Part shown: positions 1 through 64,000 of the stretch, one piece after another | How the letters are laid out: each line of letters opens with the position of its first letter | How positions within the stretch are numbered: position 1 is the first letter of the stretch | NCBI GenBank assembly: GCA_964304625.1 | Contig: OZ199839.1 | Coordinates: 9,792,671 to 9,856,670 of the forward strand | Length of the DNA: 64,000 nt | Reading direction: 5' to 3' | Origin: Kudoa neothunni | Taxonomy: Eukaryota > Animalia > Cnidaria | Position numbers and translations under genes: made by a program | The notes under the pieces: model-generated | Seen by the model: only the letters and a program-made list of their open reading frames with translations | Database searches by the model: none | What the model was told of the DNA's origin: nothing

Positions 1-1384
1 ACAGTTATCGCTACTATTTACCAATTAAATAATAGCTAATGAAACAAAATATTTGTGTTTTGATTCCTTTCATCTTTTATATACTGCTATTTGTCAAAAA
101 AACTTAAGAAAACTTTAGATTTTACCATATTAGTATTAACTATAAAATTAAAATTATATTTGCAGTAAATATATTTGAGATTTCTCGCGCATTTTCGTTT
201 AATGATAATAAATTAAAATATATGTTTATGATTTACCGCTAAGGCTTTATTAATGAAAAAATATTTTTTCTTTATAAATGAAATTAGATTATGAAACTTT
301 TTTTAAGAAAAACTAATTTTTAATTTTTGACTCACAATTGTTTCTCAGTCTTGATAATTAATACGATTATACAGTACATTAACTATGAATTATAGTTATC
401 ACGGATCGTTACTCAAAGTATTCAATTATATTTGTACAAACCAACATTAAATTTTTTTTTGACTTATTTATAATCTAATTATAAATAGTTAACGAATTAT
501 TCATTATACTGTCTGTAATATCATAAGGTTTTCAATTTCTTCAATATGGTTTGTTCGGTATACCGTTGTATATTTAATATAAGTACATCAACAAAATATA
601 TGAACTAAAAAATGAAAACTTAAGGTTACACAACAATAAATAACTGGCATATATCCTTTCGGTTCAATTTCATTAATAATTCACAGAACATATTTGATAA
701 TATTATAAAAATTAAAAATATAACTTTCACGAATTATTACGAAAAATATCTTGGTGAAAAACTATATCAAATAAAAACTTATAAAGAGTTCTAACGAAAT
801 CATTTTATAAAAACGTATAAAACAGCAAATTTATGGATTTCATATATAATATTAAAAGTTTATGTGAATTAATTCTTAATTATTATGCTTTAGAAAGAAT
901 ATTAATAATACATGTGATATATCTGTGGATTAGCTTATTTTAAAATTGGTTTGGAATATTAAAAATAATATATAAACTAAAAAATTTCATGATAAACGAC
1001 TTTGCACAAGCAGAGAGCTAGAACAATTTGGCAGACGAAATTAATACACTTTAGTTATTTCGTGCAACTATAAACTGCTATTTTTACTTTCTGCAACGTT
1101 CCGACTATTCATATTAAATTTAAGCAAGGCAAAAACACACTTAATCATGAGTAATTTGTTAAATTCATATGGAAAATAGAACAAAACTACCTTGCGCATT
1201 CACATGCACACGCACCGATTGAAGCCGAACGTGAATTTTAGCAAAAGTTTTAGAAGTGAATTATGAAGCGAATTGTTGTTCGGCCAAAAGTTTAAAATAG
1301 TGAATAATTGATTTGAAATAAAATCGGGATTGTCAGACATGCGTAAGAGGGTAAAAAATGGGAGCTGCACACTCCTCCATTACC
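1..1384 (+). mobile_element. 3' part of a second copy of the Merlin-like element
   Basis: Near-identical to 43296-44720 and ends with the same CTCCTCCATTACC terminus. Confidence 0.55.
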
Positions 1385-2286
1385 GTTCTTCGTAATAAAA
1401 CGAGCATATATAATTTTATACGTAATTTTTTACATATTGAAATTGAATGTATAATTTGCTAGATTTAATTAATAACAAAATCAACATTTATTTTTTAATG
1501 TAATTGTTACTTAAGACTATTAAAATCTACAGCATTATAATGACAATCAAAACGTAAAATCTATAATTTATGATGTTAGTCATTCCGAATAATTTATAAT
1601 ATCGACAGATAAAATATAACGAATAATTTTAGTGGGCATTTTTATTAATGTGAGTCTTCCGAAAGCCGAATTGATAAATTTACAATCAAAATTTCAAAAA
1701 ATGACCAATGTTTCAGAGAGATGATTCGATGAAAATAAAATTTAATGGGAGACAGAATTATCCAAGCAGCAAGAGTTCTTACTGATACATTAATATATTT
1801 TTTACTGTCAATATAACTCATTCCATACGAAATTTGAAAATTAGTTTCAATTGATTAACTACATTTTTTGCAACATATTTTCAAGAGAATAATAAAAAAT
1901 GAATTAATTTTAACCCAGCTGCTACATTAAATACTCCGTTGATCTTGTTGATACAAAATCCAAAGTTTTCTTAGACAAATTACTTTTATTAGTTGCTTTT
2001 TCATTATAACGACGGAGAGCCATTAGTTCAACTTTTTATTCTAATGAACTATGAGAAAAAATCTAATCAGCTCTTTTTTAACCCGTTTCAACCAGATATT
2101 GCATAAACAATTCCAAAGAAAGCCAAATGATAATTATTCCATATCTCTATTTAACATTAATTTTTTGTACAGAATTACATTAAAAACGTGCTGAGGTAGT
2201 TTTGCAAAGATTATAAAATTCTACTAACTTTAAATTACTTAAATAATCCGATTAGTCATAATTTTTAGAGAGTATTATTTCTTTCA

Positions 2287-2305
2287 TGAATAGTTATTGT
2301 TTATT
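2287..2305 (+). promoter_or_regulatory. Conserved upstream motif TGAATAGTTATTGTTTATT about 65 nt before the exon-1 start of all eight copies
   Basis: Found in both type-A (e.g. 2287) and the otherwise dissimilar type-B upstream regions (e.g. 35825). Contains a forkhead-like TGTTTAT core. Function is inferred. Confidence 0.55.
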
Positions 2306-2350
2306 GATACAATAAAATAAATAATCTGATATATATTCTACTTAATATAA

Positions 2351-5328
2351 ATGAAGACAAACATGGTCTCATTTACCTTGATTGTTGCATTATTATGTAA
2401 TAAATTAAAATTCTAGATTCTTTTTAAACCATTTTAGGCATTAAGGAAGTTTTTGTGCTTGGAGCCACAGGTGCGGCTACCGAACCTGCCAAAGTTCTCA
2501 CCTATCGCATAGCAGACAGTGACAAAGTACATCTGACTTTATCTGGAACAACTTATGCTACATCAGAAAAAAAATGCCTTATAAGGAAAGAAAAGGAAGA
2601 TACGGTTGAATTTGACCATATAAATACATGTCCTAACAATGATAATTCACATGGGACTGGGAAATGTCTTCGTGCTTGCTCTGGAGATGATATCAAATTG
2701 TCGTTTGATAAGCTATCCCCCAGAACAAAATATGTCTATGTATATTCTGGGGATGGTGCCGACGCCATAAAAGAAAAGATCACTGGTGGAGATGTGTTTG
2801 GATTGCCTATACGTATTCTTCGTTTATTATATATATATAATTGATTGAGTTTAGCGCTATTGGTGAATCCAATCATCACAATATCCATACACGATTCAAC
2901 TAAATTGAAACTTGCAACAAAAACATGCCCCAAAGTCACTTGTCCAATTTATTACAAAGGTGTCCAATACGTCGCCGGTACCACTGGTGCTACTTGCGAA
3001 GCTGAAATTACAAATACAGTTGATTTTGACGTGCTGATACCTCACTATGAAATGAAATGTAAGAATTTACCAAGCTTCTTCTACCATATGCCAAATATAT
3101 ACATGAAAAAAAACATTGACATATATAAACCCCAATACTATGTGACCTATAAAGAGGGTGACAACGCAAAGACGAAATATCTCTTAAAGTTTACAAATGC
3201 TTTCCCATCAGAAATTTGTTTTTTTAATGTAAAAGATGCAGCGGCTAGCGCACAGGGGAGTGCGAATACCTATTCATCATCGTGCGGTGGTGATGCTGGA
3301 AAAAAATGTCATGCCCCATGTGATAATGTTGAATTGGAACTAGCTACATCCAAGCCGATCGTGAAAATATTAATTCAAACTCGACATCATAGATTAGAAG
3401 TAGCAAACAATCAATACGATGGTTATGAAGAGAAAAAATTTGGTAAGATTTCAGTCAATTTTAAGTAATCATCATTGAATTTTAGCTATTGTTGAGGCTA
3501 CAAGTGCAAGCACTCTTTTAACAACACATTCTGCCACTGGAGTAACAATTAACCGATCTCTCTACAATCCAAGCAATAATGAAAATAACGTAAAATTAGC
3601 TAATTGCGTATTAAAGTACTTTCCAGCTGATATACCAAGAACAACAGTGAGATCCGCGGCAAATTGTCAAAATACTGCGTGTCAAAATGATTGTTCAGTC
3701 AGCTCCACTATTGATGGATTGACTGCAGGAAAAGCATATATATTTGAAATAGCCCCTACTACCGATTTAGATAATTATACTGGTTTTAAAGAATATTTGT
3801 TTTTCAGAACAAGTAATTTAGCAAAGTTTACAATCATTATTACAATTTATTCTCAGCTAAAGCTAGCGCGTCAAATTACGTTACTACCTCTCCAACAACA
3901 ACCGACGTAACAGCTACATTAAAGGCGATTGACGGTAATGTGGGAACAGCATCAACCGAACCAACATGTGCATATTATTTCAGTGAACAAGGAAAAGGAA
4001 CATTTGTGGAAGCAGAATGTGAAGATAGTAAACCATGCAGAGGATTTTGTAGGGACATCAAGAAATTGATAAATCTAAATCCCAAAACAAATTATGATAT
4101 TAAGGTTGTTTCAAATAAAGACTATGGAATAAAAATATTTGAAAACGTCTCAACAAGTAAAAATATGATATTAAAATCTCATTTAATCTAATTTACGTTT
4201 GATAGCTTTTTCAACCCTCACTCTATCCCACAATTTCCTCGATAAAGGATTTCGAGTTGTTGGAAGATTAACAACTGCATATACAGAAGCAATATGTCAC
4301 TATAAACTTAAAGTTAAAAATGGAACTAGTTCAAATGTAGTTTATTCCTGCCCAACAATTGCCCCTTCTCCTCCACAGGACAACCCACCCAATACTAATG
4401 CTGTTCAATCTTCCACGAATCAAAATTTAGAACAATCTAATTTGATCAGTCATATAAATTCTTACAATAATAGAGTTGCAAGGGCAAGTGGTGTAGCTGA
4501 TTTAACTCCAAGTTCATCTACGAACACTCCAACTACGATTACTCCTACTGCGACTAATCAGTCTAAGTTCCCACCGTGCAATAAACCACCTCTATGCAGC
4601 AGCATAATAATCAGCGAGGGTTACGAGGCTGATAAAGAATACCAAGTATTGGTTACAGCTGTAGACAGATCGGAAGAAATTACCATCAATATTCCCAAAA
4701 GTATAATATTTATTTATCAAACTATAGAAAGTTCTAATATATCACACACAAATAGATGCTCTCCCTGAGAATCCTGAGGAAGTAGATAAACAAATCACAG
4801 TGATTATCGAAAGAGTTGGCGATACTTTAAAAATCACATCATTGCTTCCAAAACAAAAAAATGAAAATTCATTGTGTCGATGGATATTGAAAGATATGAA
4901 CGATCCTTCTTTACCAATAGTGAAAAAGTGTGACACTGTTGGAAGTAGTAGGTGTAAACTTCCAACATGTAAATCATTCACAATTGAGCGCGTAAGCGAT
5001 ACCAGTGATTATCATTTAACGGTTATTCACTCCCAAGACCCTACAATAAAAGGCGTTGGGAGAATTAAACAAGGTAGTTAACAATAAATTATTATTATTT
5101 TAATGATCAATATAGGAGAAACTTCTAATCAATCAAAGTAAAATTGTAAAATGATAATATTAAATTTGATTTAATTTTTAGGGCGAGCACGTCAATGTAT
5201 TTTTTAATTATTTGAGTATATTTTAATGAGATACCATACATTTTAGGATAATTGGAATTATTGTTCCGATTGTTATCGTTGTAGTAGCAGTTGGATTGTA
5301 CTTTGGTTACAAGAAGAATAAATCTTAG
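2351..5328 (+). CDS. Array copy 1: 10-exon type I membrane protein (855 aa) with Cys-rich FN3-like modules; type-A signal peptide MKTNMVSFTLIVALLC
   Basis: Exons 2351-2396, 2438-2812, 2855-3442, 3486-3812, 3857-4156, 4206-4700, 4756-5073, 5116-5137, 5182-5196, 5247-5328. All introns are GT-AG, 41-55 nt. Joined CDS is 2568 nt and open. Hydrophobic N-terminus; C-terminal TM and tail MIIGIIVPIVIVVVAVGLYFGYKKNKS*. Confidence 0.9.
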
Positions 5329-5359
5329 GAATCGATCTAAACATCAGCTTATTAGTCTT

Positions 5360-5365
5360 AATAAA
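5360..5365 (+). terminator. Putative polyadenylation signal AATAAA of copy 1
   Basis: About 30 nt after the stop and retained in most copies (altered in copy 3). The AT-rich background weakens it. Confidence 0.4.
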
Positions 5366-5934
5366 ACAATATTTTTATTTTAAAAGTTTAAATTTTAACT
5401 TTTCATATACTTCATTTTTTTCAAATAAATACATTATTTATATTCTATTTTGATTTATATAATAACTTTTCTGTTAATCTTAGTTAACTCTCAATTTGAA
5501 ATACCAACAACAGCTAATTAAAAATATTGAATGACATTTTCTATTAATATACTTACTTCGAAAAAATATTCCATCCAAAGCATTTCCTATAAAACTGTTA
5601 TAAAGGTTTTGAAAATTAATAACCCAATTATATATCAATGATATATTAAAAAAATTATTTAATTTAGACATGAGAATATTTATCACAGTAAAAAAGTCAT
5701 TAAAATATATTCCATTCACTATGGAATAATTATAGATAATTAATATAAGATCACTATCTCCACATATTTAAAATTAATAATTTTTTGATTTATTGTAATT
5801 AATAAACAATTCCTACATCATCCAATATTAACTATTATCAGAATATTTTATTTATGGGCACAATAAATAGGACATTCATAGGAAACAAGACAATAATAAA
5901 CTAAACATGAAGATTTTTGTCGTATTTTAATGAA

Positions 5935-6007
5935 TGATCGAGGGTGGGATTAGAACCGGCGACCCATAACTTAAAAGGCAATGATGCTCTGCCGCTGATC
6001 GCACATT
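5935..6007 (-). pseudogene. Degenerate tRNA-Lys(TTT)-like relic or tRNA-derived SINE head
   Basis: Reverse complement reads CAGCGGCAGAGCATCATTGC-CTTTTAA-GTTATGGGTCGCCGGTTCTAATCCC: D-loop-like segment, CTTTTAA anticodon loop and B-box-like segment. Stems pair poorly. Confidence 0.5.
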
Positions 6008-6832
6008 AAACGACATTGGTTTCAACTCTTATACCAACAATTAAAGAGTTCTCTAAATCAGTGAATTGTTGTTTGGACTCTCACCAAACCCCAAGAAAAG
6101 CAACAAAATTATTAAAAATTTTGTAACTCTAGTATGTGAAAGCGAAAACCAGTGGAATAATTAATTGGTTTAATTATCGTTAATCTATTGTGGATTATAT
6201 TCAAAAATAAATATTACTTTCATAAATCGCGTTTTGGTTTGGATCAAAATTTTTGATTTTGATGAGGGAAAATCATATTTAGAATAAATATATGAGGTTT
6301 AGACAATAATACAATGAATAGTAAACTAAATTAGAAAAACTATGTCTTATTTTATGTATAAATCTTTATCCGACAGATTACAAATTTTATTTTCAGATAC
6401 AAACGCACTTAATATAGGAATTTGAGAATTTTCAAAGCAAGTAACCAAAAATACATAAATGTAGAAACAAAACAGTCAATTTAGGGTCTTGGAAATACCC
6501 CAGTCAGTACTTTTTTTTTCTTTTTTTTTGTTTACAAGGTAAAACCCCTGGCGCAACTTGTTAGGTTGTGGAATTCTGGTTGGTCAGACCTTTTCCATTA
6601 GCGCTTTAGGCACCGCAGGATGTAACATGAAACCCCGCTCCTTATCTTAATGCGATAATGTGGGACTCTAACCCATTAAATATCCTCGTCTCAGGGCGAT
6701 TACCACCCCGAACCCTATCCCTATAAGGACGTCGGCTCCGTGAGGATTGCAAATTACTTGTCTTTCGATGGGTTCCGGAGATTCAAACTCCTATTCGCGC
6801 CCACCCCACTTCACAGCGAGTATACACTTTAA

Positions 6833-9716
6833 CCCTTCCTATCCGATGTGGGGTATATTGGATACCCCAATATGATACTTTTTGTTATAATTCTTGACAC
6901 CTTAACATGGATGTCACAAAACTTTTTTAATGTTTGTATAATGTATTAAAGTTTAAGAAGGATGAAAATTAAATGAATATGGTGCAGTATATTTGTAAGA
7001 ATGAGGATTTTAAAATATGTCACTTACTAATATATCCGATTTTATCACCAAATCAATATTATAATTTTTTTAATTGTTTGTATATGTTAGGGCTTGTTGG
7101 CGCTAATCCGCCGATTACGCCAAAACCTCCGAGGAGGATCAGACAAACACGTTAGTATTATCGTAGATTTGGTTCAATGAGTTTTTCTAACGGCTTTAAC
7201 AGTATATGAGTTTTTATTGTTAAAATATCAATTATTTTTCTTTTAATGATAATAATGAAGTGTTACGGTTTTTACGCGCCGATAGAAGATCAACGGAAGT
7301 TAATCCATTCAGAGTTTTTGGGAAGGCACAGCTTGTTTCACTAAGTTTAATTTTTATCGATACTTGAGTATATTATTTTTTATTTATTTTTACTTATGTA
7401 CATCTTTATTTAAAATGATTTTGGAAATATGTTCGACGACGCCGAAAAATTAATTGAGGATTCTTCTTCCAGACAAGATGATTGTTCTGAGTTTATTGTA
7501 TCCAAATCAGAAGACTCTTTCGACGAAAATTTTTGTGAACAAGATGGTAGTTATAGCGATGAAGAAGAATTATTGGATCATTTGAAATATTTACCGATGA
7601 GTGAAAATTCAACATCTGTGCTTACTTCTCGATTTGGTTTCGAATGGTATACGAAACCTCCTACCAAAACGAAGACTGGTCTTCATAACTTTGTTTCGTC
7701 ACCATCTGGAATTATTAATGAGGCAAAAAATGTTAACAAAATTGTTGAAGCTTTCGAGCTCTTTATATCGAATGATATTGTCAACATTATAGCCAAATAT
7801 ACAAATATGTACTTTGATTGTATAGACAAAACCAAAGAAAGGATAACTATAGAAGGACTCAAATCCTTTATGAGTCTATAATTACATCCGGTCGCTCAAA
7901 TGGTTCCTCGTTTGCTCTGAGGAATGTATGGGATTCCAACCCATTATTTAAACAATTCCATTTTTTCACAGCCATATCAAGGGACAGATTTACTCTCATC
8001 TATCAAACAATGAGATTCGATGATAAATCAACCAGATCTGAACGTTTCCAGAAATTAAAAGATAAGCTTGATCCATTGCATGAAATATTACTCACCAGGT
8101 CCATATATAACGGTAGAAGAACGCCTGGTTCGTTTCAAAGGAAGATGTCCCTTCAGAGTTTTCATGAAGAGCAAACCAGGCCGTTACGGATTAAAATTTT
8201 GGGCGGCCGCTGATGTTGAAACTATAGTTATCTGTTGAACATCCATCCGTACACTGGTAAAGTAGACGGTAGCAGAGAAATTAACCAAGGAGAACGTGTT
8301 GTCACAGACCTCGTCAAACCTTTTTTCGGAACCGGTAGAGGAGTCGCCGTGGATAATTTCTTTACTTAGATTCCGCTTGCACAGAAACTTTTACGAAACA
8401 ATGTAACATTGACAGGAACGATTCGTTTCAACAAACCTGAAATTCCTAACGAATTCATGAGATCTCCAAAACGTGAAGTTTTTTCCACCTTATTTGGATT
8501 TAATGGTGATCTCACCCTAGTTTCCTACATTCCAAAAAAGAATTACGTGATGAATTTGTTGTTGAGTGAACACAATGATATTTCAATAGAAAATGAGGAA
8601 CGGAAACGGCCTTAAATTATCCTACATTACAATGCTACAAAAGGGGGTGTCGATAATGCGGATAAGATGACTTATTCATATTCCTGCTCCAAGCCTACGC
8701 GTCGGTGGCCCCTTAAAATGTTCATGGATATGAATGACATCGCAGCGTTGAATGCGTATATAATCTGGACAAAAAAATCCTGAATGGCGAAAAAACGACT
8801 GGAGCAAGCGGCAACATTTTTCGCGCCAATTATCAATTGAATTGGCTGAGATCAACGTTTTTAAACGTCAAATGATGTCCAATAACTATTCGACGAAATT
8901 AAAGTACGGCTTCGAACTATTTCAAAATCAAACGAATAATGATGATACATTTATTGAACGGTTAAGCTTTAAAAATCAATCTATGAGAAATAGATGCTAT
9001 TTCTGTCCACGTAATAAAGATAAAAAATCGAATATTCCCTGCTACAATTGCAATAAATTTCTTTGTTGGAATCATAGAAAACAAAAAAAAGTTGCATATT
9101 GTTCAGATTGCTTTGAATAGAATTTATTCCGTGTTGTTACTCAATAAACCCAAATTCTTTATGTTTATGCAAAACCATTACTATGCGATTTTAAAATGTT
9201 TCAATTATTTATATTGTAAAAATAAAATAGAATCGTAGTTTATCTAACTATCATTCGTTATTTTATAGCTTATTAAACTAAAATCTTAATTACCAAGAAT
9301 GTTAAAAAATTACCGCGAACTTTCAAAAATTCACCGGTTGTTTCCGAGAAACCCCGAAATGTAATAAATGGAGAGTAACATCGCAGGCCAGTATCTCAAT
9401 AGATAATGTGAGCACCAGCTTCTTTCGTCTTATTTTTTAATTTTAATGGTCTATTTATTGCTTATGTTTAAATTATATAACATCATGGCATATTATTTTG
9501 TTATATTAGTATCGCATGATAATTTTTCTAAAACCTTATAACATCTAATTAAATTCTAGTAATAAGTTAAGAATATCATGATTAAATTCTTTAAAATGCT
9601 TGCCTTCTAATAATGCATTAAGGGAAATTTAGCATAAGTTTATGGTCTTATTTTGCTGGGGTACGTCCCATATCCCATCGGAACGGGAGGATTTTTTTCG
9701 CGCATTACAGGGAGGG
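6833..9716 (+). mobile_element. piggyBac DNA transposon, decayed
   Basis: TTAA|CCCTTCCT ... AGGGAGGG|TCAA ends, subterminal GGGGTA..TACCCC palindromes, and transposase remnants inside. Confidence 0.85.
7429..9120 (+). pseudogene. piggyBac (PGBD4-like) transposase pseudogene
   Basis: Motifs MRFDDK, VRFKGRCPFRVFMKSKPGRYGLKFW, VDNFFT*, TGTIRFNK, YNATKGGVDNAD, RRWP and C-terminal Cys-rich RCYFC..CYNCNKFLCWNH. Several frameshifts and stops. Confidence 0.88.
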
Positions 9717-10431
9717 TCAACCACAGCCCCCAAATATGGGATAGAGACCCACCGACATGGAAGCAATTATCTTTCCTCGACTTCTAATCAGTACCCGCAG
9801 GGTTAAGGAGTCGCGGTAAGAACAACTGAGTAAAATAAATTGGGAATGAACAAACGTTTCGAAATAGCACGTTAATACACATAAAAATTTTAGTCAAATA
9901 ACGTGTTTATAAACAAGATCAAAAAATAGGGCGAAACATTACAAAATACTGCAAAAATATAAAAACATAATATAATTGAAAATTATTCATAACATAATTA
10001 TCCACGTATAATATATTTTCATTCATATATTTCTTGGTTCCATCATACATGTGAACACTTTAATATGTTATTTCAATTTACTGGCAAAATTTAGTACTAA
10101 GTTTTATGAAAATAATATATAAACTAGAAAATAAATTATATTATATTACGTTGAAGTATTATTCAACTCAACTGCCAAATATTTTTCAATAAACATAAAA
10201 TTATATAGACGTAAAAATTATAAAAATTGAAGGATTTTGATGAATAATTACGTCAAACACCAGAGCGAAAATGTGTGCGCGCTGATATTCGCGATGGTCG
10301 ATTGATGCCGAAACGTGATTTTTGGTATCATTCTAGAACTGAATTTTTAAAATTTGTTATGCTCACACGATATTTCAAAATTATGTTAAATGATGATGTA
10401 TAAGAATCGTACTTTGCGCACGCGCAAACAT

Positions 10432-10466
10432 GCCGGCATTTTGGAGATGGATACTCCTCCATTACC
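10432..10466. mobile_element. Merlin-like terminal inverted repeat (element end)
   Basis: Reverse complement GGTAATGGAGGAGTATCCATCTCCAAAATGCCGGC resembles GGTAAAGGGAGAGTACCCAGTTCCAAAAATTCGGC at 41810, upstream of the ISXO2-like transposase. Confidence 0.5.
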
Positions 10467-11429
10467 AAATAATTTTCTTTAATTTGTAGTTCTTCATAAT
10501 AAAACGAGCATTTATAATTTAATAAATACTCATTTAGATATTGAGAGTGAATATACAATTTTCTACATTTAATTAATAATAAAATTAACATTTATTTTCT
10601 AATGTAATCGTTACTTAAGACTATTAAAGTCTGCACCATTAAAGGGCTGTAAACAAATTAAATGAATATTTCTTGATATTTTTATTCCAAATGACTTATA
10701 ATACTAGTAGATAAAATATTACGAATAACTTTGGTGGGCATATTTATGGAAGTGATCCTCCCGAAAGCCGAGTTGATAAATTTACAATCAAAATGTCACG
10801 AAATGACCAATGTTTCAGAGAGATGATTGGATAAAAATAAAATTTAATGGGAGCCAAAATTATCCAAGTAATAAGAGTCCTTACTGACACAAGATAATTT
10901 TTACTGTCAATATAACCCATTCCAAACGAAAGTTAAAAATTAGTTTCAATTGATTAACTACATTTTTTGCAACATATTTTCAAGAGAATAATAAAAAATG
11001 AATTAATTTTAACCCAGCTGCTACATTAAATACTCCGTTGATCTTGTTGATACAAAATCCAAAGTTTTCTTAGACAAATTACTTTTATTAGTTGCTTTTT
11101 CATTATAACGACGGAGAGCCATTAGTTCAACTTTTTATTCTAATCAGCTCCTTTTTATCCGTTTCAGCCAGATATTACATACACCATTCAAAAGAAAGTC
11201 AAATGATAATTATTCCATATCTTTATTTAACATTAATTTTTCGTAAAGGATTACATAAAATACATGCTGAGGTAGTCTTGTAAAGATTGTAAAATTCTAA
11301 TAACTTAAATAATCCGAATAATCACAATTTTCAGATAGTATTATCTCTTTCATGAATAGTTATTGTTTATTGATACTATAAAATAAATAATCTGTTATAT
11401 ATTCTATCTTAATATAAATTAAGACAAAC

Positions 11430-14386
11430 ATGGTCTCATTTAGCTTGCTTGTGGCATTATTTTGTAATAAATTAAAATTCTCGCTTCTTTTTAAACCATT
11501 TTAGGCATTAAGAAAGTTTTTGTGCTTGGAGCCACAGGTGCGGCTACCGAACCTGCCAAAGTTCTCACCTATCGCATAGCAGACAGTGACAAAGTACATC
11601 TGACTTTATCTGGAACAACATATGCCACATCGGGGAAAAAATGCCTTATAAGAAAGGAAAAGGAAAATGCAGTTGAATTTGGTGATATAAATACATGTAA
11701 TGATAATGATAATTCACATGGGACTGGGAAATGTCTTCGTGCTTGCTCTGGAGAAAACATTAAATTGGATTTTAATGTGTTATCACCCAAAACAAAATAT
11801 ATTTATGTATATTCTGGGGGTGAATATGCAGAAATACATAATAAGAATAATGGAGGAGATGTGTTTGGATTGTCCATTCGTAATTTTTATTAATTTGTTT
11901 TTAAAAATAATTAAATATAGCTCTCTTGGTGAATCCAATAGTCACAATTTCCACAGATGAGTCAACAAAATTGAAACTTGCAACCAAAACATGTCCTAAA
12001 GTCGCTTGTCCCATTTATTACAAAGGTGTCCAATACGCCGAAGGGTCAGTCGCAGATAACTGTATAACAGAAATTACAAATACGGTTGATTTTGATGTGC
12101 TGATACCACACTATGAAATGAAATGTATGAATTTACCAAGCTTCTTCTACAATATGCCAAATACATACATGAAAAAAAACATTGATATATATAAACCCCA
12201 ATATTACGTGACCTATAAAGAGGGGGACGACGCAACGACAAAATATCTCTTAAAGTTTACAAATGCTTTCCCATCAGAAATTTGTTTTTTTAATGTAAAA
12301 GATGCAACAACTACCACACAAGGGAGTACGAATACCTACGTATCATCATGTGGTGGTGGAGCCGGAAAAAACTGTTACGCTCCATGTAATAATGTGGAAT
12401 TGAAATTTTCTACTTCCAAACCAATATTAAAAATATTAATTAAAACTCGGCGCCATAAATTAGAAGTCGATGGAACCGACGTTGAAGGTTATGAAGAGAA
12501 CAAATTTGGTAATATTTCATTAAATTCAAGGTAATCGCCATTGAATTTTAGCTATTATTGAGCCAATAAATGCAAGCACCCTTTTAACAGCACATTCTGC
12601 TACAGGAATAACACTCAATCCGTCACCGTACAATCCCACACGAGACGATAGTGTGAAATTTACTACTTGTACTTTAAAACATTTTCCAGCCGATAAGCTG
12701 AGACCCAGCGATGGGACTGCTGCTCAGTGCGCAAACGTGCCATGTGGAACTGACTGTTCACAGAACTCTGTCCTTAGTCAGCTGGACGCAGGTAAAGCAT
12801 ATATAATTGAAATAGCTCCATCAACAACATTAAATACTCCCAACAACTTTAAAGAATATTTATTCTTTAGAACAGGTAATGTAACAAAGTGTATTACAAT
12901 TATGATTATTTAAATTTATTTTCAGCTAAAGCTAGCGCGTCAAATTACGTTACTACCATTCCCACAACGACCGACGTAACAGCTACATTAAAGGCAGTTG
13001 ACGGTGATGTGGAAAATAAACCGGCTGAACCAACATGTGAATATTACATCAGTAAAGCAGGTAAAAACATGTTTGTAGAAGCAGAATGTGGAGATAGTTA
13101 TCCATGCAGAGGATTTTGTAAGGACACCAAGAAATTGATAAATTTAAGGCTTAAAACAAATTATGATATCAAAGTTGTTTCAAATAAAGATTATGGAATA
13201 AAAATATTTGAAAACGTCTCAACAAGTAAAAATATGATATCGAAATCACATTTAATTTACGTTTAATAGCTTTTTCAACCCTCACTCTATCCCACAATTT
13301 TCTCGATAAAGGATTTCGAGTTGTTGGAAGATTAATAACTGCATATCCAGAAGCAATATGTCACTATAAACTTAAAGTTAAAAATGGAACTAGTTCAGAT
13401 GTAGTTTATTCCTGCCCAACAATTGCTCCTTCTCCTCCACAAGCCAACCCACCCAATACTAATGCTGTTCAATCTTCCACGAATCAAAATTTAGAACAAT
13501 CTAATTTGATCAGTCATATAAATTCTTCCAATAATAGAGTAGCAAGAGCGAGTGGCGCAGCTGTTATAACTCCAAATTCATCCGCCACCATTCCAACTAC
13601 GATTACTCCTACTGCGACTAATCAATCTAAGTTTCCACCATGCAATAAACCACCTCTATGCAACAACATAATAATCAGCGAGGGTTACGAGGCTGATAAA
13701 GAATACCAATTATTGGTTACAGCTGTGGACAGATCGGAAGAAATTACCATCAATATTCCCAAAAGTACAATATTTATTTACCAAATTATAAAAAGTTCTA
13801 ATATATCACTCACAAATAGATGCTCTCCCTGAGAATCCTGAGGAAGTAGATAAACAAATCACAGTGATTATCGAAAGAGCTGGCGATACTTTAAAAATCA
13901 CATCATTGCTTCCAAAACAAAAAAATGAAAATTCATTGTGTCGATGGATATTGAAAGATATGAACGATCCTTCTTTACCAATAGTGAAAAAATGTGACAC
14001 TGTTGGAAGTAGTAGGTGTGCACTTCCAACATGTAAATCATTCACAATTGAGGGCGTAAGCGATACCAGTGATTATCATTTAACGGTTATTCACTCCCAA
14101 GACCCTACAATAAAAGGCGTTGGAAGAATTAAACAAGGTAGTTAACAATAAATTATTATTATTTTAATGATCAATATAGGAGAAACTTCTAATCAATCAA
14201 AGTAAAATTGTAAAATGATAATATTAAATATGATTAATTTTTAGGGCGAGCACGTCAATGTATTTTTTAGTTATTTGAGTATATTTGAATGAGATACCAT
14301 TTAGGATAATTGGAATTATTGTTCCGATTGCTATCGTTGTAGTGGCGGCTGGATTGTACTTTGGTTACAAGAAGAACAAATCATAA
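11430..14386 (+). CDS. Array copy 2 (type A; first ATG mutated to ATT, starts at second ATG, MVSFSLLVALFC)
   Basis: Same splice sites and exon order as copy 1 (ORFs 11522, 11926, 12653, 12889, 13506, 13864). TM exon ends AAA TCA TAA at 14386. Confidence 0.86.
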
Positions 14387-15333
14387 GGATCGATCTAAAC
14401 ATCAGCTTATTAGTCATAATAAAACAATATTATTATTTTTAAAGTTTAAATTTTAACATTTTATATAGTTTTTTTATTTTTCAAATACTAAAGTGATATA
14501 AAGCCTATGGCATACTAATAATTTAGTCAAACTTATATTAGATTTATAGTTTTATTCAATCTTGTTCTACGTATTAATTCTTTTACTAAGTCTACTAAAT
14601 TAAAATAATATTTTTGTATGTTTAAAAATTTGCTCCAAATATGTTCAATGTAATAAGTTTTATTTTATTGAAAACTGAGGTTAGCTTATAGGTAGAAATC
14701 ATAATTTCCGACGTTTATTTTAGAAAAGTCGACGTTTAGATAAAAAAGGAATTTATTAGTGCAAATAATCAAAATTTTCCTAAAGAATAGATATATTTTA
14801 ATATTAACTATGTAATATAAAATAAAAATATTATATTGAAAACATTTTTCATCATTCACTTCTGAGATTGATGCATAAATTGGTTTAAAAAATTTTTATT
14901 TAGAAAAATTTGTTTCGATTACGATAATTAATGATGGTATGCACATCAAATCTTGATATTGTACCGACAAAATAATGTATTTTAATTTTTTGAGTATAAC
15001 TTATTTCTATCTATAATGTTACTTCTAGAGTAAAGTTACAATAATTCTTTTTACAATTTGTCTTTTTCATTCGTATCTAGAAAATTCGAGATATCATATG
15101 TATTCAATTCTTCAATATTATTATATCTATTTACATTCGATTTCTTCATAATTTTCTGGGAATTTTCAATTGTGAAACAACGGTATGTTTGATTTTTTAT
15201 TCTTCCCGATATTTCTAAACTTTAAAATCAACAAATTCTGACATCTTAATTAAAAAAAATCTTTTGGAACAAAAGAAAAATCAACTTCTCATCTTTAAAA
15301 CTACTTAATATGTTAGACTTGTGTATACTATAT

Positions 15334-18300
15334 CAGAGGTGGCCAAACTTGCCCAGAACGGGAGTCAATTATAAGGTTGCCTAAATTTTCATCAGCCACA
15401 AAGAATTAAAATCATTTATGTAACATTTCCTTATTCAACCCTTTCACGTTCTATTTTTTGGTTTTTCTAAAAAAATATATATTGATAATTGGATATTTTT
15501 TAGTAAAAATATATAATTTTAATTTGAAAAATAATTATATCATGAAGATTTTTTAAATTTTGTTCATGTGCATTTAATTACACATTGGGACTAAATGATA
15601 AATAAAAGTTGAAAATGAATAAAATGTTCAAAGTAACTATTCAAACATTAGATTTAATGAATAATTATTTTAAATTTCAAAATTCATGAAACGTTATTAA
15701 CAAATAACCCTAAAACAGCATGTCTCCCATGAACCATCTCCAAATTTTTTTCATTTTTCTTAGTAATAATATATAAATTTATTTATAATGTCAACATAAT
15801 GTAATTTTTTATTTATAAATTTATTTTTTAACGCGTATTGGTTCGGTGTATTTAATTTCACTAAGATTAGAAGAAAAAATGACATAATAATTTGCAAGAA
15901 AATAACACACAAAATAATAAACGTACGGATTAATTCAACTTAATTAATTTCATTTTTGATGAAATTCGTAGAAACAATTCCTTTCTATAACCCGAAAACA
16001 ATTCGTTTTGCATTTAATGCATTTGAATGACATAATTTTTTGGACAAACTTTGCATCTATTACGTGTGGGCGTGCCTTCGGGGGAAGGCCCAACATTGTC
16101 GAATCAGATATCATCAGAAAGAGAGGGAACCACAATTTTCTGACTTATTGAATTCTTCAATTCACTTTCTACTGATAATGATGATTTCCCTCGCTTTAAC
16201 TTTACGTTTGTTTCCTTTTAAGAAACGTTAAAGACTCGTATTCTGAATAGGTGAAATTCAGTTAACCAAATATTTCGCTCTCTTCTATTTCTCTTTTATA
16301 ATACCCAAGAGTCCACCAAAGCTGTATTTATTCCTCAATAAAATATCCTCAAGTTAACATTTTAAACCGTTGTTTGGTTGGTTTTCCATGCACATGTTGC
16401 TTTGAACAGCACCTACCTTTAAATGATATCATCTGTTCATCTACAGGTAACTTCCTTTCGGGTTGAATCTTTAACCAATTTGATCTTAAATAGTCAAAAA
16501 ATTGTCTTATTTTCAAAAACCTACAAAAAAAGGATTGGATTGTTGAGTGACTATTTCGTCATTGTATTTTAAAATGAAGAAATCAACTCAAATCTACGGC
16601 GTATGAACACGTTAGCAATTGGCTCAAACTTAAAACATCTTTGCCAATAACAACGATATCTAGGCATCCTTATTATACCCATTAAAATGATAACTCCAAT
16701 AAACTTTTCTATTTCATCACTATCAGTTTTGAAACATGAATTAGATCGGCTGAAATAAAGGTTTTTTTGTTCAACCATCGAATCTATGAAAGATTTATTC
16801 ATAAATTGGTTGAAGTAATCGATAGGAATAAAAAGTCCATTTATTTCTTCAAAATATCACTCTGAATTCTCATAATCAACATTATTATTTAATGTTAAAA
16901 TCTATATAATCCAATTATATTTGAAGTTCGAGTTGTATTTTTCTTCGTCGGTAACCTCATTATGGTTTTCTGAGTATTCATCGCATTTTTCAAAAATATC
17001 GATATTTTTATTTTCTAAACAGATCTCCGGTTCTAAAATATTAGGATCGGGCATATTGACTACTTTTTGTCCTATTTCTCCACTTTTTGCAGATAAATCC
17101 GAAATATTGTAATTCATTTCTTCATCACGTGTGTTCCACGGAATCCCAATGTGCATTTAAATGCACAAGCTCTAATACCCAAATAGCTATTTATTCTTAA
17201 AATCTTTTTATATATTTTATTATTTGTTATGAAAAATTCAAATTAATTTTTAAAGTTGACGTTGATAATGAACACTGATCAATTCTATGTGTGTAATCTT
17301 TCACGTTTGGAGCATGCTCTATATATAGATGAAAAACATAATATTTTCTTACATTTTCAAGGAAAATTATTCATACTTTTAAATAATGATGACAATTAAG
17401 TATTGATTGTGATACATCAAACATATTGAATGAAACAGTAGTTAAGTGTATTAAAAGATTGCGTTTTTCTTACGTGCATTCAAACGCACACTGGACGCGA
17501 AAGGGTTAAACTTACATTTTTGGAAAGTTTTGGGTAAATAATAAGATATATTTATGTAGAAATATAAATAAAGGTCTTTATTTCTTTCTTATTCAGTTAC
17601 TCGCTGGAAAACTTTCATATAATTTTTATAGGTATAATTTATGATGGTTTTTCCAAAAAGGTTTATTAGGTGTTAATAATCCAAGAAACTTTTTATCCAT
17701 GAAAAATATCGCAAAAAAAATTAAATTAATTACGTGCGAATTAAATAATAACACAAGAATTTAATGCATTCGAACAAATTATTTTTAGAAATTGTTTCTA
17801 ATATTACAAGTTTTTTATGTTCCAATATTATCGGTGTGCTGGCGGTAATCTGCTTCGTAAGCTGTTAGTGCTGGATAAATTAGTTCCTGCAGGTGTTTGT
17901 TTGGGAGGGAGGGAACCGCGATGCTTCGATTTTGCAAACTTCATCATTGAAAAAATGCAGACAACACTAAGTTTTTCCAATGAAAACAAAAAGTGTTTGA
18001 GGCAAATTTATTTTTATTTTTAATATTTATTTTCTGTAACATATTTCCAAAGATCGTTGGATGAGTTGGAATCATGAATCATCCTTAAAACTTTAATACG
18101 TGTTTTATTCTTTCGATATCTATCATTTTTGTAATGGATAAACCCTAGTTCTAATTGCATTTCCTAATGTAACTAGTAATAATTCTAGTTTTTATTGAAT
18201 ATTAAAACTGTTTGGTAGACTATAACTATGTTTTCTAATCAAAAATATTATCTAGTTCACGATTTAAGAGTTTATTTCTTCACTAGATTACATAGTTTGA

Positions 18301-18399
18301 ACTTTGCACTTTCCTGAATTAACGCACGGGTTGAATAAAAAAAAATTTTTTCAAGTGTTTCACCATAACGTTTAAAAAGCCACAGTTTGGCCACCCCTG
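15334..18399. mobile_element. Non-autonomous hAT (Charlie/Buster-like) element carrying a nested piggyBac
   Basis: TIRs CAGAGGTGGCCAAACT / AGTTTGGCCACCCCTG and a perfect 8-bp TSD TACTATAT (15326-15333, 18400-18407). Confidence 0.9.
15439..17505 (-). mobile_element. Internally deleted piggyBac (PGBD3-like remnants)
   Basis: TCAA|CCCTTTCACGT ... ACGCGAAAGGG|TTAA ends. Minus-strand EIEKFIGVIILMGIIRMPRYRCYW, VDEQMISFKGR and C-terminal CIKC..CFYEFH. Repeated TGTGCATTTAA.T.CACA palindromes. Confidence 0.85.
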
Positions 18400-21331
18400 T
18401 ACTATATCCTAAATTTATCTAATTATTCAATATGTTTGGATAAACCTATTGAAGAATTGACCACTATTTTGGCGGATAATTTGTAGACGAAAGCAAATTT
18501 TTTGGATAAATAAATTATTCATTCATCAATTATTACAATAATCGAATAAAACGGCAAATTTAATACTGATTCATGATGATTTTCCAAATAATTTTCCATA
18601 ATAACCTTGGAATACTGTTGGCAACATAACGTGCAGTTGTACAAATTATATCACCTAATATCCAGGACTTAGCATTTCTTTTTCTTATCATATACTATTT
18701 TTGAGTTCTATTTCATATTTTATACCATTTTTAGGAATGAGATAAAAAAATCCTTGACGGATCAATTTTTTAATAAAACAGCAGAAAGTTTTATACAGAA
18801 CCGTTATTGTACAAAATTTCGCATCCACTACCTTTTGTTTTGCATAATGGGTTAAATGCGTAAAGCATGTTATAGTTGTAATATTCTTATGAATCTTGTT
18901 TATTATTTTTTAATATTTTCTTTATGCAACGCGGAGTTCGGAACGATGGAAACAAAATTTTGCCACATAACCCACTTTTTTAAATACTTCTGAAATGACG
19001 TTGGCCATTATGACAGAATTGCGTTCATTCAAAATTCATATTATAACATTAAAACATTTATTTCATTAGTGTTCAGATTGTAAAAACAAATCAATATGCA
19101 TATTATTGGTCTGTTTTAAGTTAAAGCTATCATCTAATATAAGGGAAAATGTATATTTGCCATAATTTGATTTTAAAACTTCAAAATTATTATCATAAAA
19201 AGATGGTAAATATTAGGACAACTAATTGTGTCATTTAGCGATAACCTGCCTGAATATTAATACTTAATTATAACATCACGAAAAGTGTTTCTGTCGTCAG
19301 ATGTCAATAGGAAAGACCATCAAAAGCAACAATAGACAATAAGACCATTTTATGATCATTATCCCGTTTATTTCTAAAAAATATTTGAAACGGGAGAGAA
19401 ATTTTCAAACGAGGCATTAAGAACAGATATTTTTCGAACAAACGTGTTTCATAACTCTCTTCTTTAAAATGGGAAGCATAAGTTTGCTGAACCTGAAAAC
19501 CAATGTGCCATTTACATTTTCTATATCAGTTCATTCAAGTAGAAAATTTTTGATTTTTCTCCCTCTTCTGCCTATAATGAAGAAATTTAATAGAAAATGA
19601 GAGTTTAAAAAGGAAATAAAATTCTAGGAATAGAAAACTAACGTTTACCGATTATAATCGATAATTACGGTTTCTGAACATAACATTTTCTAATTCCTTG
19701 TTTTTCACCGCCGCAGGGATTTTTTTAATTTATTATTTTTCTTAATAAATACATGTAATACCTAATATTCCTAGTATCAAAATTTATACTAATTTCTAAA
19801 AATAATATATAATTTAATTTCTGTCATTACTTTATAATTTTAAAAATAATTTATAGATTATTTTCTAAACTTTTTTTTATAAATAAATTAATTGTTAAAT
19901 ATGAATTGATTCTATAAAAAGTTTTCACACAATAAAATTTGTATAAATTCGATGGATTTAATATATTAGACGTTTTTGACTAATGTGTCGTCCGAAGAAA
20001 CAAAGATTATTCAACCAAAGTATGGCCGTTACTTATAAAGATTAAAAATATTAATTTTCTCTATTAGTAAAGAAACGACAAAATATAAAATTTTACTTTG
20101 AGAATTTTGATTAAAAAATTAACTTAGATACTGATTTTCTAGCAATGAGATATTGCGAAAGATAATAAGGTTTTTTTTAATTGTCATAAAATATCGGAAA
20201 AGTCTAAGTTCATATTTAGGAATTAATATTTTTAAATTTATCTCCAGAAATTATATTAAAAACCTCTTATTTCGATTTATTATTCAAGTTATTAATTTTA
20301 TTGAGAAGTATATTTTCATCAGATACAAATTCTTATCGGAGACTTCTCAAACTTCACTGATTAGCTCAAATATTTTTCTTTAATTTATAGTTTTGCATAA
20401 TAAAATGAGCATATTTAATTTAATGAGTAATCTTTTACATATTGAAATTGAATATATAATTTTCTACATTTAATTATTAACAAAATCAACGTTTAACTTT
20501 AAATGTAATCGGTACTTAAGACTATTAAAATCTACATCATTATAATGGTTATAAAAAGGTAAAATGAGTATATATTGATGTTAGTCACTCCGAATGATTT
20601 ACAATATTGGTAGATAAAATATAACAAATAACTTTGGTGGGCATTTTTATTAATGTGAGTCTTCCGAAAGCCGAATTGATAAATTTACAATCAAAATTTC
20701 AAAAAATGGCCAATGTTTCAGAGAGATGATTCGATGAAAATAAAATTTTATGAAGACAGAATTATCCAAGTAGCAAGAGTTCTTACTGACACATTAATAT
20801 ATTTTTTACTGTCAATACAACTCATTCCATACGAAATTTGAAAATTAGTTTCAATTGATTAACTACATTTTTTCCAACATATTTTCTAGAGAATAATCAA
20901 ACGTAAATTAATTTAAAGCCAGCTGCTACACCAAATATTGCGTTGATCTTGTTGATAGAAAATCCAAAGTTTTCTTAGACAAATTACTCTTAATAGTTGT
21001 TTTTTCATTATAACGACGGAGAGCCATTAGTTCAACTTTTTATTCTAATCAGCCCTTTTTTAACTGTTTCAGCCAGATATTGCATACACTATCCCAAAGA
21101 AAGCCAAATGATAATTATTCCATATCTTTATTTAACATTAAGTTTTCGTAAAGGATTACATAAAATACATGCTGAGGTAGTCTTGTAAAGATTGTAAAAT
21201 TCTAATAACTTTAAATAACTTAAATAATCCGATTAGTCATAATTTTTAGATAGTATTATCTCTTTCATGAATAGTTATTGTTTATTGATACTATAAAATA
21301 AATAATCTGTTATATATTCTATCTAATATAA

Positions 21332-24289
21332 ATGAAGACAAACATGGTCTCATTTACCTTGATTGTTGCATTATTTTGTAATAAATTAAAATTCTAGATT
21401 CTTTTTAAACCATTTTAGGCATTAAGAAAGTTTTTGTGCTTGGAGCCACAGGTGCGACTACTGAACCTGCCAAAGTTCTCACCTATCGCATAGCAGATAG
21501 TAACAAAGTACATCTGACTTTATCTGGAACAATTTATGCTACTTCGGAGAAAAAATGCCTTATAAGAAAAGAAAAGGAAGGTACGGTCGAATTTGACCAT
21601 ATAAATACATGTCCTAGCAATGATAGTACACAAGGAGGTGGAAAATGTCTTCGTGCTTGCTCTGGAGAAAACATTAAATTGGATTTTAATGTGTTATCAC
21701 CCAAAACGAAATATATTTATGTATATTCTGGGGGTGAATATGCAGAAATACATAATAAGAATAATGGAGGAGATGTGTTTGGATCGTCCATTCGTAATTT
21801 TTATTAATTTGTTTTTAAAAATAATTAAATATAGCTCTCTTGGTGAATCCAACAGTCACAATTTCTACAGACACTTCAGGGAAACTGAAACTTGCAACCA
21901 AAACATGTCCTAAAGTCGCTTGTCCCATTTATTACAAAGGTGTCCAATACGCCGTCGGTACAGCTGGTGCTACTTGTGAAGCTAATATTGAAAATACGGT
22001 TGATTATGACGTGCTGATACCTCACTATGAAATGAAATGTAAGAATTTACCAAGCTTTTTCTACCATATGCCAAATACATACATGAGAAAAAACATTGAC
22101 ATATATAAACCACAGTACTATGTTACATATAAGGAAAATGATAATGACAAGTTAAAATATCTCTTAAAGTTTACAAATGCTTTCCCATCAGAAATTTGTT
22201 TTTTTAATGTAAAAGATGCGGCGACTAGCCCTCAGCCGAGTACAAATGATTACGAATCATCATGTGGTGGTGAGGCTGGAAAAAAATGTTATGCCCCATG
22301 TGATAATGTCGAATTGGCACTTACTGCAACCAAACAGATCGTGCAAATATTAATTAAAACTAGGCATCATGAACTAGAAGTAGAAGGAGCCAATGTTGAT
22401 GGTTATGAAGAGAAAAAATTTGGTAAGGTTTCAGTCAATTTTAACTAGTTATCATTAGTATTAGCTATTGTTGAGGCTGCAAAAGCAAACACTCTTTTAA
22501 CAGCACATTCTGCTACTGGAGTTACAATTAATAGATCCCTGTATAGTCCAGGGAATAATAACGTTAAATTTACGACTTGCGATTTAAAATACTTTCCAGC
22601 TGATATACCAAGAACAACAGTGAGAACCGCGGCAAATTGTCCAAATGCTGATTGTGGAAGCGAATGCACAACCAGTTCCATTATTGGTGGATTGATTGCG
22701 GGGAAAACATATATAATTGAAATATCTCCATCTGCCTCCTTATCTAATTATAATGGCTTTAAAGAATATTTATTTTTCAGAACAAGTAAATAGACTGAAA
22801 TTTCATATTATATTATTTTTCAGCGCAAAAAGACGGGGCCGAATTCGGTACTTCTACGCCTATAACAACCGACATAACGGCTACGTTAAAGGCGATTGAC
22901 GGTAATGTGGGAACAGCATCAACCGAACCAACATGTGCATATTATTTCAGTGAACAAGGAAAAGGAACATTTGTGGAAGCAGAATGTGAAGATAGTAAAC
23001 CATGCAGAGGATTTTGTAGGGACATCAAGAAATTGATAAATCTAAATCCCAAAACAAATTATGATATTAAGGTTGTTTCAAATAAAGACTATGGAATAAA
23101 AATATTTGAAAACGTCTCAACAAGTAAAAATATGATATTAAAATCTCATTTAATCTAATTTACGTTTGATAGCTTTTTCAACCCTCACTCTATCCCACAA
23201 TTTCCTCGATAAAGGATTTCGAGTTGTTGGAAGATTAACAACTGCATATACAGAAGCAATATGTCACTATAAACTTAAAGTTAAAAATGGAACTAGTTCA
23301 AATGTAGTTTATTCCTGCCCAACAATTGCCCCTTCTCCTCCACAAGCCAACCCACCCAATACTAATGCTGTTCAATCTTCCACGAATCAAAATTTAGAAC
23401 AATCTAATTTGATAAGTCATCTAAATTCTTACAATAATAGAGTAGCAAGAGCGAGTGGTGGAGCTGATTTAACTCCAAGTTCATCTACGAACACTCCAAC
23501 TATAATTTCTCCTACCACAACAACCAAGTCTAAGTTCCCACCATGCAATAAACCACCTCTATGCAACAACATAATAATCAGCGAGGGTTACGAGGCTGAT
23601 AAAGAATACCAATTATTGGTTACAGCTGTGGACAGATCGGAAGAAATTACCATCAATATTCCCAAAAGTACAATATTTATTTACCAAATTATAAAAAGTT
23701 TTAATATATCACTCACAAATAGACACTCTCCCCGAGAATCCTGAGGAAGTAGATAAACAAATCACAGTGATTATCGAAAGAGTTGGCGATACTTTAAAAA
23801 TCACATCATTGCTTCCAAAACAAAAGAATGAAAATTCATTGTGTCGATGGATATTGAAAGATATGAACGATCCTTCTTTACCAATAGTGAAAAAATGTGA
23901 CACAGTCGGTACTAATAGGTGTAAACTTCCAACATGCAAATCATTCACAATTGATGGTGTAAGCGATACCAGTGATTATCATTTAACGGTTATTCACTCC
24001 CAAGACCCTACAATAAAAGGCGTTGGGAGAATTAAACAAGGTAGTTAACAATAAATTATTATTATTTTAATGATCAATATAGGAGAAACTTCTAATCAAT
24101 CAAAGTAAAATTGTAAAATGATAATATTAAATATGATTTACTTTTAGGGCGAGCACTTCAATGTATTATTAAATTATTTGAGTATATTTGAATGAGATAC
24201 CTTTTAGGATAATTGGAATTATTGTTCCGATTGTTATCGTTGTAGTAGCAGTTGGATTGTACTTTGGTTACAAGAAGAATAAATCCTAG
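21332..24289 (+). CDS. Array copy 3 (type A)
   Basis: ATGAAGACAAAC at 21332. Conserved GT-AG junctions; exons 4, 5 and 7 checked in frame. TM exon ends TCC TAG at 24289. Confidence 0.88.
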
Positions 24290-25114
24290 GGACCGATCTA
24301 AATATTAACTAATAAGTTTCTTTGAAAACATATTATTTCTTAAAGATTATGAATTTCAATTTTTTTTTATTTTTCGAATAATAAAATGATATAAAGTCTA
24401 TGGCATACTAGTAGTTTAACCCCCTTGTATTGCGCCCAAAAAAATCACGCGGATGCGGTTGGGGTCACTCTCGTATCCCAACACTTTAGAAGATAAAATT
24501 TTTTAAATCATCTCTTGATATGTCAATAACATCTCCATAGTTATATATATCTAGAGGTTGCTGGTTCAAATTACTTTGATTAATAAATTTAAGTGGCAAA
24601 ACAACGACCTCCATTTTTGGATGAATGAATGTCTACTAGTGCATTTTATTCAGTAAAATGAATATATATGAAGTATAAAAACATTTTTATATACGTATAG
24701 AAAGAAAATTAACTATAAAATGGAAAAATAAATGAGTAAGACTAGTCTATAAGGCAAGCGCCATAAACCAAATCTCCGACTAGGTTCGGATCATGTGGTA
24801 GGATTTGATTGTCTTATGTTAGCTTATTTGTTTGAACAAACAATCTTTTACAGTGCTGTACAATAGTATAAGCCATAATATGATTATAAGAATGTGTTTA
24901 TCAAAAATTTAAGTGTTGATTGTAAAATTCAAATGCTTTGCCTAAGTAATACCATATACGACATTTGAATAAATATAATTGCATACATTATAATGAATAC
25001 TTTTTTATTTCATCCCTTTATTTATAATTTGATTACGTTAGATATCATTATGCCAAAAAGTAATTATCATTTAAAGATCTTATTCGTTTTTTGCTAGAAT
25101 CGAAATCTCTATAG

Positions 25115-28100
25115 CAGTGGTGGACACAACTTTTGGGTCTGCGGACCACATTGGCTCATTACAGAAACTTGGAAGGCCACATTGTGGATTAAGTGTTTTC
25201 TGTGAAGTTAAATACCTATTGGTAGCTTTTCTAACATTTTTGATACAATAAACAAGTTAGCGTATAAATTAATTTAAAAAAGAATTAAATAATTTTTTTA
25301 AATATAGAAATTTTTTGATCGGCATACTATTACAAGTTACGATGGAAATAATAGGTTTGATACTAAATTAATTTTAATTTTAACTAAAATTATGAAAAGT
25401 TAATATTACTCATTAAGTTCACATGAAATATTTAAAAATTAACTCTGATACAATTATTTTAAGCATACAATTCAATATAACATCTACTTTTAAATGAGGC
25501 CTAAATTATAACTTTTAATGCAATCAAACTAATAAAAATTAATTCGATTTATAGTATTTTGGATTACATTAGATTTTTTGTGACAAATATAATCAACTTA
25601 CAGAAATAGTTTTCTTGAAATTTATTACAGAATATTACAATCCCAAATTATGATTAAAATAACATGAAATTTAGAAAAATCTTAATCGTTGGTAAGTATC
25701 AATGTAATATTCGTCTTTTAAGGTTTTGTATATATATTTTTTAGAATAATAATACCACCAGACAAAGTTATTATAAATTATTATTTCCTACTTTGTAATA
25801 TCTCTTTTAATTTCCCTTAATTATATCAGTTAATAAAACTTATATTTATCATGAAATTTCAACTTTGAAATGATTGGTGTTGCATTTCAGACATTAAATA
25901 AAACGAGAAAATAAAGAAAACAAATTACTCAATATTTTCATGAACTAATGGCTTAAGGTTCGGTTTTAGGTTGCTTGAAGATATCCTGAGTACGGCTCCT
26001 AGATTTTTGTCTGGCAGAAAAGACCTATTCTTGTTTTTATTAATTTTCATACAAGAGAAACTTTGCTCAAAAATATAGGTTGACCCAAACATAGAAAATA
26101 TCTCTAAAGCGAAATTTCTAAGGCATGGAAAACTCTTAGCAAATAACGAATTGTAAAATTCTACTAATGGAACAACAAAAACAATTCTTTTAGTAAACTA
26201 TCAGATTGAACATCTATCAGTTCAAGCTGAAGTTCGTCGGAAGCCGTGTTGACATCAACAGAGAATAACGATGTGAGTATTTGAAATTTTGGTTCAACCT
26301 ATCGGAAGTCTTTAAATCTCCTATTTAACTTTTCTAATAGAGATTTCAGGTGGTTTTTTATTTTAAAACGAACAGTCGGAGGCACTCTTCTTTTGCAAGC
26401 AATGAAGAATGAGTAAATTTCCCTTCATTTATTAGATTTATAAAACGGGATAGTTTCACTTCAAAAGACTTAATGTGGTTGAAAATTTCATAAGCCATGA
26501 GTTGTTTTCTTTGTAACTTTAGGTTTAATTCGTTGAGTTTTTCAAAGATGTCAACTGCGAACATAAACTCAAACCTCCATTCGTCACAGTCTATATTATG
26601 GATAAACTCACAATTTAAATCGTTCATTCTAAGAAAAACCTTAATTTCGTCTCTCAGATAATAAAATAATTTCAAAAATTTTCCTAAACTTAACCACCGT
26701 ACATTGTTATGGCAGATAATGTCTTCGTACTCAGAATCAAGATCATTTAACAATGATCTGAATTGACCGTGATTCAGAGCTCTTGAACGAATGATGCTTA
26801 TTGCGTTCACAACTGGAGTTACAATGTGGTTTAAACTTAATGCAGATTTACACAAACTTTCTTGATGAAACATACAGTGAAATGACAGAAGCGAATGGTT
26901 GGGAATCTCTTTTTTAAACTTTTCATTCAATAATTTAACCATTCCAAAATTTTTCCCCAATAAAGAGCGAGCTCCATCAGTTGTTACGCTTGTTAATTTA
27001 TTCCTGGATAATTGACTGTTTTCAACTGCTTTAACCACACACTCGAACAAATCCTGCCTAGTTGTTGTACTTTCAATCGGTTCCATAGAAAGTAACTCTT
27101 CAGTGACACAAAAATTAGGGTCTAATCCGCGTACAAAAATAAGCAATTGTGTAGTGTGTCTAATATCTGTGCTTTCATTTAAAGCTAATGAATAACACAC
27201 AAAATCTTTTCTCATATCTTTAATGTTTGGCTTAAATTTTCACTTATCATTTGTATACGACGCACAACTGTCCTTCTTGATAATGGAATATTTTCAAACT
27301 TATTTTTCGATTCCGGATAAACAACGCTAACACAATCCATTATACATTCTTTCATAAATTCGCTATCTAAAAATGGTTTGTTTCGCCGAGCAATGTTATA
27401 TGATATCATAGAACTTGCTTCAGATTCGTTTTCTTGGGTTAGAGATTTCGTTTTGAATAAATTGAGTTTCTTTTGATAACATTCAAGGTATTTTAAGATC
27501 GACTTTTCCCTATCGTTATTGCCGATTTTTTCACTGAATTTCCCGTGTTCCGTTTCGTGGTGCCGTTTCAAGTTATATTCCTTTAATACGGCGACTGATT
27601 CGAGACAAAGCAAACATACTGCTTTATTCATTGAATAGGTGAAGAAATATTTTGGAGTCCAACCATCGTTAAAATTACGGTGTTCATCAACAACTGCATG
27701 CTTTCGAGAGGGCATGTTTGTTTAATTCTACAAACACGTGGAGTCGACAAATTACAATTAAAACAGGAAGTTTGAGCGAGCTATCACTCGATAAAATTAA
27801 GTAAATGAATAAAAAAATTATTCCTACATCAAATTAATAAATTTTGATACATCTCTATTATAAATAATTATAGTTGAAAATCTTAGGATATCTAAAAAAT
27901 TGTAAAAATTACATAGATTTTATCCCTTTTCAAATTTAGTAATAAATGAGATTTTTGTAAACGCATCGAATATAATGGGAAGAAAGGATATGGTTCTTAT
28001 TGCGTCAAACCTAATTTAGGTTTTAGTATCGCATGCTCATATATTTTTCTATTATTTAGTTATTTTTCTATTCTTTTTGTTATAAACTGAATATCGTGCA

Positions 28101-28401
28101 CCAGTTTTTTCCAAAATTGATGACGTTACTTTATTTTGAGCGCGCTTTGGGTCTTACCTCATTCACATTTACATATGATAATCATAGGTACGGTGCAATC
28201 ATAGGTAAGACATCAAACCAAATAATAAAATCGCGTAAAATTAAAGTTTAAAAATCCATAATATTCATAAATATGTTGTTAATTTATTTGTTTATGGAAG
28301 AGAAACGCTATCTGAGGTTAATAGATTTTGAAAACACGTACAATTGGCGAAATTTTTCAGCCTTATAAACCCGTCCACGGGCCGCACCTTGCCCATCACT
28401 G
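25115..28401 (-). mobile_element. hAT Charlie/Buster-type transposon, decayed autonomous copy
   Basis: TIRs CAGTGGTGGACA / TGCCCATCACTG with a transposase inside. No matching 8-bp TSD is visible. Confidence 0.8.
25945..27715 (-). pseudogene. GTF2IRD2/SPIN-like hAT transposase pseudogene
   Basis: AVCLLC..KEYNLKRHHETEH zinc finger, LSRRTVVRRI, YSLALNESTD, VTTDGA, HCMFHQE, VRWLS and C-terminal MFGSTYIFEQSFS. Frameshift near 27212 and further stops. Confidence 0.88.
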
Positions 28402-31400
28402 GTTAATACCAAATATATTTCCAGAGTTTGTTTGCCTCCCGATTCGAGTTGGCTGTGAATATTACTTGTCATTGTGTTCCCGCAAGAGTGACGTTCGATG
28501 AGTCCCCGGTTTCTATATCGCTGCCAAAATCAGGGTTATCGTCCTCATCGTTAAGGGGTCCATCAATAATTGTGTCCATTTCCTCAATATTCTCGGATAA
28601 ACATATATCAGAATCTTCTAATGAAATAAACATAAAACCCTCGCCATTATTTATTGTTTGGCTGATGACCTCCTACGAAAATCCTGTTTTTTCCAAAAAA
28701 TGGTGAAAAATAATGGAGAATAACATGGACGTAACGGTGGTGTTTGAGGATATATTGGAAACTTTTGGAAAAATATAAAAAACTAAGATAACTCCGTGAT
28801 TGACTAGATAATCGCACAGTCCACGATCATTTGTAGACATATCTTGTCTCAATTGAATACACTTAAAAATGGTAATAATATTCAAATAAAAATTTAAAAT
28901 TAAATTTCTTTACTAATTAAGTTTTTTAAAATCTCATTTTTATGAAATTTGTAATGCATTATCCAGAAAACCATCAGGATATACTGGAGTGTCACCCTCT
29001 TAAACGCTTGGAAGTGAACATTCCTTTTAGAATTTGTGCAACTATAACTCATTTTAACCTGACCAACTTTAATTGCAAATATAAAATAATCCTTTCGGAA
29101 TCGGAACGTAAAATATCAATATTATAAAACCTTTATTAGAATAATAAATTTAAACCACACTTTACTGTACAACGTGTCCATCTCCAGGCATGCGCGGAAC
29201 TTTTTTTTTAAACCAACGATTTATGTATTTTAGACTTTAAAAAATTAGCTAGAATTTAGTATAAGAAATGAAAATTCCACTGTAATAAAATACAAGAAAT
29301 ATAAATATTAAGAGACTTTAAAAAGAATATTATTTTATAAGAAAACCTCCATAATGGACACTCGGTCCACGTCCAGGCATTGGAGGGTTAATATTTAGCT
29401 ATAGCATCACGAAAAGTGGTTCTGTCGCGAGATATCGATAAGGGAAAACCATCAAACGCAACAATAGATATTTAGTCCATTTCAAGATCATTATTCCGTT
29501 TATTTCAAAAAAATATTTGGAATGGGAAAGAAATTTTCAAATGAGGCTTTAAGAACAGATTTTTTTTAACAAGCATGTTTCGTAACCCTGTTCGTTTAAA
29601 TGGACAGCATAAGTTTTTGGAACATGAAAACCAATCTACCATTTACATTTTCTATATCACTCCACTCATTTAGAAAATTGTTGATTTTTCTCTCTCTTCT
29701 GCCTATGATGAAGCAATTTAATAGAAAATGAGGGTTAAAAAAGGAAATGAAATCCTAGGAATAGAAAACTAACGTTTACTGGTTATATTCGATAATTACG
29801 TATTTTAAACATAACATTTTCTAATTCCTTGTTTTTCCATCGCCGCGGGGATTTTTAAAATTTATGATTTTCCTTAATAAATACATATAATACCTAATAT
29901 GCCAAGTCTCCAAACTTATATTAAATTTTAAAAAGAATTTATGTATTACTTTCTAAACTTTTCGTTATAAAAAAATTATTTCGTAAATATAAATCAATTC
30001 TATAAAAAAATTTTACACAATAAATATTTTATAAATTCGAAGGATTTAATATATTAGACGTTTTTGACTAACCTGTCTAAGGAAGAAACAGAGATTATTC
30101 AACCAAAGTATGGCCGTTACTTATAAAGATAAAATATATTATTTCTCTCCATTAGCAAAGAAACCAAAAAATATAAAATTTTATATTGAGAATTTTGATT
30201 TAAAACATTAACTCAGATACTGATTTTCTAACAATGAGATATTGCGAAAGATAATGAGGTTTTATTTTAAATTATCATAAAATATAGGAAAAGTCTAAGT
30301 TCATATTTAAGAATTAACATTACTAAATTTATCTCCATAAATTAGATTAAAATGAAACTTTTATTTAGATTTATTACTCAAGTTATTAAATTTATTGAGA
30401 AGTATATTTTTATCAGATACAAATGTTAATCGCAGAGTTCTCAACCTTCATTGATTACCTCAAATATTTTTCTTTAATTTATAGTTTTGCATAATAAAAT
30501 GAGCATATTTAATTTTATACGTAATTTTTTACATATTGAAATTGAACATATAATTTTCTACCGTAAATTAATAACAAAATTAACATTTATTTTTTAATGT
30601 AATCGTTACTTAAGATTATTAAAATCTACATCATCATAATGGCAATAAAAATGTGGAATGAGTATTTATGGATGTTGGTCACACCGAATGATTTACAATA
30701 CCGGTAGGCAAAATATAACGAATAACTTTGGTGGGCATATTTATGGAAGTGATCCTCCCGAAAGCTGAGTTGATAAATTTACAATCAAAATGTCACGAAA
30801 TGACCAATGTTTCAGAGAGATGATTGGATAAAAATAAAATTTAATGGGAGCCAAAATTATCCAAGTAATAAGAGTCCTTACTGACACAAGATAATTTTTG
30901 CTGTCAATATAACCCATTCCAAACGAAAGTTAAAAATTAGTTTCAATTGATTAACTACATTTTTTGCAACATATTTTCAAGAGAATAATAAAAAATGAAT
31001 TAATTTTAACCCAGCTGCTACATTAAATACTCCGTTGATCTTGTTGATACAAAATCCAAAGTTTTCTTAGACAAATTACTTTTATTAGTTGCTTTTTCAT
31101 TATAACGACGGAGAGCCATTAGTTCAACTTTTTATTCTAATGAACTATGAGAAAAAATCTAATCAGCTCTTTTTTAACCCGTTTCAACCAGATATTGCAT
31201 AAACAATTCCAAAGAAAGCCAAATGATAATTATTCCATATCTTCATGTATCATTAATTTTTCGTAAAGGATTACATAAAATACATGCTGAGGTGGTCTTG
31301 TAAAGATTGTAAAATTCTAATAACTTTAAATAACTTAAATAATCCGATTAGTCATAATTTTTAGATGGTATTATCTCATTCATGAATAGTTATTGTTTAT

Positions 31401-31446
31401 TGGTACTATAAAATAAATAATCTGTTATATATTCTATTTAATATAA

Positions 31447-34412
31447 ATGAAGAAAAACGTGGTCTCATTTAGCTTGCTTGTTGCATTATTTTGTAATAAA
31501 TTAAAATTTTCGCATCTTTTGAACCATCCTAGGCATACAGAAGAATTTTGTGTTTGGGGTTCAAGAAGAGACTACACAGCCTGCCAAAGTTCTTACGTAC
31601 CAAATAGCAGATAGCGAGAAAGTACAACTGACTTTATCTGGAACAATTTATTCTGCCCAAGGTAAAAAATGCCTTATAAGAAAAGAAAAGGAAGGTGCAG
31701 TTGAATTTGATGATATAAATACATGTGAGGAAAATATTAGTGATCATGGAGTTGGCAAATGCCTTCGTGCTTGTACAGGTGATATCAAGTTGGCATTTGA
31801 TAAGCTTTCTCCCAGAACAAAATATGTCTATATATATGCTGGTGATTTGGCCGAAACAATTAAAACGAAGAACACTGGTGGAGATGTGTTTGGGTTGTCT
31901 ACACGTATTTTACGTAGAATTTACATATAGATTAATTGAGTTTAGCGTTATTGGTGAATCCAATAGTCACAATTTCCGTAGAGTCAACAAAATTGAAACT
32001 TGCAACTAAAACATGTCCAAAGGTTAATTGTCCTATTTATTACAATGGTGTTAAATACGCCGAAGGAGGAGCCGCAAGTAATTGTATAACTGATATTAAT
32101 AATACGGTTGATTTTGACGTGTTGATACCTTATTATGAAATGAAATGTGTAAGTTATCCAAGCTTCTTCTACCATATGCCAAATATATACATGAGAAAAA
32201 ATATTGACATATATAAACCACAATACTATGTGACCTATAAAGGTGGTGACAACGCAAAGACGAAATATCTCTTAAAGTTTACAAATGCTTTCCCATCAGA
32301 AATTTGTTTTTTTAATATAAAAGATGCAGCGACTAGCGCACCGGCAGAAACGAATAAATATGAATCATCCTGTGGTGGTGAAGCTGATAGAAAATGTTAT
32401 GCACCATGTGATAATGTTGAATTGGTGCTTACTGCATTTAAGCCGATCGCGAAAATATTAATTCAAACTCGGTATCATAGATTAGAAGTAGAGAACAATC
32501 AATATGACGGTTATGAAGAGAATAAATTTGGTAAGATTTCATTAAATTTTAAGTAATCATCACTGAATTTTAGCTGTTGTTGAGTCGGCAAGTGCAAATG
32601 CCCTTTTAACAGCACATTCTGCTACTGGAGTTACAATTAATAGATCCCTTTATAGCCCGAATGAAAACAACGGCGTAAAATTTACGGAGTGCGTTTCAAA
32701 ATACTTTCAGGCTGATGCACCAAGAACCACAGAAAGAACACCGATCAATTGCCCAAGTGAAACTTGCGGAAATGATTGTTCAGCAAGCACCACTATTGGT
32801 GGATTGACTGCAGGAAAAGCATATATAATTGAAATAGCCCCTACTACCACTATAACTAATTATGATGGTTTTAAAGAATATTTGTTTTTCAGAACTAGTA
32901 ATTTAGTAAAGTTCACAATCATTATTACAATTTATTTTCAGCTAAAGCTAGTGCGTTAAATTACATTAATACTACACCCGCAACAACCGACGTAACAGCT
33001 ACGTTAAAGGCGATTGACGGTAATGTGGGAACAGAATCCACCGAACCAACATGTTCATATTACTTCAGTGAAAAAGGAAAAGGAACATTTGTGGAAGCAG
33101 AATGTGAAGATAGTTATCCGTGCAGAGGATTTTGTAGGGACATCAAGAAATTGATAAATCTAAATCCCAAAACAAATTATGATATTAAAGTTGTTTCAAA
33201 TAAAGAGTATGGAATAAAAATATTTGAAAATGTCTCAACAAGTAAAAATATGATATTGAAATTTCATTTAATCTAATTTACGTTTGATAGCTTTTTCAAC
33301 CCTCACTCTATCCCACAATTTCCTCGATAAAGGATTTCGAGTTGTTGGAAGATTAACAACTGCATATACAGAAGCAATATGTCACTATAAACTTAAAGTT
33401 AAAAATGGAACTAGTTCAAATGTAGTTTATTCCTGCCCAACAATTGCCCCTTCTCCTCCACAAGCCAACCCACCCAATACTAATGCTGTTCAATCTTCCA
33501 CGAATCAAAATTTAGAACAATCTAATTTGATAAGTCATCTAAATTCTTACAATAATAGAGTAGCAAGAGCGAGTAGCGTAGCTGATATAACTCCAAGTTC
33601 ATCTACGAACACCCAAACTATAATTTCTCCTACCACGACAACTCAGTCTAAGTTCCCACCATGCAATAAACCACCTCTATGCAGCAGCATAATAATCAGC
33701 GAGGGTTACGAGGCTGATAAAGAATACCAATTATTGGTTACAGCTGTGGACAGATCGGAAGAAATTACTATCAATATTCCCAAAAGTACGATATTTATTT
33801 ATCAAACTATATAAAGTTCTAATATAACACACACAAATAGATGCTCTCCCTGAGAATCCTGAGGAAGTAGATAAACAAATCACAGTGATTATCGAAAGAG
33901 CTGGCGATACTTTAAAAATCACATCATTGCTTCCAAAAGAAAAGAATGAAAATTCATTGTGTCGATGGATATTGAAAGATATGAACGATCCTTCTTTACC
34001 AATAGTGAAAAAATGTGACACTGTTGGAAGTAGTAGGTGTGCACTTCCAACATGTAAATCATTCACAATTGAGCGCGTAAGCGATACCAGTGATTATCAT
34101 TTAACGGTTATTCACTCCCAAGACCCTACAATAAAAGGCGTTGGGAGAATTAAACAAGGTAGTTAACAATAAATTATTATTATTTTAATGATCAATATAG
34201 GAGAAACTTCTAATCAATCAAAGTAAAATTGTAAAATGATAATATTAAATTTGATTTATTTGTAGGGCGAGTACGTCAATGTATTTTTTAATTATTTGAG
34301 TATATTTTAATGAGATACCATACATTTTAGGATAATTGGAATTATTGTTCCGATTGTTATCGTTGTAGTAGCAGTCGGATTGTACTTTGGTTACAAGAAG
34401 AATAAATCTTAG
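31447..34412 (+). CDS. Array copy 4 (type A; second ATG mutated to GTG, MKKNVVSFSLLVALFC)
   Basis: ORFs 31550, 31936, 33025, 33284 and 33885 match the exons of copy 1. Splice sites conserved; stop TAG at 34410-34412. Confidence 0.88.
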
Positions 34413-35887
34413 GAATCGATCTAAACATCAGCTTATTAGTCTTAATAAAACAATATTATTATTTCTTAAAGATTTTGAATTTTAGTATTCAATATAATTC
34501 AATGTTTTTTTAATAATAAAATGATGTAAAGTCTATGGCATATTATAATTTAATCAACCTCAGAATCATCCCAGATATATAGTTTGATTCAATAATTGCC
34601 TTCATTCTAATTTTTAAAATTTAAAATGTTCCTATCAAATATATTAAATCAAAAAAATTTTATTTTTTTAAATTATGACTTAAATAAATTTGAGGCCGTA
34701 ATTTTCGACGTTTATTTTTGAAAAATTCGGCGCTTTAATAAAAAGGTGTGCAATCGTGTAAAAATCAAAATGTTCCTAGAGAATAGATATATTGAGATAT
34801 TAATTATTTAGTTTTAATTTAAAATATAATATTAAAATCATTTTTCATCGTTTATTTGAGAGATTGATCCAGTAAACTGAGGGAATGATAGTTGTATACA
34901 CATCAAATTTTGGCATATTGCCGACAAAATAGGATATTTTAATTTGATTGATTAAAAGACTTAATTCTATCTATAATGTCACTCCCAGGAGAAGAAAATG
35001 AAATAGCTTACGTTATAATTTTTCATATGTATTCGTATTAAGAAAATTTGAATTACAATTTGGATCCACGTCTTTATTATTTTCACATCTCTTTACATCA
35101 ACATTCATCTTAATTTCTAGAGAATTTTCATATAAAAAACAATGTTATGTATGATTTATGCTTGTTTCCGATAATTTTAAAATTAAAATATCAATAAATC
35201 TTCGTATCAATTAAATTTTTTTTATTTTAATACAAGATATTAAGTGCTTAAATTATTGAATATATAATAGCTATCTCAAATATTTTTAAATTTAACTTTT
35301 ATTCTAAATAATTTTCTACCAACTAAATATTTGGATGCAACTATGATATTTTTAACATCTCATTTCTTGATTTAAAAAAGTATAACTGCTGACTTATAAA
35401 AAATATCATGAAATAGAAACTAACATAATAGAATTGGAATGTAAGAAATTTATCAAAAGTTGTTTTAATTTTATCTAAACTCCGTAAATACTGATATTTT
35501 TAAATTTATATGTAAATTTAAATAATTTTAATTAGGCATGAATCCAATGCAAACAGGTCATTATTACCCCTAAATTTTTTGGATAATAATCTTTTTGAAT
35601 AAAAAGTTATGAATAAATTACAATAAAATCATGAGAATTCTTTCATTAATCGTAGTATCACTGATATTAAGTGTGAGTAAAAAATTTAGTTATAGCTTGG
35701 CTAAGATAAAAAAATAGAGAATCTAAAGATACCTAATATTAATGTAGTAAAATTAGTCACATACATATAATTATGTCTTCAATAAATTAGATTTTTATTC
35801 ATGAAAAGAACGTTATTTTTATCTTGAATAGTTATTGTTTATTCATCGCATAAAAATATAATCAGATTTATTCATTATTTCATAACA

Positions 35888-38845
35888 ATGAGAGCAATAT
35901 TGGCTTTGTTAGTATTGTTTATAACTTTGTTTAGTATTTTTCTACTTTTAAACCCCTTATTATATTTCAATTAGATAGGGTTAAGTATTCTGTTAGTGCA
36001 GCTGAAGTTACGACTACCGAACCTGCAAAAATTCTTAATTACAACATAGTAGCTAGCAATAAAGTGCGTCTGACTTTATCTGGAACAATTTATGCTGAAT
36101 CAGATAAAAAATGCCTAATAAGAAAAGAAAAGGAAGGTACAGTTGAATTTGACCAGATCAATACATGTACTAGCAGTGATACAACTCATGGAAGTGGCAA
36201 ATGTCTTCGTGCTTGTTCTGGAAATATCGAATTGGCATTTAATATCTTATCACCCAGAACAAAATATGTCTATGTATTTTCGGGTACTGATGCTGGCACA
36301 ATAAAAGATAAAAATAATGGCGGAGATGTGTTTGGGTTGTCTACACGTATTTTATGTAGACTTTACATATAAATTAATTGAGTTTAGCGTTATTGGTGAA
36401 TCCAATAGTCACAATTACCACAGATGAGTCAACAAAGTTGAAACTTGCAACAAAAACATGTCCCAAAGTCGCTTGTCCTATTTATTACAAAGGAACCAGA
36501 TACGCCGAAGGGCAAGCAGCAAGCACTTGCACAGCTGAAATTGAAAATAAAGTCGATTTTGACGTGTTAATACCTTATTATGAAATGAAATGTGTAAATT
36601 ATCCAAGCTTTTTCTACCATATGCCAAATATATACATGAGAAAAAACATTGACATATATAAACCCCAATATTATGTGACCTATAAAGAGGGTGACAACGC
36701 AAAAACGAAATATCTCTTAAAGTTTACAAATGCTTTCCCATCAGAAATTTGTTTTTTTAATGTGAAAGACGCAGCAACTACTTCACAGGGGAGCTCAAAT
36801 ACCTATTCATCATCGTGCGGTGGTGATGCTGGAAAAGAATGTTATGCCCCATGTGACAATGTTGAACTGGAACTAGCCTCATCCAAGCCGATCGTGAAAA
36901 TATTAATTCAAACTAGACATCATAAATTTGGAGTGGATGGGACTAGCGATGATGGTTATGAAGATAAAAAATTTGGTAAGATTTCAGTAAATATATAATA
37001 ATGATCATTGATATTAGCTATCGTCGAGACTACACGTGCAAGCGCCCTCTTGACATCGCCATTAGCTGATGGTATAACTCTAAATCAGGCGCTGTATAAT
37101 CCAACTGACACTAATGTTCTAAAATTTACCAATTGTGTCTTAAAATACTTTCCAGCTGATAACCTCAGGCCCAATCAAGGCACTCCTGCTCATTGTACAA
37201 ATCAGGTATGTGGAAATGAATGTTCACAGGATTCTGCCATTAATCAGCTTGGAGCAGGAAAGGCATACATAATTGAAATAGCTCCTACTACCACTATAAC
37301 TAATTATGTTGACTTTAAAGAATATTTGTTTTTCAGAACAAGTAATTATACTGATGTTTCATATTATATATTTTTTAGCTCAAAAACAGGGTTCAGACTT
37401 CGTTGCTACCACTCCCACAACAACCGACGTAACAGCTACATTAAAGGCGATTGACGGTAATGTGGGAACAGAATCCACCGAACCAACATGTTCATATTAC
37501 TTCAGTGAAAAAGGAAAAGGAACATTTGTGGAAGCAGAATGTGAAGATAGTTATCCATGCAGAGGATTTTGTAAGGAACCCAAGAAATTGATAAATTTAA
37601 GTCTTAAAACAAATTATGATATTAAAGTTGTTTCAAATAAAGAGTATGGAATAAAAATATTTGAAAATGTCTCAACAAGTAAAAATATGATATTGAAATC
37701 TCATTTAATTTACGGTTGATAGTTTTTTCAACCCTCACCCTATCCCACAAGTTTCTCGATAAAGGATTTCGAGTTGTTGGAAGATTAACAACTGCATATC
37801 CAGAAGCAATATGTCATTATAAACTTAAAGTTAAAAATGGAATTAGTTCGGATGTAGTTTATTCCTGCCCAACAATTGCCCCTTCTCCTCCACAGGACAA
37901 CCCACCCAATACTAATGCTGTTCAATCTTCCACGAATCAAAATTTAGAACAATCTAATTTGATAAGTCATCTAAATTCTTACAATAATAGAGTAGCAAGA
38001 GCGAGTGGCGTAGCTGATATAACTCCAAGTTCATCTACGAACACTCCAACTATAATTTCTCCTACCACAACAACCAAGTCTAAGTTCCCACCATGCAATA
38101 AACCACCTCTATGCAGCAGCATAATAATCAGCGAGGGTTACGAGGCTGATAAAGAATACCAATTATTGGTTACAGCTGTGGACAGATCGGAAGAAATTAC
38201 TATCAATATTCCCAAAAGTACGATATTTATTTATCAAACTATATAAAGTTCTAATATAACACACACAAATAGATGCTCTCCCTGAGAATCCTGAGGAAGT
38301 AGATAAACAAATCACAGTGATTATCGAAAGAGTTGGCGATACTTTAAAAATCACATCATTGCTTCCAAAACAAAAGAATGAAAATTCATTGTGTCGATGG
38401 ATATTGAAAGATATGAACGATCCTTCTTTACCAATAGTGAAAAAGTGTGACACTGTTGGAAGTAGTAGGTGTAAACTTCCAACATGTAAATCATTCACAA
38501 TTGAGCGCGTAAGCGATACCAGTGATTATCATTTAACGGTTATTCACTCCCAAGACCCTACAATAAAAGGCGTTGGGAGAATTAAACAAGGTAGTTAACA
38601 ATAAATTATTATTATTTTAATGATCAATATAGGAGAAACTTCTAATCAATCAAAGTAAAATTGTAAAATGATAATATTAAATTTGATTTAATTTTTAGGG
38701 CGAGCACGTCAATGTATTTTTTAATTATTTGAGTATATTTTAATGAGATACCATACATTTTAGGATAATTGGAATTATTGTTCCGATTGTTATCGTTGTA
38801 GTAGCAGTTGGATTGTACTTTGGTTACAAGAAGAATAAATCTTAG
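35888..38845 (+). CDS. Array copy 5 (type-B signal peptide MRAILALLVLFITLF)
   Basis: Exon 1 35888-35933 (46 nt) and a phase-1 41-nt intron 35934-35974, the same geometry as type A. An alternative 35929-35978 intron is also in frame. Remaining exons homologous; stop at 38845. Confidence 0.86.
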
Positions 38846-39513
38846 GAATCGATCTAAACATCAGCTTATTAGTCTTAATAAAACAATATTTTTATTTTAA
38901 AAGTTTAAATTTTAACTTTTCATATACTTCATTTTTTTCAAATAAATACATTATTTATGTTCTATTTTGAGTTAATAACAAAATAAGTATTGGGATCATC
39001 CCAACTATCTAATTCCATTTATGCTTTTAACCTATATTCTACATTTTTATGATATGAATTAATAAATTATTTTTTTATTTATATGATAGCTTTTCTGTTA
39101 ATCTAAGTTAACTCTCAATTTGAAATACTAATAGCAGTTTATCAAAAATATTCCATCCAAAGCATATCCTATAAAACTGTTATAAAGGTTTTGAAAATTA
39201 ATAACCCAATTATATTTAAAAGAATTATTTAATTTACACGAGAATATTTCTCACAGTAAAAAAGTCATTAAAATATATTCCATTCACTATGGAATAATTA
39301 TAGATAATTAATATAAGATCACTATCTCCACATATTTAAAATTAATCATTTCTTGATTTATTTAATTAATTAATATACAATTCCTACATCATCCAATATT
39401 AACTATTATCAAAATATTTTATTTATGGGCACAATAGATAAGACATTCATAGGAAACAAGACAACAATAAACTATAAACTAAACGTGAAGATTTTTTGTC
39501 TTATTGTAATGAA

Positions 39514-39594
39514 TGATCGCGGGTGAGGTTCGAATCGGCGAGCCATAGCTTAAAAGGCGGTGGTGCCATATCGCTATGTTATTGATCGCGCATT
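39514..39594 (-). pseudogene. Paralogous tRNA-Lys-like relic downstream of copy 5
   Basis: Same position in the homologous 3' flank; CTTTTAA loop and GATTCGAACC B-box on the minus strand. Confidence 0.45.
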
Positions 39595-39631
39595 AGTTGA
39601 CTTTGGTTAAAACTATTATACCAACAATTAA

Positions 39632-39780
39632 CCCTTACAGGACGGTGTTCGGAAAATGTACGTATGTTCTGGTGTGGGGTCCGCGCGGACCCCAGCGGTT
39701 ATTTCATTATGTAAGCGCAATTTTTATAATAACTACCATTTTATGTGATTAATATATTGTAAAGATACGGAAACAATTAT
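39632..39780. mobile_element. piggyBac-type terminal fragment
   Basis: TTAA|CCCTTACAGG starts exactly where homology to the copy-1 flank (TTAA at 6041) ends. Perfect palindrome GGGGTCCGCGCGGACCCC at 39676-39693. Confidence 0.6.
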
Positions 39781-39782
39781 TA

Positions 39783-41791
39783 CAGTCGGTGACCATTAAT
39801 TCGTACTCCCCTCGGGGACGGAGAAAATTACGAATTATACGTCAGTAACGTCTAATTCGTAATGGCTTTGTGCGCGCGTGAAAAAAATAGCATGAAAATT
39901 TTGATTTTATTAATTTTTAAGGCTTTCTAAAGTAATCTGTTATTTTTGATTGTATTTGAGTTTTTCAATATACTCATACACATATGATTCTAATTTAGCT
40001 AATTCATCACCTAAAAAGTAGCACCAGCACCTTTGAAAAATATTTTCAAATTTTCTACAAAAATTATAGCATCTTTAGAAGTGAATTTAGGCTCCACAGG
40101 TTCGTCCTCTACCTCTTCAGGCTCGCTAACGATTTCCTCGTATGAGATGTTCTCTAAATTATCACATATGGGAAACAAACTTTCTTCGATACCTAATTCA
40201 TCGACTTCTAGAGATGTGGAACTATCTGGAGATAAAATTGTATTGGAATTTTCTGGTTCATTTACGGATGTTTTTAAGCCGAAACCAGATTTAGAAAAAC
40301 AATTAATAATTGTTTTAGGAACTATTGAATTCCAAGTATCCTTAATAAGAGTCATTGCTTCCCATAAATCTAGAGGTTTTATATCCAGTCCTATTTCTGC
40401 ACGGAGCGTATATTGCCTCGTTAAGTTTTTCCGGTATGTTGCCTTAAATGAACGAATAACACCTTGATCCATTGGTTGTAGGACCGATGTGGTGTTTTTG
40501 GGAAAATATACTATTTGAACGTTGGAGAGTTCCATGTGTTGATGGCAACTTGCATTGTCCATAAAAAGAACGATTTTTTTGTTTCTACTTCTGAAAATAC
40601 TGTTAAGTTTTAACAGATAATTTCTAAAAATGCTTGCTGTCATCCAGCCTTTCGTGTTGTACTCATAGGGAACTGGAGTATTATTTATACTTTTAAAGCA
40701 TCTAGGTCGGGCATAATGACCTATCACTAAGAGGTCTAGCTTTTCACCATTCACTGAGGCTCCAAGTAGTAATGTAATCCTTTTTTTTGACTTTTTACCA
40801 CAAGACATATTATTTTCAATAGCAGAAACGTAACTTTTTTCCTATAATAATATAGATAAATACTTGAGCAAAAAGAATTGATTGTAGAATATTGTATAAT
40901 TTCGATCATAACGAAAAAATAATGAAGTACACATTTGGCGCCCACAAAATAATCATATTGTGGAAGTAATACTATTAACAAAAAATTTTTCATTTAATGT
41001 ATGTAAAAATATCTGATCGAAACAAAAATAACCATTTTTAGGAAAAACTTACGAGGCGTTGATTGATGGAACAGCGCGGTCTCGTCGACATTGTATATTT
41101 GATCCTCTTTATAATTTTCAAGAATTTTAATTAGTTGAGTCTTCCATTCTGTGATGATTCCTATGGGTACCATGTTAGCATCCCCATGAAAGCTAACTTT
41201 TTTTAATTGAATCTATTTTTAAAAGCCGCGAAACCATCCGTAGCTAACATTTTTGAAATCGTCATCAGAAGCACCGATCTCATTAATTTATTAATTATTT
41301 CGATGGACGATAATTCGATACTTTTCGACCTCATCCAAATGAACCACTCATAAACACGTTGATCGACTTCATATTTTCCTTTCCGCATTGATCTTCGTTG
41401 GGATGGAAGCAATTGATTCTCAAATGCTTGTGTAATTTTAGCACTTTTTTCTAAAATGCCATTCAATGTTGAAATATAACCTATTTTGAAGTGTTTGATA
41501 GTTTCTGTCTTTCTATTTAAGGGCGGCAAACTATCATAATATTTAATTACGTCATATTTTTCCTGAAATGTTGTTCCGAATTTGTGAATTCTTTTTTCGG
41601 GCATTTAGAAATAATTACAAATTATCGGTTAATACACACTTTTAAAACTTTTTATTTGACAAAATAAAAAAATAACTCGTATATTTAATTAACAACTAAT
41701 AATAAACGTTATTTGACAAATTTAACCGAATGGATAGAGTTTTAAGGGATGTTACGAATTATCGGTTCTACGAATTAACGGTCATCTACTG
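39783..41791 (-). mobile_element. Tigger/pogo (Tc1-mariner superfamily) transposon with a frameshifted transposase
   Basis: TA|CAGTCGGTGACCATTAATTCGTA ... TACGAATTAACGGTCATCTACTG|TA. CENP-B-like HTH (41604-41203), NVDETAL, and DDE_1 motifs KGWMT, MDNASCH, PKNTTSVLQPMDQGVI (40808-40011). Confidence 0.92.
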
Positions 41792-41809
41792 TATTTGGTT
41801 AAAATTGTC

Positions 41810-44720
41810 GGTAAAGGGAGAGTACCCAGTTCCAAAAATTCGGCATCTTCCCGTACACGCGCATTGCCGATTGGTTTATAATTTAATTTAACACATTTTT
41901 AAAATATTGAGTGATCACAAATCAGACCCAAATTTTTATTTTGAAGAGTTGCAAAAAAAACACTTTGGCAACAATCGGGAAGCGCGCAATGTAATGCGCA
42001 TACCTTTTCATAACCTTTTTCAGCCTAATTTGTCATAAATAATTCATGAAATTTATATTTTTAATTTTTATAATATTATCGAATATGTTCTCGCGATTAA
42101 AGAATCACACAGGATAGGAGATATTTTATTTAGTGGTGTTTTGAATTTTCGATAATTATAGATGTAATAATAACTGTTATATTTATATCTCACGTTAAAT
42201 TTAAAAAATTTATGTGTTTTTATAATTTAATCCGATTAACAATAGTTTTTTCGATGGCGGAATTTTCAATTCAGCGTCAATTTTATAAACTTTTGTTTAA
42301 CGTGAGTGCTCTATTTACTTACCTAGCGAATAAGGGACTATTACAAAAAATGCCTGCTCGGTGCAAGAATTGCCACGGGCATAACACTCTACGCCTCCAA
42401 GTTACAACGAGAAAAGAAACAATACTTCAATCGATCTTTGTGACGATGATATTGAGAAATACTCGTATACATGTTCAAAGTACTTTTATTTTATGTGTAG
42501 TTTTTAAAATATTAATTTTAGGAATGATTGTAGAACGCATTTTTCACTCAGGGCCTCTACCTTCTTTGGCATCAATAACGCGATGGGGACGAATGTATCC
42601 AAATTAGCAGTGTCTCAGCTATTTGAGTACTATACATTTGGTGTATTGAAGAACAAAGATGCAGGGTGGTAGTATTAACTCAAATAACCGAGAAAATGGG
42701 CGGAGAAAATCGAATCGTCGAAATTGACGAATGTTTATTAAGAGGTCGCCGTAAAAACAACCGGGGAAGATTTTTAAGCATAGACAGATTGTTGGCCACC
42801 CCTAACTATTTCTTAAGGAGTAGGTTATTCCGTGGAGCGATTCCTTTGAGACGTCAGCGGAGAAATGAAAGGTATGGTTACAGAATAAACGGCCCTTGGG
42901 TTGTTGGCATTTGCTAATGCTCTATCGATGAAGATGGCAAACGCAAATTGTTAGAATCAAGATTTTTTATTGTCCAAAAAAGGGATAAACGAACGTTGAC
43001 CCAACTCGTCTTACAGGAAGTTGAAAACGGGATTACAATCTATACTGACGAGTGGTTGGGGTACACCTCTCTCCGAATTTACGGCTATAACCATATAACC
43101 GTTAATCACTCTAAAGAATATGTCACTCCAGAGGGTTACCATACTAATACGGTCGAGGTTGTGTGGCGTCATCTCAAAACAAAACTCATTCTGAAAATGA
43201 GCGTTGTGCCACGAAATTAGCTGGATTCCAACCTACATGAATCATGGTCGCGTTCCATTCATAAAGGATATTGGAATTTCTTCGAATATATTGTAACAGT
43301 TATCGCTACTATTTACCAATTAAATAATAGCTAATGAAACAAAATATTTGTGTTTTGATTCCTTTCATCTTTTATATACTGCTATTTGTCAAAAAAACTT
43401 AAGAAAACTTTAGATTTTACCATATTAGTATTAACTATAAAATTAAAATTATATTTGCAGTAAATATATTTGAGATTTCTCGCGCATTTTCGTTTAATGA
43501 TAATAAATTAAAATATATGTTTATGATTTACCGCTAAGGCTTTATTAATGAAAAAATATTTTTTCTTTATAAATGAAATTAGATTATGAAACTTTTTTTA
43601 AGAAAAACTAATTTTTAATTTTTGACTCACAATTGTTTCTCAGTCTTGATAATTAATACGATTATACAGTACATTAACTATGAATTATAGTTATCACGGA
43701 TCGTTACTCAAAGTATTCAATTATATTTGTACAAACCAACATTAAATTTTTTTTTGACTTATTTATAATCTAATTATAAATAGTTAACGAATTATTCATT
43801 ATATTGTCTGTAATATCATAAGGTTTTCAATTTCTTCAATATGGTTTGTTCGGTATACCGTTGTATATTTAATATAAGTACATCAACAAAATATATGAAC
43901 TAAAAAATAAAGTTGTAAGTAACAATTAAGAGTCGTTAACGTAAAAAATGAAAACTTAAGGTTACACAACAATAAATAACTGGCATATATCCTTTCGGTT
44001 CAATTTCATTAATAATTCACAGAACATATTTGATAATATTATAAAAATTAAAAATATAACTTTCACGAATTATTACGAAAAATATCTTGGTGAAAAACTA
44101 TATCAAATAAAAACTTATAAAGAGTTCTAACGAAATCATTTTATAAAAACGTATAAAACAGCAAATTTATGGATTTCATATATAATATTAAAAGTTTATG
44201 TGAATTAATTCTTAATTATTATGCTTTAGAAAGAATATTAATAATACATGTGATATATCTGTGGATTAGCTTACTTTAAAATTGGTTTGGAATATTAAAA
44301 ATAATATATAAACTAAAAAATTTCATGATAAACGACTTTGCACAAGCAGAGAGCTAGAACAATTTGGCAGACGAAATTAATACACTTTAGTTATTTCGTG
44401 CAACTATGAACTGCTATTTTTACTTTCTGCAACGTTCCGACTATTCATATTAAATTTAAGCAAGGCAAAAACACACTTAATCATGAGTAATATGTTAAAT
44501 TCATATGGAAAATAGAACAAAACTACCTTGCGCATTCACATGCACACGCACCGATTGAAGCCGAACGTGAATTTTAGCAAAAGTTTTAGAAGTGAATTAT
44601 GAAGCGAATTGTTGTTCGGCCAAAAGTTTAAAATAGTGAATAATTGATTTGAAATAAAATCGGGATTGTCAGACATGCGTAAGAGGGTGAAAAATGGGAG
44701 CTGCACACTCCTCCATTACC
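41810..44720 (+). mobile_element. Merlin (IS1595/ISXO2-like) DNA transposon, decayed; boundaries tentative
   Basis: GGTAAAGGGAGAGT left end and ACTCCTCCATTACC right end (imperfect TIR, no TSD seen), with a transposase inside. Confidence 0.6.
42254..43260 (+). pseudogene. ISXO2-like (DDE_Tnp_IS1595) transposase pseudogene
   Basis: IVEIDEC, WVVGIC*, IYTDEWLGY, HITVNHS, HTNTVEVVWRHLK; in-frame stops. Confidence 0.88.
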
Positions 44721-45651
44721 GTTCTTAGTAATAAAACGAGCATATAATTTTATACGTAATTTTTTACGTATTGAAATTGAATGTATAATTTTCTAGATTT
44801 AATTAATAACAAAATCAACATTTATTTTTTAATGTAATTGTTACTTAAGACTATTAAAATCTACAGCATTATAATGACAATCAAAACGTAAAATCTATAA
44901 TTTATGATGTTAGTCATTCCGAATAATTTACAATATCGACAGATAAAATATAACGAATAATTTTAGTAGGCATTTTTATTAATGTGAGTCTTCCGAAAGC
45001 CGAATTGATAAATTTACAATCAAAATTTCAAAAAATGACCAATGTTTCAGAGAGATGATTCGATGAAAATAAAATTTAATGGGAGACAGAATTATCCAAG
45101 TAGCAAGAGTTCTTACTGACACATTAATATATTTTTTACTGTCAATATAACTCATTCCATACGAAATTTGAAAATTAGTTTCAATTGATTAACTATATTT
45201 TTTCCAACATATTTTCTAGAGAATAATAAAAAATGAATTAATTTTAACCCAGCTGCTACACTACATACTGCGTTGATCTTGTTGATACAAAATCCAAAGT
45301 TTTCTTAGAAAAATTACTCTTAATAGTTGTTTTTTCATTATAACGACGAAGAGCCATTTGTCCAACTTTTTATTCTAATCAGCTCCTTTTTATCCGTTTC
45401 AGCCAGATATTGCATACACCATTCAAAATGAAGCCAAATGATAATTATTCCATATCTTTATTTAACATTAATTTTTCGTAAAGGATTACATAAAATACAT
45501 GCTGAGGTAGTCTTGTAAAGATTGTAAAATTCTAATAACTTAAATAACCCGAATAATCACAATTTTTAGATAGTATTAACTCTTTCATGAATAGTTATTG
45601 TTTATTGATACCATAAAATATATAATCTATTATATAGTCTATTTTATATAA

Positions 45652-48620
45652 ATGAAGACAAACATGGTCTCATTTAGCTTGCTTGTGGCATTATTTTGTA
45701 ATAAATTAAAATTCTCGCTTCTTTTTAAACCATTGTAGGCATTAAGAAAGTTTTTGTGCTTGAAGCCACAGGTGCGGCTACCGAACCTGCCAAAGTTCTC
45801 ACCTATCGCATAGCAGACGGTGACAATGTACATCTGACTTTATCTGGAACAACATATGCCACATCGGGGAAAAAATGCCTTATAAGAAAGGAAAAGGAAG
45901 GTACAGTTGAATTTGACCAGATCAATACATGTCCTAGCAGTGATAGTGCACATGGAGGTGGAAAATGTCTTCGGCTTTGTTCTGGAGATGATATCAAACT
46001 GGGATTTAATACTTTTTCACCTAGAACAAGATATGTATATATATATTCTGGGAATGATTATGAGGCCATGAAAGATAAAGATAATGGAGGAGATGTGTTT
46101 GGATTGTCTATTCGTATATTGCATTAAATGTTTTCGAAATATAATTTGAATATAGCACTCTTGGTTAATCCAATAGTCACAATTTCTACAGACACTTCAG
46201 GAAAATTGAACCTTCTAACAAAAACATGCCCAAAAGTTGCTTGTCCCATTTATTACAAGGGTGTTAAATACGCCGAAGGGCTGATCGCAGCTGACTGTGT
46301 AACTGCAATTACAAATACAGTTGATTTTGATGTATTAATTCCTCACTATGAGATGAAATGTTCAAATTATCCAAGCTTTTTCTACCATATGCCAAATACA
46401 TACATGAGAAAAAACATTGCTACATATAAACCACAGTACTATGTTACATATAAGGAAAATGATAATGACAAGTTAAAATATCTTCTTAAGTTTACAAATG
46501 CTTTCCCATCAGAAATTTGTTTTTTTAATGTAAAAGATGCAGCGACTAACGCACCGACAAACACGAATAAATATGAATCATCGTGTGGCGGTGAGGCTGG
46601 AAAAAAATGTTATGCACCCTGCAATAATGTTGAATTGGCAGTTACTGCAACCAAACAGATCGTGAAAATATTAATTAAAACTAGGCACCATCAATTAGAA
46701 GTAGATGGAGCCTACGTTGATGGTTATGAAGAGAAAAAATTTGGTAATATTTCTTTAAATTTTAACTAGTTATCATTAGTATTAGCTATTGTTGAGGCCG
46801 CAAAAGCAAACGCTCTTTTAACGGCACATTCTGCTACTGGAGTTACAATTAATAGATCCCTTTATAGTCCGGATGGAAATAACGGCGTAAAATTTACGGA
46901 TTGCGTTTTAAAATACTTTCCGGCTGATGTACCAAGATCCTCCACAGGAACACCAATAAATTGCCCAGATGCTACCTGTGGAAACGAATGCACAGTCAGT
47001 CCCACTATTGGTGCTTTGGCCGCAGGAAAAGCATACATATTTGAAATAGCTCCTAGTACCGCTTTAAATAATTATGAGAATTTTAAAGAATATTTGTTTT
47101 TCAGAACTAGTAATTTAGTAAAGTTTACAATCATTATTTAAATTTATTTTCAGCTAAAGTTAGCGCGTCAAATTACGTTACTACCATTCCCACAACGACC
47201 GACGTAACAGCTACATTAAAGGCAGTTGACGGTGATGTGGAAAATAAACCGGCTGAACCAACATGTGAATATTACATCAGTAAAGCAGGTAAAAACATGT
47301 TTGTAGAAGCAGAATGTGGAGATAGTTATCCATGCAGAGGATTTTGTAAGGACACCAAGAAATTGATAAATTTAAGGCTTAAAACAAATTATGATATCAA
47401 AGTTGTTTCAAATAAAGATTATGGAATAAAAATATTTGAAAACGTCTCAACAAGTAAAAATATGATATCGAAATCACATTTAATTTACGGTTGATAGTTT
47501 TTTCAACCCTCACTCTATCCCACAATTTCCTCGATAAAGGATTTCGAGTTGTTGGAAGATTAATAACTGCATATCCAGAAGCAATATGTCACTATAAACT
47601 TAAAGTTAAAAATGGAACCAGTTCAGATGTAGTTCATTCCTGCCCAACAGTTGTCCTTTCTCCTCCACCGGCCAACCCACCCAATACTAATGCTGTTCAA
47701 TCTTCCACGAATCAAAATTTAGAACAATCTAATTTGATCAGTCATATAAATTCTTACAATAATAGAGTTGCAAGGGCAAGTGGTGTAGCTGATTTAACTC
47801 CAAGTTCATCTACGAACACTCCAACTACGATTACTCCTACTGCGACTAATCAGTCTAAGTTCCCACCGTGCAATAAACCACCTCTATGCAGCAGCATAAT
47901 AATCAGCGAGGGTTACGAGGCTGATAAAGAATACCAATTATTGGTTACAGCTGTAGACAGATCGGAAGAAATTACCATCAATATTCCCAAAAGTACGATA
48001 TTTATTTATCAAACTATATAAAGTTCTAATATATCACACACAAATAGATGCTCTCCCTGAGAATCCTGAGGAAGTAGATAAACAAATCACAGTGATTATC
48101 GAAAGAGTTGGCGATACTTTAAAAATCACATCATTGCTTCCAAAAGAAAAGAATGAAAATTCATTGTGTCGATGGATATTGAAAGATATGAACGATCCTT
48201 CTTTACCAATAGTGAAAAAATGTGACACAGTCGGTACTAATAGGTGTAAACTTCCAACATGTAAATCATTCACAATTGATGGTGTAAGCGATACCAGTGA
48301 TTATCATTTAACGGTTATTCACTCCCAAGACCCTACAATAAAAGGCGTTGGGAGAATTAAACAAGGTAGTTAACAATAAATTATTATTATTTTAATGATC
48401 AATATAGGAGAAACTTCTAATCAATCAAAGTAAAATTGTAAAATGATAATATTAAATTTGATTTAATTTTTAGGGCGAGCACGTCAATGTATTTTTTAAT
48501 TATTTGAGTATATTTTAATGAGATACCATACATTTTAGGATAATTGGAATTATTGTTCCGATTGTTATCGTTGTAGTAGCAGTCGGATTGTACTTTGGTT
48601 ACAAGAAGAATAAATCTTAG
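45652..48620 (+). CDS. Array copy 6 (type A)
   Basis: ATG at 45652; ORFs 45756, 46128, 47237, 47491, 48092; conserved splice sites; TM exon stop at 48620. Confidence 0.88.
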
Positions 48621-51600
48621 GAATCGATCTAAACACCAGCTTATTAGTCTTAATAAAACAATATTATTATTTCTTAAAGATTTTGAATTTTAGTATTCAA
48701 TATAATTCAATGTTTTTTTAATAATAAAATGATGTAAAGTCTATGGCATATTATAATTTAATCAACCTCAGAATCATCCCAGATATATAGTTTTATTCAA
48801 TATTTGCCGTCATACTAATTTCTTAATTAAACCCAATAAGTAAAAATAAATATTTTTTAAAATTTTAAAAATTCCCATCAAATACATTAAATCAAAAATT
48901 TTTGTCCTGTTTACAAAATTTTGACAAATAAATTTGAGACCGTAATTTTCGACGTTTATTTTCGAAAAATTCGGCGCTTAAATAAAAAGGTGTGCAATCG
49001 TGCAAAACTCAAAATGTTCCTAGAGAATATATATATATTTATTTAAATATTAATTATTTAGTTTTAAATTAAAATATAATATTGAAAATATTTTTCATTA
49101 TTCACTTGTGAGATTGGTCCTATCAATTGTGATAAATGATAATTGTATACACATCAAATTTTGGTATATTTCTGAAAAAATAGAATATTTTAATTTGGTT
49201 GATTAATAACTTAATTCTATCTATAATATCACTCTCAGGAGAAGAAAATGAAATAGCTTACGTTATAATTTTTCATTTATATTCGTATCAAGAAAATTTG
49301 AATTATCATTTGGATCCACGTCTATTATTTTCACATCTCTTTACATCAACATTCACTTTAACATTGTTTTTTGTATGAAAATTCTCTAGAAATTATGTAT
49401 GATTTATGCTTGTTTCCGATAATTTTAAAATTAAAATATCAATAAATCTTTGTATCAATTAAATTTTTTTTATTTTAATACAAAATATTAAGTGCTTAAA
49501 TTATTGAATATTTAATAGCTACCTCAAATATTTGTAACGTCTCATTTCTTGATTTAAAAAAGTGTAACTGCTGATTTATAAAAAACGTCATTTAATGAAA
49601 ACTAACATAATAGAATTGGAATGTAAGAAATTTATCAAAAGTTGATTTAATTTTATCTAAACTCCGTAAATTTAAATAATTTTAATTAGGCATGAATCCA
49701 ATGCAAACAGGTCATTATTACCCCTAAATTTTTTGGATAATAATCTTTTTGAATAAAAAGTTATGAATAAATTACAATAAAATCATGATAATTCTTTCAT
49801 TAATCGTAGTATCACTGATATTAAGTGTGAGTAAAAAATTTAGTTATATCTTGGCTAAGATAAAAAAATAGAGAATCTAAGTAAAGATACCTAATATTAA
49901 TTTAGTAAAATTAGTCATATCCATATAATTATAAATGTCTTCAATAAATTAGATTTTTATTCATGAAAAGAACGTTATTTTTATCTTGAATAGTTATTGT
50001 TTATTCATCGCATAAAAATATAATCAGATTTATTCATTATTTCATAACAATGAGAGCAATATTGGCTTTGTTAGTATTGTTTATAACTTTGTTTAGTATT
50101 TTTCTACTTTTAAAACCCTTATTATATTTCAGTTAGATAGGGTTAAGTATTCTGTTAGTGCAGCTGAAGTTACGACTACCGAACCTGCAAAAATTCTTAA
50201 TTACAACATAGTAGCTAGCAATAAAGTGCGTCTGACTTTATCTGGAACAATTTATGCTGAATCAGATAAAAAATGCCTAATAAGAAAAGAAAAGGAAGGT
50301 ACAGTTGAATTTGACCAGATCAATACATGTGATGGAAGTGATAGTGATCATGGAACTGGGAAATGTCTTCGTGCTTGTTCTGGAAATATCGAATTGGCAT
50401 TTAATATCTTATCACCCAGAACAAAATATGTCTATGTGTTTTCGGATAATGATGCTGCCACAATGAAAGAGAAAAATAATGGCGGAGATGTGTTTGGGTT
50501 GTCTACACGTATTTTACGTAGAATTTATATATTAAATTAATTGCGTTTAGCGTTGTTGGTGAATCCAACAGTCACAATATCCTTACACGATTCAATTAAA
50601 TTGAAACTTGCAATTAAAACAAGTCCAAAGGTGAATTGTCCTATTTATTACAAGGGTGTCCAATATGCAGTCGGTACCACTAGTGGTACTTGTGAAACTG
50701 ATATTAATAATACGGTTGATTTTGACGTGTTAATACCTTATTATGAAATGAAATGTGTAAGTTATCCAAGCTTCTTCTACCATATGCCAAATACATACAT
50801 GAAAAAAAACATTGATATATATAAACCACAATACTATGTGACCTATAAAGAGGGTGATGACGCAAAGACAAAATATCTCCTAAAATTTACAAATTCATTT
50901 CCATCAGAGATTTGTCTTTTTAATGTGAAAGATGCAGCGACTAGCGCAGGCACGAATAAATATGAATCATCGTGTGGCGGTGAGGTCGGAAAAAAATGTT
51001 ATGCACCATGTGATAATGTTGAATTGGCGCTTGCTACATCCAAGCCGATCGTGAAAATATTAATTCAAACTAGATACCATAAATTTGGAGTGGATGAGAC
51101 TAGCGATGATGGTTATGAAGAGAACAAATTTGGTAAGGTTTCAGTCAATTTTAACTAGTTATCATTAGTATTAGCTATTGTTGAGGCTGAAAAAGAAAAC
51201 ACTCTTTTAACAGCACATTCTTCTACTGGAGTTACAATTAATAGATCCCTGTATAATCCAGGGAATAATAATGTTAAATTCACGAATTGTGCTTTAAAAT
51301 ACTTTCCAGCTGATGTACCAAGATCCTCCGCGGGAACATCAATCAATTGCTCAGATGTTGCATGTGGAAGCGAATGCACAGCCAGTGCCACTATTGGTGC
51401 TTCCATTGCAGGAAAAGCACATATAATTGAAATAACTTCTACTACCCCTATAACTAATTATCCTGAATTTAAAGAATATTTGTTTTTCAGAACAAGTAAT
51501 CAGACTGATATTTCATAGTATATAATTATTTTAGCCCCAAAACAAGGTTCAGATTTCGTTACTACCACTCCCACAACAACCGACGTAACAGCTACATTAA

Positions 51601-54600
51601 AGGCAGTTGACGGTAATGTGGGTACAGCATCCACCGAGCCTACATGTGCATATTACTTGAGTGAACAAGGAAAAGGAACATTTGTGGAAGCAGAATGTGA
51701 AGATAGTAAACCATGCAGAGGATTTTGTAGGGACATCAAGAAATTGATAAATCTAAATCCCAAAACAAATTATGATATTAAGGTCGTTTCAAATAAAGAG
51801 TATGGAATAAAAATATTTGAAAATGTCTCAACGAGTAAAAATATGACATTGCCATTTCATTTAATTTACGGTTGATAGTTTTTTCAACCCTCACTCTATC
51901 CCACAATTTCCTCGATAAAGGATTTCGAGTTGTTGGAAGATTAATAACTGCATATCCAGAAGCAATATGTCACTATAAACTTAAAGTTAAAAATGGAACC
52001 AGTTCAGATGTAGTTCATTCCTGCCCAACAATTGCCCCTTCTCCTCCACAAGCCAACCCACCCAATACTAATGCTGTTCAATCTTCCACGAATCAAAATT
52101 TAGAACAATCTAATTTGATCAGTCATATAAATTCTTACAATAATAGAGTAGCAAGAGCGAGTGGCGTAGCTGTTATAACTCCAAATTCATCCGCCACCAT
52201 TCCAACTACGATTACTCCTACTGCGACTAATCAATCTAAGTTTCCACCATGCAATAAACCACCTCTATGCAACAACATAATAATCAGCGAGGGTTACGAG
52301 GCTGATAAAGAATACCAATTATTGGTTACAGCTGTGGACAGATCGGAAGAAATTACCATCAATATTCCCAAAAGTACAATATTTATTTACCAAATTATAA
52401 AAAGTTCTAATATATCACTCACAAATAGATGCTCTCCCTGAGAATCCTGAGGAAGTAGATAAACAAATCACAGTGATTATCGAAAGAGCTGGCGATACTT
52501 TAAAAATCACATCATTGCTTCCAAAACAAAAAAATGAAAATTCATTGTGTCGATGGATATTGAAAGATATGAACGATCCTTCTTTACCAATAGTGAAAAA
52601 ATGTGACACAGTCGGTACTAATAGGTGTAAACTTCCAACATGTAAATCATTCACAATTGATGGTGTAAGCGATACCAGTGATTATCATTTAACGGTTATT
52701 CACTCCCAAGACCCTACAATAAAAGGCGTTGGGAGAATTAAACAAGGTAGTTAACAATAAATTATTATTATTTTAATGATCAATATAGGAGAAACTTCTA
52801 ATCAATCAAAGTAAAATTGTAAAATGATAATATTAAATTTGATTTAATTTTTAGGGCGAGCACGTCAATGTATTTTTTAATTATTTGAGTATATTTTAAT
52901 GAGATACCATACATTTTAGGATAATTGGAATTATTGTTCCGATTGTTATCGTTGTAGTAGCAGTCGGATTGTACTTTGGTTACAAGAAGAATAAATCTTA
53001 GGAATCGATCTAAACACCAGCTTATTAGTCTTAATAAAACAATATTATTATTTCTTAAAGATTTTGAATTTTAGTATTCAATATAATTCAATGTTTTTTT
53101 AATAATAAAATGATGTAAAGTCTATGGCATATTATAATTTAATCAACCTCAGAATCATCCCAGATATATAGTTTTATTCAATATTTGCCGTCATACTAAT
53201 TTCTTAATTAAACCCAATAAGTAAAAATAAATATTTTTTAAAATTTTAAAAATTCCCATCAAATACATTAAATCAAAAATTTTTGTCCTGTTTACAAAAT
53301 TTTGACAAATAAATTTGAGACCGTAATTTTCGACGTTTATTTTCGAAAAATTCGGCGCTTAAATAAAAAGGTGTGCAATCGTGCAAAACTCAAAATGTTC
53401 CTAGAGAATATATATATATTTATTTAAATATTAATTATTTAGTTTTAAATTAAAATATAATATTGAAAATATTTTTCATTATTCACTTGTGAGATTGGTC
53501 CTATCAATTGTGATAAATGATAATTGTATACACATCAAATTTTGGTATATTTCTGAAAAAATAGAATATTTTAATTTGGTTGATTAATAACTTAATTCTA
53601 TCTATAATATCACTCTCAGGAGAAGAAAATGAAATAGCTTACGTTATAATTTTTCATTTATATTCGTATCAAGAAAATTTGAATTATCATTTGGATCCAC
53701 GTCTATTATTTTCACATCTCTTTACATCAACATTCACTTTAACATTGTTTTTTGTATGAAAATTCTCTAGAAATTATGTATGATTTATGCTTGTTTCCGA
53801 TAATTTTAAAATTAAAATATCAATAAATCTTTGTATCAATTAAATTTTTTTTATTTTAATACAAAATATTAAGTGCTTAAATTATTGAATATTTAATAGC
53901 TACCTCAAATATTTGTAACGTCTCATTTCTTGATTTAAAAAAGTGTAACTGCTGATTTATAAAAAACGTCATTTAATGAAAACTAACATAATAGAATTGG
54001 AATGTAAGAAATTTATCAAAAGTTGATTTAATTTTATCTAAACTCCGTAAATTTAAATAATTTTAATTAGGCATGAATCCAATGCAAACAGGTCATTATT
54101 ACCCCTAAATTTTTTGGATAATAATCTTTTTGAATAAAAAGTTATGAATAAATTACAATAAAATCATGATAATTCTTTCATTAATCGTAGTATCACTGAT
54201 ATTAAGTGTGAGTAAAAAATTTAGTTATATCTTGGCTAAGATAAAAAAATAGAGAATCTAAGTAAAGATACCTAATATTAATTTAGTAAAATTAGTCATA
54301 TCCATATAATTATAAATGTCTTCAATAAATTAGATTTTTATTCATGAAAAGAACGTTATTTTTATCTTGAATAGTTATTGTTTATTCATCGCATAAAAAT
54401 ATAATCAGATTTATTCATTATTTCATAACAATGAGAGCAATATTGGCTTTGTTAGTATTGTTTATAACTTTGTTTAGTATTTTTCTACTTTTAAAACCCT
54501 TATTATATTTCAGTTAGATAGGGTTAAGTATTCTGTTAGTGCAGCTGAAGTTACGACTACCGAACCTGCAAAAATTCTTAATTACAACATAGTAGCTAGC

Positions 54601-56990
54601 AATAAAGTGCGTCTGACTTTATCTGGAACAATTTATGCTGAATCAGATAAAAAATGCCTAATAAGAAAAGAAAAGGAAGGTACAGTTGAATTTGACCAGA
54701 TCAATACATGTGATGGAAGTGATAGTGATCATGGAACTGGGAAATGTCTTCGTGCTTGTTCTGGAAATATCGAATTGGCATTTAATATCTTATCACCCAG
54801 AACAAAATATGTCTATGTGTTTTCGGATAATGATGCTGCCACAATGAAAGAGAAAAATAATGGCGGAGATGTGTTTGGGTTGTCTACACGTATTTTACGT
54901 AGAATTTATATATTAAATTAATTGCGTTTAGCGTTGTTGGTGAATCCAACAGTCACAATATCCTTACACGATTCAATTAAATTGAAACTTGCAATTAAAA
55001 CAAGTCCAAAGGTGAATTGTCCTATTTATTACAAGGGTGTCCAATATGCAGTCGGTACCACTAGTGGTACTTGTGAAACTGATATTAATAATACGGTTGA
55101 TTTTGACGTGTTAATACCTTATTATGAAATGAAATGTGTAAGTTATCCAAGCTTCTTCTACCATATGCCAAATACATACATGAAAAAAAACATTGATATA
55201 TATAAACCACAATACTATGTGACCTATAAAGAGGGTGATGACGCAAAGACAAAATATCTCCTAAAATTTACAAATTCATTTCCATCAGAGATTTGTCTTT
55301 TTAATGTGAAAGATGCAGCGACTAGCGCAGGCACGAATAAATATGAATCATCGTGTGGCGGTGAGGTCGGAAAAAAATGTTATGCACCATGTGATAATGT
55401 TGAATTGGCGCTTGCTACATCCAAGCCGATCGTGAAAATATTAATTCAAACTAGATACCATAAATTTGGAGTGGATGAGACTAGCGATGATGGTTATGAA
55501 GAGAACAAATTTGGTAAGGTTTCAGTCAATTTTAACTAGTTATCATTAGTATTAGCTATTGTTGAGGCTGAAAAAGAAAACACTCTTTTAACAGCACATT
55601 CTTCTACTGGAGTTACAATTAATAGATCCCTGTATAATCCAGGGAATAATAATGTTAAATTCACGAATTGTGCTTTAAAATACTTTCCAGCTGATGTACC
55701 AAGATCCTCCGCGGGAACATCAATCAATTGCTCAGATGTTGCATGTGGAAGCGAATGCACAGCCAGTGCCACTATTGGTGCTTCCATTGCAGGAAAAGCA
55801 CATATAATTGAAATAACTTCTACTACCCCTATAACTAATTATCCTGAATTTAAAGAATATTTGTTTTTCAGAACAAGTAATCAGACTGATATTTCATAGT
55901 ATATAATTATTTTAGCCCCAAAACAAGGTTCAGATTTCGTTACTACCACTCCCACAACAACCGACGTAACAGCTACATTAAAGGCAGTTGACGGTAATGT
56001 GGGTACAGCATCCACCGAGCCTACATGTGCATATTACTTGAGTGAACAAGGAAAAGGAACATTTGTGGAAGCAGAATGTGAAGATAGTAAACCATGCAGA
56101 GGATTTTGTAGGGACATCAAGAAATTGATAAATCTAAATCCCAAAACAAATTATGATATTAAGGTCGTTTCAAATAAAGAGTATGGAATAAAAATATTTG
56201 AAAATGTCTCAACGAGTAAAAATATGACATTGCCATTTCATTTAATTTACGGTTGATAGTTTTTTCAACCCTCACTCTATCCCACAATTTCCTCGATAAA
56301 GGATTTCGAGTTGTTGGAAGATTAATAACTGCATATCCAGAAGCAATATGTCACTATAAACTTAAAGTTAAAAATGGAACCAGTTCAGATGTAGTTCATT
56401 CCTGCCCAACAATTGCCCCTTCTCCTCCACAAGCCAACCCACCCAATACTAATGCTGTTCAATCTTCCACGAATCAAAATTTAGAACAATCTAATTTGAT
56501 CAGTCATATAAATTCTTACAATAATAGAGTAGCAAGAGCGAGTGGCGTAGCTGTTATAACTCCAAATTCATCCGCCACCATTCCAACTACGATTACTCCT
56601 ACTGCGACTAATCAATCTAAGTTTCCACCATGCAATAAACCACCTCTATGCAACAACATAATAATCAGCGAGGGTTACGAGGCTGATAAAGAATACCAAT
56701 TATTGGTTACAGCTGTGGACAGATCGGAAGAAATTACCATCAATATTCCCAAAAGTACAATATTTATTTACCAAATTATAAAAAGTTCTAATATATCACT
56801 CACAAATAGATGCTCTCCCTGAGAATCCTGAGGAAGTAGATAAACAAATCACAGTGATTATCGAAAGAGCTGGCGATACTTTAAAAATCACATCATTGCT
56901 TCCAAAACAAAAAAATGAAAATTCATTGTGTCGATGGATATTGAAAGATATGAACGATCCTTCTTTACCAATAGTGAAAAAATGTGACAC
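48153..56990 (+). repeat. Near-perfect tandem duplication, period 4381 bp
   Basis: ORF pairs 50226/54607, 50541/54922, 51618/55999 and 51872/56253 have identical translations at a constant offset of 4381. The spacers look identical. Confidence 0.92.
50050..53001 (+). CDS. Array copy 7 (type B; hybrid with a copy-8-like 5' part and copy-6-like 3' end)
   Basis: ATGAGAGCAATA at 50050. ORFs match copy 8 up to exon 7, then GTNRCKL...DGV as in copy 6. Stop at 53001. Confidence 0.86.
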
Positions 56991-57376
56991 TGTTGGAAGT
57001 AGTAGGTGTGCACTTCCAACATGTAAATCATTCACAATTGAGGGCGTAAGCGATACCAGTGATTATCATTTAACGGTTATTCACTCCCAAGACCCTACAA
57101 TAAAAGGCGTTGGAAGAATTAAACAAGGTAGTTAACAATAAATTATTATTATTTTAATGATCAATATAGGAGAAACTTCTAATCAATCAAAGTAAAATTG
57201 TAAAATGATAATATTAAATATGATTAATTTTTAGGGCGAGCACGTCAATGTATTTTTTAGTTATTTGAGTATATTTGAATGAGATACCATTTAGGATAAT
57301 TGGAATTATTGTTCCGATTGCTATCGTTGTAGTGGCGGCTGGATTGTACTTTGGTTACAAGAAGAACAAATCATAA
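54431..57376 (+). CDS. Array copy 8 (type-B 5' end; 3' end and downstream flank match copy 2)
   Basis: ATG at 54431. Exon 7 GSSRCAL...EGV and the TM variant PIAIVVVAAG with TAA stop are as in copy 2. Confidence 0.86.
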
Positions 57377-60300
57377 GGATCGATCTAAACATCAGCTTAT
57401 TAGTCATAATAAAACAATATTATTATTTTTAAAGTTTAAATTTTAACATTTTATATAGTTTTTTTATTTTTCAAATACTAAAGTGATATAAAGCCTATGG
57501 CATACTAATAATTTAGTCAAACTTATATTAGATTTATAGTTTTATTCAATCTTGTTCTACGTATTAATTCTTTTACTAAGTCTACTAAATTAAAATAATA
57601 TTTTTGTATGTTTAAAAATTTGCTCCAAATATGTTCAATGTAATAAGTTTTATTTTATTGAAAACTGAGGTTAGCTTATAGGTAGAAATCATAATTTCCG
57701 ACGTTTATTTTAGAAAAGTCGACGTTTAGATAAAAAAGGAATTTATTAGTGCAAATAATCAAAATTTTCCTAAAGAATAGATATATTTTAATATTAACTA
57801 TGTAATATAAAATAAAAATATTATATTGAAAACATTTTTCATCATTCACTTCTGAGATTGATGCATAAATTGGTTTAAAAAATTTTTATTTAGAAAAATT
57901 TGTTTCGATTACGATAATTAATGATGGTATGCACATCAAATCTTGATATTGTACCGACAAAATAATGTATTTTAATTTTTTGAGTATAACTTATTTCTAT
58001 CTATAATGTTACTTCTAGAGTAAAGTTACAATAATTCTTTTTACAATTTGTCTTTTTCATTCGTATCTAGAAAATTCGAGATATCATATGTATTCAATTC
58101 TTCAATATTATTATATCTATTTACATTCGATTTCTTCATAATTTTCTGGGAATTTTCAATTGTGAAACAACGGTATGTTTGATTTTTTATTCTTCCCGAT
58201 ATTTCTAAACTTTAAAATCAACAAATTCTGACATCTTAATTAAAAAAAATCTTTTGGAACAAAAGAAAAATCAACTTCTCATCTTTAAAACTACTTAATA
58301 TGTTAGACTTGTGTATACTATATCAGAGGTGGCCAAACTTGCCCAGAACGGGAGTCAATTATAAGGTTGCCTAAATTTTCATCAGCCACAAAGAATTAAA
58401 ATCATTTATGTAACATTTCCTTATTCAACCCTTTCACGTTCTATTTTTTGGTTTTTCTAAAAAAATATATATTGTTAATTGGATATTTTTTAGTAAAAAT
58501 ATATAATTTTAATTTGAAAAATAATTATATCATGAAGATTTTTTAAATTTTGTTCATGTGCATTTAATTACACATTGGGACTAAATGATAAATAAAAGTT
58601 GAAAATGAATAAAATGTTCAAAGTAACTATTCAAACATTAGATTTAATGAATAATTATTTTAAATTTCAAAATTCATGAAACGTTATTAACAAATAACCC
58701 TAAAACAGCATGTCTCCCATGAACCATCTCCAAATTTTTTTCATTTTTCTTAGTAATAATATATAAATTTATTTATAATGTCAACATAATGTAATTTTTT
58801 ATTTATAAATTTATTTTTTAACGCGTATTGGTTCGGTGTATTTAATTTCACTAAGATTAGAAGAAAAAATGACATAATAATTTGCAAGAAAATAACACAC
58901 AAAATAATAAACGTACGGATTAATTCAACTTAATTAATTTCATTTTTGATGAAATTCGTAGAAACAATTCCTTTCTATAACCCGAAAACAATTCGTTTTG
59001 CATTTAATGCATTTGAATGACGTAATTTTTTGGACAAACTTTGCATCTATTACGTGTGGGCGTGCCTTCGGGGGAAGGCCCAACATTGTCGAATCAGATA
59101 TCATCAGAAAGAGAGGGAACCACAATTTTCTGACTTATTGAATTCTTCAATTCACTTTCTACTGATAATGATGATTTCCCTCGCTTTAACTTTACGTTTG
59201 TTTCCTTTTAAGAAACGTTAAAGACTCGTATTCTGAATAGGTGAAATTCAGTTAACCAAATATTTCGCTCTCTTCTATTTCTCTTTTATAATACCCAAGA
59301 GTCCACCAAAGCTGTATTTATTCCTCAATAAAATATCCTCAAGTTAACATTTTAAACCGTTGTTTGGTTGGTTTTCCATGCACATGTTGCTTTGAACAGC
59401 ACCTACCTTTAAATGATATCATCTGTTCATCTACAGGTAACTTCCTTTCGGGTTGAATCTTTAACCAATTTGATCTTAAATAGTCAAAAAATTGTCTTAT
59501 TTTCAAAAACCTACAAAAAAAGGATTGGATTGTTGAGTGACTATTTCGTCATTGTATTTTAAAATGAAGAAATCAACTCAAATCTACGGCGTATGAACAC
59601 GTTAGCAATTGGCTCAAACTTAAAACATCTTTGCCAATAACAACGATATCTAGGCATCCTTATTATACCCATTAAAATGATAACTCCAATAAACTTTTCT
59701 ATTTCATCACTATCAGTTTTGAAACATGAATTAGATCGGCTGAAATAAAGGTTTTTTTGTTCAACCATCGAATCTATGAAAGATTTATTCATAAATTGGT
59801 TGAAGTAATCGATAGGAATAAAAAGTCCATTTATTTCTTCAAAATATCACTCTGAATTCTCATAATCAACATTATTATTTAATGTTAAAATCTATATAAT
59901 CCAATTATATTTGAAGTTCGAGTTGTATTTTTCTTCGTCGGTAACCTCATTATGGTTTTCTGAGTATTCATCGCATTTTTCAAAAATATCGATATTTTTA
60001 TTTTCTAAACAGATCTCCGGTTCTAAAATATTAGGATCGGGCATATTGACTACTTTTTGTCCTATTTCTCCACTTTTTGCAGATAAATCCGAAATATTGT
60101 AATTCATTTCTTCATCACGTGTGTTCCACGGAATCCCAATGTGCATTTAAATGCACAAGCTCTAATACCCAAATAGCTATTTATTCTTAAAATCTTTTTA
60201 TATATTTTATTATTTGTTATGGAAAATTCAAATTAATTTTTAAAGTTGACGTTGATAATGAACACTGATCAATTCTATGTGTGTAATCTTTCACGTTTGG

Positions 60301-63300
60301 AGCATGCTCTATATATAGATGAAAAACATAATATTTTCTTACATTTTCAAGGAAAATTATTCATACTTTGAAATAGTGATGACAATTAAGTATTGATTAT
60401 GATACATCGAACATATTGTATGAAACAGTAGTTAAGTGTATTAAAAGATTGCGTTTTTCTTATGTGCATTCAAATGCACACTAGACGCGAAAGGGTTAAA
60501 CTTACATTTTTGGGAAGTTTTTGATAAATATTAAGATATATTTATGTAGAAATATAAATAAAGGTCTTTATTTCTTTCTTATTCAGTTACTCGCTGGAAA
60601 ACTTTCATATAATTTTTATAGGTATAATTTATGATGGTTTTTCCAAAAAGGTTTATTAGGTGTTAATAATCCAAGAAACTTTTTATCCATGAAAAATATC
60701 GCAAAAAAAATTAAATTAATTACGTGCGAATTAAATAATAACACAAGAATTTAATGCATTCGAACAAATTATTTTTAGAAATTGTTTCTAATGTTGCAAG
60801 TTTTTTACGCTTCAAAATTATCGGTGTGCTTGCGGTAATCTGCTTCGTAAGCTGTTAGTGCTGGATAAATTAGTTCCTGCAGGTGTTTGTTTGGGAGGGA
60901 GGGAACCGCGATGCTTCGATTTTGGAAACTTCATCATTGAAAAAATGCAGACAACACTAAGTTTTTCCAATGAAAACAAAAAGTGTTTGAGGCAAATTTA
61001 TTTTTATTTTTAATATTTATTTTCTGTAACATATTTCCAAAGATCGCTGGATGAGTTTGAATTATGAATCATCCTAAAAACTTTAATGCGTGTTTTATTC
61101 TTTCGATATCTATCATTTTTGTAATGGATAAACCCTAGTTTTAATTGCATTTCATAATTTAAACTAGTAATAATTCTAGTTTTTATCGAATATTAAAAAT
61201 ATTTGGTAGACTGTAACGATGTTTTCTAATCAAAAATATAATCTAGTTTACGATTAAAGATTTAATTTCTTCACTGGATTACATAGTTTGAATTTTTCAC
61301 TTTCCTGAGTCAACTCACGGGTTGAATAAAAAAAACGTGAACTCACAAAATTTTTTTTCAAGAGTCTCACCATAACGTACAAAAAGCCACAGTTTGTCCA
61401 CCCCTGTACTATATCCTGAATTTATCTAATCATTCAATATGTTTGGATAAACCTATTGAAGAATTGGCCACTATTTTGGTGGATAATTTGTAAGCGAAAG
61501 CAAATTTTTTGGATAAATAAATTATATATTTATCAATTATTACAATAATCGAATAAAACGGCAAATTTGGTACTGATTCATGATGATTTTCCAAATAATT
61601 TCCCATAATAACCTTGGAATACTGTTGGCAACATAACGTGCAGTTGTACAAATTATATCACCTAATATCCAGGACTTAGCATTTCTTTTTCTTATCATAT
61701 ACTATTTTTGAGTTCTATTTCATATTTTATACCATTTTTAGGAATGAGATAAAAAAATCCTTGACGGATCAATTTTTTAATAAAACAGCAGAAAGTTTTA
61801 TACAGAACCGTTATTGTACAAAATTTCGCATCCACTACCTTTTGTTTTGCATAATGGGTTAAATGCGTAAAGCATGTTATAGTTGTAATATTCTTATGAA
61901 TCTTGTTTATTATTTTTTAATATTTTCTTTATGCAACGCGGAGTTCGGAACGATGGAAACAAAATTTTGCCACATAACCCACTTTTTTAAATACTTCTGA
62001 AATGACGTTGGCCATTATGACAGAATTGAGTTCATTCACAATTCATATTATAACATTAAAACATTTATTTCATTAGTGTTCAGATTGTAAAAACAAATCA
62101 ATATGTATATTATTGGTCTGTTTTAAAGTTAAAGCTTTTGTCTATTATAAGGGAAAATGCATATTTGCCATAATTTGATTTTAAAACTTCAAAATTATTA
62201 TCATAAAAAGATGGTAAATATTAGGACAACTAATTGTGTCATTTAGCGATAACCTGCCTGAATATTAATACTTAATTATAACATCACGAAAAGTGTTTCT
62301 GTCGTCAGATGTCAATAGGAAAGACCATCAAAAGCAACAATAGACAATAAGACCATTTTATGATCATTATCCCGTTTATTTCTAAAAAATATTTGAAACG
62401 GGAGAGAAATTTTCAAACGAGGCATTAAGAACAGATATTTTTCGAACAAACGTGTTTCATAACTCTCTTCTTTAAAATGGGAAGCATAAGTTTGCTGAAC
62501 CTGAAAACCAATGTGCCATTTACATTTTCTATATCAGTTCATTCAAGTAGAAAATTTTTGATTTTTCTCCCTCTTCTGCCTATAATGAAGAAATTTAATA
62601 GAAAATGAGAGTTTAAAAAGGAAATAAAATTCTAGGAATAGAAAACTAACGTTTACCGATTATAATCGATAATTACGGTTTCTGAACATAACATTTTCTA
62701 ATTCCTTGTTTTTCACCGCCGCAGGGATTTTTTTAATTTATTATTTTTCTTAATAAATACATGTAATACCTAATATTCCTAGTATCAAAATTTATACTAA
62801 TTTCTAAAAATAATATATAATTTAATTTCTGTCATTACTTTATAATTTTAAAAATAATTTATAGATTATTTTCTAAACTTTTTTTTATAAATAAATTAAT
62901 TGTTAAATATGAATTGATTCTATAAAAAGTTTTCACACAATAAAATTTGTATAAATTCGATGGATTTAATATATTAGACGTTTTTGACTAATGTGTCGTC
63001 CGAAGAAACAAAGATTATTCAACCAAAGTATGGCCGTTACTTATAAAGATGAAAAATATTAATTTTCTCTATTAGTAAAGAAACGACAAAATATAAAATT
63101 TTACTTTGAGAATTTTGATTAAAAAATTAACTTAGATACTGATTTTCTAGCAATGAGATATTGCGAAAGATAATAAGGTTTTTTTTAATTGTCATAAAAT
63201 ATCGGAAAAGTCTAAGTTCATATTTAGGAATTAATATTTTTAAATTTATCTCCAGAAATTATATTAAAAACCTCTTATTTCGATTTATTATTCAAGTTAT

Positions 63301-64000
63301 TAATTTTATTGAGAAGTATATTTTCATCAGATACAAATTCTTATCGGAGACTTCTCAAACTTCACTGATTAGCTCAAATATTTTTCTTTAATTTATAGTT
63401 TTGCATAATAAAATGAGCATATTTAATTTAATGAGTAATCTTTTACATATTGAAATTGAATATATAATTTTCTACATTTAATTATTAACAAAATCAACGT
63501 TTAACTTTAAATGTAATCGGTACTTAAGACTATTAAAATCTACATCATTATAATGGTTATAAAAAGGTAAAATGAGTATATATTGATGTTAGTCACTCCG
63601 AATGATTTACAATATTGGTAGATAAAATATAACAAATAACTTTGGTGGGCATTTTTATTAATGTGAGTCTTCCGAAAGCCGAATTGATAAATTTACAATC
63701 AAAATTTCAAAAAATGGCCAATGTTTCAGAGAGATGATTCGATGAAAATAAAATTTTATGAAGACAGAATTATCCAAGTAGCAAGAGTTCTTACTGACAC
63801 ATTAATATATTTTTTACTGTCAATACAACTCATTCCATACGAAATTTGAAAATTAGTTTCAATTGATTAACTACATTTTTTCCAACATATTTTCTAGAGA
63901 ATAATCAAACGTAAATTAATTTAAAGCCAGCTGCTACACCAAATATTGCGTTGATCTTGTTGATAGAAAATCCAAAGTTTTCTTAGACAAATTACTCTTA
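56500..64000 (+). repeat. Segmental duplicate of about 13510-20992 (offset about 42990)
   Basis: ORF pairs 13864/56854, 15950/58940, 16569/59559 and 20153/63161. The window ends inside the copy-3-type upstream region. Confidence 0.92.
58324..61406. mobile_element. Duplicate of the hAT element with its nested piggyBac (58429-60495)
   Basis: Same TIRs, same TACTATAT TSD and same flanks as 15334-18399, so it was copied by segmental duplication rather than transposition. Confidence 0.9.

What the first reader, a model, noticed from the sequence alone, without database searches (positions are those of the whole stretch)
2351..57376. Tandem array of eight intact, diversified single-pass surface proteins: candidate undescribed variant antigen or receptor system
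Seen: eight same-strand paralogues with conserved splice sites and no stops noticed in exons, while every transposase around them is broken. Each has a signal peptide, a long Cys-rich ectodomain, one TM helix and a 5-6 aa tail with no signalling domain. Established: a variable ectodomain on an invariant anchor with a short tail is the design of parasite variant coats such as Giardia VSPs, and FN3 surface antigens occur in cestodes (EG95 family). These are analogies, not claimed homologies. Inference: an antigenic-variation, adhesion or allorecognition repertoire in a compact-genome animal. I do not recognise the family.
Basis: partly seen in the sequence, partly recalled or inferred. Interest (0 to 1): 0.92.

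Follow-up and report, generated by a model that had tools for sequence, protein, structure and literature searches.

The report
Huge FN3 surface-protein repertoire in Kudoa
A fish-muscle parasite (almost certainly the myxozoan Kudoa neothunni, a tiny relative of jellyfish) carries at least 200 genes for one undescribed cell-surface protein whose outer parts are reshuffled between copies; it is a good candidate for the suspected but unexplained antigen variation of these parasites, but no expression data exist yet.

Summary
Observation confirmed: eight same-strand 10-exon genes, all GT-AG, 850-855 aa, no internal stops, 77-99% identical, among fragmented transposases. The genome matches Kudoa neothunni (40.2 Mb, three chromosomes, one TAAACC telomere). 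The eight belong to an 11-gene array in a family of at least 200 loci. Each protein has a signal peptide, six four-cysteine FN3-type modules plus one small Ig-like module (D5 folds as FN3, Z 9.4), one TM helix and a 5-aa basic tail. At 3.3% Cys with no CxxC it is not a VSP; it is not EG95 or Alr. No named homologue was found, only unnamed relatives in five other samples. Copies are recombination mosaics: D1-D4 diverge while the upstream DNA and D6-tail are homogenised, also at synonymous and intron sites; g8 is a g7/g2 hybrid. dN/dS is 0.2-0.5; positive selection was not shown once recombination was modelled. A conserved [IV]AR motif in the D6 insert may be a cleavage site. Best reading: a variable host-interface coat (about 50%); programmed switching is untested because no RNA reads exist. 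This scan noted the same family in other windows of this genome.

The parts
2351..5328 (+). g1, type A leader; 10 exons, 855 aa
11430..14386 (+). g2, type A; first ATG changed to ATT, second ATG used; 850 aa
21332..24289 (+). g3, type A; 853 aa; 96% identical over its first 1.3 kb to the next array gene beyond the window
31447..34412 (+). g4, type A; 852 aa
35888..38845 (+). g5, type B leader (different signal exon and upstream DNA); 853 aa
45652..48620 (+). g6, type A; 854 aa; upstream 1.5 kb is 99-100% identical to that of g1
50050..53001 (+). g7, type B; 850 aa
54431..57376 (+). g8, hybrid gene: 5' part identical to g7, 3' end and 7 kb downstream nearly identical to g2; 850 aa
2351..2396 (+). 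g1 exon 1, signal-peptide core
   Evidence: hydrophobic N-terminus; no dedicated predictor run
2438..2812 (+). g1 exon 2, module D1 (four Cys, spacing 17/11/3); variable
   Evidence: fold inferred from Cys pattern and weak profile links
2855..3442 (+). g1 exon 3, D2 (small Ig-like sandwich, about 80 aa) plus D3 (FN3-type, Cys spacing 21/7/3); variable
   Evidence: AlphaFold pLDDT 84.9; Foldseek and VIA hits to tandem FN3/Ig proteins
3486..3812 (+). g1 exon 4, module D4 (Cys 19/4/3); most variable, 63% mean aa identity
3857..4156 (+). g1 exon 5, module D5; FN3 fold
   Evidence: Pfam fn3 in 21 of 26 family members, best E 1.6e-5; model pLDDT 89.4; VIA Z 9.4
4206..4700 (+). g1 exon 6, module D6 with a 75-aa S/T/P-rich insert (4352-4576) between Cys2 and Cys3
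4472..4486 (+). RVAR/A motif in the D6 insert; an [IV]-A-R motif is kept across the family; candidate protease site
   Evidence: cleavage itself is inference
4756..5073 (+). g1 exon 7, module D7 (Cys 17/7/4); 96% mean identity within the array
5116..5196 (+). g1 micro-exons 8 (22 nt) and 9 (15 nt), juxtamembrane stalk
   Evidence: same layout in dispersed copies; not confirmed by RNA
5247..5328 (+). g1 exon 10, TM helix and 5-aa basic tail
56400..56990 (.). crossover interval of the g7/g2 hybrid (inside exons 6-7 of g8)
7414..9117 (+). fragmented piggyBac-like transposase
   Evidence: (DDE_Tnp_1_7, E 0.015)
15950..17156 (-). fragmented piggyBac-like transposase, duplicated at about 58940-60146
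   Evidence: class from my reading of the motifs
25928..27721 (-). fragmented hAT-like transposase
   Evidence: class from my reading, no Pfam hit
40014..41604 (-). fragmented pogo-type transposase
   Evidence: Pfam DDE_1 E 1.5e-38
42134..43217 (+). fragmented IS1595/Merlin-like transposase
   Evidence: class from my reading of the motifs

Best explanation
The eight genes are working members of a Kudoa surface-protein repertoire of at least 200 loci. Each protein is a type I membrane rod of seven beta-sandwich modules (six four-Cys FN3-type, one small Ig-like) on a 5-aa tail that cannot signal by itself. Shown: architecture, FN3 fold of D5 and two-sandwich fold of exon 3, copy number, purifying selection on the framework, and ongoing unequal crossover and segmental gene conversion that homogenise upstream DNA and the membrane-proximal D6-TM part while D1-D4 stay diverse and mosaic. 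Inferred: the proteins sit on the plasma membrane of fish-stage or worm-stage cells as a host-facing coat. The membrane-distal loops carry the epitopes seen by host antibodies or receptors. Different members are expressed in different stages, cell generations or clones, giving antigenic change. The conserved [IV]AR motif in the D6 loop is cut, so a variable head stays held on a constant stalk and can be shed.
For: Eight intact models. At least 200 distinct exon-3 loci by hand union, against 5,316 annotated genes in a repeat-masked annotation. Same exon order, TM and short basic tail in 23 dispersed copies and in another organism. Only 4 PTP matches genome-wide. Divergence gradient: aa identity 63-78% in D1-D4 versus 91-99% in D6-tail; dS 0.46-0.73 versus 0.07-0.10. 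Upstream non-coding DNA about 92% identical, above D1-D4 at 69-83%. Mosaicism: neighbouring-site incompatibility 0.314 versus 0.562 +/- 0.008 shuffled. Hybrid g8. Stage-specific antigens in K. thyrsites and suspected antigenic variation in myxozoans are reported with no known mechanism (PMC8481699; S. molnari preprint).
Against: No transcript evidence: the two RNA runs laid hold no reads, which is no test. Positive selection not shown: M2a versus M1a gave 29.2 on per-domain trees but 0.9 on 30-codon trees, and neutral 15-codon mosaics reached 34.5. No expression site, silent-cassette archive or switching signal was seen; most copies look like complete genes. The spore-forming stage lives inside muscle cells, partly shielded from antibody (PMC8481699). 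The insert with the AR motif is absent in the relative in L023.
Confidence: 0.5

Rival explanations
1. Host-recognition or adhesion receptors: each member binds a different fish or annelid ligand (endothelium, myocyte, matrix), and the family sets host range and tissue tropism. Diversity is for ligand coverage, not escape.
For: Tandem FN3/Ig rods are the build of adhesion molecules; top structural hits are contactins, NCAM, DSCAM and fibronectin. Subfamilies are old and kept across species: P0001 from another sample nests inside one subfamily. Purifying selection dominates.
Against: At least 200 copies with rapid mosaic shuffling is more than ligand coverage usually needs. No RGD motif. No cytoplasmic domain to couple adhesion to the cytoskeleton.
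Confidence: 0.22
2. Parasite self/non-self or cell-identity code, like Hydractinia Alr or clustered protocadherins: homophilic, isoform-specific binding sorts kin cells in cell-in-cell stages and plasmodia.
For: Myxozoans are cnidarians. Alr genes are a clustered family of single-pass proteins with one domain per exon and an FN3-like fold (PMC9546547). Variation here is membrane-distal.
Against: Alr proteins have 1-3 V/I-set Ig domains, one FN3-like domain and mostly long tails with ITAM/ITIM motifs. Here there are six FN3-type modules, another Cys pattern and a 5-aa tail. Loci are spread over all three chromosomes.
Confidence: 0.12
3. A bulk structural coat or spore-surface protein amplified for dosage. 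Diversity builds up by drift and birth-and-death in a repeat-rich genome, and the polarity is a by-product of conversion failing once a region has diverged.
For: About 28-31% of D1-D5 codons behave neutrally and positive selection was not shown. Flanks are full of transposon remnants. Three of about 23 sampled copies are frameshifted.
Against: Dosage families are usually homogenised throughout. Here the distal domains stay 20-35% divergent between neighbours whose flanks are 99-100% identical.
Confidence: 0.12
4. Part of the array (g7/g8 identity, the g2/g8 downstream block, g1/g6 upstream identity) is haplotype duplication or a mis-join in a low-coverage assembly.
For: The paper reports about 7x k-mer coverage and purged haplotypic duplication. 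Stretches of 100% identity over several kb.
Against: Affects at most one or two copies. The other genes differ by 15-23%. Contig depth at the 3' end is about 46 versus about 7 in unique parts, so identical 3' ends are multi-copy in raw data, though probably from the same individual.
Confidence: 0.04

Closest known systems
Diplomonad VSPs and the 18 S. molnari 'VSPs' (bioRxiv 10.64898/2026.02.11.705288)
   Same: Signal peptide, large variable ectodomain, one TM helix, short conserved basic tail; family of about a hundred or more genes in a parasite
   Different: VSPs are defined by high Cys (>10%; 5% filter) and many CXC/CXXC motifs. These have 3.3% Cys, no CxxC, and exon-bounded FN3-type modules
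Cestode EG95/45W oncosphere antigens (PMC2671473)
   Same: FN3-domain surface antigens encoded by a parasite multigene family
   Different: EG95 is described with one FN3 domain and a GPI anchor. These have seven modules, a TM helix with basic tail, a four-Cys staple and at least 200 loci; no sequence hit
Hydractinia Alr allorecognition family (PMC9546547)
   Same: Cnidarian, clustered paralogues, single-pass, one domain per exon, FN3-like fold with unusual invariant Cys
   Different: Alr has 1-3 V/I-set Ig domains, one FN3-like domain, six invariant Cys in another layout, and mostly long tails, many with ITAM/ITIM motifs
Tandem-FN3 cell-surface receptors (contactin, NCAM, DSCAM, class I cytokine receptors, receptor PTPs)
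   Same: Fold of D5 and of exon 3; D5 keeps the FN3 E-F motif
   Different: No Ig-I/V, PTP or kinase domain, no WSxWS; hits are fold-level (10-20% identity) and name no ancestor
Mosaic antigen systems (trypanosome VSG, Pneumocystis MSG, Borrelia vls; from my own knowledge)
   Same: Variable distal part on a conserved membrane-proximal part, shuffled by segmental gene conversion
   Different: Those have a dedicated expression site and silent archive. Here each copy has its own leader exon and upstream DNA; no switching has been shown

Membership tests
Fibronectin type III superfamily (D5) | Seven-strand FN3 beta-sandwich and fn3 profile match | tested here: met
   Pfam PF00041 in 21 of 26 members, best E 1.6e-5; VIA Z 9.4, rmsd 3.2, 91 aligned to contactin FN3
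Fibronectin type III superfamily (D1, D3, D4, D6, D7) | FN3 fold or profile match | tested here: inconclusive
   D3 aligns to FN3 domains at Z about 6.5; D4-D5, D6-D7, D3-D7 link weakly (hhalign E 6e-5 to 4e-4); no Pfam fn3 hit for D1, D3 or D7; D1, D4, D6, D7 not folded
VSP (diplomonad; S. molnari VSP-like) | Cys above 5-10% and more than 5 CXC/CXXC motifs | tested here: not met
   3.2-3.4% Cys, 0 CxxC; definition
VSP (diplomonad; S. molnari VSP-like) | Signal peptide, one TM, short conserved C-terminal motif | tested here: met
   the tail does not match the reported [KR]X[KR]XK[KR] signature
VSP-type antigenic variation | One member expressed per cell, with switching | not testable with these tools
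   no parasite RNA reads in the runs laid; the paper also found too few
EG95/45W | One FN3 domain with a GPI anchor | tested here: not met
   seven modules; TM followed by a basic tail
Hydractinia Alr | 1-3 V/I-set Ig domains plus one FN3-like ECS, six invariant Cys, signalling tail | tested here: not met
   no direct sequence comparison with Alr proteins was possible
Receptor protein tyrosine phosphatases | Cytoplasmic PTP domain | tested here: not met
   stop codon 5 aa after the TM in all eight genes and short tails in dispersed copies; only 4 PTP matches in the genome
Class I cytokine receptors | WSxWS motif and cytoplasmic Box1 tail | tested here: not met
   no WSxWS; the Foldseek hits have TM-score about 0.3
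Positively selected variant antigen | dN/dS above 1 at exposed sites | tested here: inconclusive
   LRT 29.2 falls to 0.9 on block trees; 0 of 40 nulls with 30-codon mosaics but 2 of 24 with 15-codon mosaics reach 29.2

The most novel reading that the evidence does not exclude
An animal parasite runs protist-style antigenic variation: a repertoire of 200 or more FN3-based coat proteins, expressed one or a few per cell, diversified by segmental gene conversion of the distal domains and shed by cleavage in D6. This would be a first molecular system for the antigenic variation suspected in myxozoans.
Probability: 0.25. Interest if true: 0.92.

Novelty: new variant of a known kind. Interest (0 to 1): 0.74.

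Why it matters
Myxozoans have lost most animal genes, yet this one keeps at least 200 loci for one surface protein, a number equal to about 4% of its annotated gene count. I found no mention of the family in the genome paper or in myxozoan literature searches; the annotation was run on a repeat-masked genome with homology hints only, which may have hidden it (inference). Fish develop immunity to Kudoa and stage-specific antigens are known, but the molecules at the host interface are not. The family gives concrete targets: the constant D6-D7 stalk for detection or vaccine work, and the variable D1-D4 for asking whether a metazoan parasite switches its coat.

Tried and rejected
Sphaerospora molnari as source: rejected (40 contigs, 7 chromosomes, CYAACY end repeat). 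Orthonectid or dicyemid: dropped once assembly size, N50 and telomere matched K. neothunni. Pfam on the six single exons of g1: nothing above cut-off. The search for homologous proteins: exon-3 profile no hit, P0016 only itself, exon-5 profile one unnamed fragment; these searches see only proteins of 0.55-1.75 times the query length. ESM Atlas: no hit above 0.83; Atlas fold search best TM 0.58 to unrelated sandwich proteins. PDB sequence search with the D7 profile: none. A mixed exon-2/exon-3 alignment (A2) mis-registered D1 on D3 and was not folded. Site-model positive selection: rejected as unproven. Invariant furin RxxR site: not family-wide (2 of 17 in-frame copies with the insert), though [IV]AR is kept. 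Sample accessions of the outside relatives could not be tied to species. Joined CDSs were built only inside scripts, for frame and divergence checks.
Full report
Observation. Self-comparison shows eight copies of a 3-4 kb unit on the + strand. Aligning them and splicing in a script gave eight 10-exon genes with all nine introns GT-AG, 37-55 nt long, in the same places and phases (seven phase 1, then two phase 2). They give 850-855 aa proteins with no internal stop, 77-85% identical except g7/g8 at 99%. Each has a hydrophobic leader exon, six large exons, two micro-exons (22 and 15 nt) and a last exon with one hydrophobic helix and the tail KKNKS. g2 has lost its first ATG and uses the second. 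The transposase remnants between the genes all lie in several short frames.

Organism. The genome has 40.26 Mb in 4 contigs. C1 is 17.15 Mb, and C2 ends at 12.04 Mb in the only (TAAACC)n tract. Weber et al. (PMC12239612) report for Kudoa neothunni 40.2 Mb, N50 12.0 Mb, three chromosomes, a mitochondrial contig, 30.4% GC, 49-nt introns and one TAAACC telomere. I take the genome to be K. neothunni, a myxozoan cnidarian from yellowfin tuna. The 18S fragment looks Kudoa-like from my memory only.

Family size. The exon-7 domain returns 304 candidates and the exon-3 profile 348; the 150 scored are all strong (exon 3: E below 1e-55). A distant query adds 51 loci, so at least 200 distinct exon-3 loci exist by my hand count, on all three chromosomes, many in tandem clusters. 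A 17-base motif matches 121 times versus 5 for the control. The window is the middle of an 11-gene array (C2 about 9.785-9.872 Mb) that includes one broken copy upstream, and its genes group together in the exon-3 tree (support 90/99). Twenty chromosome-1 loci show the same exon order, a TM exon and a short basic tail; three of about 23 copies have frameshifts. The published annotation has 5,316 proteins, was made on a RepeatMasker-masked genome, and the paper never mentions such a family.

Relatives. They come from five other samples. Their contigs (GC 17-39%) keep the module order, and one keeps the TM and a KKK tail. One nests within a K. neothunni subfamily, and others lie outside all of them. 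The family is therefore older than this species; I infer other myxozoans but could not identify the samples. No named homologue appeared, with the length limits of that search in mind.

Structure. Exons 2, 4, 5, 6, 7 and the second half of exon 3 each carry four Cys with spacing about 16-21 / 4-11 / 3-5. D5 matches Pfam fn3 in 21 of 26 members and FN3 proteins in the PDB by sequence. Its model (pLDDT 89.4) aligns to contactin, ROS1 and fibronectin FN3 domains at Z 9.2-9.4. Exon 3 folds as two sandwiches, a small Ig-like D2 and an FN3-like D3. The modules link only weakly to each other, so FN3 identity is shown for D5, likely for D3, and inferred for D1, D4, D6 and D7. Disulfide pairing is inferred from the invariant Cys. 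D6 has a 75-aa S/T/P-rich insert between Cys2 and Cys3. Across 17 in-frame K. neothunni copies the insert is very variable but all keep an [IV]-A-R motif, 16 at the aligned place and mostly with a basic residue at P4 or P6. That fits a proprotein-convertase-type site by my own knowledge; strict RxxR occurs in only two. Cleavage there would give a variable head held on a constant stalk, as in the insulin receptor's FN3 insert (analogy, not homology). The relative in L023 lacks the insert.

How the array evolves. Mean aa identity rises from 63-78% in D1-D4 to 81, 91, 96 and 99% in D5, D6, D7 and stalk/TM. dS falls from 0.46-0.73 to 0.07-0.10, and intron identity rises from 73-81% to 92-100%. The constant anchor is thus produced by homogenisation of DNA, not only by protein constraint. 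Upstream non-coding DNA (about 92%) is also more uniform than D1-D4 (69-83%). Nearest neighbours change along each gene, and neighbouring informative sites are far more compatible than shuffled ones (0.314 versus 0.562 +/- 0.008). g8 is identical to g7 for 3.2 kb and then nearly identical to g2 and its downstream 7 kb, an unequal crossover in exons 6-7 unless it is a mis-join. Two leader types exist (A: g1-g4, g6; B: g5, g7, g8). A divergence peak between homogenised flanks is what selection against conversion would leave, but it can also persist passively. dN/dS is 0.23-0.48 in every module. My site-model test gave an LRT of 29.2 on per-domain trees, but 0.9 on 30-codon trees (where simulated selection gave 6-22), 10-15 after removing suspect columns, and neutral 15-codon mosaics reached 34.5. 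Positive selection is not shown. The most variable residues sit in loops between predicted strands.

Expression. The runs holding this DNA behave as DNA, probably from the assembly individual; two RNA runs have no reads, which is no test. Splicing and transcription are unverified.

Mechanism. The most likely role is a variable host-facing coat (0.5): no signalling tail, a huge and mostly intact repertoire, mosaic distal domains, and a host group where stage-specific antigens (K. thyrsites) and antigenic variation are suspected without a mechanism (PMC8481699). Rivals are host-ligand adhesins (0.22), an Alr-like self-recognition code (0.12), a dosage-amplified structural coat (0.12), and partial assembly artefact (0.04). 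It works like VSP- or VSG-type repertoires in design but fails membership tests for VSP, EG95, Alr, receptor PTPs and cytokine receptors.

Novelty and verdict. Paper searches found no description of this family. I rate it a new variant of a known kind: a parasite variant-surface repertoire, here in an animal and built from four-Cys FN3-type modules. The scan's own notes record the same family in other windows of this genome; they are unchecked AI notes and are not counted as support. Interest 0.74.

Noticed in passing
window 53680-64000 versus 49300-52500 and 13400-21000: g8 is a g7/g2 hybrid, and the 7 kb after it, including a broken piggyBac, is nearly identical to the DNA after g2: a very recent unequal crossover or a haplotype mis-join.
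   Followed up: partly
window 1-2000 versus 43296-45300: Upstream DNA of g1 and g6 is 97-100% identical, while their D1-D4 exons are only 75-87% identical.
   Followed up: partly
window 63398-64000 and G000:C2:9864130: The upstream unit of the next array gene starts at the window end, but its gene lies about 7 kb further than in the g2-g3 copy, implying an insertion just beyond the window.
   Followed up: no
G000:C2:9785629-9786214: The array gene just upstream of the window has stops and a frame change in exon 3, with exon 7 identical to g1.
   Followed up: no
L001:1940-1960 (G000:C2 about 5.4267 Mb): The only 18S match covers model positions 1158-1823 and is cut off by unrelated AT-rich DNA: a truncated rDNA unit, or the rDNA array is not assembled.
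   Followed up: no
L007, intron after exon 7: This copy appears to use a GC-AG intron where the others have GT-AG, and its exon 7 is frameshifted.
   Followed up: no
G000:C3:2961522 and 2976712: Two identical-scoring tyrosine phosphatase loci 15 kb apart, a possible recent duplication or haplotig.
   Followed up: no
C1 16.3-16.9 Mb, C3 0.05-0.95 Mb, C3 10.1-11.0 Mb: About 63 of the 200 loci lie within 1 Mb of a chromosome end (15% of the sequence) by hand count; clusters are not independent, so no test was made.
   Followed up: partly
L024 (SRR33849685): A very distant relative reads through about four modules in one 479-aa frame, unlike the intron-split K. neothunni genes.
   Followed up: no

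What the first reader, a model, noticed from the sequence alone, without database searches (positions are those of the whole stretch)
2600..3812. Hypervariable loops on an invariant framework, with diversity falling toward the membrane
The exon-2 C2-C3 loop differs in all seven distinct versions: PNNDNSHGTG, NDNDNSHGTG, PSNDSTQGGG, EENISDHGVG, TSSDTTHGSG, PSSDSAHGGG, DGSDSDHGTG. The flanks KKCLIRKEKE and GGDVFG are invariant. Similar hotspots follow CPIYY.G and FFNVKDA in exon 3 and span exon 4, whereas exons 7-10 differ by only a few residues. This CDR-like pattern suggests diversifying selection on exposed surfaces.
Basis: partly seen in the sequence, partly recalled or inferred. Interest (0 to 1): 0.82.

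Follow-up and report, generated by a model that had tools for sequence, protein, structure and literature searches.

The report
Variable-loop surface gene array in Kudoa
The variable loops are real and lie between beta strands of the outer domains of a huge, undescribed membrane-protein family in a fish parasite. They change no faster than silent sites, and gene conversion explains why the membrane end looks uniform, so selection for diversity is not shown here.

Summary
Observation confirmed. The window holds eight intact tandem paralogues.

The genome statistics match the published Kudoa neothunni assembly, a myxozoan parasite of tuna. The genes belong to a family with no Pfam hit: at least 150 exon-3 copies scored, 457 candidates. 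An earlier follow-up in this scan had already found the family on other DNA (s1-692989).

Interpretation partly supported.
- **Loops on a framework:** replacement diversity clusters significantly, and in the exon-2 model the hotspots sit in loops of an FN3-like sandwich.
- **Gradient toward the membrane:** it is not a gradient of constraint. Silent-site and intron divergence fall in step (dS 0.42-0.66 in exons 2-4, 0.06-0.10 in exons 6-7; introns 0.18-0.42 down to 0-0.09). dN/dS stays at 0.26-0.47. Mosaic identity tracts, PHI tests and breakpoint scans show gene conversion, which homogenises the 3' half within each array.
- **Diversifying selection:** single-tree site models favour it in exon 2 (p=0.001). 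The signal disappears when each recombination segment gets its own tree (p=0.27, 1, 0.76 for exons 2-4).
- **Sister array:** one signal survives there, in exon 4 (p=0.0005).

No expression data could be obtained.

The parts
2351..2396 (+). Exon 1 of copy 1: start codon and signal peptide (MKTNMVSFTLIVALL, 'type A'). Copies 5, 7 and 8 carry a different 'type B' exon 1.
   Evidence: Sequence read and 8-copy alignment; GT donor at 2397.
2438..2812 (+). Exon 2: first beta-sandwich module (125 codons, phase 1-1), with four cysteines (C46, C64, C76, C80).
   Evidence: AG/GT conserved in 8 copies. AF2 pLDDT 75, pTM 0.68. FN3 domains are the best structural matches, Z 5-6.5. No Pfam hit.
2632..2661 (+). 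C2-C3 loop, residues 65-74 of exon 2 (PNNDNSHGTG in copy 1): seven versions among eight copies.
   Evidence: Lies between strands 58-60 and 76-79. dN 0.44, dS 0.43. Omega 1.06 with one tree, 0.75 with block trees.
2749..2784 (+). Second exon-2 hotspot, residues 104-115 (GDGADAIKEKIT). It holds the window with the highest replacement diversity in exon 2.
   Evidence: Lies between strands 98-104 and 118-121. Omega 0.59-0.74.
2855..3442 (+). Exon 3 (196 codons): two FN3-like halves with hotspots at residues 36-51, 129-142 and 177-188.
   Evidence: AF2 pLDDT 70, pTM 0.46. Foldseek matches tandem-FN3 cytokine receptors, E about 1e-3, TM 0.3-0.4. Hotspot omega 0.42-1.09.
3486..3812 (+). Exon 4 (109 codons): the most diverged module, with four cysteines (C40, C60, C65, C69).
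   Evidence: dN 0.238, dS 0.656, omega 0.36. No positive-selection class in this array.
3857..4156 (+). Exon 5 (100 codons): the transition zone. Whole-exon identity tracts are shared between pairs of copies.
   Evidence: dS 0.231. Copies 2 and 6 are identical here; copies 1 and 3 are identical over most of it (3935 onward).
4206..4700 (+). Exon 6 (165 codons): a module with a Ser/Thr/Pro-rich, mucin-like insert; homogenised among copies.
   Evidence: dN 0.036, dS 0.100; sequence.
4756..5073 (+). Exon 7 (106 codons): membrane-proximal module, nearly identical among copies, with a patchwork of dimorphic sites.
   Evidence: dN 0.018, dS 0.063. The flanking intron 7 is identical in all 8 copies.
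5116..5329 (+). Exons 8-10: two short linker exons (5116-5137, 5182-5196) and the transmembrane exon (5247-5329; IIGIIVPIVIVVVAVGLYFGYKKNKS, then stop).
11418..14387 (+). Copy 2. The first ATG is changed to ATT; the next ATG is four codons downstream.
21332..24290 (+). Copy 3.
31447..34413 (+). Copy 4.
35888..38846 (+). Copy 5 (type B exon 1).
45652..48621 (+). Copy 6.
50050..53002 (+). Copy 7 (type B). Identical to copy 8 for about 2.6 kb.
54431..57377 (+). Copy 8 (type B). Its 3' part is identical to that of copy 2.

Best explanation
The stretch encodes the membrane-distal modules of one member of a tandem array. The array belongs to a very large, lineage-restricted family of single-pass membrane glycoproteins in a myxozoan, most likely Kudoa neothunni. 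Each protein has a signal peptide, a chain of cysteine-stapled FN3-like beta sandwiches, a mucin-like stalk insert, one membrane helix and a 9-residue tail.

Two ordinary processes together produce the pattern.

1. **Unequal constraint.** The strands and cysteines are under purifying selection (dN/dS 0.2-0.3). The inter-strand loops are only weakly constrained (0.4-1.1), so replacements accumulate there at close to the silent rate.
2. **Segmental gene conversion or unequal exchange between neighbouring paralogues.** This repeatedly homogenises the 5' flank with exon 1 and the 3' half of the gene (exons 5-10 with their introns). Exons 2-4 remain an island of old divergence, and hotspot-bearing segments are reshuffled between copies.

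The result is a variable-region and constant-region layout that recurs in every array examined.

Shown here: the gene models, the clustering, the parallel fall of dS and intron divergence, the mosaic tracts and the loop rates. Inferred: surface location, a role at the host interface, and why the island escapes homogenisation. That could be selection against uniformity, or simply mismatches blocking conversion.
For: **Gene models.** Open frames and all splice sites are intact in 8 of 8 copies.

**Per-exon dN/dS/omega**:
- exon 2: 0.188/0.420/0.45
- exon 3: 0.130/0.511/0.26
- exon 4: 0.238/0.656/0.36
- exon 5: 0.109/0.231/0.47
- exon 6: 0.036/0.100/0.36
- exon 7: 0.018/0.063/0.29

**Intron divergence**: introns 1-4 are 0.18, 0.36, 0.21, 0.42. 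Introns 5-9 are 0.09, 0.07, 0, 0.035, 0.03.

**Replication.** The same dS gradient occurs in two further arrays. Between arrays, exons 6 and 7 are only 48-68% identical, so the 3' uniformity is local to each array.

**Mosaic tracts**. Copies 7 and 8 are identical for 2.6 kb and then differ. Copies 2 and 8 are diverged in the 5' part but identical, bar one base in the flank, from c1 coordinate 4535 (bin start) to the 3' flank, after only 5 differences over 4235-4534. Copies 2 and 6 are identical across exon 5.

**Recombination tests.** PHI p<=0.002 in exons 2-5 of this array. A breakpoint scan lowers AICc by 154-430 and places hotspots in separate segments.

**Loop rates.** Framework omega is 0.20-0.32 and hotspots 0.42-1.03. 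Likelihood gives 0.57-1.09. Hot columns defined in another array give 0.60-0.79 here.

**Structure.** Hotspots lie in loops of an FN3-like model.

**Family size.** 150 scored matches to exon 3, all E<1e-55, from 457 candidates, on all three chromosomes.
Against: - Single-tree site models favour a small class with omega 3-4 in exon 2 (2dL 13.85) and marginally in exon 3 (6.15).
- The sites they pick in exons 2 and 3 lie in or next to the same loop regions in an independent array.
- Exon 4 of that array keeps a significant class after partitioning (2dL 15.0, p=0.0005).
- An island of divergence bounded on both sides by homogenised sequence, in three arrays, is also what selection against homogenisation would produce.
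- Copies 5 and 7 differ at 10 bases inside the 30-base loop and at 0 in the neighbouring ~180 exon bases (2 over ~350 bases upstream including intron 1), and no donor copy exists in the assembly.
- Power is low, with 9-10 sequences per test.
- There is no expression evidence at all.
Confidence: 0.6

Rival explanations
1. Diversifying selection. Host immunity or variable ligands favour new residues in three exposed loops of the outer modules, and selection also opposes homogenisation of exons 2-4.
For: - M2a versus M1a 2dL is 13.85 in exon 2 and 6.15 in exon 3 of this array. In the sister array it is 11.0, 21.1 and 23.1 for exons 2, 3 and 4.
- Selected sites fall in the C2-C3 loops and the 104-115 loop in both arrays.
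- Exon 4 of the sister array stays significant with segment trees, at p=8e-5 and 5e-4.
- The C2-C3 loop has omega 1.74 (p=0.005, single tree) in the sister array.
- The divergence island is flanked by homogenised DNA in three arrays.
Against: - Recombination is demonstrable inside every exon and inflates these tests.
- With segment trees the local array gives 2dL of 2.6, 0 and 0.56.
- Loop omega is at or below about 1.
- Hot columns defined out of sample have omega 0.60-0.79, below 1 in 5 of 6 tests.
- In the patch that separates copies 5 and 7, silent changes are about as dense as replacements (hand count on the alignment). This points to an old cassette rather than fast adaptive change.
Confidence: 0.3
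2. Programmed diversification: loop cassettes are copied in from silent donor fragments, or the loops are targeted by a mutator.
For: The loop-sized patch of 10 differences between copies 5 and 7 sits inside otherwise identical sequence. A breakpoint segment, codons 53-76, brackets the loop.
Against: Whole-genome searches with the two 70-base loop regions find only the 8-10 genes of this array. No identical donor and no fragment library turns up. All copies are complete genes.
Confidence: 0.05
3. A decaying repeat family without function, whose variable parts are simply drifting.
For: No RNA reads were recovered. The published annotation had almost no transcript support (PMC12239612). Some copies elsewhere are broken: a stop codon in one hit, and the upstream copy has a split exon 3.
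Against: All eight window copies keep open frames across about 855 codons and all 18 splice sites. Framework omega is 0.2-0.3 and the cysteines are invariant. Relatives at 26-49% identity exist in other samples.
Confidence: 0.05

Closest known systems
Fibronectin type III modules of class I and II cytokine receptors, and engineered FN3 'monobodies'
   Same: The exon-2 model aligns over residues 18-124 with FN3 domains of IFNAR1, IFN-gamma receptor, RIM-BP and fibronectin (Z 5-6.5, rmsd about 3 A). Exon 3 resembles a tandem FN3 pair. If the FN3 strand order holds, the exon-2 hotspots would be the C'E and FG loops, with a moderately variable BC loop. From my own knowledge, those are the loops randomised in monobodies.
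   Different: No FN3 profile match at E<=1. There are four extra cysteines and a long insert between C' and E. The Z values lie in the range where only a common arrangement can be claimed.
Variant surface protein families of parasites (Giardia VSPs, Plasmodium var/rifin/stevor, trypanosome VSGs), and the candidate VSP-like and RIFIN-like families reported in the myxozoan Sphaerospora molnari (bioRxiv 10.64898/2026.02.11.705288)
   Same: A very large paralogous family in a parasite with a signal peptide and a membrane anchor. The copies sit in tandem arrays and undergo segmental gene conversion that makes mosaics. The outer part is variable and the membrane-proximal part is conserved.
   Different: No sequence relationship was found. 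Neither expression switching nor surface location has been shown. Positive selection is not demonstrated in this array. The fold is an FN3-like sandwich rather than a CXXC repeat or a helical bundle.
MHC class I and II genes, and other families with partial concerted evolution
   Same: An island of old divergence in the ligand-facing exons is flanked by exons and introns that exchange has homogenised.
   Different: In MHC the peptide-binding sites show a clear dN>dS. Here the loops have omega at or below about 1. These are also paralogues in arrays, not alleles.
Hydractinia Alr allorecognition genes (also cnidarian; from my own knowledge, not tested here)
   Same: Clustered genes for type I membrane proteins with beta-sandwich ectodomains and a hypervariable outermost domain.
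   Different: Alr proteins have Ig-like domains and signalling tails. This family has a 9-residue tail and hundreds of copies. Sequence similarity was not tested.

Membership tests
Fibronectin type III domain (Pfam PF00041, E-set) | Match to the sequence profile | tested here: not met
   No Pfam family at E<=1 fits a beta-sandwich domain for any of six exons.
Fibronectin type III domain (Pfam PF00041, E-set) | Seven-stranded beta sandwich of about 90-100 residues | tested here: inconclusive
   The AF2 model is all-beta (pLDDT 75). The best PDB matches are FN3 domains, but at Z 5-6.5, below the level the tool calls decisive. Foldseek gives E>=0.1.
Antigenic-variation surface families (VSG, var, VSP type) | Large paralogous repertoire | tested here: met
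   At least 150 exon-3 matches with E<1e-55, from 457 candidates, on three chromosomes.
Antigenic-variation surface families (VSG, var, VSP type) | Segmental gene conversion producing mosaic genes | tested here: met
   Identity tracts with sharp ends. PHI p<=0.002. AICc falls by 154-430 when breakpoints are allowed.
Antigenic-variation surface families (VSG, var, VSP type) | Diversifying selection on exposed residues | tested here: inconclusive
   Significant with single trees. Not significant in this array with segment trees. Loop omega is at or below about 1. It survives in exon 4 of a sister array.
Antigenic-variation surface families (VSG, var, VSP type) | Surface display, with one or a few members expressed at a time and switching between them | not testable with these tools
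   The three RNA runs laid gave 0 reads. The signal peptide and membrane helix are read from the sequence only.
Repeated four-cysteine module (exon 2 homologous to exon 4) | Profile-profile similarity between modules | tested here: inconclusive
   hhalign of A1 against A3 gives probability 0.4% and E 0.16. The first cysteine, the last two cysteines and the F strand are nevertheless placed in register.

The most novel reading that the evidence does not exclude
This family is the variable host-interface coat of Kudoa. It would be a repertoire of several hundred FN3-like genes with a variable and a constant region. Selection would keep three loops at one pole of the outer modules different between copies, while exchange reshuffles loop-bearing segments. 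That would make it a molecular basis for antigenic variation or host-tissue recognition in a cnidarian parasite.
Probability: 0.25. Interest if true: 0.8.

Novelty: new variant of a known kind. Interest (0 to 1): 0.5.

Why it matters
Myxozoans are damaging fish parasites. Antigenic variation has been reported in a few of them, and a recent preprint states that the mechanism was unknown (bioRxiv 10.64898/2026.02.11.705288).

At roughly 4 kb per gene and several hundred copies, this family would occupy a few percent of a 40 Mb genome. The genome paper has no occurrence of the words 'gene family' (PMC12239612). Its annotation relied on protein hints from other species, so a lineage-specific family like this one could easily be missed.

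The variable-end and constant-end layout repeats in three arrays. That gives a concrete, testable candidate for the parasite's host interface.

The case is also a caution. A pattern that looks like antibody CDRs, together with a significant site-model test, can come from weak constraint plus gene conversion.

Tried and rejected
- **Organism.** A nematode was considered (three chromosomes, about 40 Mb) and rejected: no cuticle collagen domain. An arthropod and a fungus were also rejected: no Chitin_bind_4 and no Zn_clus. An orthonectid was considered because intron size fits. It was dropped when the assembly statistics matched Kudoa neothunni.
- **Homology.** Pfam on six exons gave nothing meaningful. 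The word-based protein search with exon 3 gave nothing.
- **RNA features.** The tRNA and Rfam scans of the window gave nothing.
- **Expression.** No reads from the three RNA runs laid on the gene, so this is no test. The DNA contigs from run X1 show variants mainly in the 3' half, where paralogues cross-map. I did not read them as alleles.
- **Loop donors.** None found.
- **Module homology.** Exon 2 versus exon 4 is not significant.

Full report
**What is there.** The window is AT-rich (GC 0.23-0.35). It carries eight + strand copies of a gene of about 3 kb, 85-90% identical at the DNA level, and a ninth copy starts at the window's end. I built the model of copy 1 by reading the sequence and transferred it to the other copies through a genomic alignment. 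It has ten exons. The introns are 41-55 bases long. All splice sites are AG/GT in all eight copies, and there are no internal stops.

The predicted protein has these parts:
- a signal peptide;
- exon 2 (125 codons), exon 3 (196), exon 4 (109), exon 5 (100), exon 6 (165, with a Ser/Thr/Pro-rich insert) and exon 7 (106);
- two tiny linker exons;
- one membrane helix and a 9-residue tail.

The spacers between genes hold decayed piggyBac-, hAT- and pogo-like transposase frames.

**A limit on the searches.** All searches, alignments for folding and folds were done exon by exon, by reference. I never searched or folded a joined, spliced protein.

**Whose genome.** The assembly has 40,260,978 bases in four pieces: 17.15, 12.04 and 11.05 Mb, and the remainder is about 18 kb.
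- It has nuclear-receptor zinc fingers, so it is an animal, but only three.
- It lacks nematode cuticle collagen, arthropod cuticle protein and fungal Zn-cluster domains.
- An earlier follow-up in this scan named Kudoa neothunni (s1-692989).
- I checked this against the genome paper (PMC12239612): 40.2 Mb, scaffold N50 12.0 Mb, three inferred chromosomes plus a circular mitochondrial genome, genomic GC 30.4%, exonic GC 36.8%, median intron 49 bases.

Everything matches, so the identification is very likely. It rests on statistics, not on a sequence comparison.

**The family.**
- Exon 3 alone finds 150 scored matches, all with E<1e-55, out of 457 candidates, on all three chromosomes.
- No exon matches a Pfam beta-sandwich domain.
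- The word-based search finds nothing.
- A profile of 49 exon-3 sequences, searched against 1.84 billion proteins, finds only 17 short unnamed fragments from two metagenomic or SRA sources. They are 25-71% identical to members here.

The family is therefore restricted to a narrow lineage, but it is older than this species. The genome paper has no occurrence of the words 'gene family'. A preprint on another myxozoan reports different candidate surface families and no fibronectin-like one. This scan had already found the family on other DNA.

**The observation.** Replacement diversity is clustered far beyond chance and silent diversity is not.

**Structure.**
- With 45 paralogues as the alignment, exon 2 folds as an all-beta domain (pLDDT 75, pTM 0.68).
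- The C2-C3 loop (residues 65-74) lies between strands 58-60 and 76-79. The second hotspot (104-115) lies between strands 98-104 and 118-121.
- An exhaustive structural comparison puts FN3 domains on top (Z 5-6.5, rmsd about 3 A over about 80 residues). That level shows a common arrangement only. Foldseek alone gives nothing below E 0.1.
- Exon 3 folds less well (pLDDT 70, pTM 0.46) and resembles a tandem FN3 pair.
- Whether the hot columns share one face could not be tested, because no coordinates are returned.

**The gradient toward the membrane.** Replacement divergence (dN) falls from 0.13-0.24 in exons 2-4 to 0.02-0.04 in exons 6-7. Silent divergence falls from 0.42-0.66 to 0.06-0.10. Intron divergence falls from 0.18-0.42 to 0-0.09. 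dN/dS stays between 0.26 and 0.47. Constraint on the protein cannot make introns identical, so the cause is exchange between copies.

Pairwise profiles show long tracts with no differences that end abruptly and pair the copies differently along the gene. PHI tests are significant inside exons 2-5. Allowing breakpoints lowers AICc by 154-430 per exon.

The same fall in dS is seen in two other arrays. Between arrays, exons 6 and 7 are only about 50-68% identical. The 5' flank and exon 1 are also homogenised within two types of copy. Exons 2-4 are thus an island of divergence between homogenised flanks.

**Is there diversifying selection?** I wrote codon-model code for M0, M1a, M2a, M7, M8 and M8a. 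I applied it to the local array (c0-c10, 9-10 distinct sequences) and to an independent array on another chromosome (array B).

| Exon | Local, one tree | Array B, one tree | Local, breakpoint trees | Array B, breakpoint trees |
|---|---|---|---|---|
| 2 | 13.85 | 11.0 | 2.6 | 4.98 |
| 3 | 6.15 | 21.1 | 0 | 0 |
| 4 | 0 | 23.1 | 0.56 | 15.04 (p=0.0005) |
| 5 | 4.3 | 0.4 | not run | not run |

Values are 2dL for M2a versus M1a. With one tree per exon, the exon 2 and 3 sites picked in the two arrays lie in or next to the same loop regions. Recombination invalidates single trees, so I repeated the tests with a separate tree per 40-codon block and per breakpoint-defined segment.

Tests on classes fixed in advance give the same answer.
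- Tree-free counts give 1.03 for the C2-C3 loop, 0.42-0.60 for the other hotspots and 0.20-0.32 for the framework.
- Hot columns defined in the other array have omega of 0.60-0.79 here.
- No 10-codon window has pN above pS.

Copies 5 and 7 differ at 10 bases in the 30-base loop and at none in the neighbouring ~180 exon bases. Silent changes in that patch are about as dense as replacements, and no donor exists in the assembly. This suggests an old cassette that conversion has skipped, not rapid adaptive change.

**Verdict.** The loops evolve two to three times faster than the framework at replacement sites, but not faster than silent sites. The uniform membrane end is produced by gene conversion.

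Selection for diversity remains possible. The points in its favour are:
- the replicated hot columns;
- the surviving signal in a sister array;
- the divergence island itself.

It is not demonstrated for this array, and the tests have low power. No transcript evidence exists, so function is inferred from intact frames, framework constraint and the predicted topology.

Noticed in passing
window 7429-9120 (+), 26358-27715 (-), 40011-41604 (-): Decayed transposase frames (piggyBac-like, hAT-like and pogo/Tigger-like by their motifs) fill the roughly 5-kb spacers between some family genes. Other neighbouring genes lie only about 1.5 kb apart (gene start to gene start 4.4 kb).
   Followed up: no
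window 5930-6010: A tRNA-like stretch just downstream of copy 1, possibly a tRNA-derived SINE. ARAGORN and Rfam do not call it.
   Followed up: partly
window 11418-11420: Copy 2 has ATT where the other type A copies have the start ATG. An in-frame ATG four codons on would still give a signal peptide.
   Followed up: partly
window 35800-36000, 49970-50140, 54350-54520: Copies 5, 7 and 8 carry a different 5' flank, exon 1 and intron 1 ('type B', MRAILALLVLFITLF) from copies 1-4 and 6. The same was noted in another finding on this window (s1-699163).
   Followed up: partly
window 50050-57377: Copies 7 and 8 are identical for about 2.6 kb and then differ. From there on, copy 8 equals copy 2, which lies 40 kb away. 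This marks a recent duplication followed by a 3' conversion, or the reverse order.
   Followed up: yes
L031:5630-6215: In the copy just upstream of the window, exon 3 is split into two overlapping tblastn pieces (residues 1-123 and 92-195). This probably reflects an indel or a frameshift.
   Followed up: no
P0002 (Logan SRR31175926, 333 aa); L056, L058: A relative from another sample has the exon-2 and exon-3 equivalents in a single open frame without the intron. It is about 44% identical to members here. Neighbouring genes on such contigs are eukaryotic (SNF5, ribosomal protein S14 family).
   Followed up: partly
G000:C1:10296485-10306767: The whole genome has only three nuclear-receptor zinc-finger matches. 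All three lie within 10 kb of each other, and two score identically (76.4 bits, E 8.8e-20).
   Followed up: no
L016-L029 (C1 16.3-16.56 Mb), exon 4: In this sister array a class of about 9% of exon-4 codons with omega about 3.6 survives recombination-aware partitioning. The sites lie in and next to the C2-C3 and C3-C4 cysteine loops.
   Followed up: yes

Follow-up and report, generated by a model that had tools for sequence, protein, structure and literature searches.

A large family of predicted membrane-anchored proteins with tandem four-cysteine FN3-like modules in Kudoa neothunni

The gene at positions 2351-5328 (+) of the 64,000-nucleotide stretch of Kudoa neothunni DNA analysed here (GCA_964304625.1, contig OZ199839.1, positions 9,792,671 to 9,856,670; hereafter, the window) is predicted to encode a membrane-anchored rod of seven FN3-like modules with two predicted disulfides each. 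A sequence-only reading of this region had recognised a repeated four-cysteine module resembling FN3. Beyond this, the gene was found to extend to a signal exon (2351-2396) and transmembrane (TM) exons (to 5328), the first half of exon 3 was found to be a seventh four-cysteine sandwich with a different spacing (C24, C29, C47, C68), and the gene proved to be a member of a very large family.

Results

Structure of the gene

The gene comprises ten exons, the joined frame of which is open over 855 codons and encodes, in order, a signal peptide, an ectodomain, one TM helix, and the tail KKNKS (ca. 5 residues). Each of the nine introns is bounded by GT-AG and measures 41-55 nt, exons 2-7 are in phase 1 at both ends, and the exon structure is identical across the copies in the window (8/8). 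The splicing of the ten exons is deduced from the sequence together with its conservation. Three RNA runs of the host species, which contained no parasite RNA, yielded zero reads and have no bearing on expression. The features of the gene are as follows.

2351..2396 (+): exon 1, start codon and type A signal peptide (ATG at 2351, hydrophobic core KD 2.75, phase-1 GT donor)
2438..2812 (+): exon 2, module 1, four-Cys FN3-like (Cys codons at 2575, 2629, 2665, and 2677; variable C2-C3 loop; LSPRTKY)
2855..3442 (+): exon 3, two sandwiches, 3a and 3b (AlphaFold pLDDT 85, Foldseek, VIA, Cys co-loss)
Cys at 2926, 2941, 2995, and 3058 (+): module 3a, atypical, with putative pairs 1-3 and 2-4
Cys at 3217, 3283, 3307, and 3319 (+): module 3b, standard four-Cys, without a tyrosine corner
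3486..3812 (+): exon 4, four-Cys module carrying LTAGKAY; no other C2-C4 loop varies as much
3857..4156 (+): exon 5, the most FN3-like by sequence, with a conserved C2-C4 loop (LNPKTNY)
4206..4700 (+): exon 6, four-Cys module with a 75-aa Ser/Thr/Pro-rich (mucin-like) insert as the C2-C3 loop (insert 4352-4576)
4472-4486 (+): the exon-6 [IV]-[AS]-R motif, in this copy RVARA
4756..5073 (+): exon 7, four-Cys module nearest the membrane (VSDTSDY), with an invariant C-x-W in its strand C
5116..5196 (+): micro-exons 8 (5116-5137) and 9 (5182-5196), sequence-predicted juxtamembrane linker (GT-AG sites kept in 8/8 copies)
5247..5328 (+): exon 10, TM helix, basic tail KKNKS, and stop (TM helix and a tail of 3-6 residues in 38/38 paralogs)

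Because exon 3 carries two modules, the 28 cysteines of the ectodomain (7 × 4) amount to four in each of the seven modules. The C-terminal tails of the 38 paralogs examined are mostly basic and contained no ITAM or ITIM.

The repeated four-cysteine module

The repeated module was borne out, as every motif and all four cysteine loops quoted in the sequence-only reading were located. The tyrosine-corner-like motifs lie at 2713-2733 (LSPRTKY), 3719-3739 (LTAGKAY), 4075-4095 (LNPKTNY), 4622-4642 (YEADKEY), and 4992-5012 (VSDTSDY). Across paralogs, the cysteines follow the spacing C1-x(15-27; medians 16-21)-C2-x(4-14; 24-83 in exon 6)-C3-x(3-5)-C4, and each is 93-100% conserved among 39-55 paralogous exons. 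The pattern is rare by chance, being found in 0.3-0.7% of shuffled exons.

Mutual similarity of the modules, which the same reading implied, was observed for part of them. Profile-profile comparison gave probabilities of 90% for exons 6 and 7, 79% for module 3b and exon 7, 79% for exons 4 and 5, 23% for exons 5 and 7, and 21% for exons 2 and 6, all above column-shuffled controls, while module 3a matched no other module. In distant homologs, single modules matched several module profiles at once. Since the six standard modules share profile matches, they probably represent one anciently diverged lineage.

FN3-like fold of the modules

The proposed FN3-like beta-sandwich is supported by profile matches and ESM features of exon 5 and by the structural model of exon 3. 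Searches were performed exon by exon using alignments of up to ca. 55 paralogs, and exons 2 and 3 were folded by AlphaFold. The exon-5 profile matched titin FN3 in the PDB (E 2.6e-5), with Dscam, fibronectin, tenascin, and contactin next in rank and strands E-G making up most of the matched part; in the same PDB sequence search, the exon-7 profile gave weak matches and the exon-2 profile none. A length-limited word search with exon 3 gave no match. ESM features of exon 5 were nearest to fn3 clusters (0.93), and those of exon 7 were weak. Pfam fn3 matched 38 of 150 members of exons 3, 4, and 5 at E up to 0.5 (best E 3.2e-5); no member of these exons reached the PF00041 gathering threshold, the best paralog scoring 24.5 vs 25 bits, and the window's own exons gave no meaningful Pfam match and none to fn3.

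With a 69-row alignment, exon 3 was modelled at pLDDT 85 as two tandem seven-strand sandwiches. The best Foldseek matches of this model were tandem-FN3 cytokine receptors (E 6e-4, probability about 1, 7-10% identity), and its VIA Z-scores were 6-7.3, with matches mixing FN3 and other Ig-like folds. As these structural Z-scores are below 8, module 3a may have either an FN3 or another Ig-like fold. Exon 2, modelled from seven rows, reached a pLDDT of 47.5 and displayed the same strand pattern, a hint at most. The seven-strand A-B-E / C'-C-F-G topology was seen in exon 3 and, at low confidence, in exon 2, the sheets being read from strand order and matches rather than from coordinates.

The features that mark FN3 domains include a strand-B Trp, a strand-C Tyr, and the tyrosine corner (PMC9546547). 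Both the EF-loop Leu and the strand-F Tyr of the corner are present in exons 2, 4, and 5 (L73 and Y79 invariant in exon 5), exons 6 and 7 have only the Tyr (Y85 invariant), and module 3b has no corner. A strand-B Trp is found in no module consensus, and the C1 Cys opens strand C where FN3 has Tyr. The modules are FN3-like, not formal members of the Pfam family, and are probably FN3-derived.

Disulfides and the C2-C4 loop

In the standard modules, complete double losses of cysteines affected either C2 and C3 or C1 and C4, with no other pattern. C2 and C3 were lost twice in exon 2 (in neighbouring paralogs) and once in exon 7, i.e., in three sequences representing two independent events, and C1 and C4 were lost in two distant homologs, in which the alignment is less certain. 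This co-loss, not the model coordinates, is the basis for assigning the pairs, and it suggests nested pairing of C1 with C4 and C2 with C3 in the six standard modules. The predicted C1-C4 bond would join the start of strand C to the approach of strand E, replacing the missing Trp/Tyr pair, and the C2-C3 bond would close the loop between strands C' and E. Of the distant homologs, eight retain no module-3a cysteines other than C29 and C68, and one retains none but C24 and C47. In copies 7 and 8 of the window (50551-51132 and 54932-55513), Ser takes the place of the first Cys of this module, leaving one cysteine unpaired.

Disulfide-bearing FN3 domains are known in cytokine receptors and tissue factor. 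In these proteins the disulfide joins the C'-E strand pair, whereas the disulfides of the Kudoa modules are predicted to be nested, and to our knowledge no FN3 domain carries such a nested pattern. The nested arrangement looks different from the disulfides of known FN3 domains. The earlier statement that canonical FN3 lacks such disulfides nevertheless overstated the novelty, since the FN3 domains of cytokine receptors, tissue factor, and Hydractinia Alr carry disulfides (PMC9546547 for Alr).

The disulfide-stapled loop had also been proposed to be presented by the sandwich. The loop is not a variable display loop throughout, as it varies only in exons 2, 4, 6, and 7 and is conserved in exon 5. 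Loop entropy was 2.7, 3.1, and 2.2 bits in exons 2, 4, and 7, respectively, while the values for exon 5 were 0.96 and 0.48 bits, placing its loop among the most conserved parts of the module. The exon-6 loop of the paralogs is an insert of 24-83 residues, roughly 35-60% of which are Ser/Thr/Pro. Although the insert is otherwise free, 46 of 48 distinct sequences preserve a motif in it, [IV]-[AS]-R, which occurs in 6% of shuffles. It is mostly followed by Ala or Ser and is preceded by Lys or Arg in 27/46. A family-wide furin R-x-x-R site was ruled out, as the P4 Arg is present in only 12/46. The motif may be a candidate processing (cleavage) site; because it lies inside both predicted disulfides, a cut at the exon-6 Arg would leave two linked chains rather than shed part of the protein.

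Tandem copies in the window

Eight copies of the gene, each with an intact frame, stand in tandem in the window, with DNA-transposon remnants between them. Copies 2 to 8 and the remnants are located as follows.

11418..14386 (+): copy 2, ATT in place of the first ATG (an in-frame Met at codon 5 may rescue it)
21332..24289 (+): copy 3, intact
31447..34412 (+): copy 4, intact
35888..38845 (+): copy 5, intact, type B signal peptide
45652..48620 (+): copy 6, intact
50050..53001 (+): copy 7, intact, type B signal peptide
54431..57376 (+): copy 8, the same as copy 7 up to within exon 7
7429-9120 (+): broken piggyBac-like transposase between copies 1 and 2 (PF13843, E 1.9e-12)
26358-27715 (-): hAT/SPIN-type remnant with a Spin-doc zinc finger, in two frames (PF18658)
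40011-41604 (-) and 42212-43220 (+): Tigger/pogo-type (DDE_1, CENP-B_N) and Merlin/IS1595-type transposase fragments, respectively

Contigs of the source sample cover every bin of the array, their depth being ca. 7 over the unique 5' parts and 46 over the homogenised 3' part; because of this support, an assembly artefact is unlikely. Two unrelated-looking types of signal peptide were observed, MRAIL... and MKTNM..., which separate the copies starting at 35888, 50050, and 54431 from those starting at 2351, 11418, 21332, 31447, and 45652. The type A copies have ca. 900 bp more upstream sequence in common, from 1385. The regions 11541-20992 and 54554-64000 form a segmental duplication of 9.5 kb with 94.5% identity, and the last 600 bp of the window match the upstream region of a further copy.

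Size and evolution of the family

At least 189 distinct exon-3 loci, counted by hand in the union of best-150 match lists, are distributed over all three chromosomes, and the match lists of exons 5 and 7 raise the family to more than 200 members. The actual number may be higher, as first-look candidates numbered 445-463 (exons 3 and 5) and 318 (exon 7). Stops were found in only 1-2 of the best 150 matches per exon, although such lists favour intact copies.

The window copies share 62-81% of amino acid positions over exons 2-5, a figure that reaches 92-96% over exons 6-7. dS declines in parallel from 0.75 to 0.065, and intron 7 is 100% identical; the constant 3' end, therefore, consists of homogenised DNA. 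Since the uniformity extends to synonymous sites and introns, conversion history accounts for the gradient no less than selection does. Identical tracts longer than expected by chance were found in 26 of 28 copy pairs, and the nearest neighbour of a copy changes exon by exon. In a quick tree, the window copies and two neighbouring copies formed one clade (SH-aLRT 98).

The dN/dS values of 0.26-0.49 per exon indicate purifying selection. No positive selection was found per exon or in the loops, whose pN/pS values were mostly 0.2-0.9; the one loop value above 1 rests on a pS of 0.04. In exons 2 and 4, loop pN/pS was higher than that of the rest of the module, yet below 1, and conversion would bias site-level models. 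As read from these comparisons, the diversity of the family is generated by local duplication and gene conversion under purifying selection.

In-frame, stop-free introns allow natural read-through over two or three modules at several loci (L017:1309-2634, L050, L047, L042, L044, L056, L053, L054, and L037), and retention of such introns would give longer linkers.

K. neothunni is a parasite of yellowfin tuna muscle. Among the many sequenced samples labelled as one species, the DNA occurs in a single one, as would be expected of a parasite within its host. For the K. neothunni genome, in which 46% is repeats and introns are 49 bp long, 5,316 proteins were annotated after repeat masking, parasite RNA reads being too few (PMC12239612). 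The text of that paper does not mention such a family, and the words fibronectin and transmembrane have 0 occurrences in it. Judging from the methods described there, the family may have been hidden from annotation by repeat masking.

Relatives in other samples

A profile search of 1.84 billion representatives matched 18 proteins, all of which were singletons. Relatives were found on contigs of SRR31175926 (five paralogs, 17-23% GC), ERZ28624939 (four), SRR33849685, SRR33529766, and ERZ795007; the module order is preserved in them, with exon 6 or other exons diverged or absent in some. These relatives probably belong to other myxozoans present in fish samples. Among the 1.84 billion representatives, no free-living cnidarian and no named protein was matched, at least by exon 3. 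The module had been called lineage-specific, which applies only above the species level, as relatives at 17-40% identity and with the same exon order occur in other samples.

One distant relative (L074, SRR31175926) has four-Cys modules that are more numerous than seven and differently ordered. At L068:1699-2300 (ERZ28624939), two modules resembling exon 7 come after exon 5, and the one next to exon 5 has only C1 and C4. A SNF5 gene beside another relative (L071:1942-7201) is 44% identical to the single copy in the present genome (G000:C3:1355653-1362258). In both genomes SNF5 lies within ca. 6 kb of a family member, on opposite sides, which may be due to chance given the hundreds of copies.

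Comparison with known systems

With the FN3 family (PF00041; titin, fibronectin, tenascin, and Dscam) the Kudoa modules have in common the seven-strand pattern, the Leu/Tyr corner, phase 1-1 exon modules, and weak sequence matches, but they differ in having four conserved Cys, an enlarged C'-E loop, no strand-B Trp, and Cys in place of the first strand-C Tyr. Class I/II cytokine receptors and tissue factor (IL7R, IL2RG, TSLPR, and TF) are the best Foldseek matches and also carry tandem disulfide-bearing FN3 pairs. Unlike these receptors, the Kudoa protein has no WSXWS and no cytoplasmic signalling domain, and its cysteines are not in strands A and B. Neither mark of class I cytokine receptors, WSXWS or the A/B-strand C-x(9-10)-C-x-W, is present in the 855-aa model, the C-x-W in exon 7 being located in strand C.

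In the insulin receptor (FnIII-2) and in cleaved receptor phosphatases, an FN3 domain close to the membrane likewise carries a long disordered insert that includes a basic site, and the chains stay joined after cleavage. The Kudoa motif is, in contrast, monobasic in most members, and the likeness is an analogy for which the sequences give no sign of homology. The first FN3 domain of NDNF/Nord (PF10179) was weakly matched by 8 of 51 exon-2 members from C3/C4 to strand G (best E 7.9e-4); this match is below the cut-off (19.9 vs 27.3 bits), covers only the generic E-F-G part, and concerns a secreted protein, so that it is a lead only.

The Hydractinia Alr proteins (PMC9546547) resemble the Kudoa family in being cnidarian, multigene, and single-pass, with a domain per exon and unusual disulfides in an FN3-like fold. 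By description, the seven FN3-like modules and the tails of 3-6 residues set the Kudoa proteins apart from Alr. Giardia VSPs and the VSP-like proteins of Sphaerospora molnari (bioRxiv 10.64898/2026.02.11.705288) likewise form a large family with a signal peptide, a Cys-containing ectodomain, and one TM helix, and the short conserved basic tail and the variable outer part on a constant anchor are further features in common. The Kudoa proteins, however, contain 3.2-3.4% Cys, have no CXXC repeats, and adopt an FN3-like fold, and their family is far larger than the 18 VSPs of S. molnari. VSPs are defined by at least 5-10% Cys and six or more CXC/CXXC, whereas the Kudoa cysteines are spaced x3-x5. 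As in variant surface antigens, the family is large and predicted to be single-pass, with variable distal parts, constant proximal parts, and mosaic copies. No description of a myxozoan FN3 family was found in the literature searched, most subscription papers lying outside its scope, and the four-Cys FN3 family is apparently undescribed.

Discussion

We propose, at about even chances of being right, that the family forms a polymorphic surface coat of the parasite at the host interface. Each protein would be a type I membrane glycoprotein in which seven FN3/Ig-like sandwiches form a rod, every phase-1 exon supplying one sandwich except exon 3, which supplies two; a single TM helix without a signalling tail would anchor the rod. 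The C2-C3 loop would be free to vary in the outer modules 2 and 4, and that of module 6 would bear the mucin-like insert. The resulting coat would be protease-resistant. Its proteins would come from hundreds of paralogs that tandem duplication and gene conversion have reshuffled, and their differing outer modules on a uniform stalk would shield the membrane or blunt antibody recognition. The combination of a signal peptide, a TM helix, and a short tail, the FN3-like fold, the 28 Cys, the at least 189 copies, and the mosaic identity gradient argue for such a coat. Against it, positive selection was not seen, the uniform 3' end owes at least as much to conversion as to selection, no expression-site or switching structure was seen, and the fish stage resides inside muscle fibres, where antibody pressure may be low.

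Part of the same evidence could be explained in other ways. Tandem FN3 rods typically form the ectodomains of adhesion molecules and receptors, and cytokine receptors gave the best structural matches; the paralogs might be adhesins, host-ligand-binding proteins, or decoys that bind fish or annelid surface or matrix molecules, with the conserved loops of exons 3b and 5 as the binding face. The conservation of these two loops even in distant homologs and the purifying selection throughout are consistent with this. Nevertheless, matches at 7-10% identity with Z below 8 speak for the fold only, there is no signalling tail, hundreds of copies exceed the needs of adhesion, and the loop conservation may be purely structural, and we consider this explanation unlikely. 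It is less likely again that the proteins act structurally or between parasites, either as a scaffold of the plasmodial membrane or spore valve or in Alr-like homophilic self-recognition, the copies serving dosage or identity. Cnidarians offer a precedent in exon-per-domain, disulfide-rich Ig/FN3 families with a single TM helix (PMC9546547), and the constant stalk, TM helix, and tail are homogenised, but a pure dosage role would not keep the outer modules at 50-80% identity. A largely neutral expansion, in which duplication in a transposon-rich genome multiplied a small founding family and left most copies redundant or silent, would account for the transposon remnants between copies, the high repeat content (PMC12239612), and the recent segmental duplications. 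The scarcity of stops, even in match lists that favour intact copies, dN/dS well below 1, and the occurrence of several paralogs in two other samples make it very improbable.

The surface-coat proposal can be carried further, tentatively and with the expectation that it would more probably fail than hold in full. In Kudoa and related marine myxozoans, several hundred nested-disulfide FN3 genes, possibly adding 4-8% to the annotated proteome, would constitute an antigenic-variation or decoy system in which few genes are expressed at once, copies are reshuffled by conversion, and the products are processed at Arg to a disulfide-linked two-chain coat. If true, the system would provide the first variant surface coat to be defined in a parasitic cnidarian and made from an animal domain.

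Myxozoan genomes have been described as drastically reduced. With about 200, perhaps up to 450, mostly intact copies, the present family would be among the largest gene families of the parasite. The modules add a variant of FN3 whose Trp/Tyr core pair seems to have given way to a cystine. Myxozoans damage farmed and wild fish, and the family is a concrete candidate for the molecular basis of myxozoan host interaction and antigenic variation; its constant membrane-proximal modules would be natural diagnostic or vaccine antigens.

What the first reader, a model, noticed from the sequence alone, without database searches (positions are those of the whole stretch)
11740..57376. Paralogues are patchwork mosaics: segmental gene conversion shuffles variant blocks
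The nearest relative changes along the gene. NDNSHGTGK joins copies 1+2. The 3' half of exon 2 plus intron 2 joins 2+3. KENDNDKLKY and TATKQIV join 3+6. LEV.NNQYDG joins 1+4. HKFGVD.TSDDG joins 5+7/8. DIPRTTVR joins 1+3. Exon 5 VENKPAEPTCEYYISKAG joins 2+6. The 3' flanks group as 1+5, 2+8 and 4+6+7. Shared tracts include introns and silent sites, which argues against convergence. Inference: combinatorial diversity generated by conversion or unequal exchange.
Basis: seen in the sequence. Interest (0 to 1): 0.85.

Follow-up and report, generated by a model that had tools for sequence, protein, structure and literature searches.

The report
Mosaic surface-protein gene array, Kudoa
Eight tandem copies of a fish parasite's membrane-protein gene are patchworks of one another, made by repeated copying of short stretches between copies (gene conversion) plus at least one unequal crossover; the mechanism is well known, but the gene family is large and undescribed and sits in a parasitic cnidarian.

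Summary
Confirmed. The array continues outside the window.

every peptide and flank grouping was found where stated.
- **Mosaic signal:** the nearest relative changes along the gene far more than chance allows. PHI gives z = -36, and still -16.8 on silent and intron sites only.
- **Identical tracts:** 64 are significant, 27-948 bp long. 54 are bounded on both sides and 27 include intron sequence.
- **Tree conflict:** segment trees disagree at 95-100% bootstrap, and every segment rejects every other segment's tree (AU p <= 2.4e-4).
- **Control:** 100 single-tree simulations never approach the observed values.
- **Breakpoints:** they are not concentrated in introns.
- **Gradient:** silent divergence falls from 0.4-0.7 in exons 2-4 to 0.05 in exon 7.

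Best reading is interlocus gene conversion plus unequal crossover. F-G-H is a textbook crossover product.

The genome matches the published Kudoa neothunni assembly, a myxozoan in yellowfin tuna. The protein is a type I membrane protein of tandem Ig/FN3-like four-cysteine modules. The family has at least 150 members, no Pfam match and almost no public relatives.

First-stage notes flag similar patchwork in other arrays of this genome; these are unchecked. Somatic antigenic variation is untested.

The parts
2351..5328 (+).
   Evidence: exons open, GT/AG at all introns, signal-like exon 1.
11430..14386 (+). Copy B (2), the reference gene model. Exons: 11430-11463, 11505-11879, 11921-12508, 12552-12875, 12926-13225, 13270-13764, 13820-14137, 14180-14201, 14305-14386. 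Introns 1-7 are phase 1.
21332..24289 (+). Copy C (3), intact
31447..34412 (+). Copy D (4), intact
35888..38845 (+). Copy E (5), intact, type-B 5' end with a different promoter region and signal exon
45652..48620 (+). Copy F (6), intact
50050..53001 (+). Copy G (7), a hybrid. It is identical to H for 2463 bp (50173-52601), then identical to F (52601-53104) and to F's flank.
54431..57376 (+). Copy H (8). Its 5' part equals G. Its 3' part (56554-57476) is identical to B, and so is about 2.5 kb of the downstream spacer.
12933..13248 (+). 316-bp tract in B with 0 differences from F 47161-47476 (exon 5 plus part of intron 5). The left flank is 78% identical.
46379..46861 (+). 485-bp tract in F with 0 differences from copy J outside the window. 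It spans exon 3, intron 3 and exon 4, covers 203 polymorphic sites, and has flanks 68-69% identical.
3927..4377 (+). 451-bp tract in A with 0 differences from C 22894-23344 (exon 5, intron 5, exon 6). The left flank is 64% identical.
11796..11931 (+). Two tracts in B (11796-11869 and 11873-11931) identical to C 21710-21845. They cover the 3' half of exon 2, intron 2 and the start of exon 3. The whole stretch is identical to J.
33012..33117 (+). 106-bp tract in D identical to E 37449-37554 (exon 5). The left flank is 68% identical.
14387..21331 (+). 3' flank of B plus a 5.9-kb spacer and the upstream region of C. Near-identical copies follow H (57478-63408) and partial copy I, and each copy is itself a mosaic.
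63409..64000 (+). Upstream region of a further copy (I), cut by the window end and then by 401 N

Best explanation
The window is part of a tandem array on chromosome 2 of a genome that matches Kudoa neothunni, a myxozoan cnidarian that parasitises tuna muscle. The array has at least 11 full copies.

Each gene has nine exons. It encodes a signal peptide, about seven 100-residue four-cysteine beta-sandwich modules of Ig/FN3 type, a transmembrane helix and a five-residue tail. Misaligned homologous recombination between copies has repeatedly overwritten short stretches of one copy with the sequence of another. This is interlocus gene conversion, with tracts of tens to hundreds of bases whose breakpoints fall anywhere in exons or introns. 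Occasionally recombination resolved as an unequal crossover, which made hybrid genes and duplicated whole units (F-G-H, and the blocks after B, H and I).

Exchange is frequent enough in the membrane-proximal 3' half to keep the copies 95-100% alike, silent sites and introns included. In the distal exons 2-4 old divergent variants survive and are reassorted in small patches, so each gene is a different combination of a limited set of blocks.

Shown: the recombination, the tract structure, the divergence gradient and the intactness of the copies. Inferred: surface location, that events are germline or evolutionary rather than somatic, and any role in evading fish immunity.
For: **Recombination tests**
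- PHI z = -36, with 0 of 2000 permutations reaching the observed value.
- The signal holds for third positions plus introns (z = -16.8), introns and UTR alone (-9.7), exons 2-4 alone (-15.7), and window copies only (-34.8).
- In a GENECONV-type run test, 40 pairs reach global p < 0.01.
- There are 64 significant tracts; 54 are internal and 27 include intron sequence.
- Tracts with 0 mismatches sit next to flanks of 64-78% identity.
- Segment trees conflict at UFboot 95-100.
- All 56 cross-tests are rejected by AU at p <= 2.4e-4, with delta lnL 48-460.
- 100 AliSim replicates on one tree give a best tract score of 8-17 against 86 observed, 0-5 tracts over threshold against 72, and an incompatibility ratio of 0.97-1.05 against 0.78.

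**Pattern along the gene**
- dS is 0.40-0.69 in exons 2-4, 0.26 in exon 5, 0.10 in exon 6 and 0.05 in exon 7. Introns follow the same gradient, and dN/dS is 0.28-0.45 throughout.
- Breakpoints in introns are 28 of 241, against an intron share of length of 13%.
- A-H, J and K are all open with conserved splice sites.
- The 5' and 3' flank classes are discordant.
- The spacers are themselves mosaic.

**Identity of genome and protein**
- The genome is 40.26 Mb in contigs of 17.15, 12.04 and 11.05 Mb plus one of 18.2 kb. (TAAACC)n occurs at one chromosome end only. This matches PMC12239612.
- The AlphaFold model has pLDDT 82 and shows two beta-sandwich domains.
Against:
- The assembly comes from about 7x HiFi of a diploid parasite. 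The authors purged haplotypic duplication, and a 401-N run cuts the array just past the window. Copy number and order around H-I-J, and the very recent 100% blocks (G/H, B/H/I), are therefore less secure than the older patches.
- Non-reciprocity, which formally defines conversion, cannot be seen in one genome.
- There is no expression or localisation evidence.
- No window reaches dN/dS > 1, so an adaptive role for the diversity is not demonstrated.
Confidence: 0.85

Rival explanations
1. A programmed or somatic antigenic-variation system. New mosaics would be made by segmental gene conversion during an infection, with one or a few family members expressed at a time, as in Babesia ves, trypanosome VSG or Borrelia vlsE. 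This extends the best explanation rather than excluding it.
For: The archive is very large, with at least 150 full-length exon-3 homologues on all three chromosomes. The protein is predicted to be a type I membrane protein. Variability is concentrated in the distal modules. Many tracts have zero differences, so they are recent. The parasite lives in a vertebrate that has adaptive immunity.
Against: Ten of 11 copies here are intact, and each has its own promoter region and signal exon. There is no expression-site and silent-cassette layout. dN/dS is below 1 everywhere at 30-codon resolution. No read or RNA data could be examined.
Confidence: 0.15
2. An assembly artefact. The mosaics would be chimeric joins between paralogues, haplotype switches, or cross-correction of reads in a low-coverage metagenomic assembly.
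For: Coverage was about 7x, the assembler was hifiasm-meta, haplotypic duplication was purged, and the scaffold was curated. The array is broken by an N run. The near-identical long blocks G/H, B/H/I and the spacers are the kind of sequence that can be mis-threaded.
Against: - A false join needs a long identical overlap and does not switch back. Yet 54 of 64 tracts are internal patches of 27-485 bp inside sequence 64-90% identical on both sides.
- Copies about 85% alike are not overlapped or cross-corrected by a HiFi assembler (general knowledge).
- Z and A-H lie on one gap-free stretch.
- Haplotype switching swaps alleles of one locus. It cannot create similarity to a different locus.
Confidence: 0.04
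3. No recombination. The shared blocks would reflect convergent selection on protein motifs, or uneven rates along the gene on a single duplication tree.
For: The 3' half is much more conserved than the 5' half.
Against: The signal is equally strong at silent and intron sites. Simulations on one tree that mimic the site rates never reproduce it. AU tests reject a common tree. The 3' conservation includes silent sites and introns.
Confidence: 0.01
4. Exon shuffling. Whole module-encoding exons, all flanked by phase-1 introns, would be swapped by recombination inside introns.
For: Introns 1-7 are phase 1 and most exons encode one module. This layout would allow in-frame exon exchange.
Against: Breakpoints are not enriched in introns: 11.6% of switches against 12.8% of length. 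Most tracts begin and end inside exons, and 27 run through introns.
Confidence: 0.03

Closest known systems
Segmental gene conversion in parasite variant-antigen families (Babesia bovis ves, Trypanosoma brucei mosaic VSG, Anaplasma msp2, Borrelia vlsE)
   Same: A large family of surface-protein genes. Short tracts are copied between members, giving combinatorial mosaics. Variable regions sit on a conserved framework.
   Different: Those systems convert an expressed copy from silent or partial donors and switch during infection. Here all copies examined but one are complete genes with their own promoter region and signal exon, the array is 2.2 Mb from the only assembled telomere, and neither somatic switching nor exclusive expression has been tested. 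The protein fold and the lineage (a metazoan, Cnidaria: Myxozoa) also differ.
Concerted and birth-and-death evolution of tandem multigene families with interlocus gene conversion and unequal crossover (MHC, KIR, globin clusters, Giardia VSP arrays, Schistosoma SmPoMuc)
   Same: Tandem paralogues, conflicting local trees, hybrid genes from unequal crossover, silent sites and introns homogenised in one part, and old variants retained in another.
   Different: This is a new family in a new lineage. The 5'-to-3' gradient of homogenisation within a 3-kb gene is very steep, with dS falling from 0.7 to 0.05.
Metazoan cell-surface proteins built of tandem FN3/Ig modules encoded by phase 1-1 exons (cytokine receptors, NCAM/L1, Dscam)
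   Same: A predicted tandem beta-sandwich ectodomain, a single transmembrane helix, and roughly one module per symmetric phase-1 exon.
   Different: No Pfam fn3 or Ig match. Each module has a four-cysteine pattern. The cytoplasmic tail is five residues, so no signalling domain is present. There are hundreds of lineage-specific copies.

Membership tests
Interlocus (ectopic) gene conversion among paralogues | Phylogeny changes significantly along the alignment | tested here: met
   clades conflict at 95-100% support, and AU rejects all cross-segment trees (p <= 2.4e-4).
Interlocus (ectopic) gene conversion among paralogues | Identical tracts between otherwise divergent copies that are unexpectedly long and bounded on both sides | tested here: met
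   64 significant tracts, 54 of them internal. Simulations on one tree give 0-5.
Interlocus (ectopic) gene conversion among paralogues | Silent sites and introns take part, so it is not convergence | tested here: met
   (z = -16.8 silent plus intron, -9.7 introns only). (27 tracts include intron sequence).
Interlocus (ectopic) gene conversion among paralogues | Non-reciprocal transfer, with the donor unchanged | not testable with these tools
   Needs parent and offspring, or several haplotypes. Only one assembly is available.
Interlocus (ectopic) gene conversion among paralogues | Mosaics present on single DNA molecules | not tested
Unequal crossover in a tandem array | A hybrid gene with the 5' part of one neighbour and the 3' part plus flank of the other, and equal unit spacing | tested here: met
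   G equals H over 2463 bp, then equals F over the last ~500 bp of the aligned span (0 mismatches), and its next 100 bp of 3' flank is 100% identical to F. Spacings are 4381 and 4381.
Programmed antigenic variation system (VSG, ves, vlsE type) | A large archive of variant genes | tested here: met
   all 150 scored candidates match the full exon 3 at E <= 2e-55, out of 470 first-look candidates.
Programmed antigenic variation system (VSG, ves, vlsE type) | Silent or partial donor cassettes feeding an expression site | tested here: not met
   10 of 11 array copies are complete, with their own start, signal exon and splice sites. Only Z has a frameshift.
Programmed antigenic variation system (VSG, ves, vlsE type) | Switching within an infection and mutually exclusive expression | not tested
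   No reads or RNA could be laid. The source paper reports very few parasite RNA reads.
FN3 / Ig-like domain superfamily | Sequence match to the Pfam fn3 or Ig models | tested here: not met
   no Pfam family above threshold for any exon.
FN3 / Ig-like domain superfamily | Beta-sandwich fold superposable on solved FN3 or Ig domains | tested here: inconclusive
   The model has pLDDT 82. Residues 1-78 give Z 7-8 at rmsd 2-3 A to Ig-like domains. Residues 84-195 give Z 6.0-6.3 to FN3 modules. Foldseek E is 3e-4 to tandem FN3 receptors. The tool notes that Z under 8 may reflect only a common arrangement.

The most novel reading that the evidence does not exclude
This family is the variant surface coat of a myxozoan. 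It would be a repertoire of hundreds of genes whose distal modules are continually reshuffled by segmental gene conversion, possibly also mitotically within the fish, letting Kudoa persist in muscle despite adaptive immunity. That would be the first antigenic-variation-type system described in Cnidaria, and one of very few in any animal parasite.
Probability: 0.15. Interest if true: 0.85.

Novelty: new member of a known kind. Interest (0 to 1): 0.6.

Why it matters
Myxozoans cause major losses in fisheries and aquaculture, and how they persist in immunocompetent fish is poorly understood. I found no paper describing a variant surface-protein family or gene conversion in this group. The genome paper does not mention the family at all.

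A lineage-specific family of at least 150 membrane-protein genes could be a few percent of a roughly 5,300-gene genome. Its clear recombination-driven mosaicism makes it an obvious candidate for the host-parasite interface. It gives concrete targets for expression, localisation and serology work.

The array is also a clean natural example of a steep conversion gradient inside a single gene.

Tried and rejected
- **The look-up of encoding contigs** for an F exon-3 ORF spanning a junction found nothing on record.
- **Pfam** on six exon translations gave nothing above threshold.
- **Word-indexed protein search** gave one hit at 49% identity.
- **Protein Atlas by features** gave no usable hit. **Atlas by fold** gave only generic Ig/FN3 rows with TM <= 0.51.
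- **First AlphaFold run** with paralogues only gave pLDDT 56 and was discarded. Adding metagenomic relatives raised it to 82.
- **Nematode origin** was considered because of chromosome sizes like Strongyloides. I dropped it: there was no SL1 hit, though the control was silent too, the 18-kb GC-rich mitochondrial contig did not fit, and the genome matched the Kudoa paper.
- **A donor outside the array** for the very divergent exon 4 of B and E was sought. None is closer than 72%.
- **Exon shuffling at introns** is not supported.
- **Spliced model:** All searches used single exons by reference.
Full report
**What is there**

A self-comparison of the window finds eight full copies of a roughly 3-kb unit on the + strand, plus the upstream part of a ninth at 63409-64000. 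Fetching 20 kb on each side shows three more copies and one partial copy:
- Z lies before the window.
- J and K lie after the window.
- Partial copy I is cut by 401 N that start at the first base after the window.

I built a gene model on copy B by reading the splice sites. It has nine exons from 11430 to 14386. Introns are 40-55 nt, except intron 8 at 103 nt, and introns 1-7 are phase 1. Projected through the alignment, A-H, J and K are all open with GT/AG at every intron. Only Z has a frameshift, in exon 3.

The product is about 845 residues:
- a hydrophobic N-terminal exon
- about seven modules of roughly 100 residues, each with four conserved cysteines
- a Ser/Thr/Pro/Asn-rich insert in the sixth module
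- a transmembrane stretch and a five-residue tail

Every search used single exons by reference.

**Whose genome**

The assembly has 40,260,978 bases in four contigs of 17.15, 12.04 and 11.05 Mb plus 18,219 bp. The small contig is GC-rich and encodes mitochondrial-type membrane proteins.

Weber, Paulini and Blaxter (G3 2025, PMC12239612) describe a Kudoa neothunni assembly that fits on every point:
- 40.2 Mb with scaffold N50 of 12.0 Mb
- three chromosome-scale scaffolds plus a circular mitochondrial genome
- 30.4% GC and median intron length of 49 bp
- a (TAAACC)n telomere at one chromosome end only

I found that repeat only at the right end of C2. The sequencing runs that hold the window also fit a parasite hidden in host data of about 0.8 Gb. 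I therefore take the organism to be K. neothunni, a myxozoan from yellowfin tuna muscle.

The paper also states facts that bear on reliability. Coverage was about 7x HiFi, the assembler was hifiasm-meta, scaffolding used YaHS, haplotypic duplication was purged, and the fish stage is diploid.

**Checking the observation**

The 3' flank groups hold with one nuance. B=H is 100% and D~F=G is 98-100%. A and E are identical for about 100 bp past the stop but 83% over 200 bp.

Overall pairwise identity is flat at 84-89%, except G/H at 98.6%. In 150-bp windows, however, the nearest relative of each copy changes repeatedly, and is often 100% identical.

**Is it more than chance?**

*Compatibility (PHI).* Among 490 biallelic informative sites, neighbouring sites are far more compatible than distant ones. 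PHI gives z = -36, and none of 2000 permutations reaches the observed value. The signal persists in every subset tested:

| Sites used | z |
|---|---|
| Third positions plus non-coding sites | -16.8 |
| Introns and UTR alone | -9.7 |
| Exons 2-4 alone | -15.7 |
| Window copies only, G dropped | -34.8 |

*Identical tracts.* A GENECONV-type test on runs of identical polymorphic sites gives 40 pairs with global p < 0.01. After collapsing G with H there are 64 significant tracts of 27-948 bp, median 87 bp. 54 are bounded on both sides and 27 contain intron sequence. Examples, all with zero differences:

| Pair | Coordinates | Length | Adjoining 100 bp |
|---|---|---|---|
| F vs J | F 46379-46861 | 485 bp, 203 polymorphic sites | 68-69% identical on both sides |
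| B vs F | B 12933-13248, F 47161-47476 | 316 bp | left flank 78% |
| A vs C | A 3927-4377, C 22894-23344 | 451 bp | left flank 64% |

*Trees.* Maximum-likelihood trees of eight segments show conflicting clades at 89-100% ultrafast bootstrap:
- (B,(C,J)) in exon 2
- (C,(F,J)) in exon 3b
- (B,E) in exon 4
- (B,F) in exon 5
- (B,(G,H)) and (A,F) in exon 6
- (C,F,G) in exon 7
- (B,H), (C,J) and (D,F,G) at the 3' end

In AU tests every segment rejects every other segment's tree, with p <= 2.4e-4 and delta lnL of 48-460.

*Simulation.* I ran 100 AliSim replicates on the single best tree with site rates mimicked from the data:

| Measure | Simulated | Observed |
|---|---|---|
| Best tract score | 8-17 | 86 |
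| Tracts over threshold | 0-5 | 72 |
| Local / global incompatibility ratio | 0.97-1.05 | 0.78 |

**What kind of exchange**

Most tracts are short internal patches with sharp edges, which is what gene conversion produces. Painting each copy as a mosaic of the others places 28 of 241 switches in introns. Introns make up 13% of the length, so this is not exon shuffling at introns. Exchange partners are up to about 55 kb apart in the array.

There is also at least one unequal crossover:
- G is identical to H for 2463 bp.
- G is then identical to F to the end of the aligned span (about 500 bp), and for the next 100 bp of 3' flank.
- The F-to-G and G-to-H spacings are both 4381 bp.

This is the expected duplication product of a crossover between misaligned neighbours F and H.

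Larger blocks, each made of a gene 3' end, a 5.9-kb spacer and the next upstream region, follow B, H and I. They are themselves mosaics:
- B and H differ at 3 sites in 3.5 kb, then by 2-7% over 2.5 kb, then are nearly identical again.
- H and I differ at 5 sites in 5 kb, then by 2-7%.

The 5' ends fall into two unalignable classes (Z, A, B, C, D, F, J against E, G, H, K). These classes do not follow the 3' flank classes.

**A gradient along the gene**

Mean synonymous divergence falls along the gene, and introns show the same fall:

| Region | Divergence |
|---|---|
| Exons 2, 3, 4 (dS) | 0.40, 0.48, 0.69 |
| Exon 5 (dS) | 0.26 |
| Exon 6 (dS) | 0.10 |
| Exon 7 (dS) | 0.05 |
| Introns 2 and 4 (pairwise difference) | about 0.30 |
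| Intron 7 (pairwise difference) | 0.0 |

The conservation of the membrane-proximal half is therefore homogenisation, not protein constraint. dN/dS is 0.28-0.45 in every exon and never exceeds 1 in 30-codon windows. I see no coarse evidence of positive selection.

Exon 4 of B and E is as far from the other array members (65-72%) as from members of other arrays (about 69%). No closer donor exists anywhere in the genome. These look like old variants that have escaped homogenisation.

A table of groups at 97% identity or more per segment shows partners being reassorted. J, for example, pairs with C, then F, then C again.

**The protein and the family**

Pfam finds nothing. A profile of exon 3 searched against 1.84 billion representative proteins finds only 16 hits. 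All are short, unnamed open reading frames from ENA metagenome or Logan assemblies. Two lie on eukaryote-like contigs of one run, next to SNF5 and ribosomal protein S14 exons.

Within the genome, all 150 scored candidates match exon 3 end to end at E <= 2e-55, out of 470 first-look candidates, and they lie on all three chromosomes.

An AlphaFold model of exon 3 built with those relatives reaches pLDDT 82 and shows two beta-sandwich domains:
- Residues 1-78 superpose on Ig-like domains at Z 7-8.
- Residues 84-195 superpose on fibronectin type III modules at Z 6.0-6.3.
- Foldseek ranks tandem FN3 cytokine-receptor ectodomains first, at E about 3e-4.

At these scores I call the fold Ig/FN3-like. 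I do not claim family membership.

**Limits**

Three points argue against an assembly artefact:
- A false join needs a long identical overlap and does not switch back, whereas 54 of 64 tracts are short internal patches in divergent surroundings.
- Z and A-H lie on one gap-free stretch.
- Haplotype switching cannot create similarity to a different locus.

The most recent, fully identical long blocks (G/H, B/H/I) and the copy order across the N run are less certain, given the low coverage and the diploid source.

**Relation to earlier notes**

First-stage notes on this genome flag the same kinds of feature nearby and elsewhere. I tested the first four of these on this array, and they hold:
- the hybrid copy 7
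- the two 5' cassettes
- the FN3-like four-cysteine modules
- polarised homogenisation

The notes also report patchwork identity in other arrays, which I did not check.

**Verdict**

The mechanism is a known one, interlocus gene conversion plus unequal crossover in a tandem family. It acts here on a large, undescribed, lineage-restricted membrane-protein family of a myxozoan parasite. Whether the family serves antigenic variation remains open.

Noticed in passing
just past the window end (window-equivalent 64001-64401; G000:C2:9856671-9857071): A run of 401 N begins at the first base after the window, inside copy I. It is probably a scaffold gap. The sequence after it is 100% identical to B 14161-15500 and almost identical to the block after H, so it could be the other haplotype of that block or a real extra unit.
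   Followed up: partly
window 7818-8210 (+), 16572-16802 (-), 26361-27715 (-), 40014-41604 (-): The 5-6 kb spacers between some units hold transposon remnants. These are piggyBac-like DDE_Tnp_1_7 fragments, a pogo-like DDE_1 with a CENP-B_N domain, and a Spin-doc type zinc finger. Units without such insertions are spaced 4.4 kb apart.
   Followed up: partly
L001 (copy Z, window-equivalent -7043 to -6455): Exon 3 of copy Z is 589 nt instead of 588 and reads through 11 stops. It is the only broken copy in the array, or else a consensus error in a low-coverage assembly.
   Followed up: no
whole genome: The family has at least 150, and perhaps about 470, exon-3 homologues in many arrays on all three chromosomes. 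This is large for a genome with about 5,300 predicted genes, and the genome paper does not mention it.
   Followed up: partly
G000:C4 (18,219 bp; L007 + L010): The mitochondrial contig has 44% GC against about 30% in the nuclear genome. Its proteins are very divergent, and aragorn finds only doubtful tRNAs.
   Followed up: no
L041, L042 (run SRR31175926): A different sequencing run holds contigs with family members about 30-40% identical, next to SNF5 and RPS14 exons. This is probably another myxozoan hidden in host or environmental data.
   Followed up: no
window exon 6 of each copy, e.g. B 13430-13650: A Ser/Thr/Pro/Asn-rich insert of about 75 residues sits between the second and third cysteines of the sixth module. 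It contains the motif RVAR, which other first-stage notes flagged. It lies in the homogenised part of the gene.
   Followed up: no
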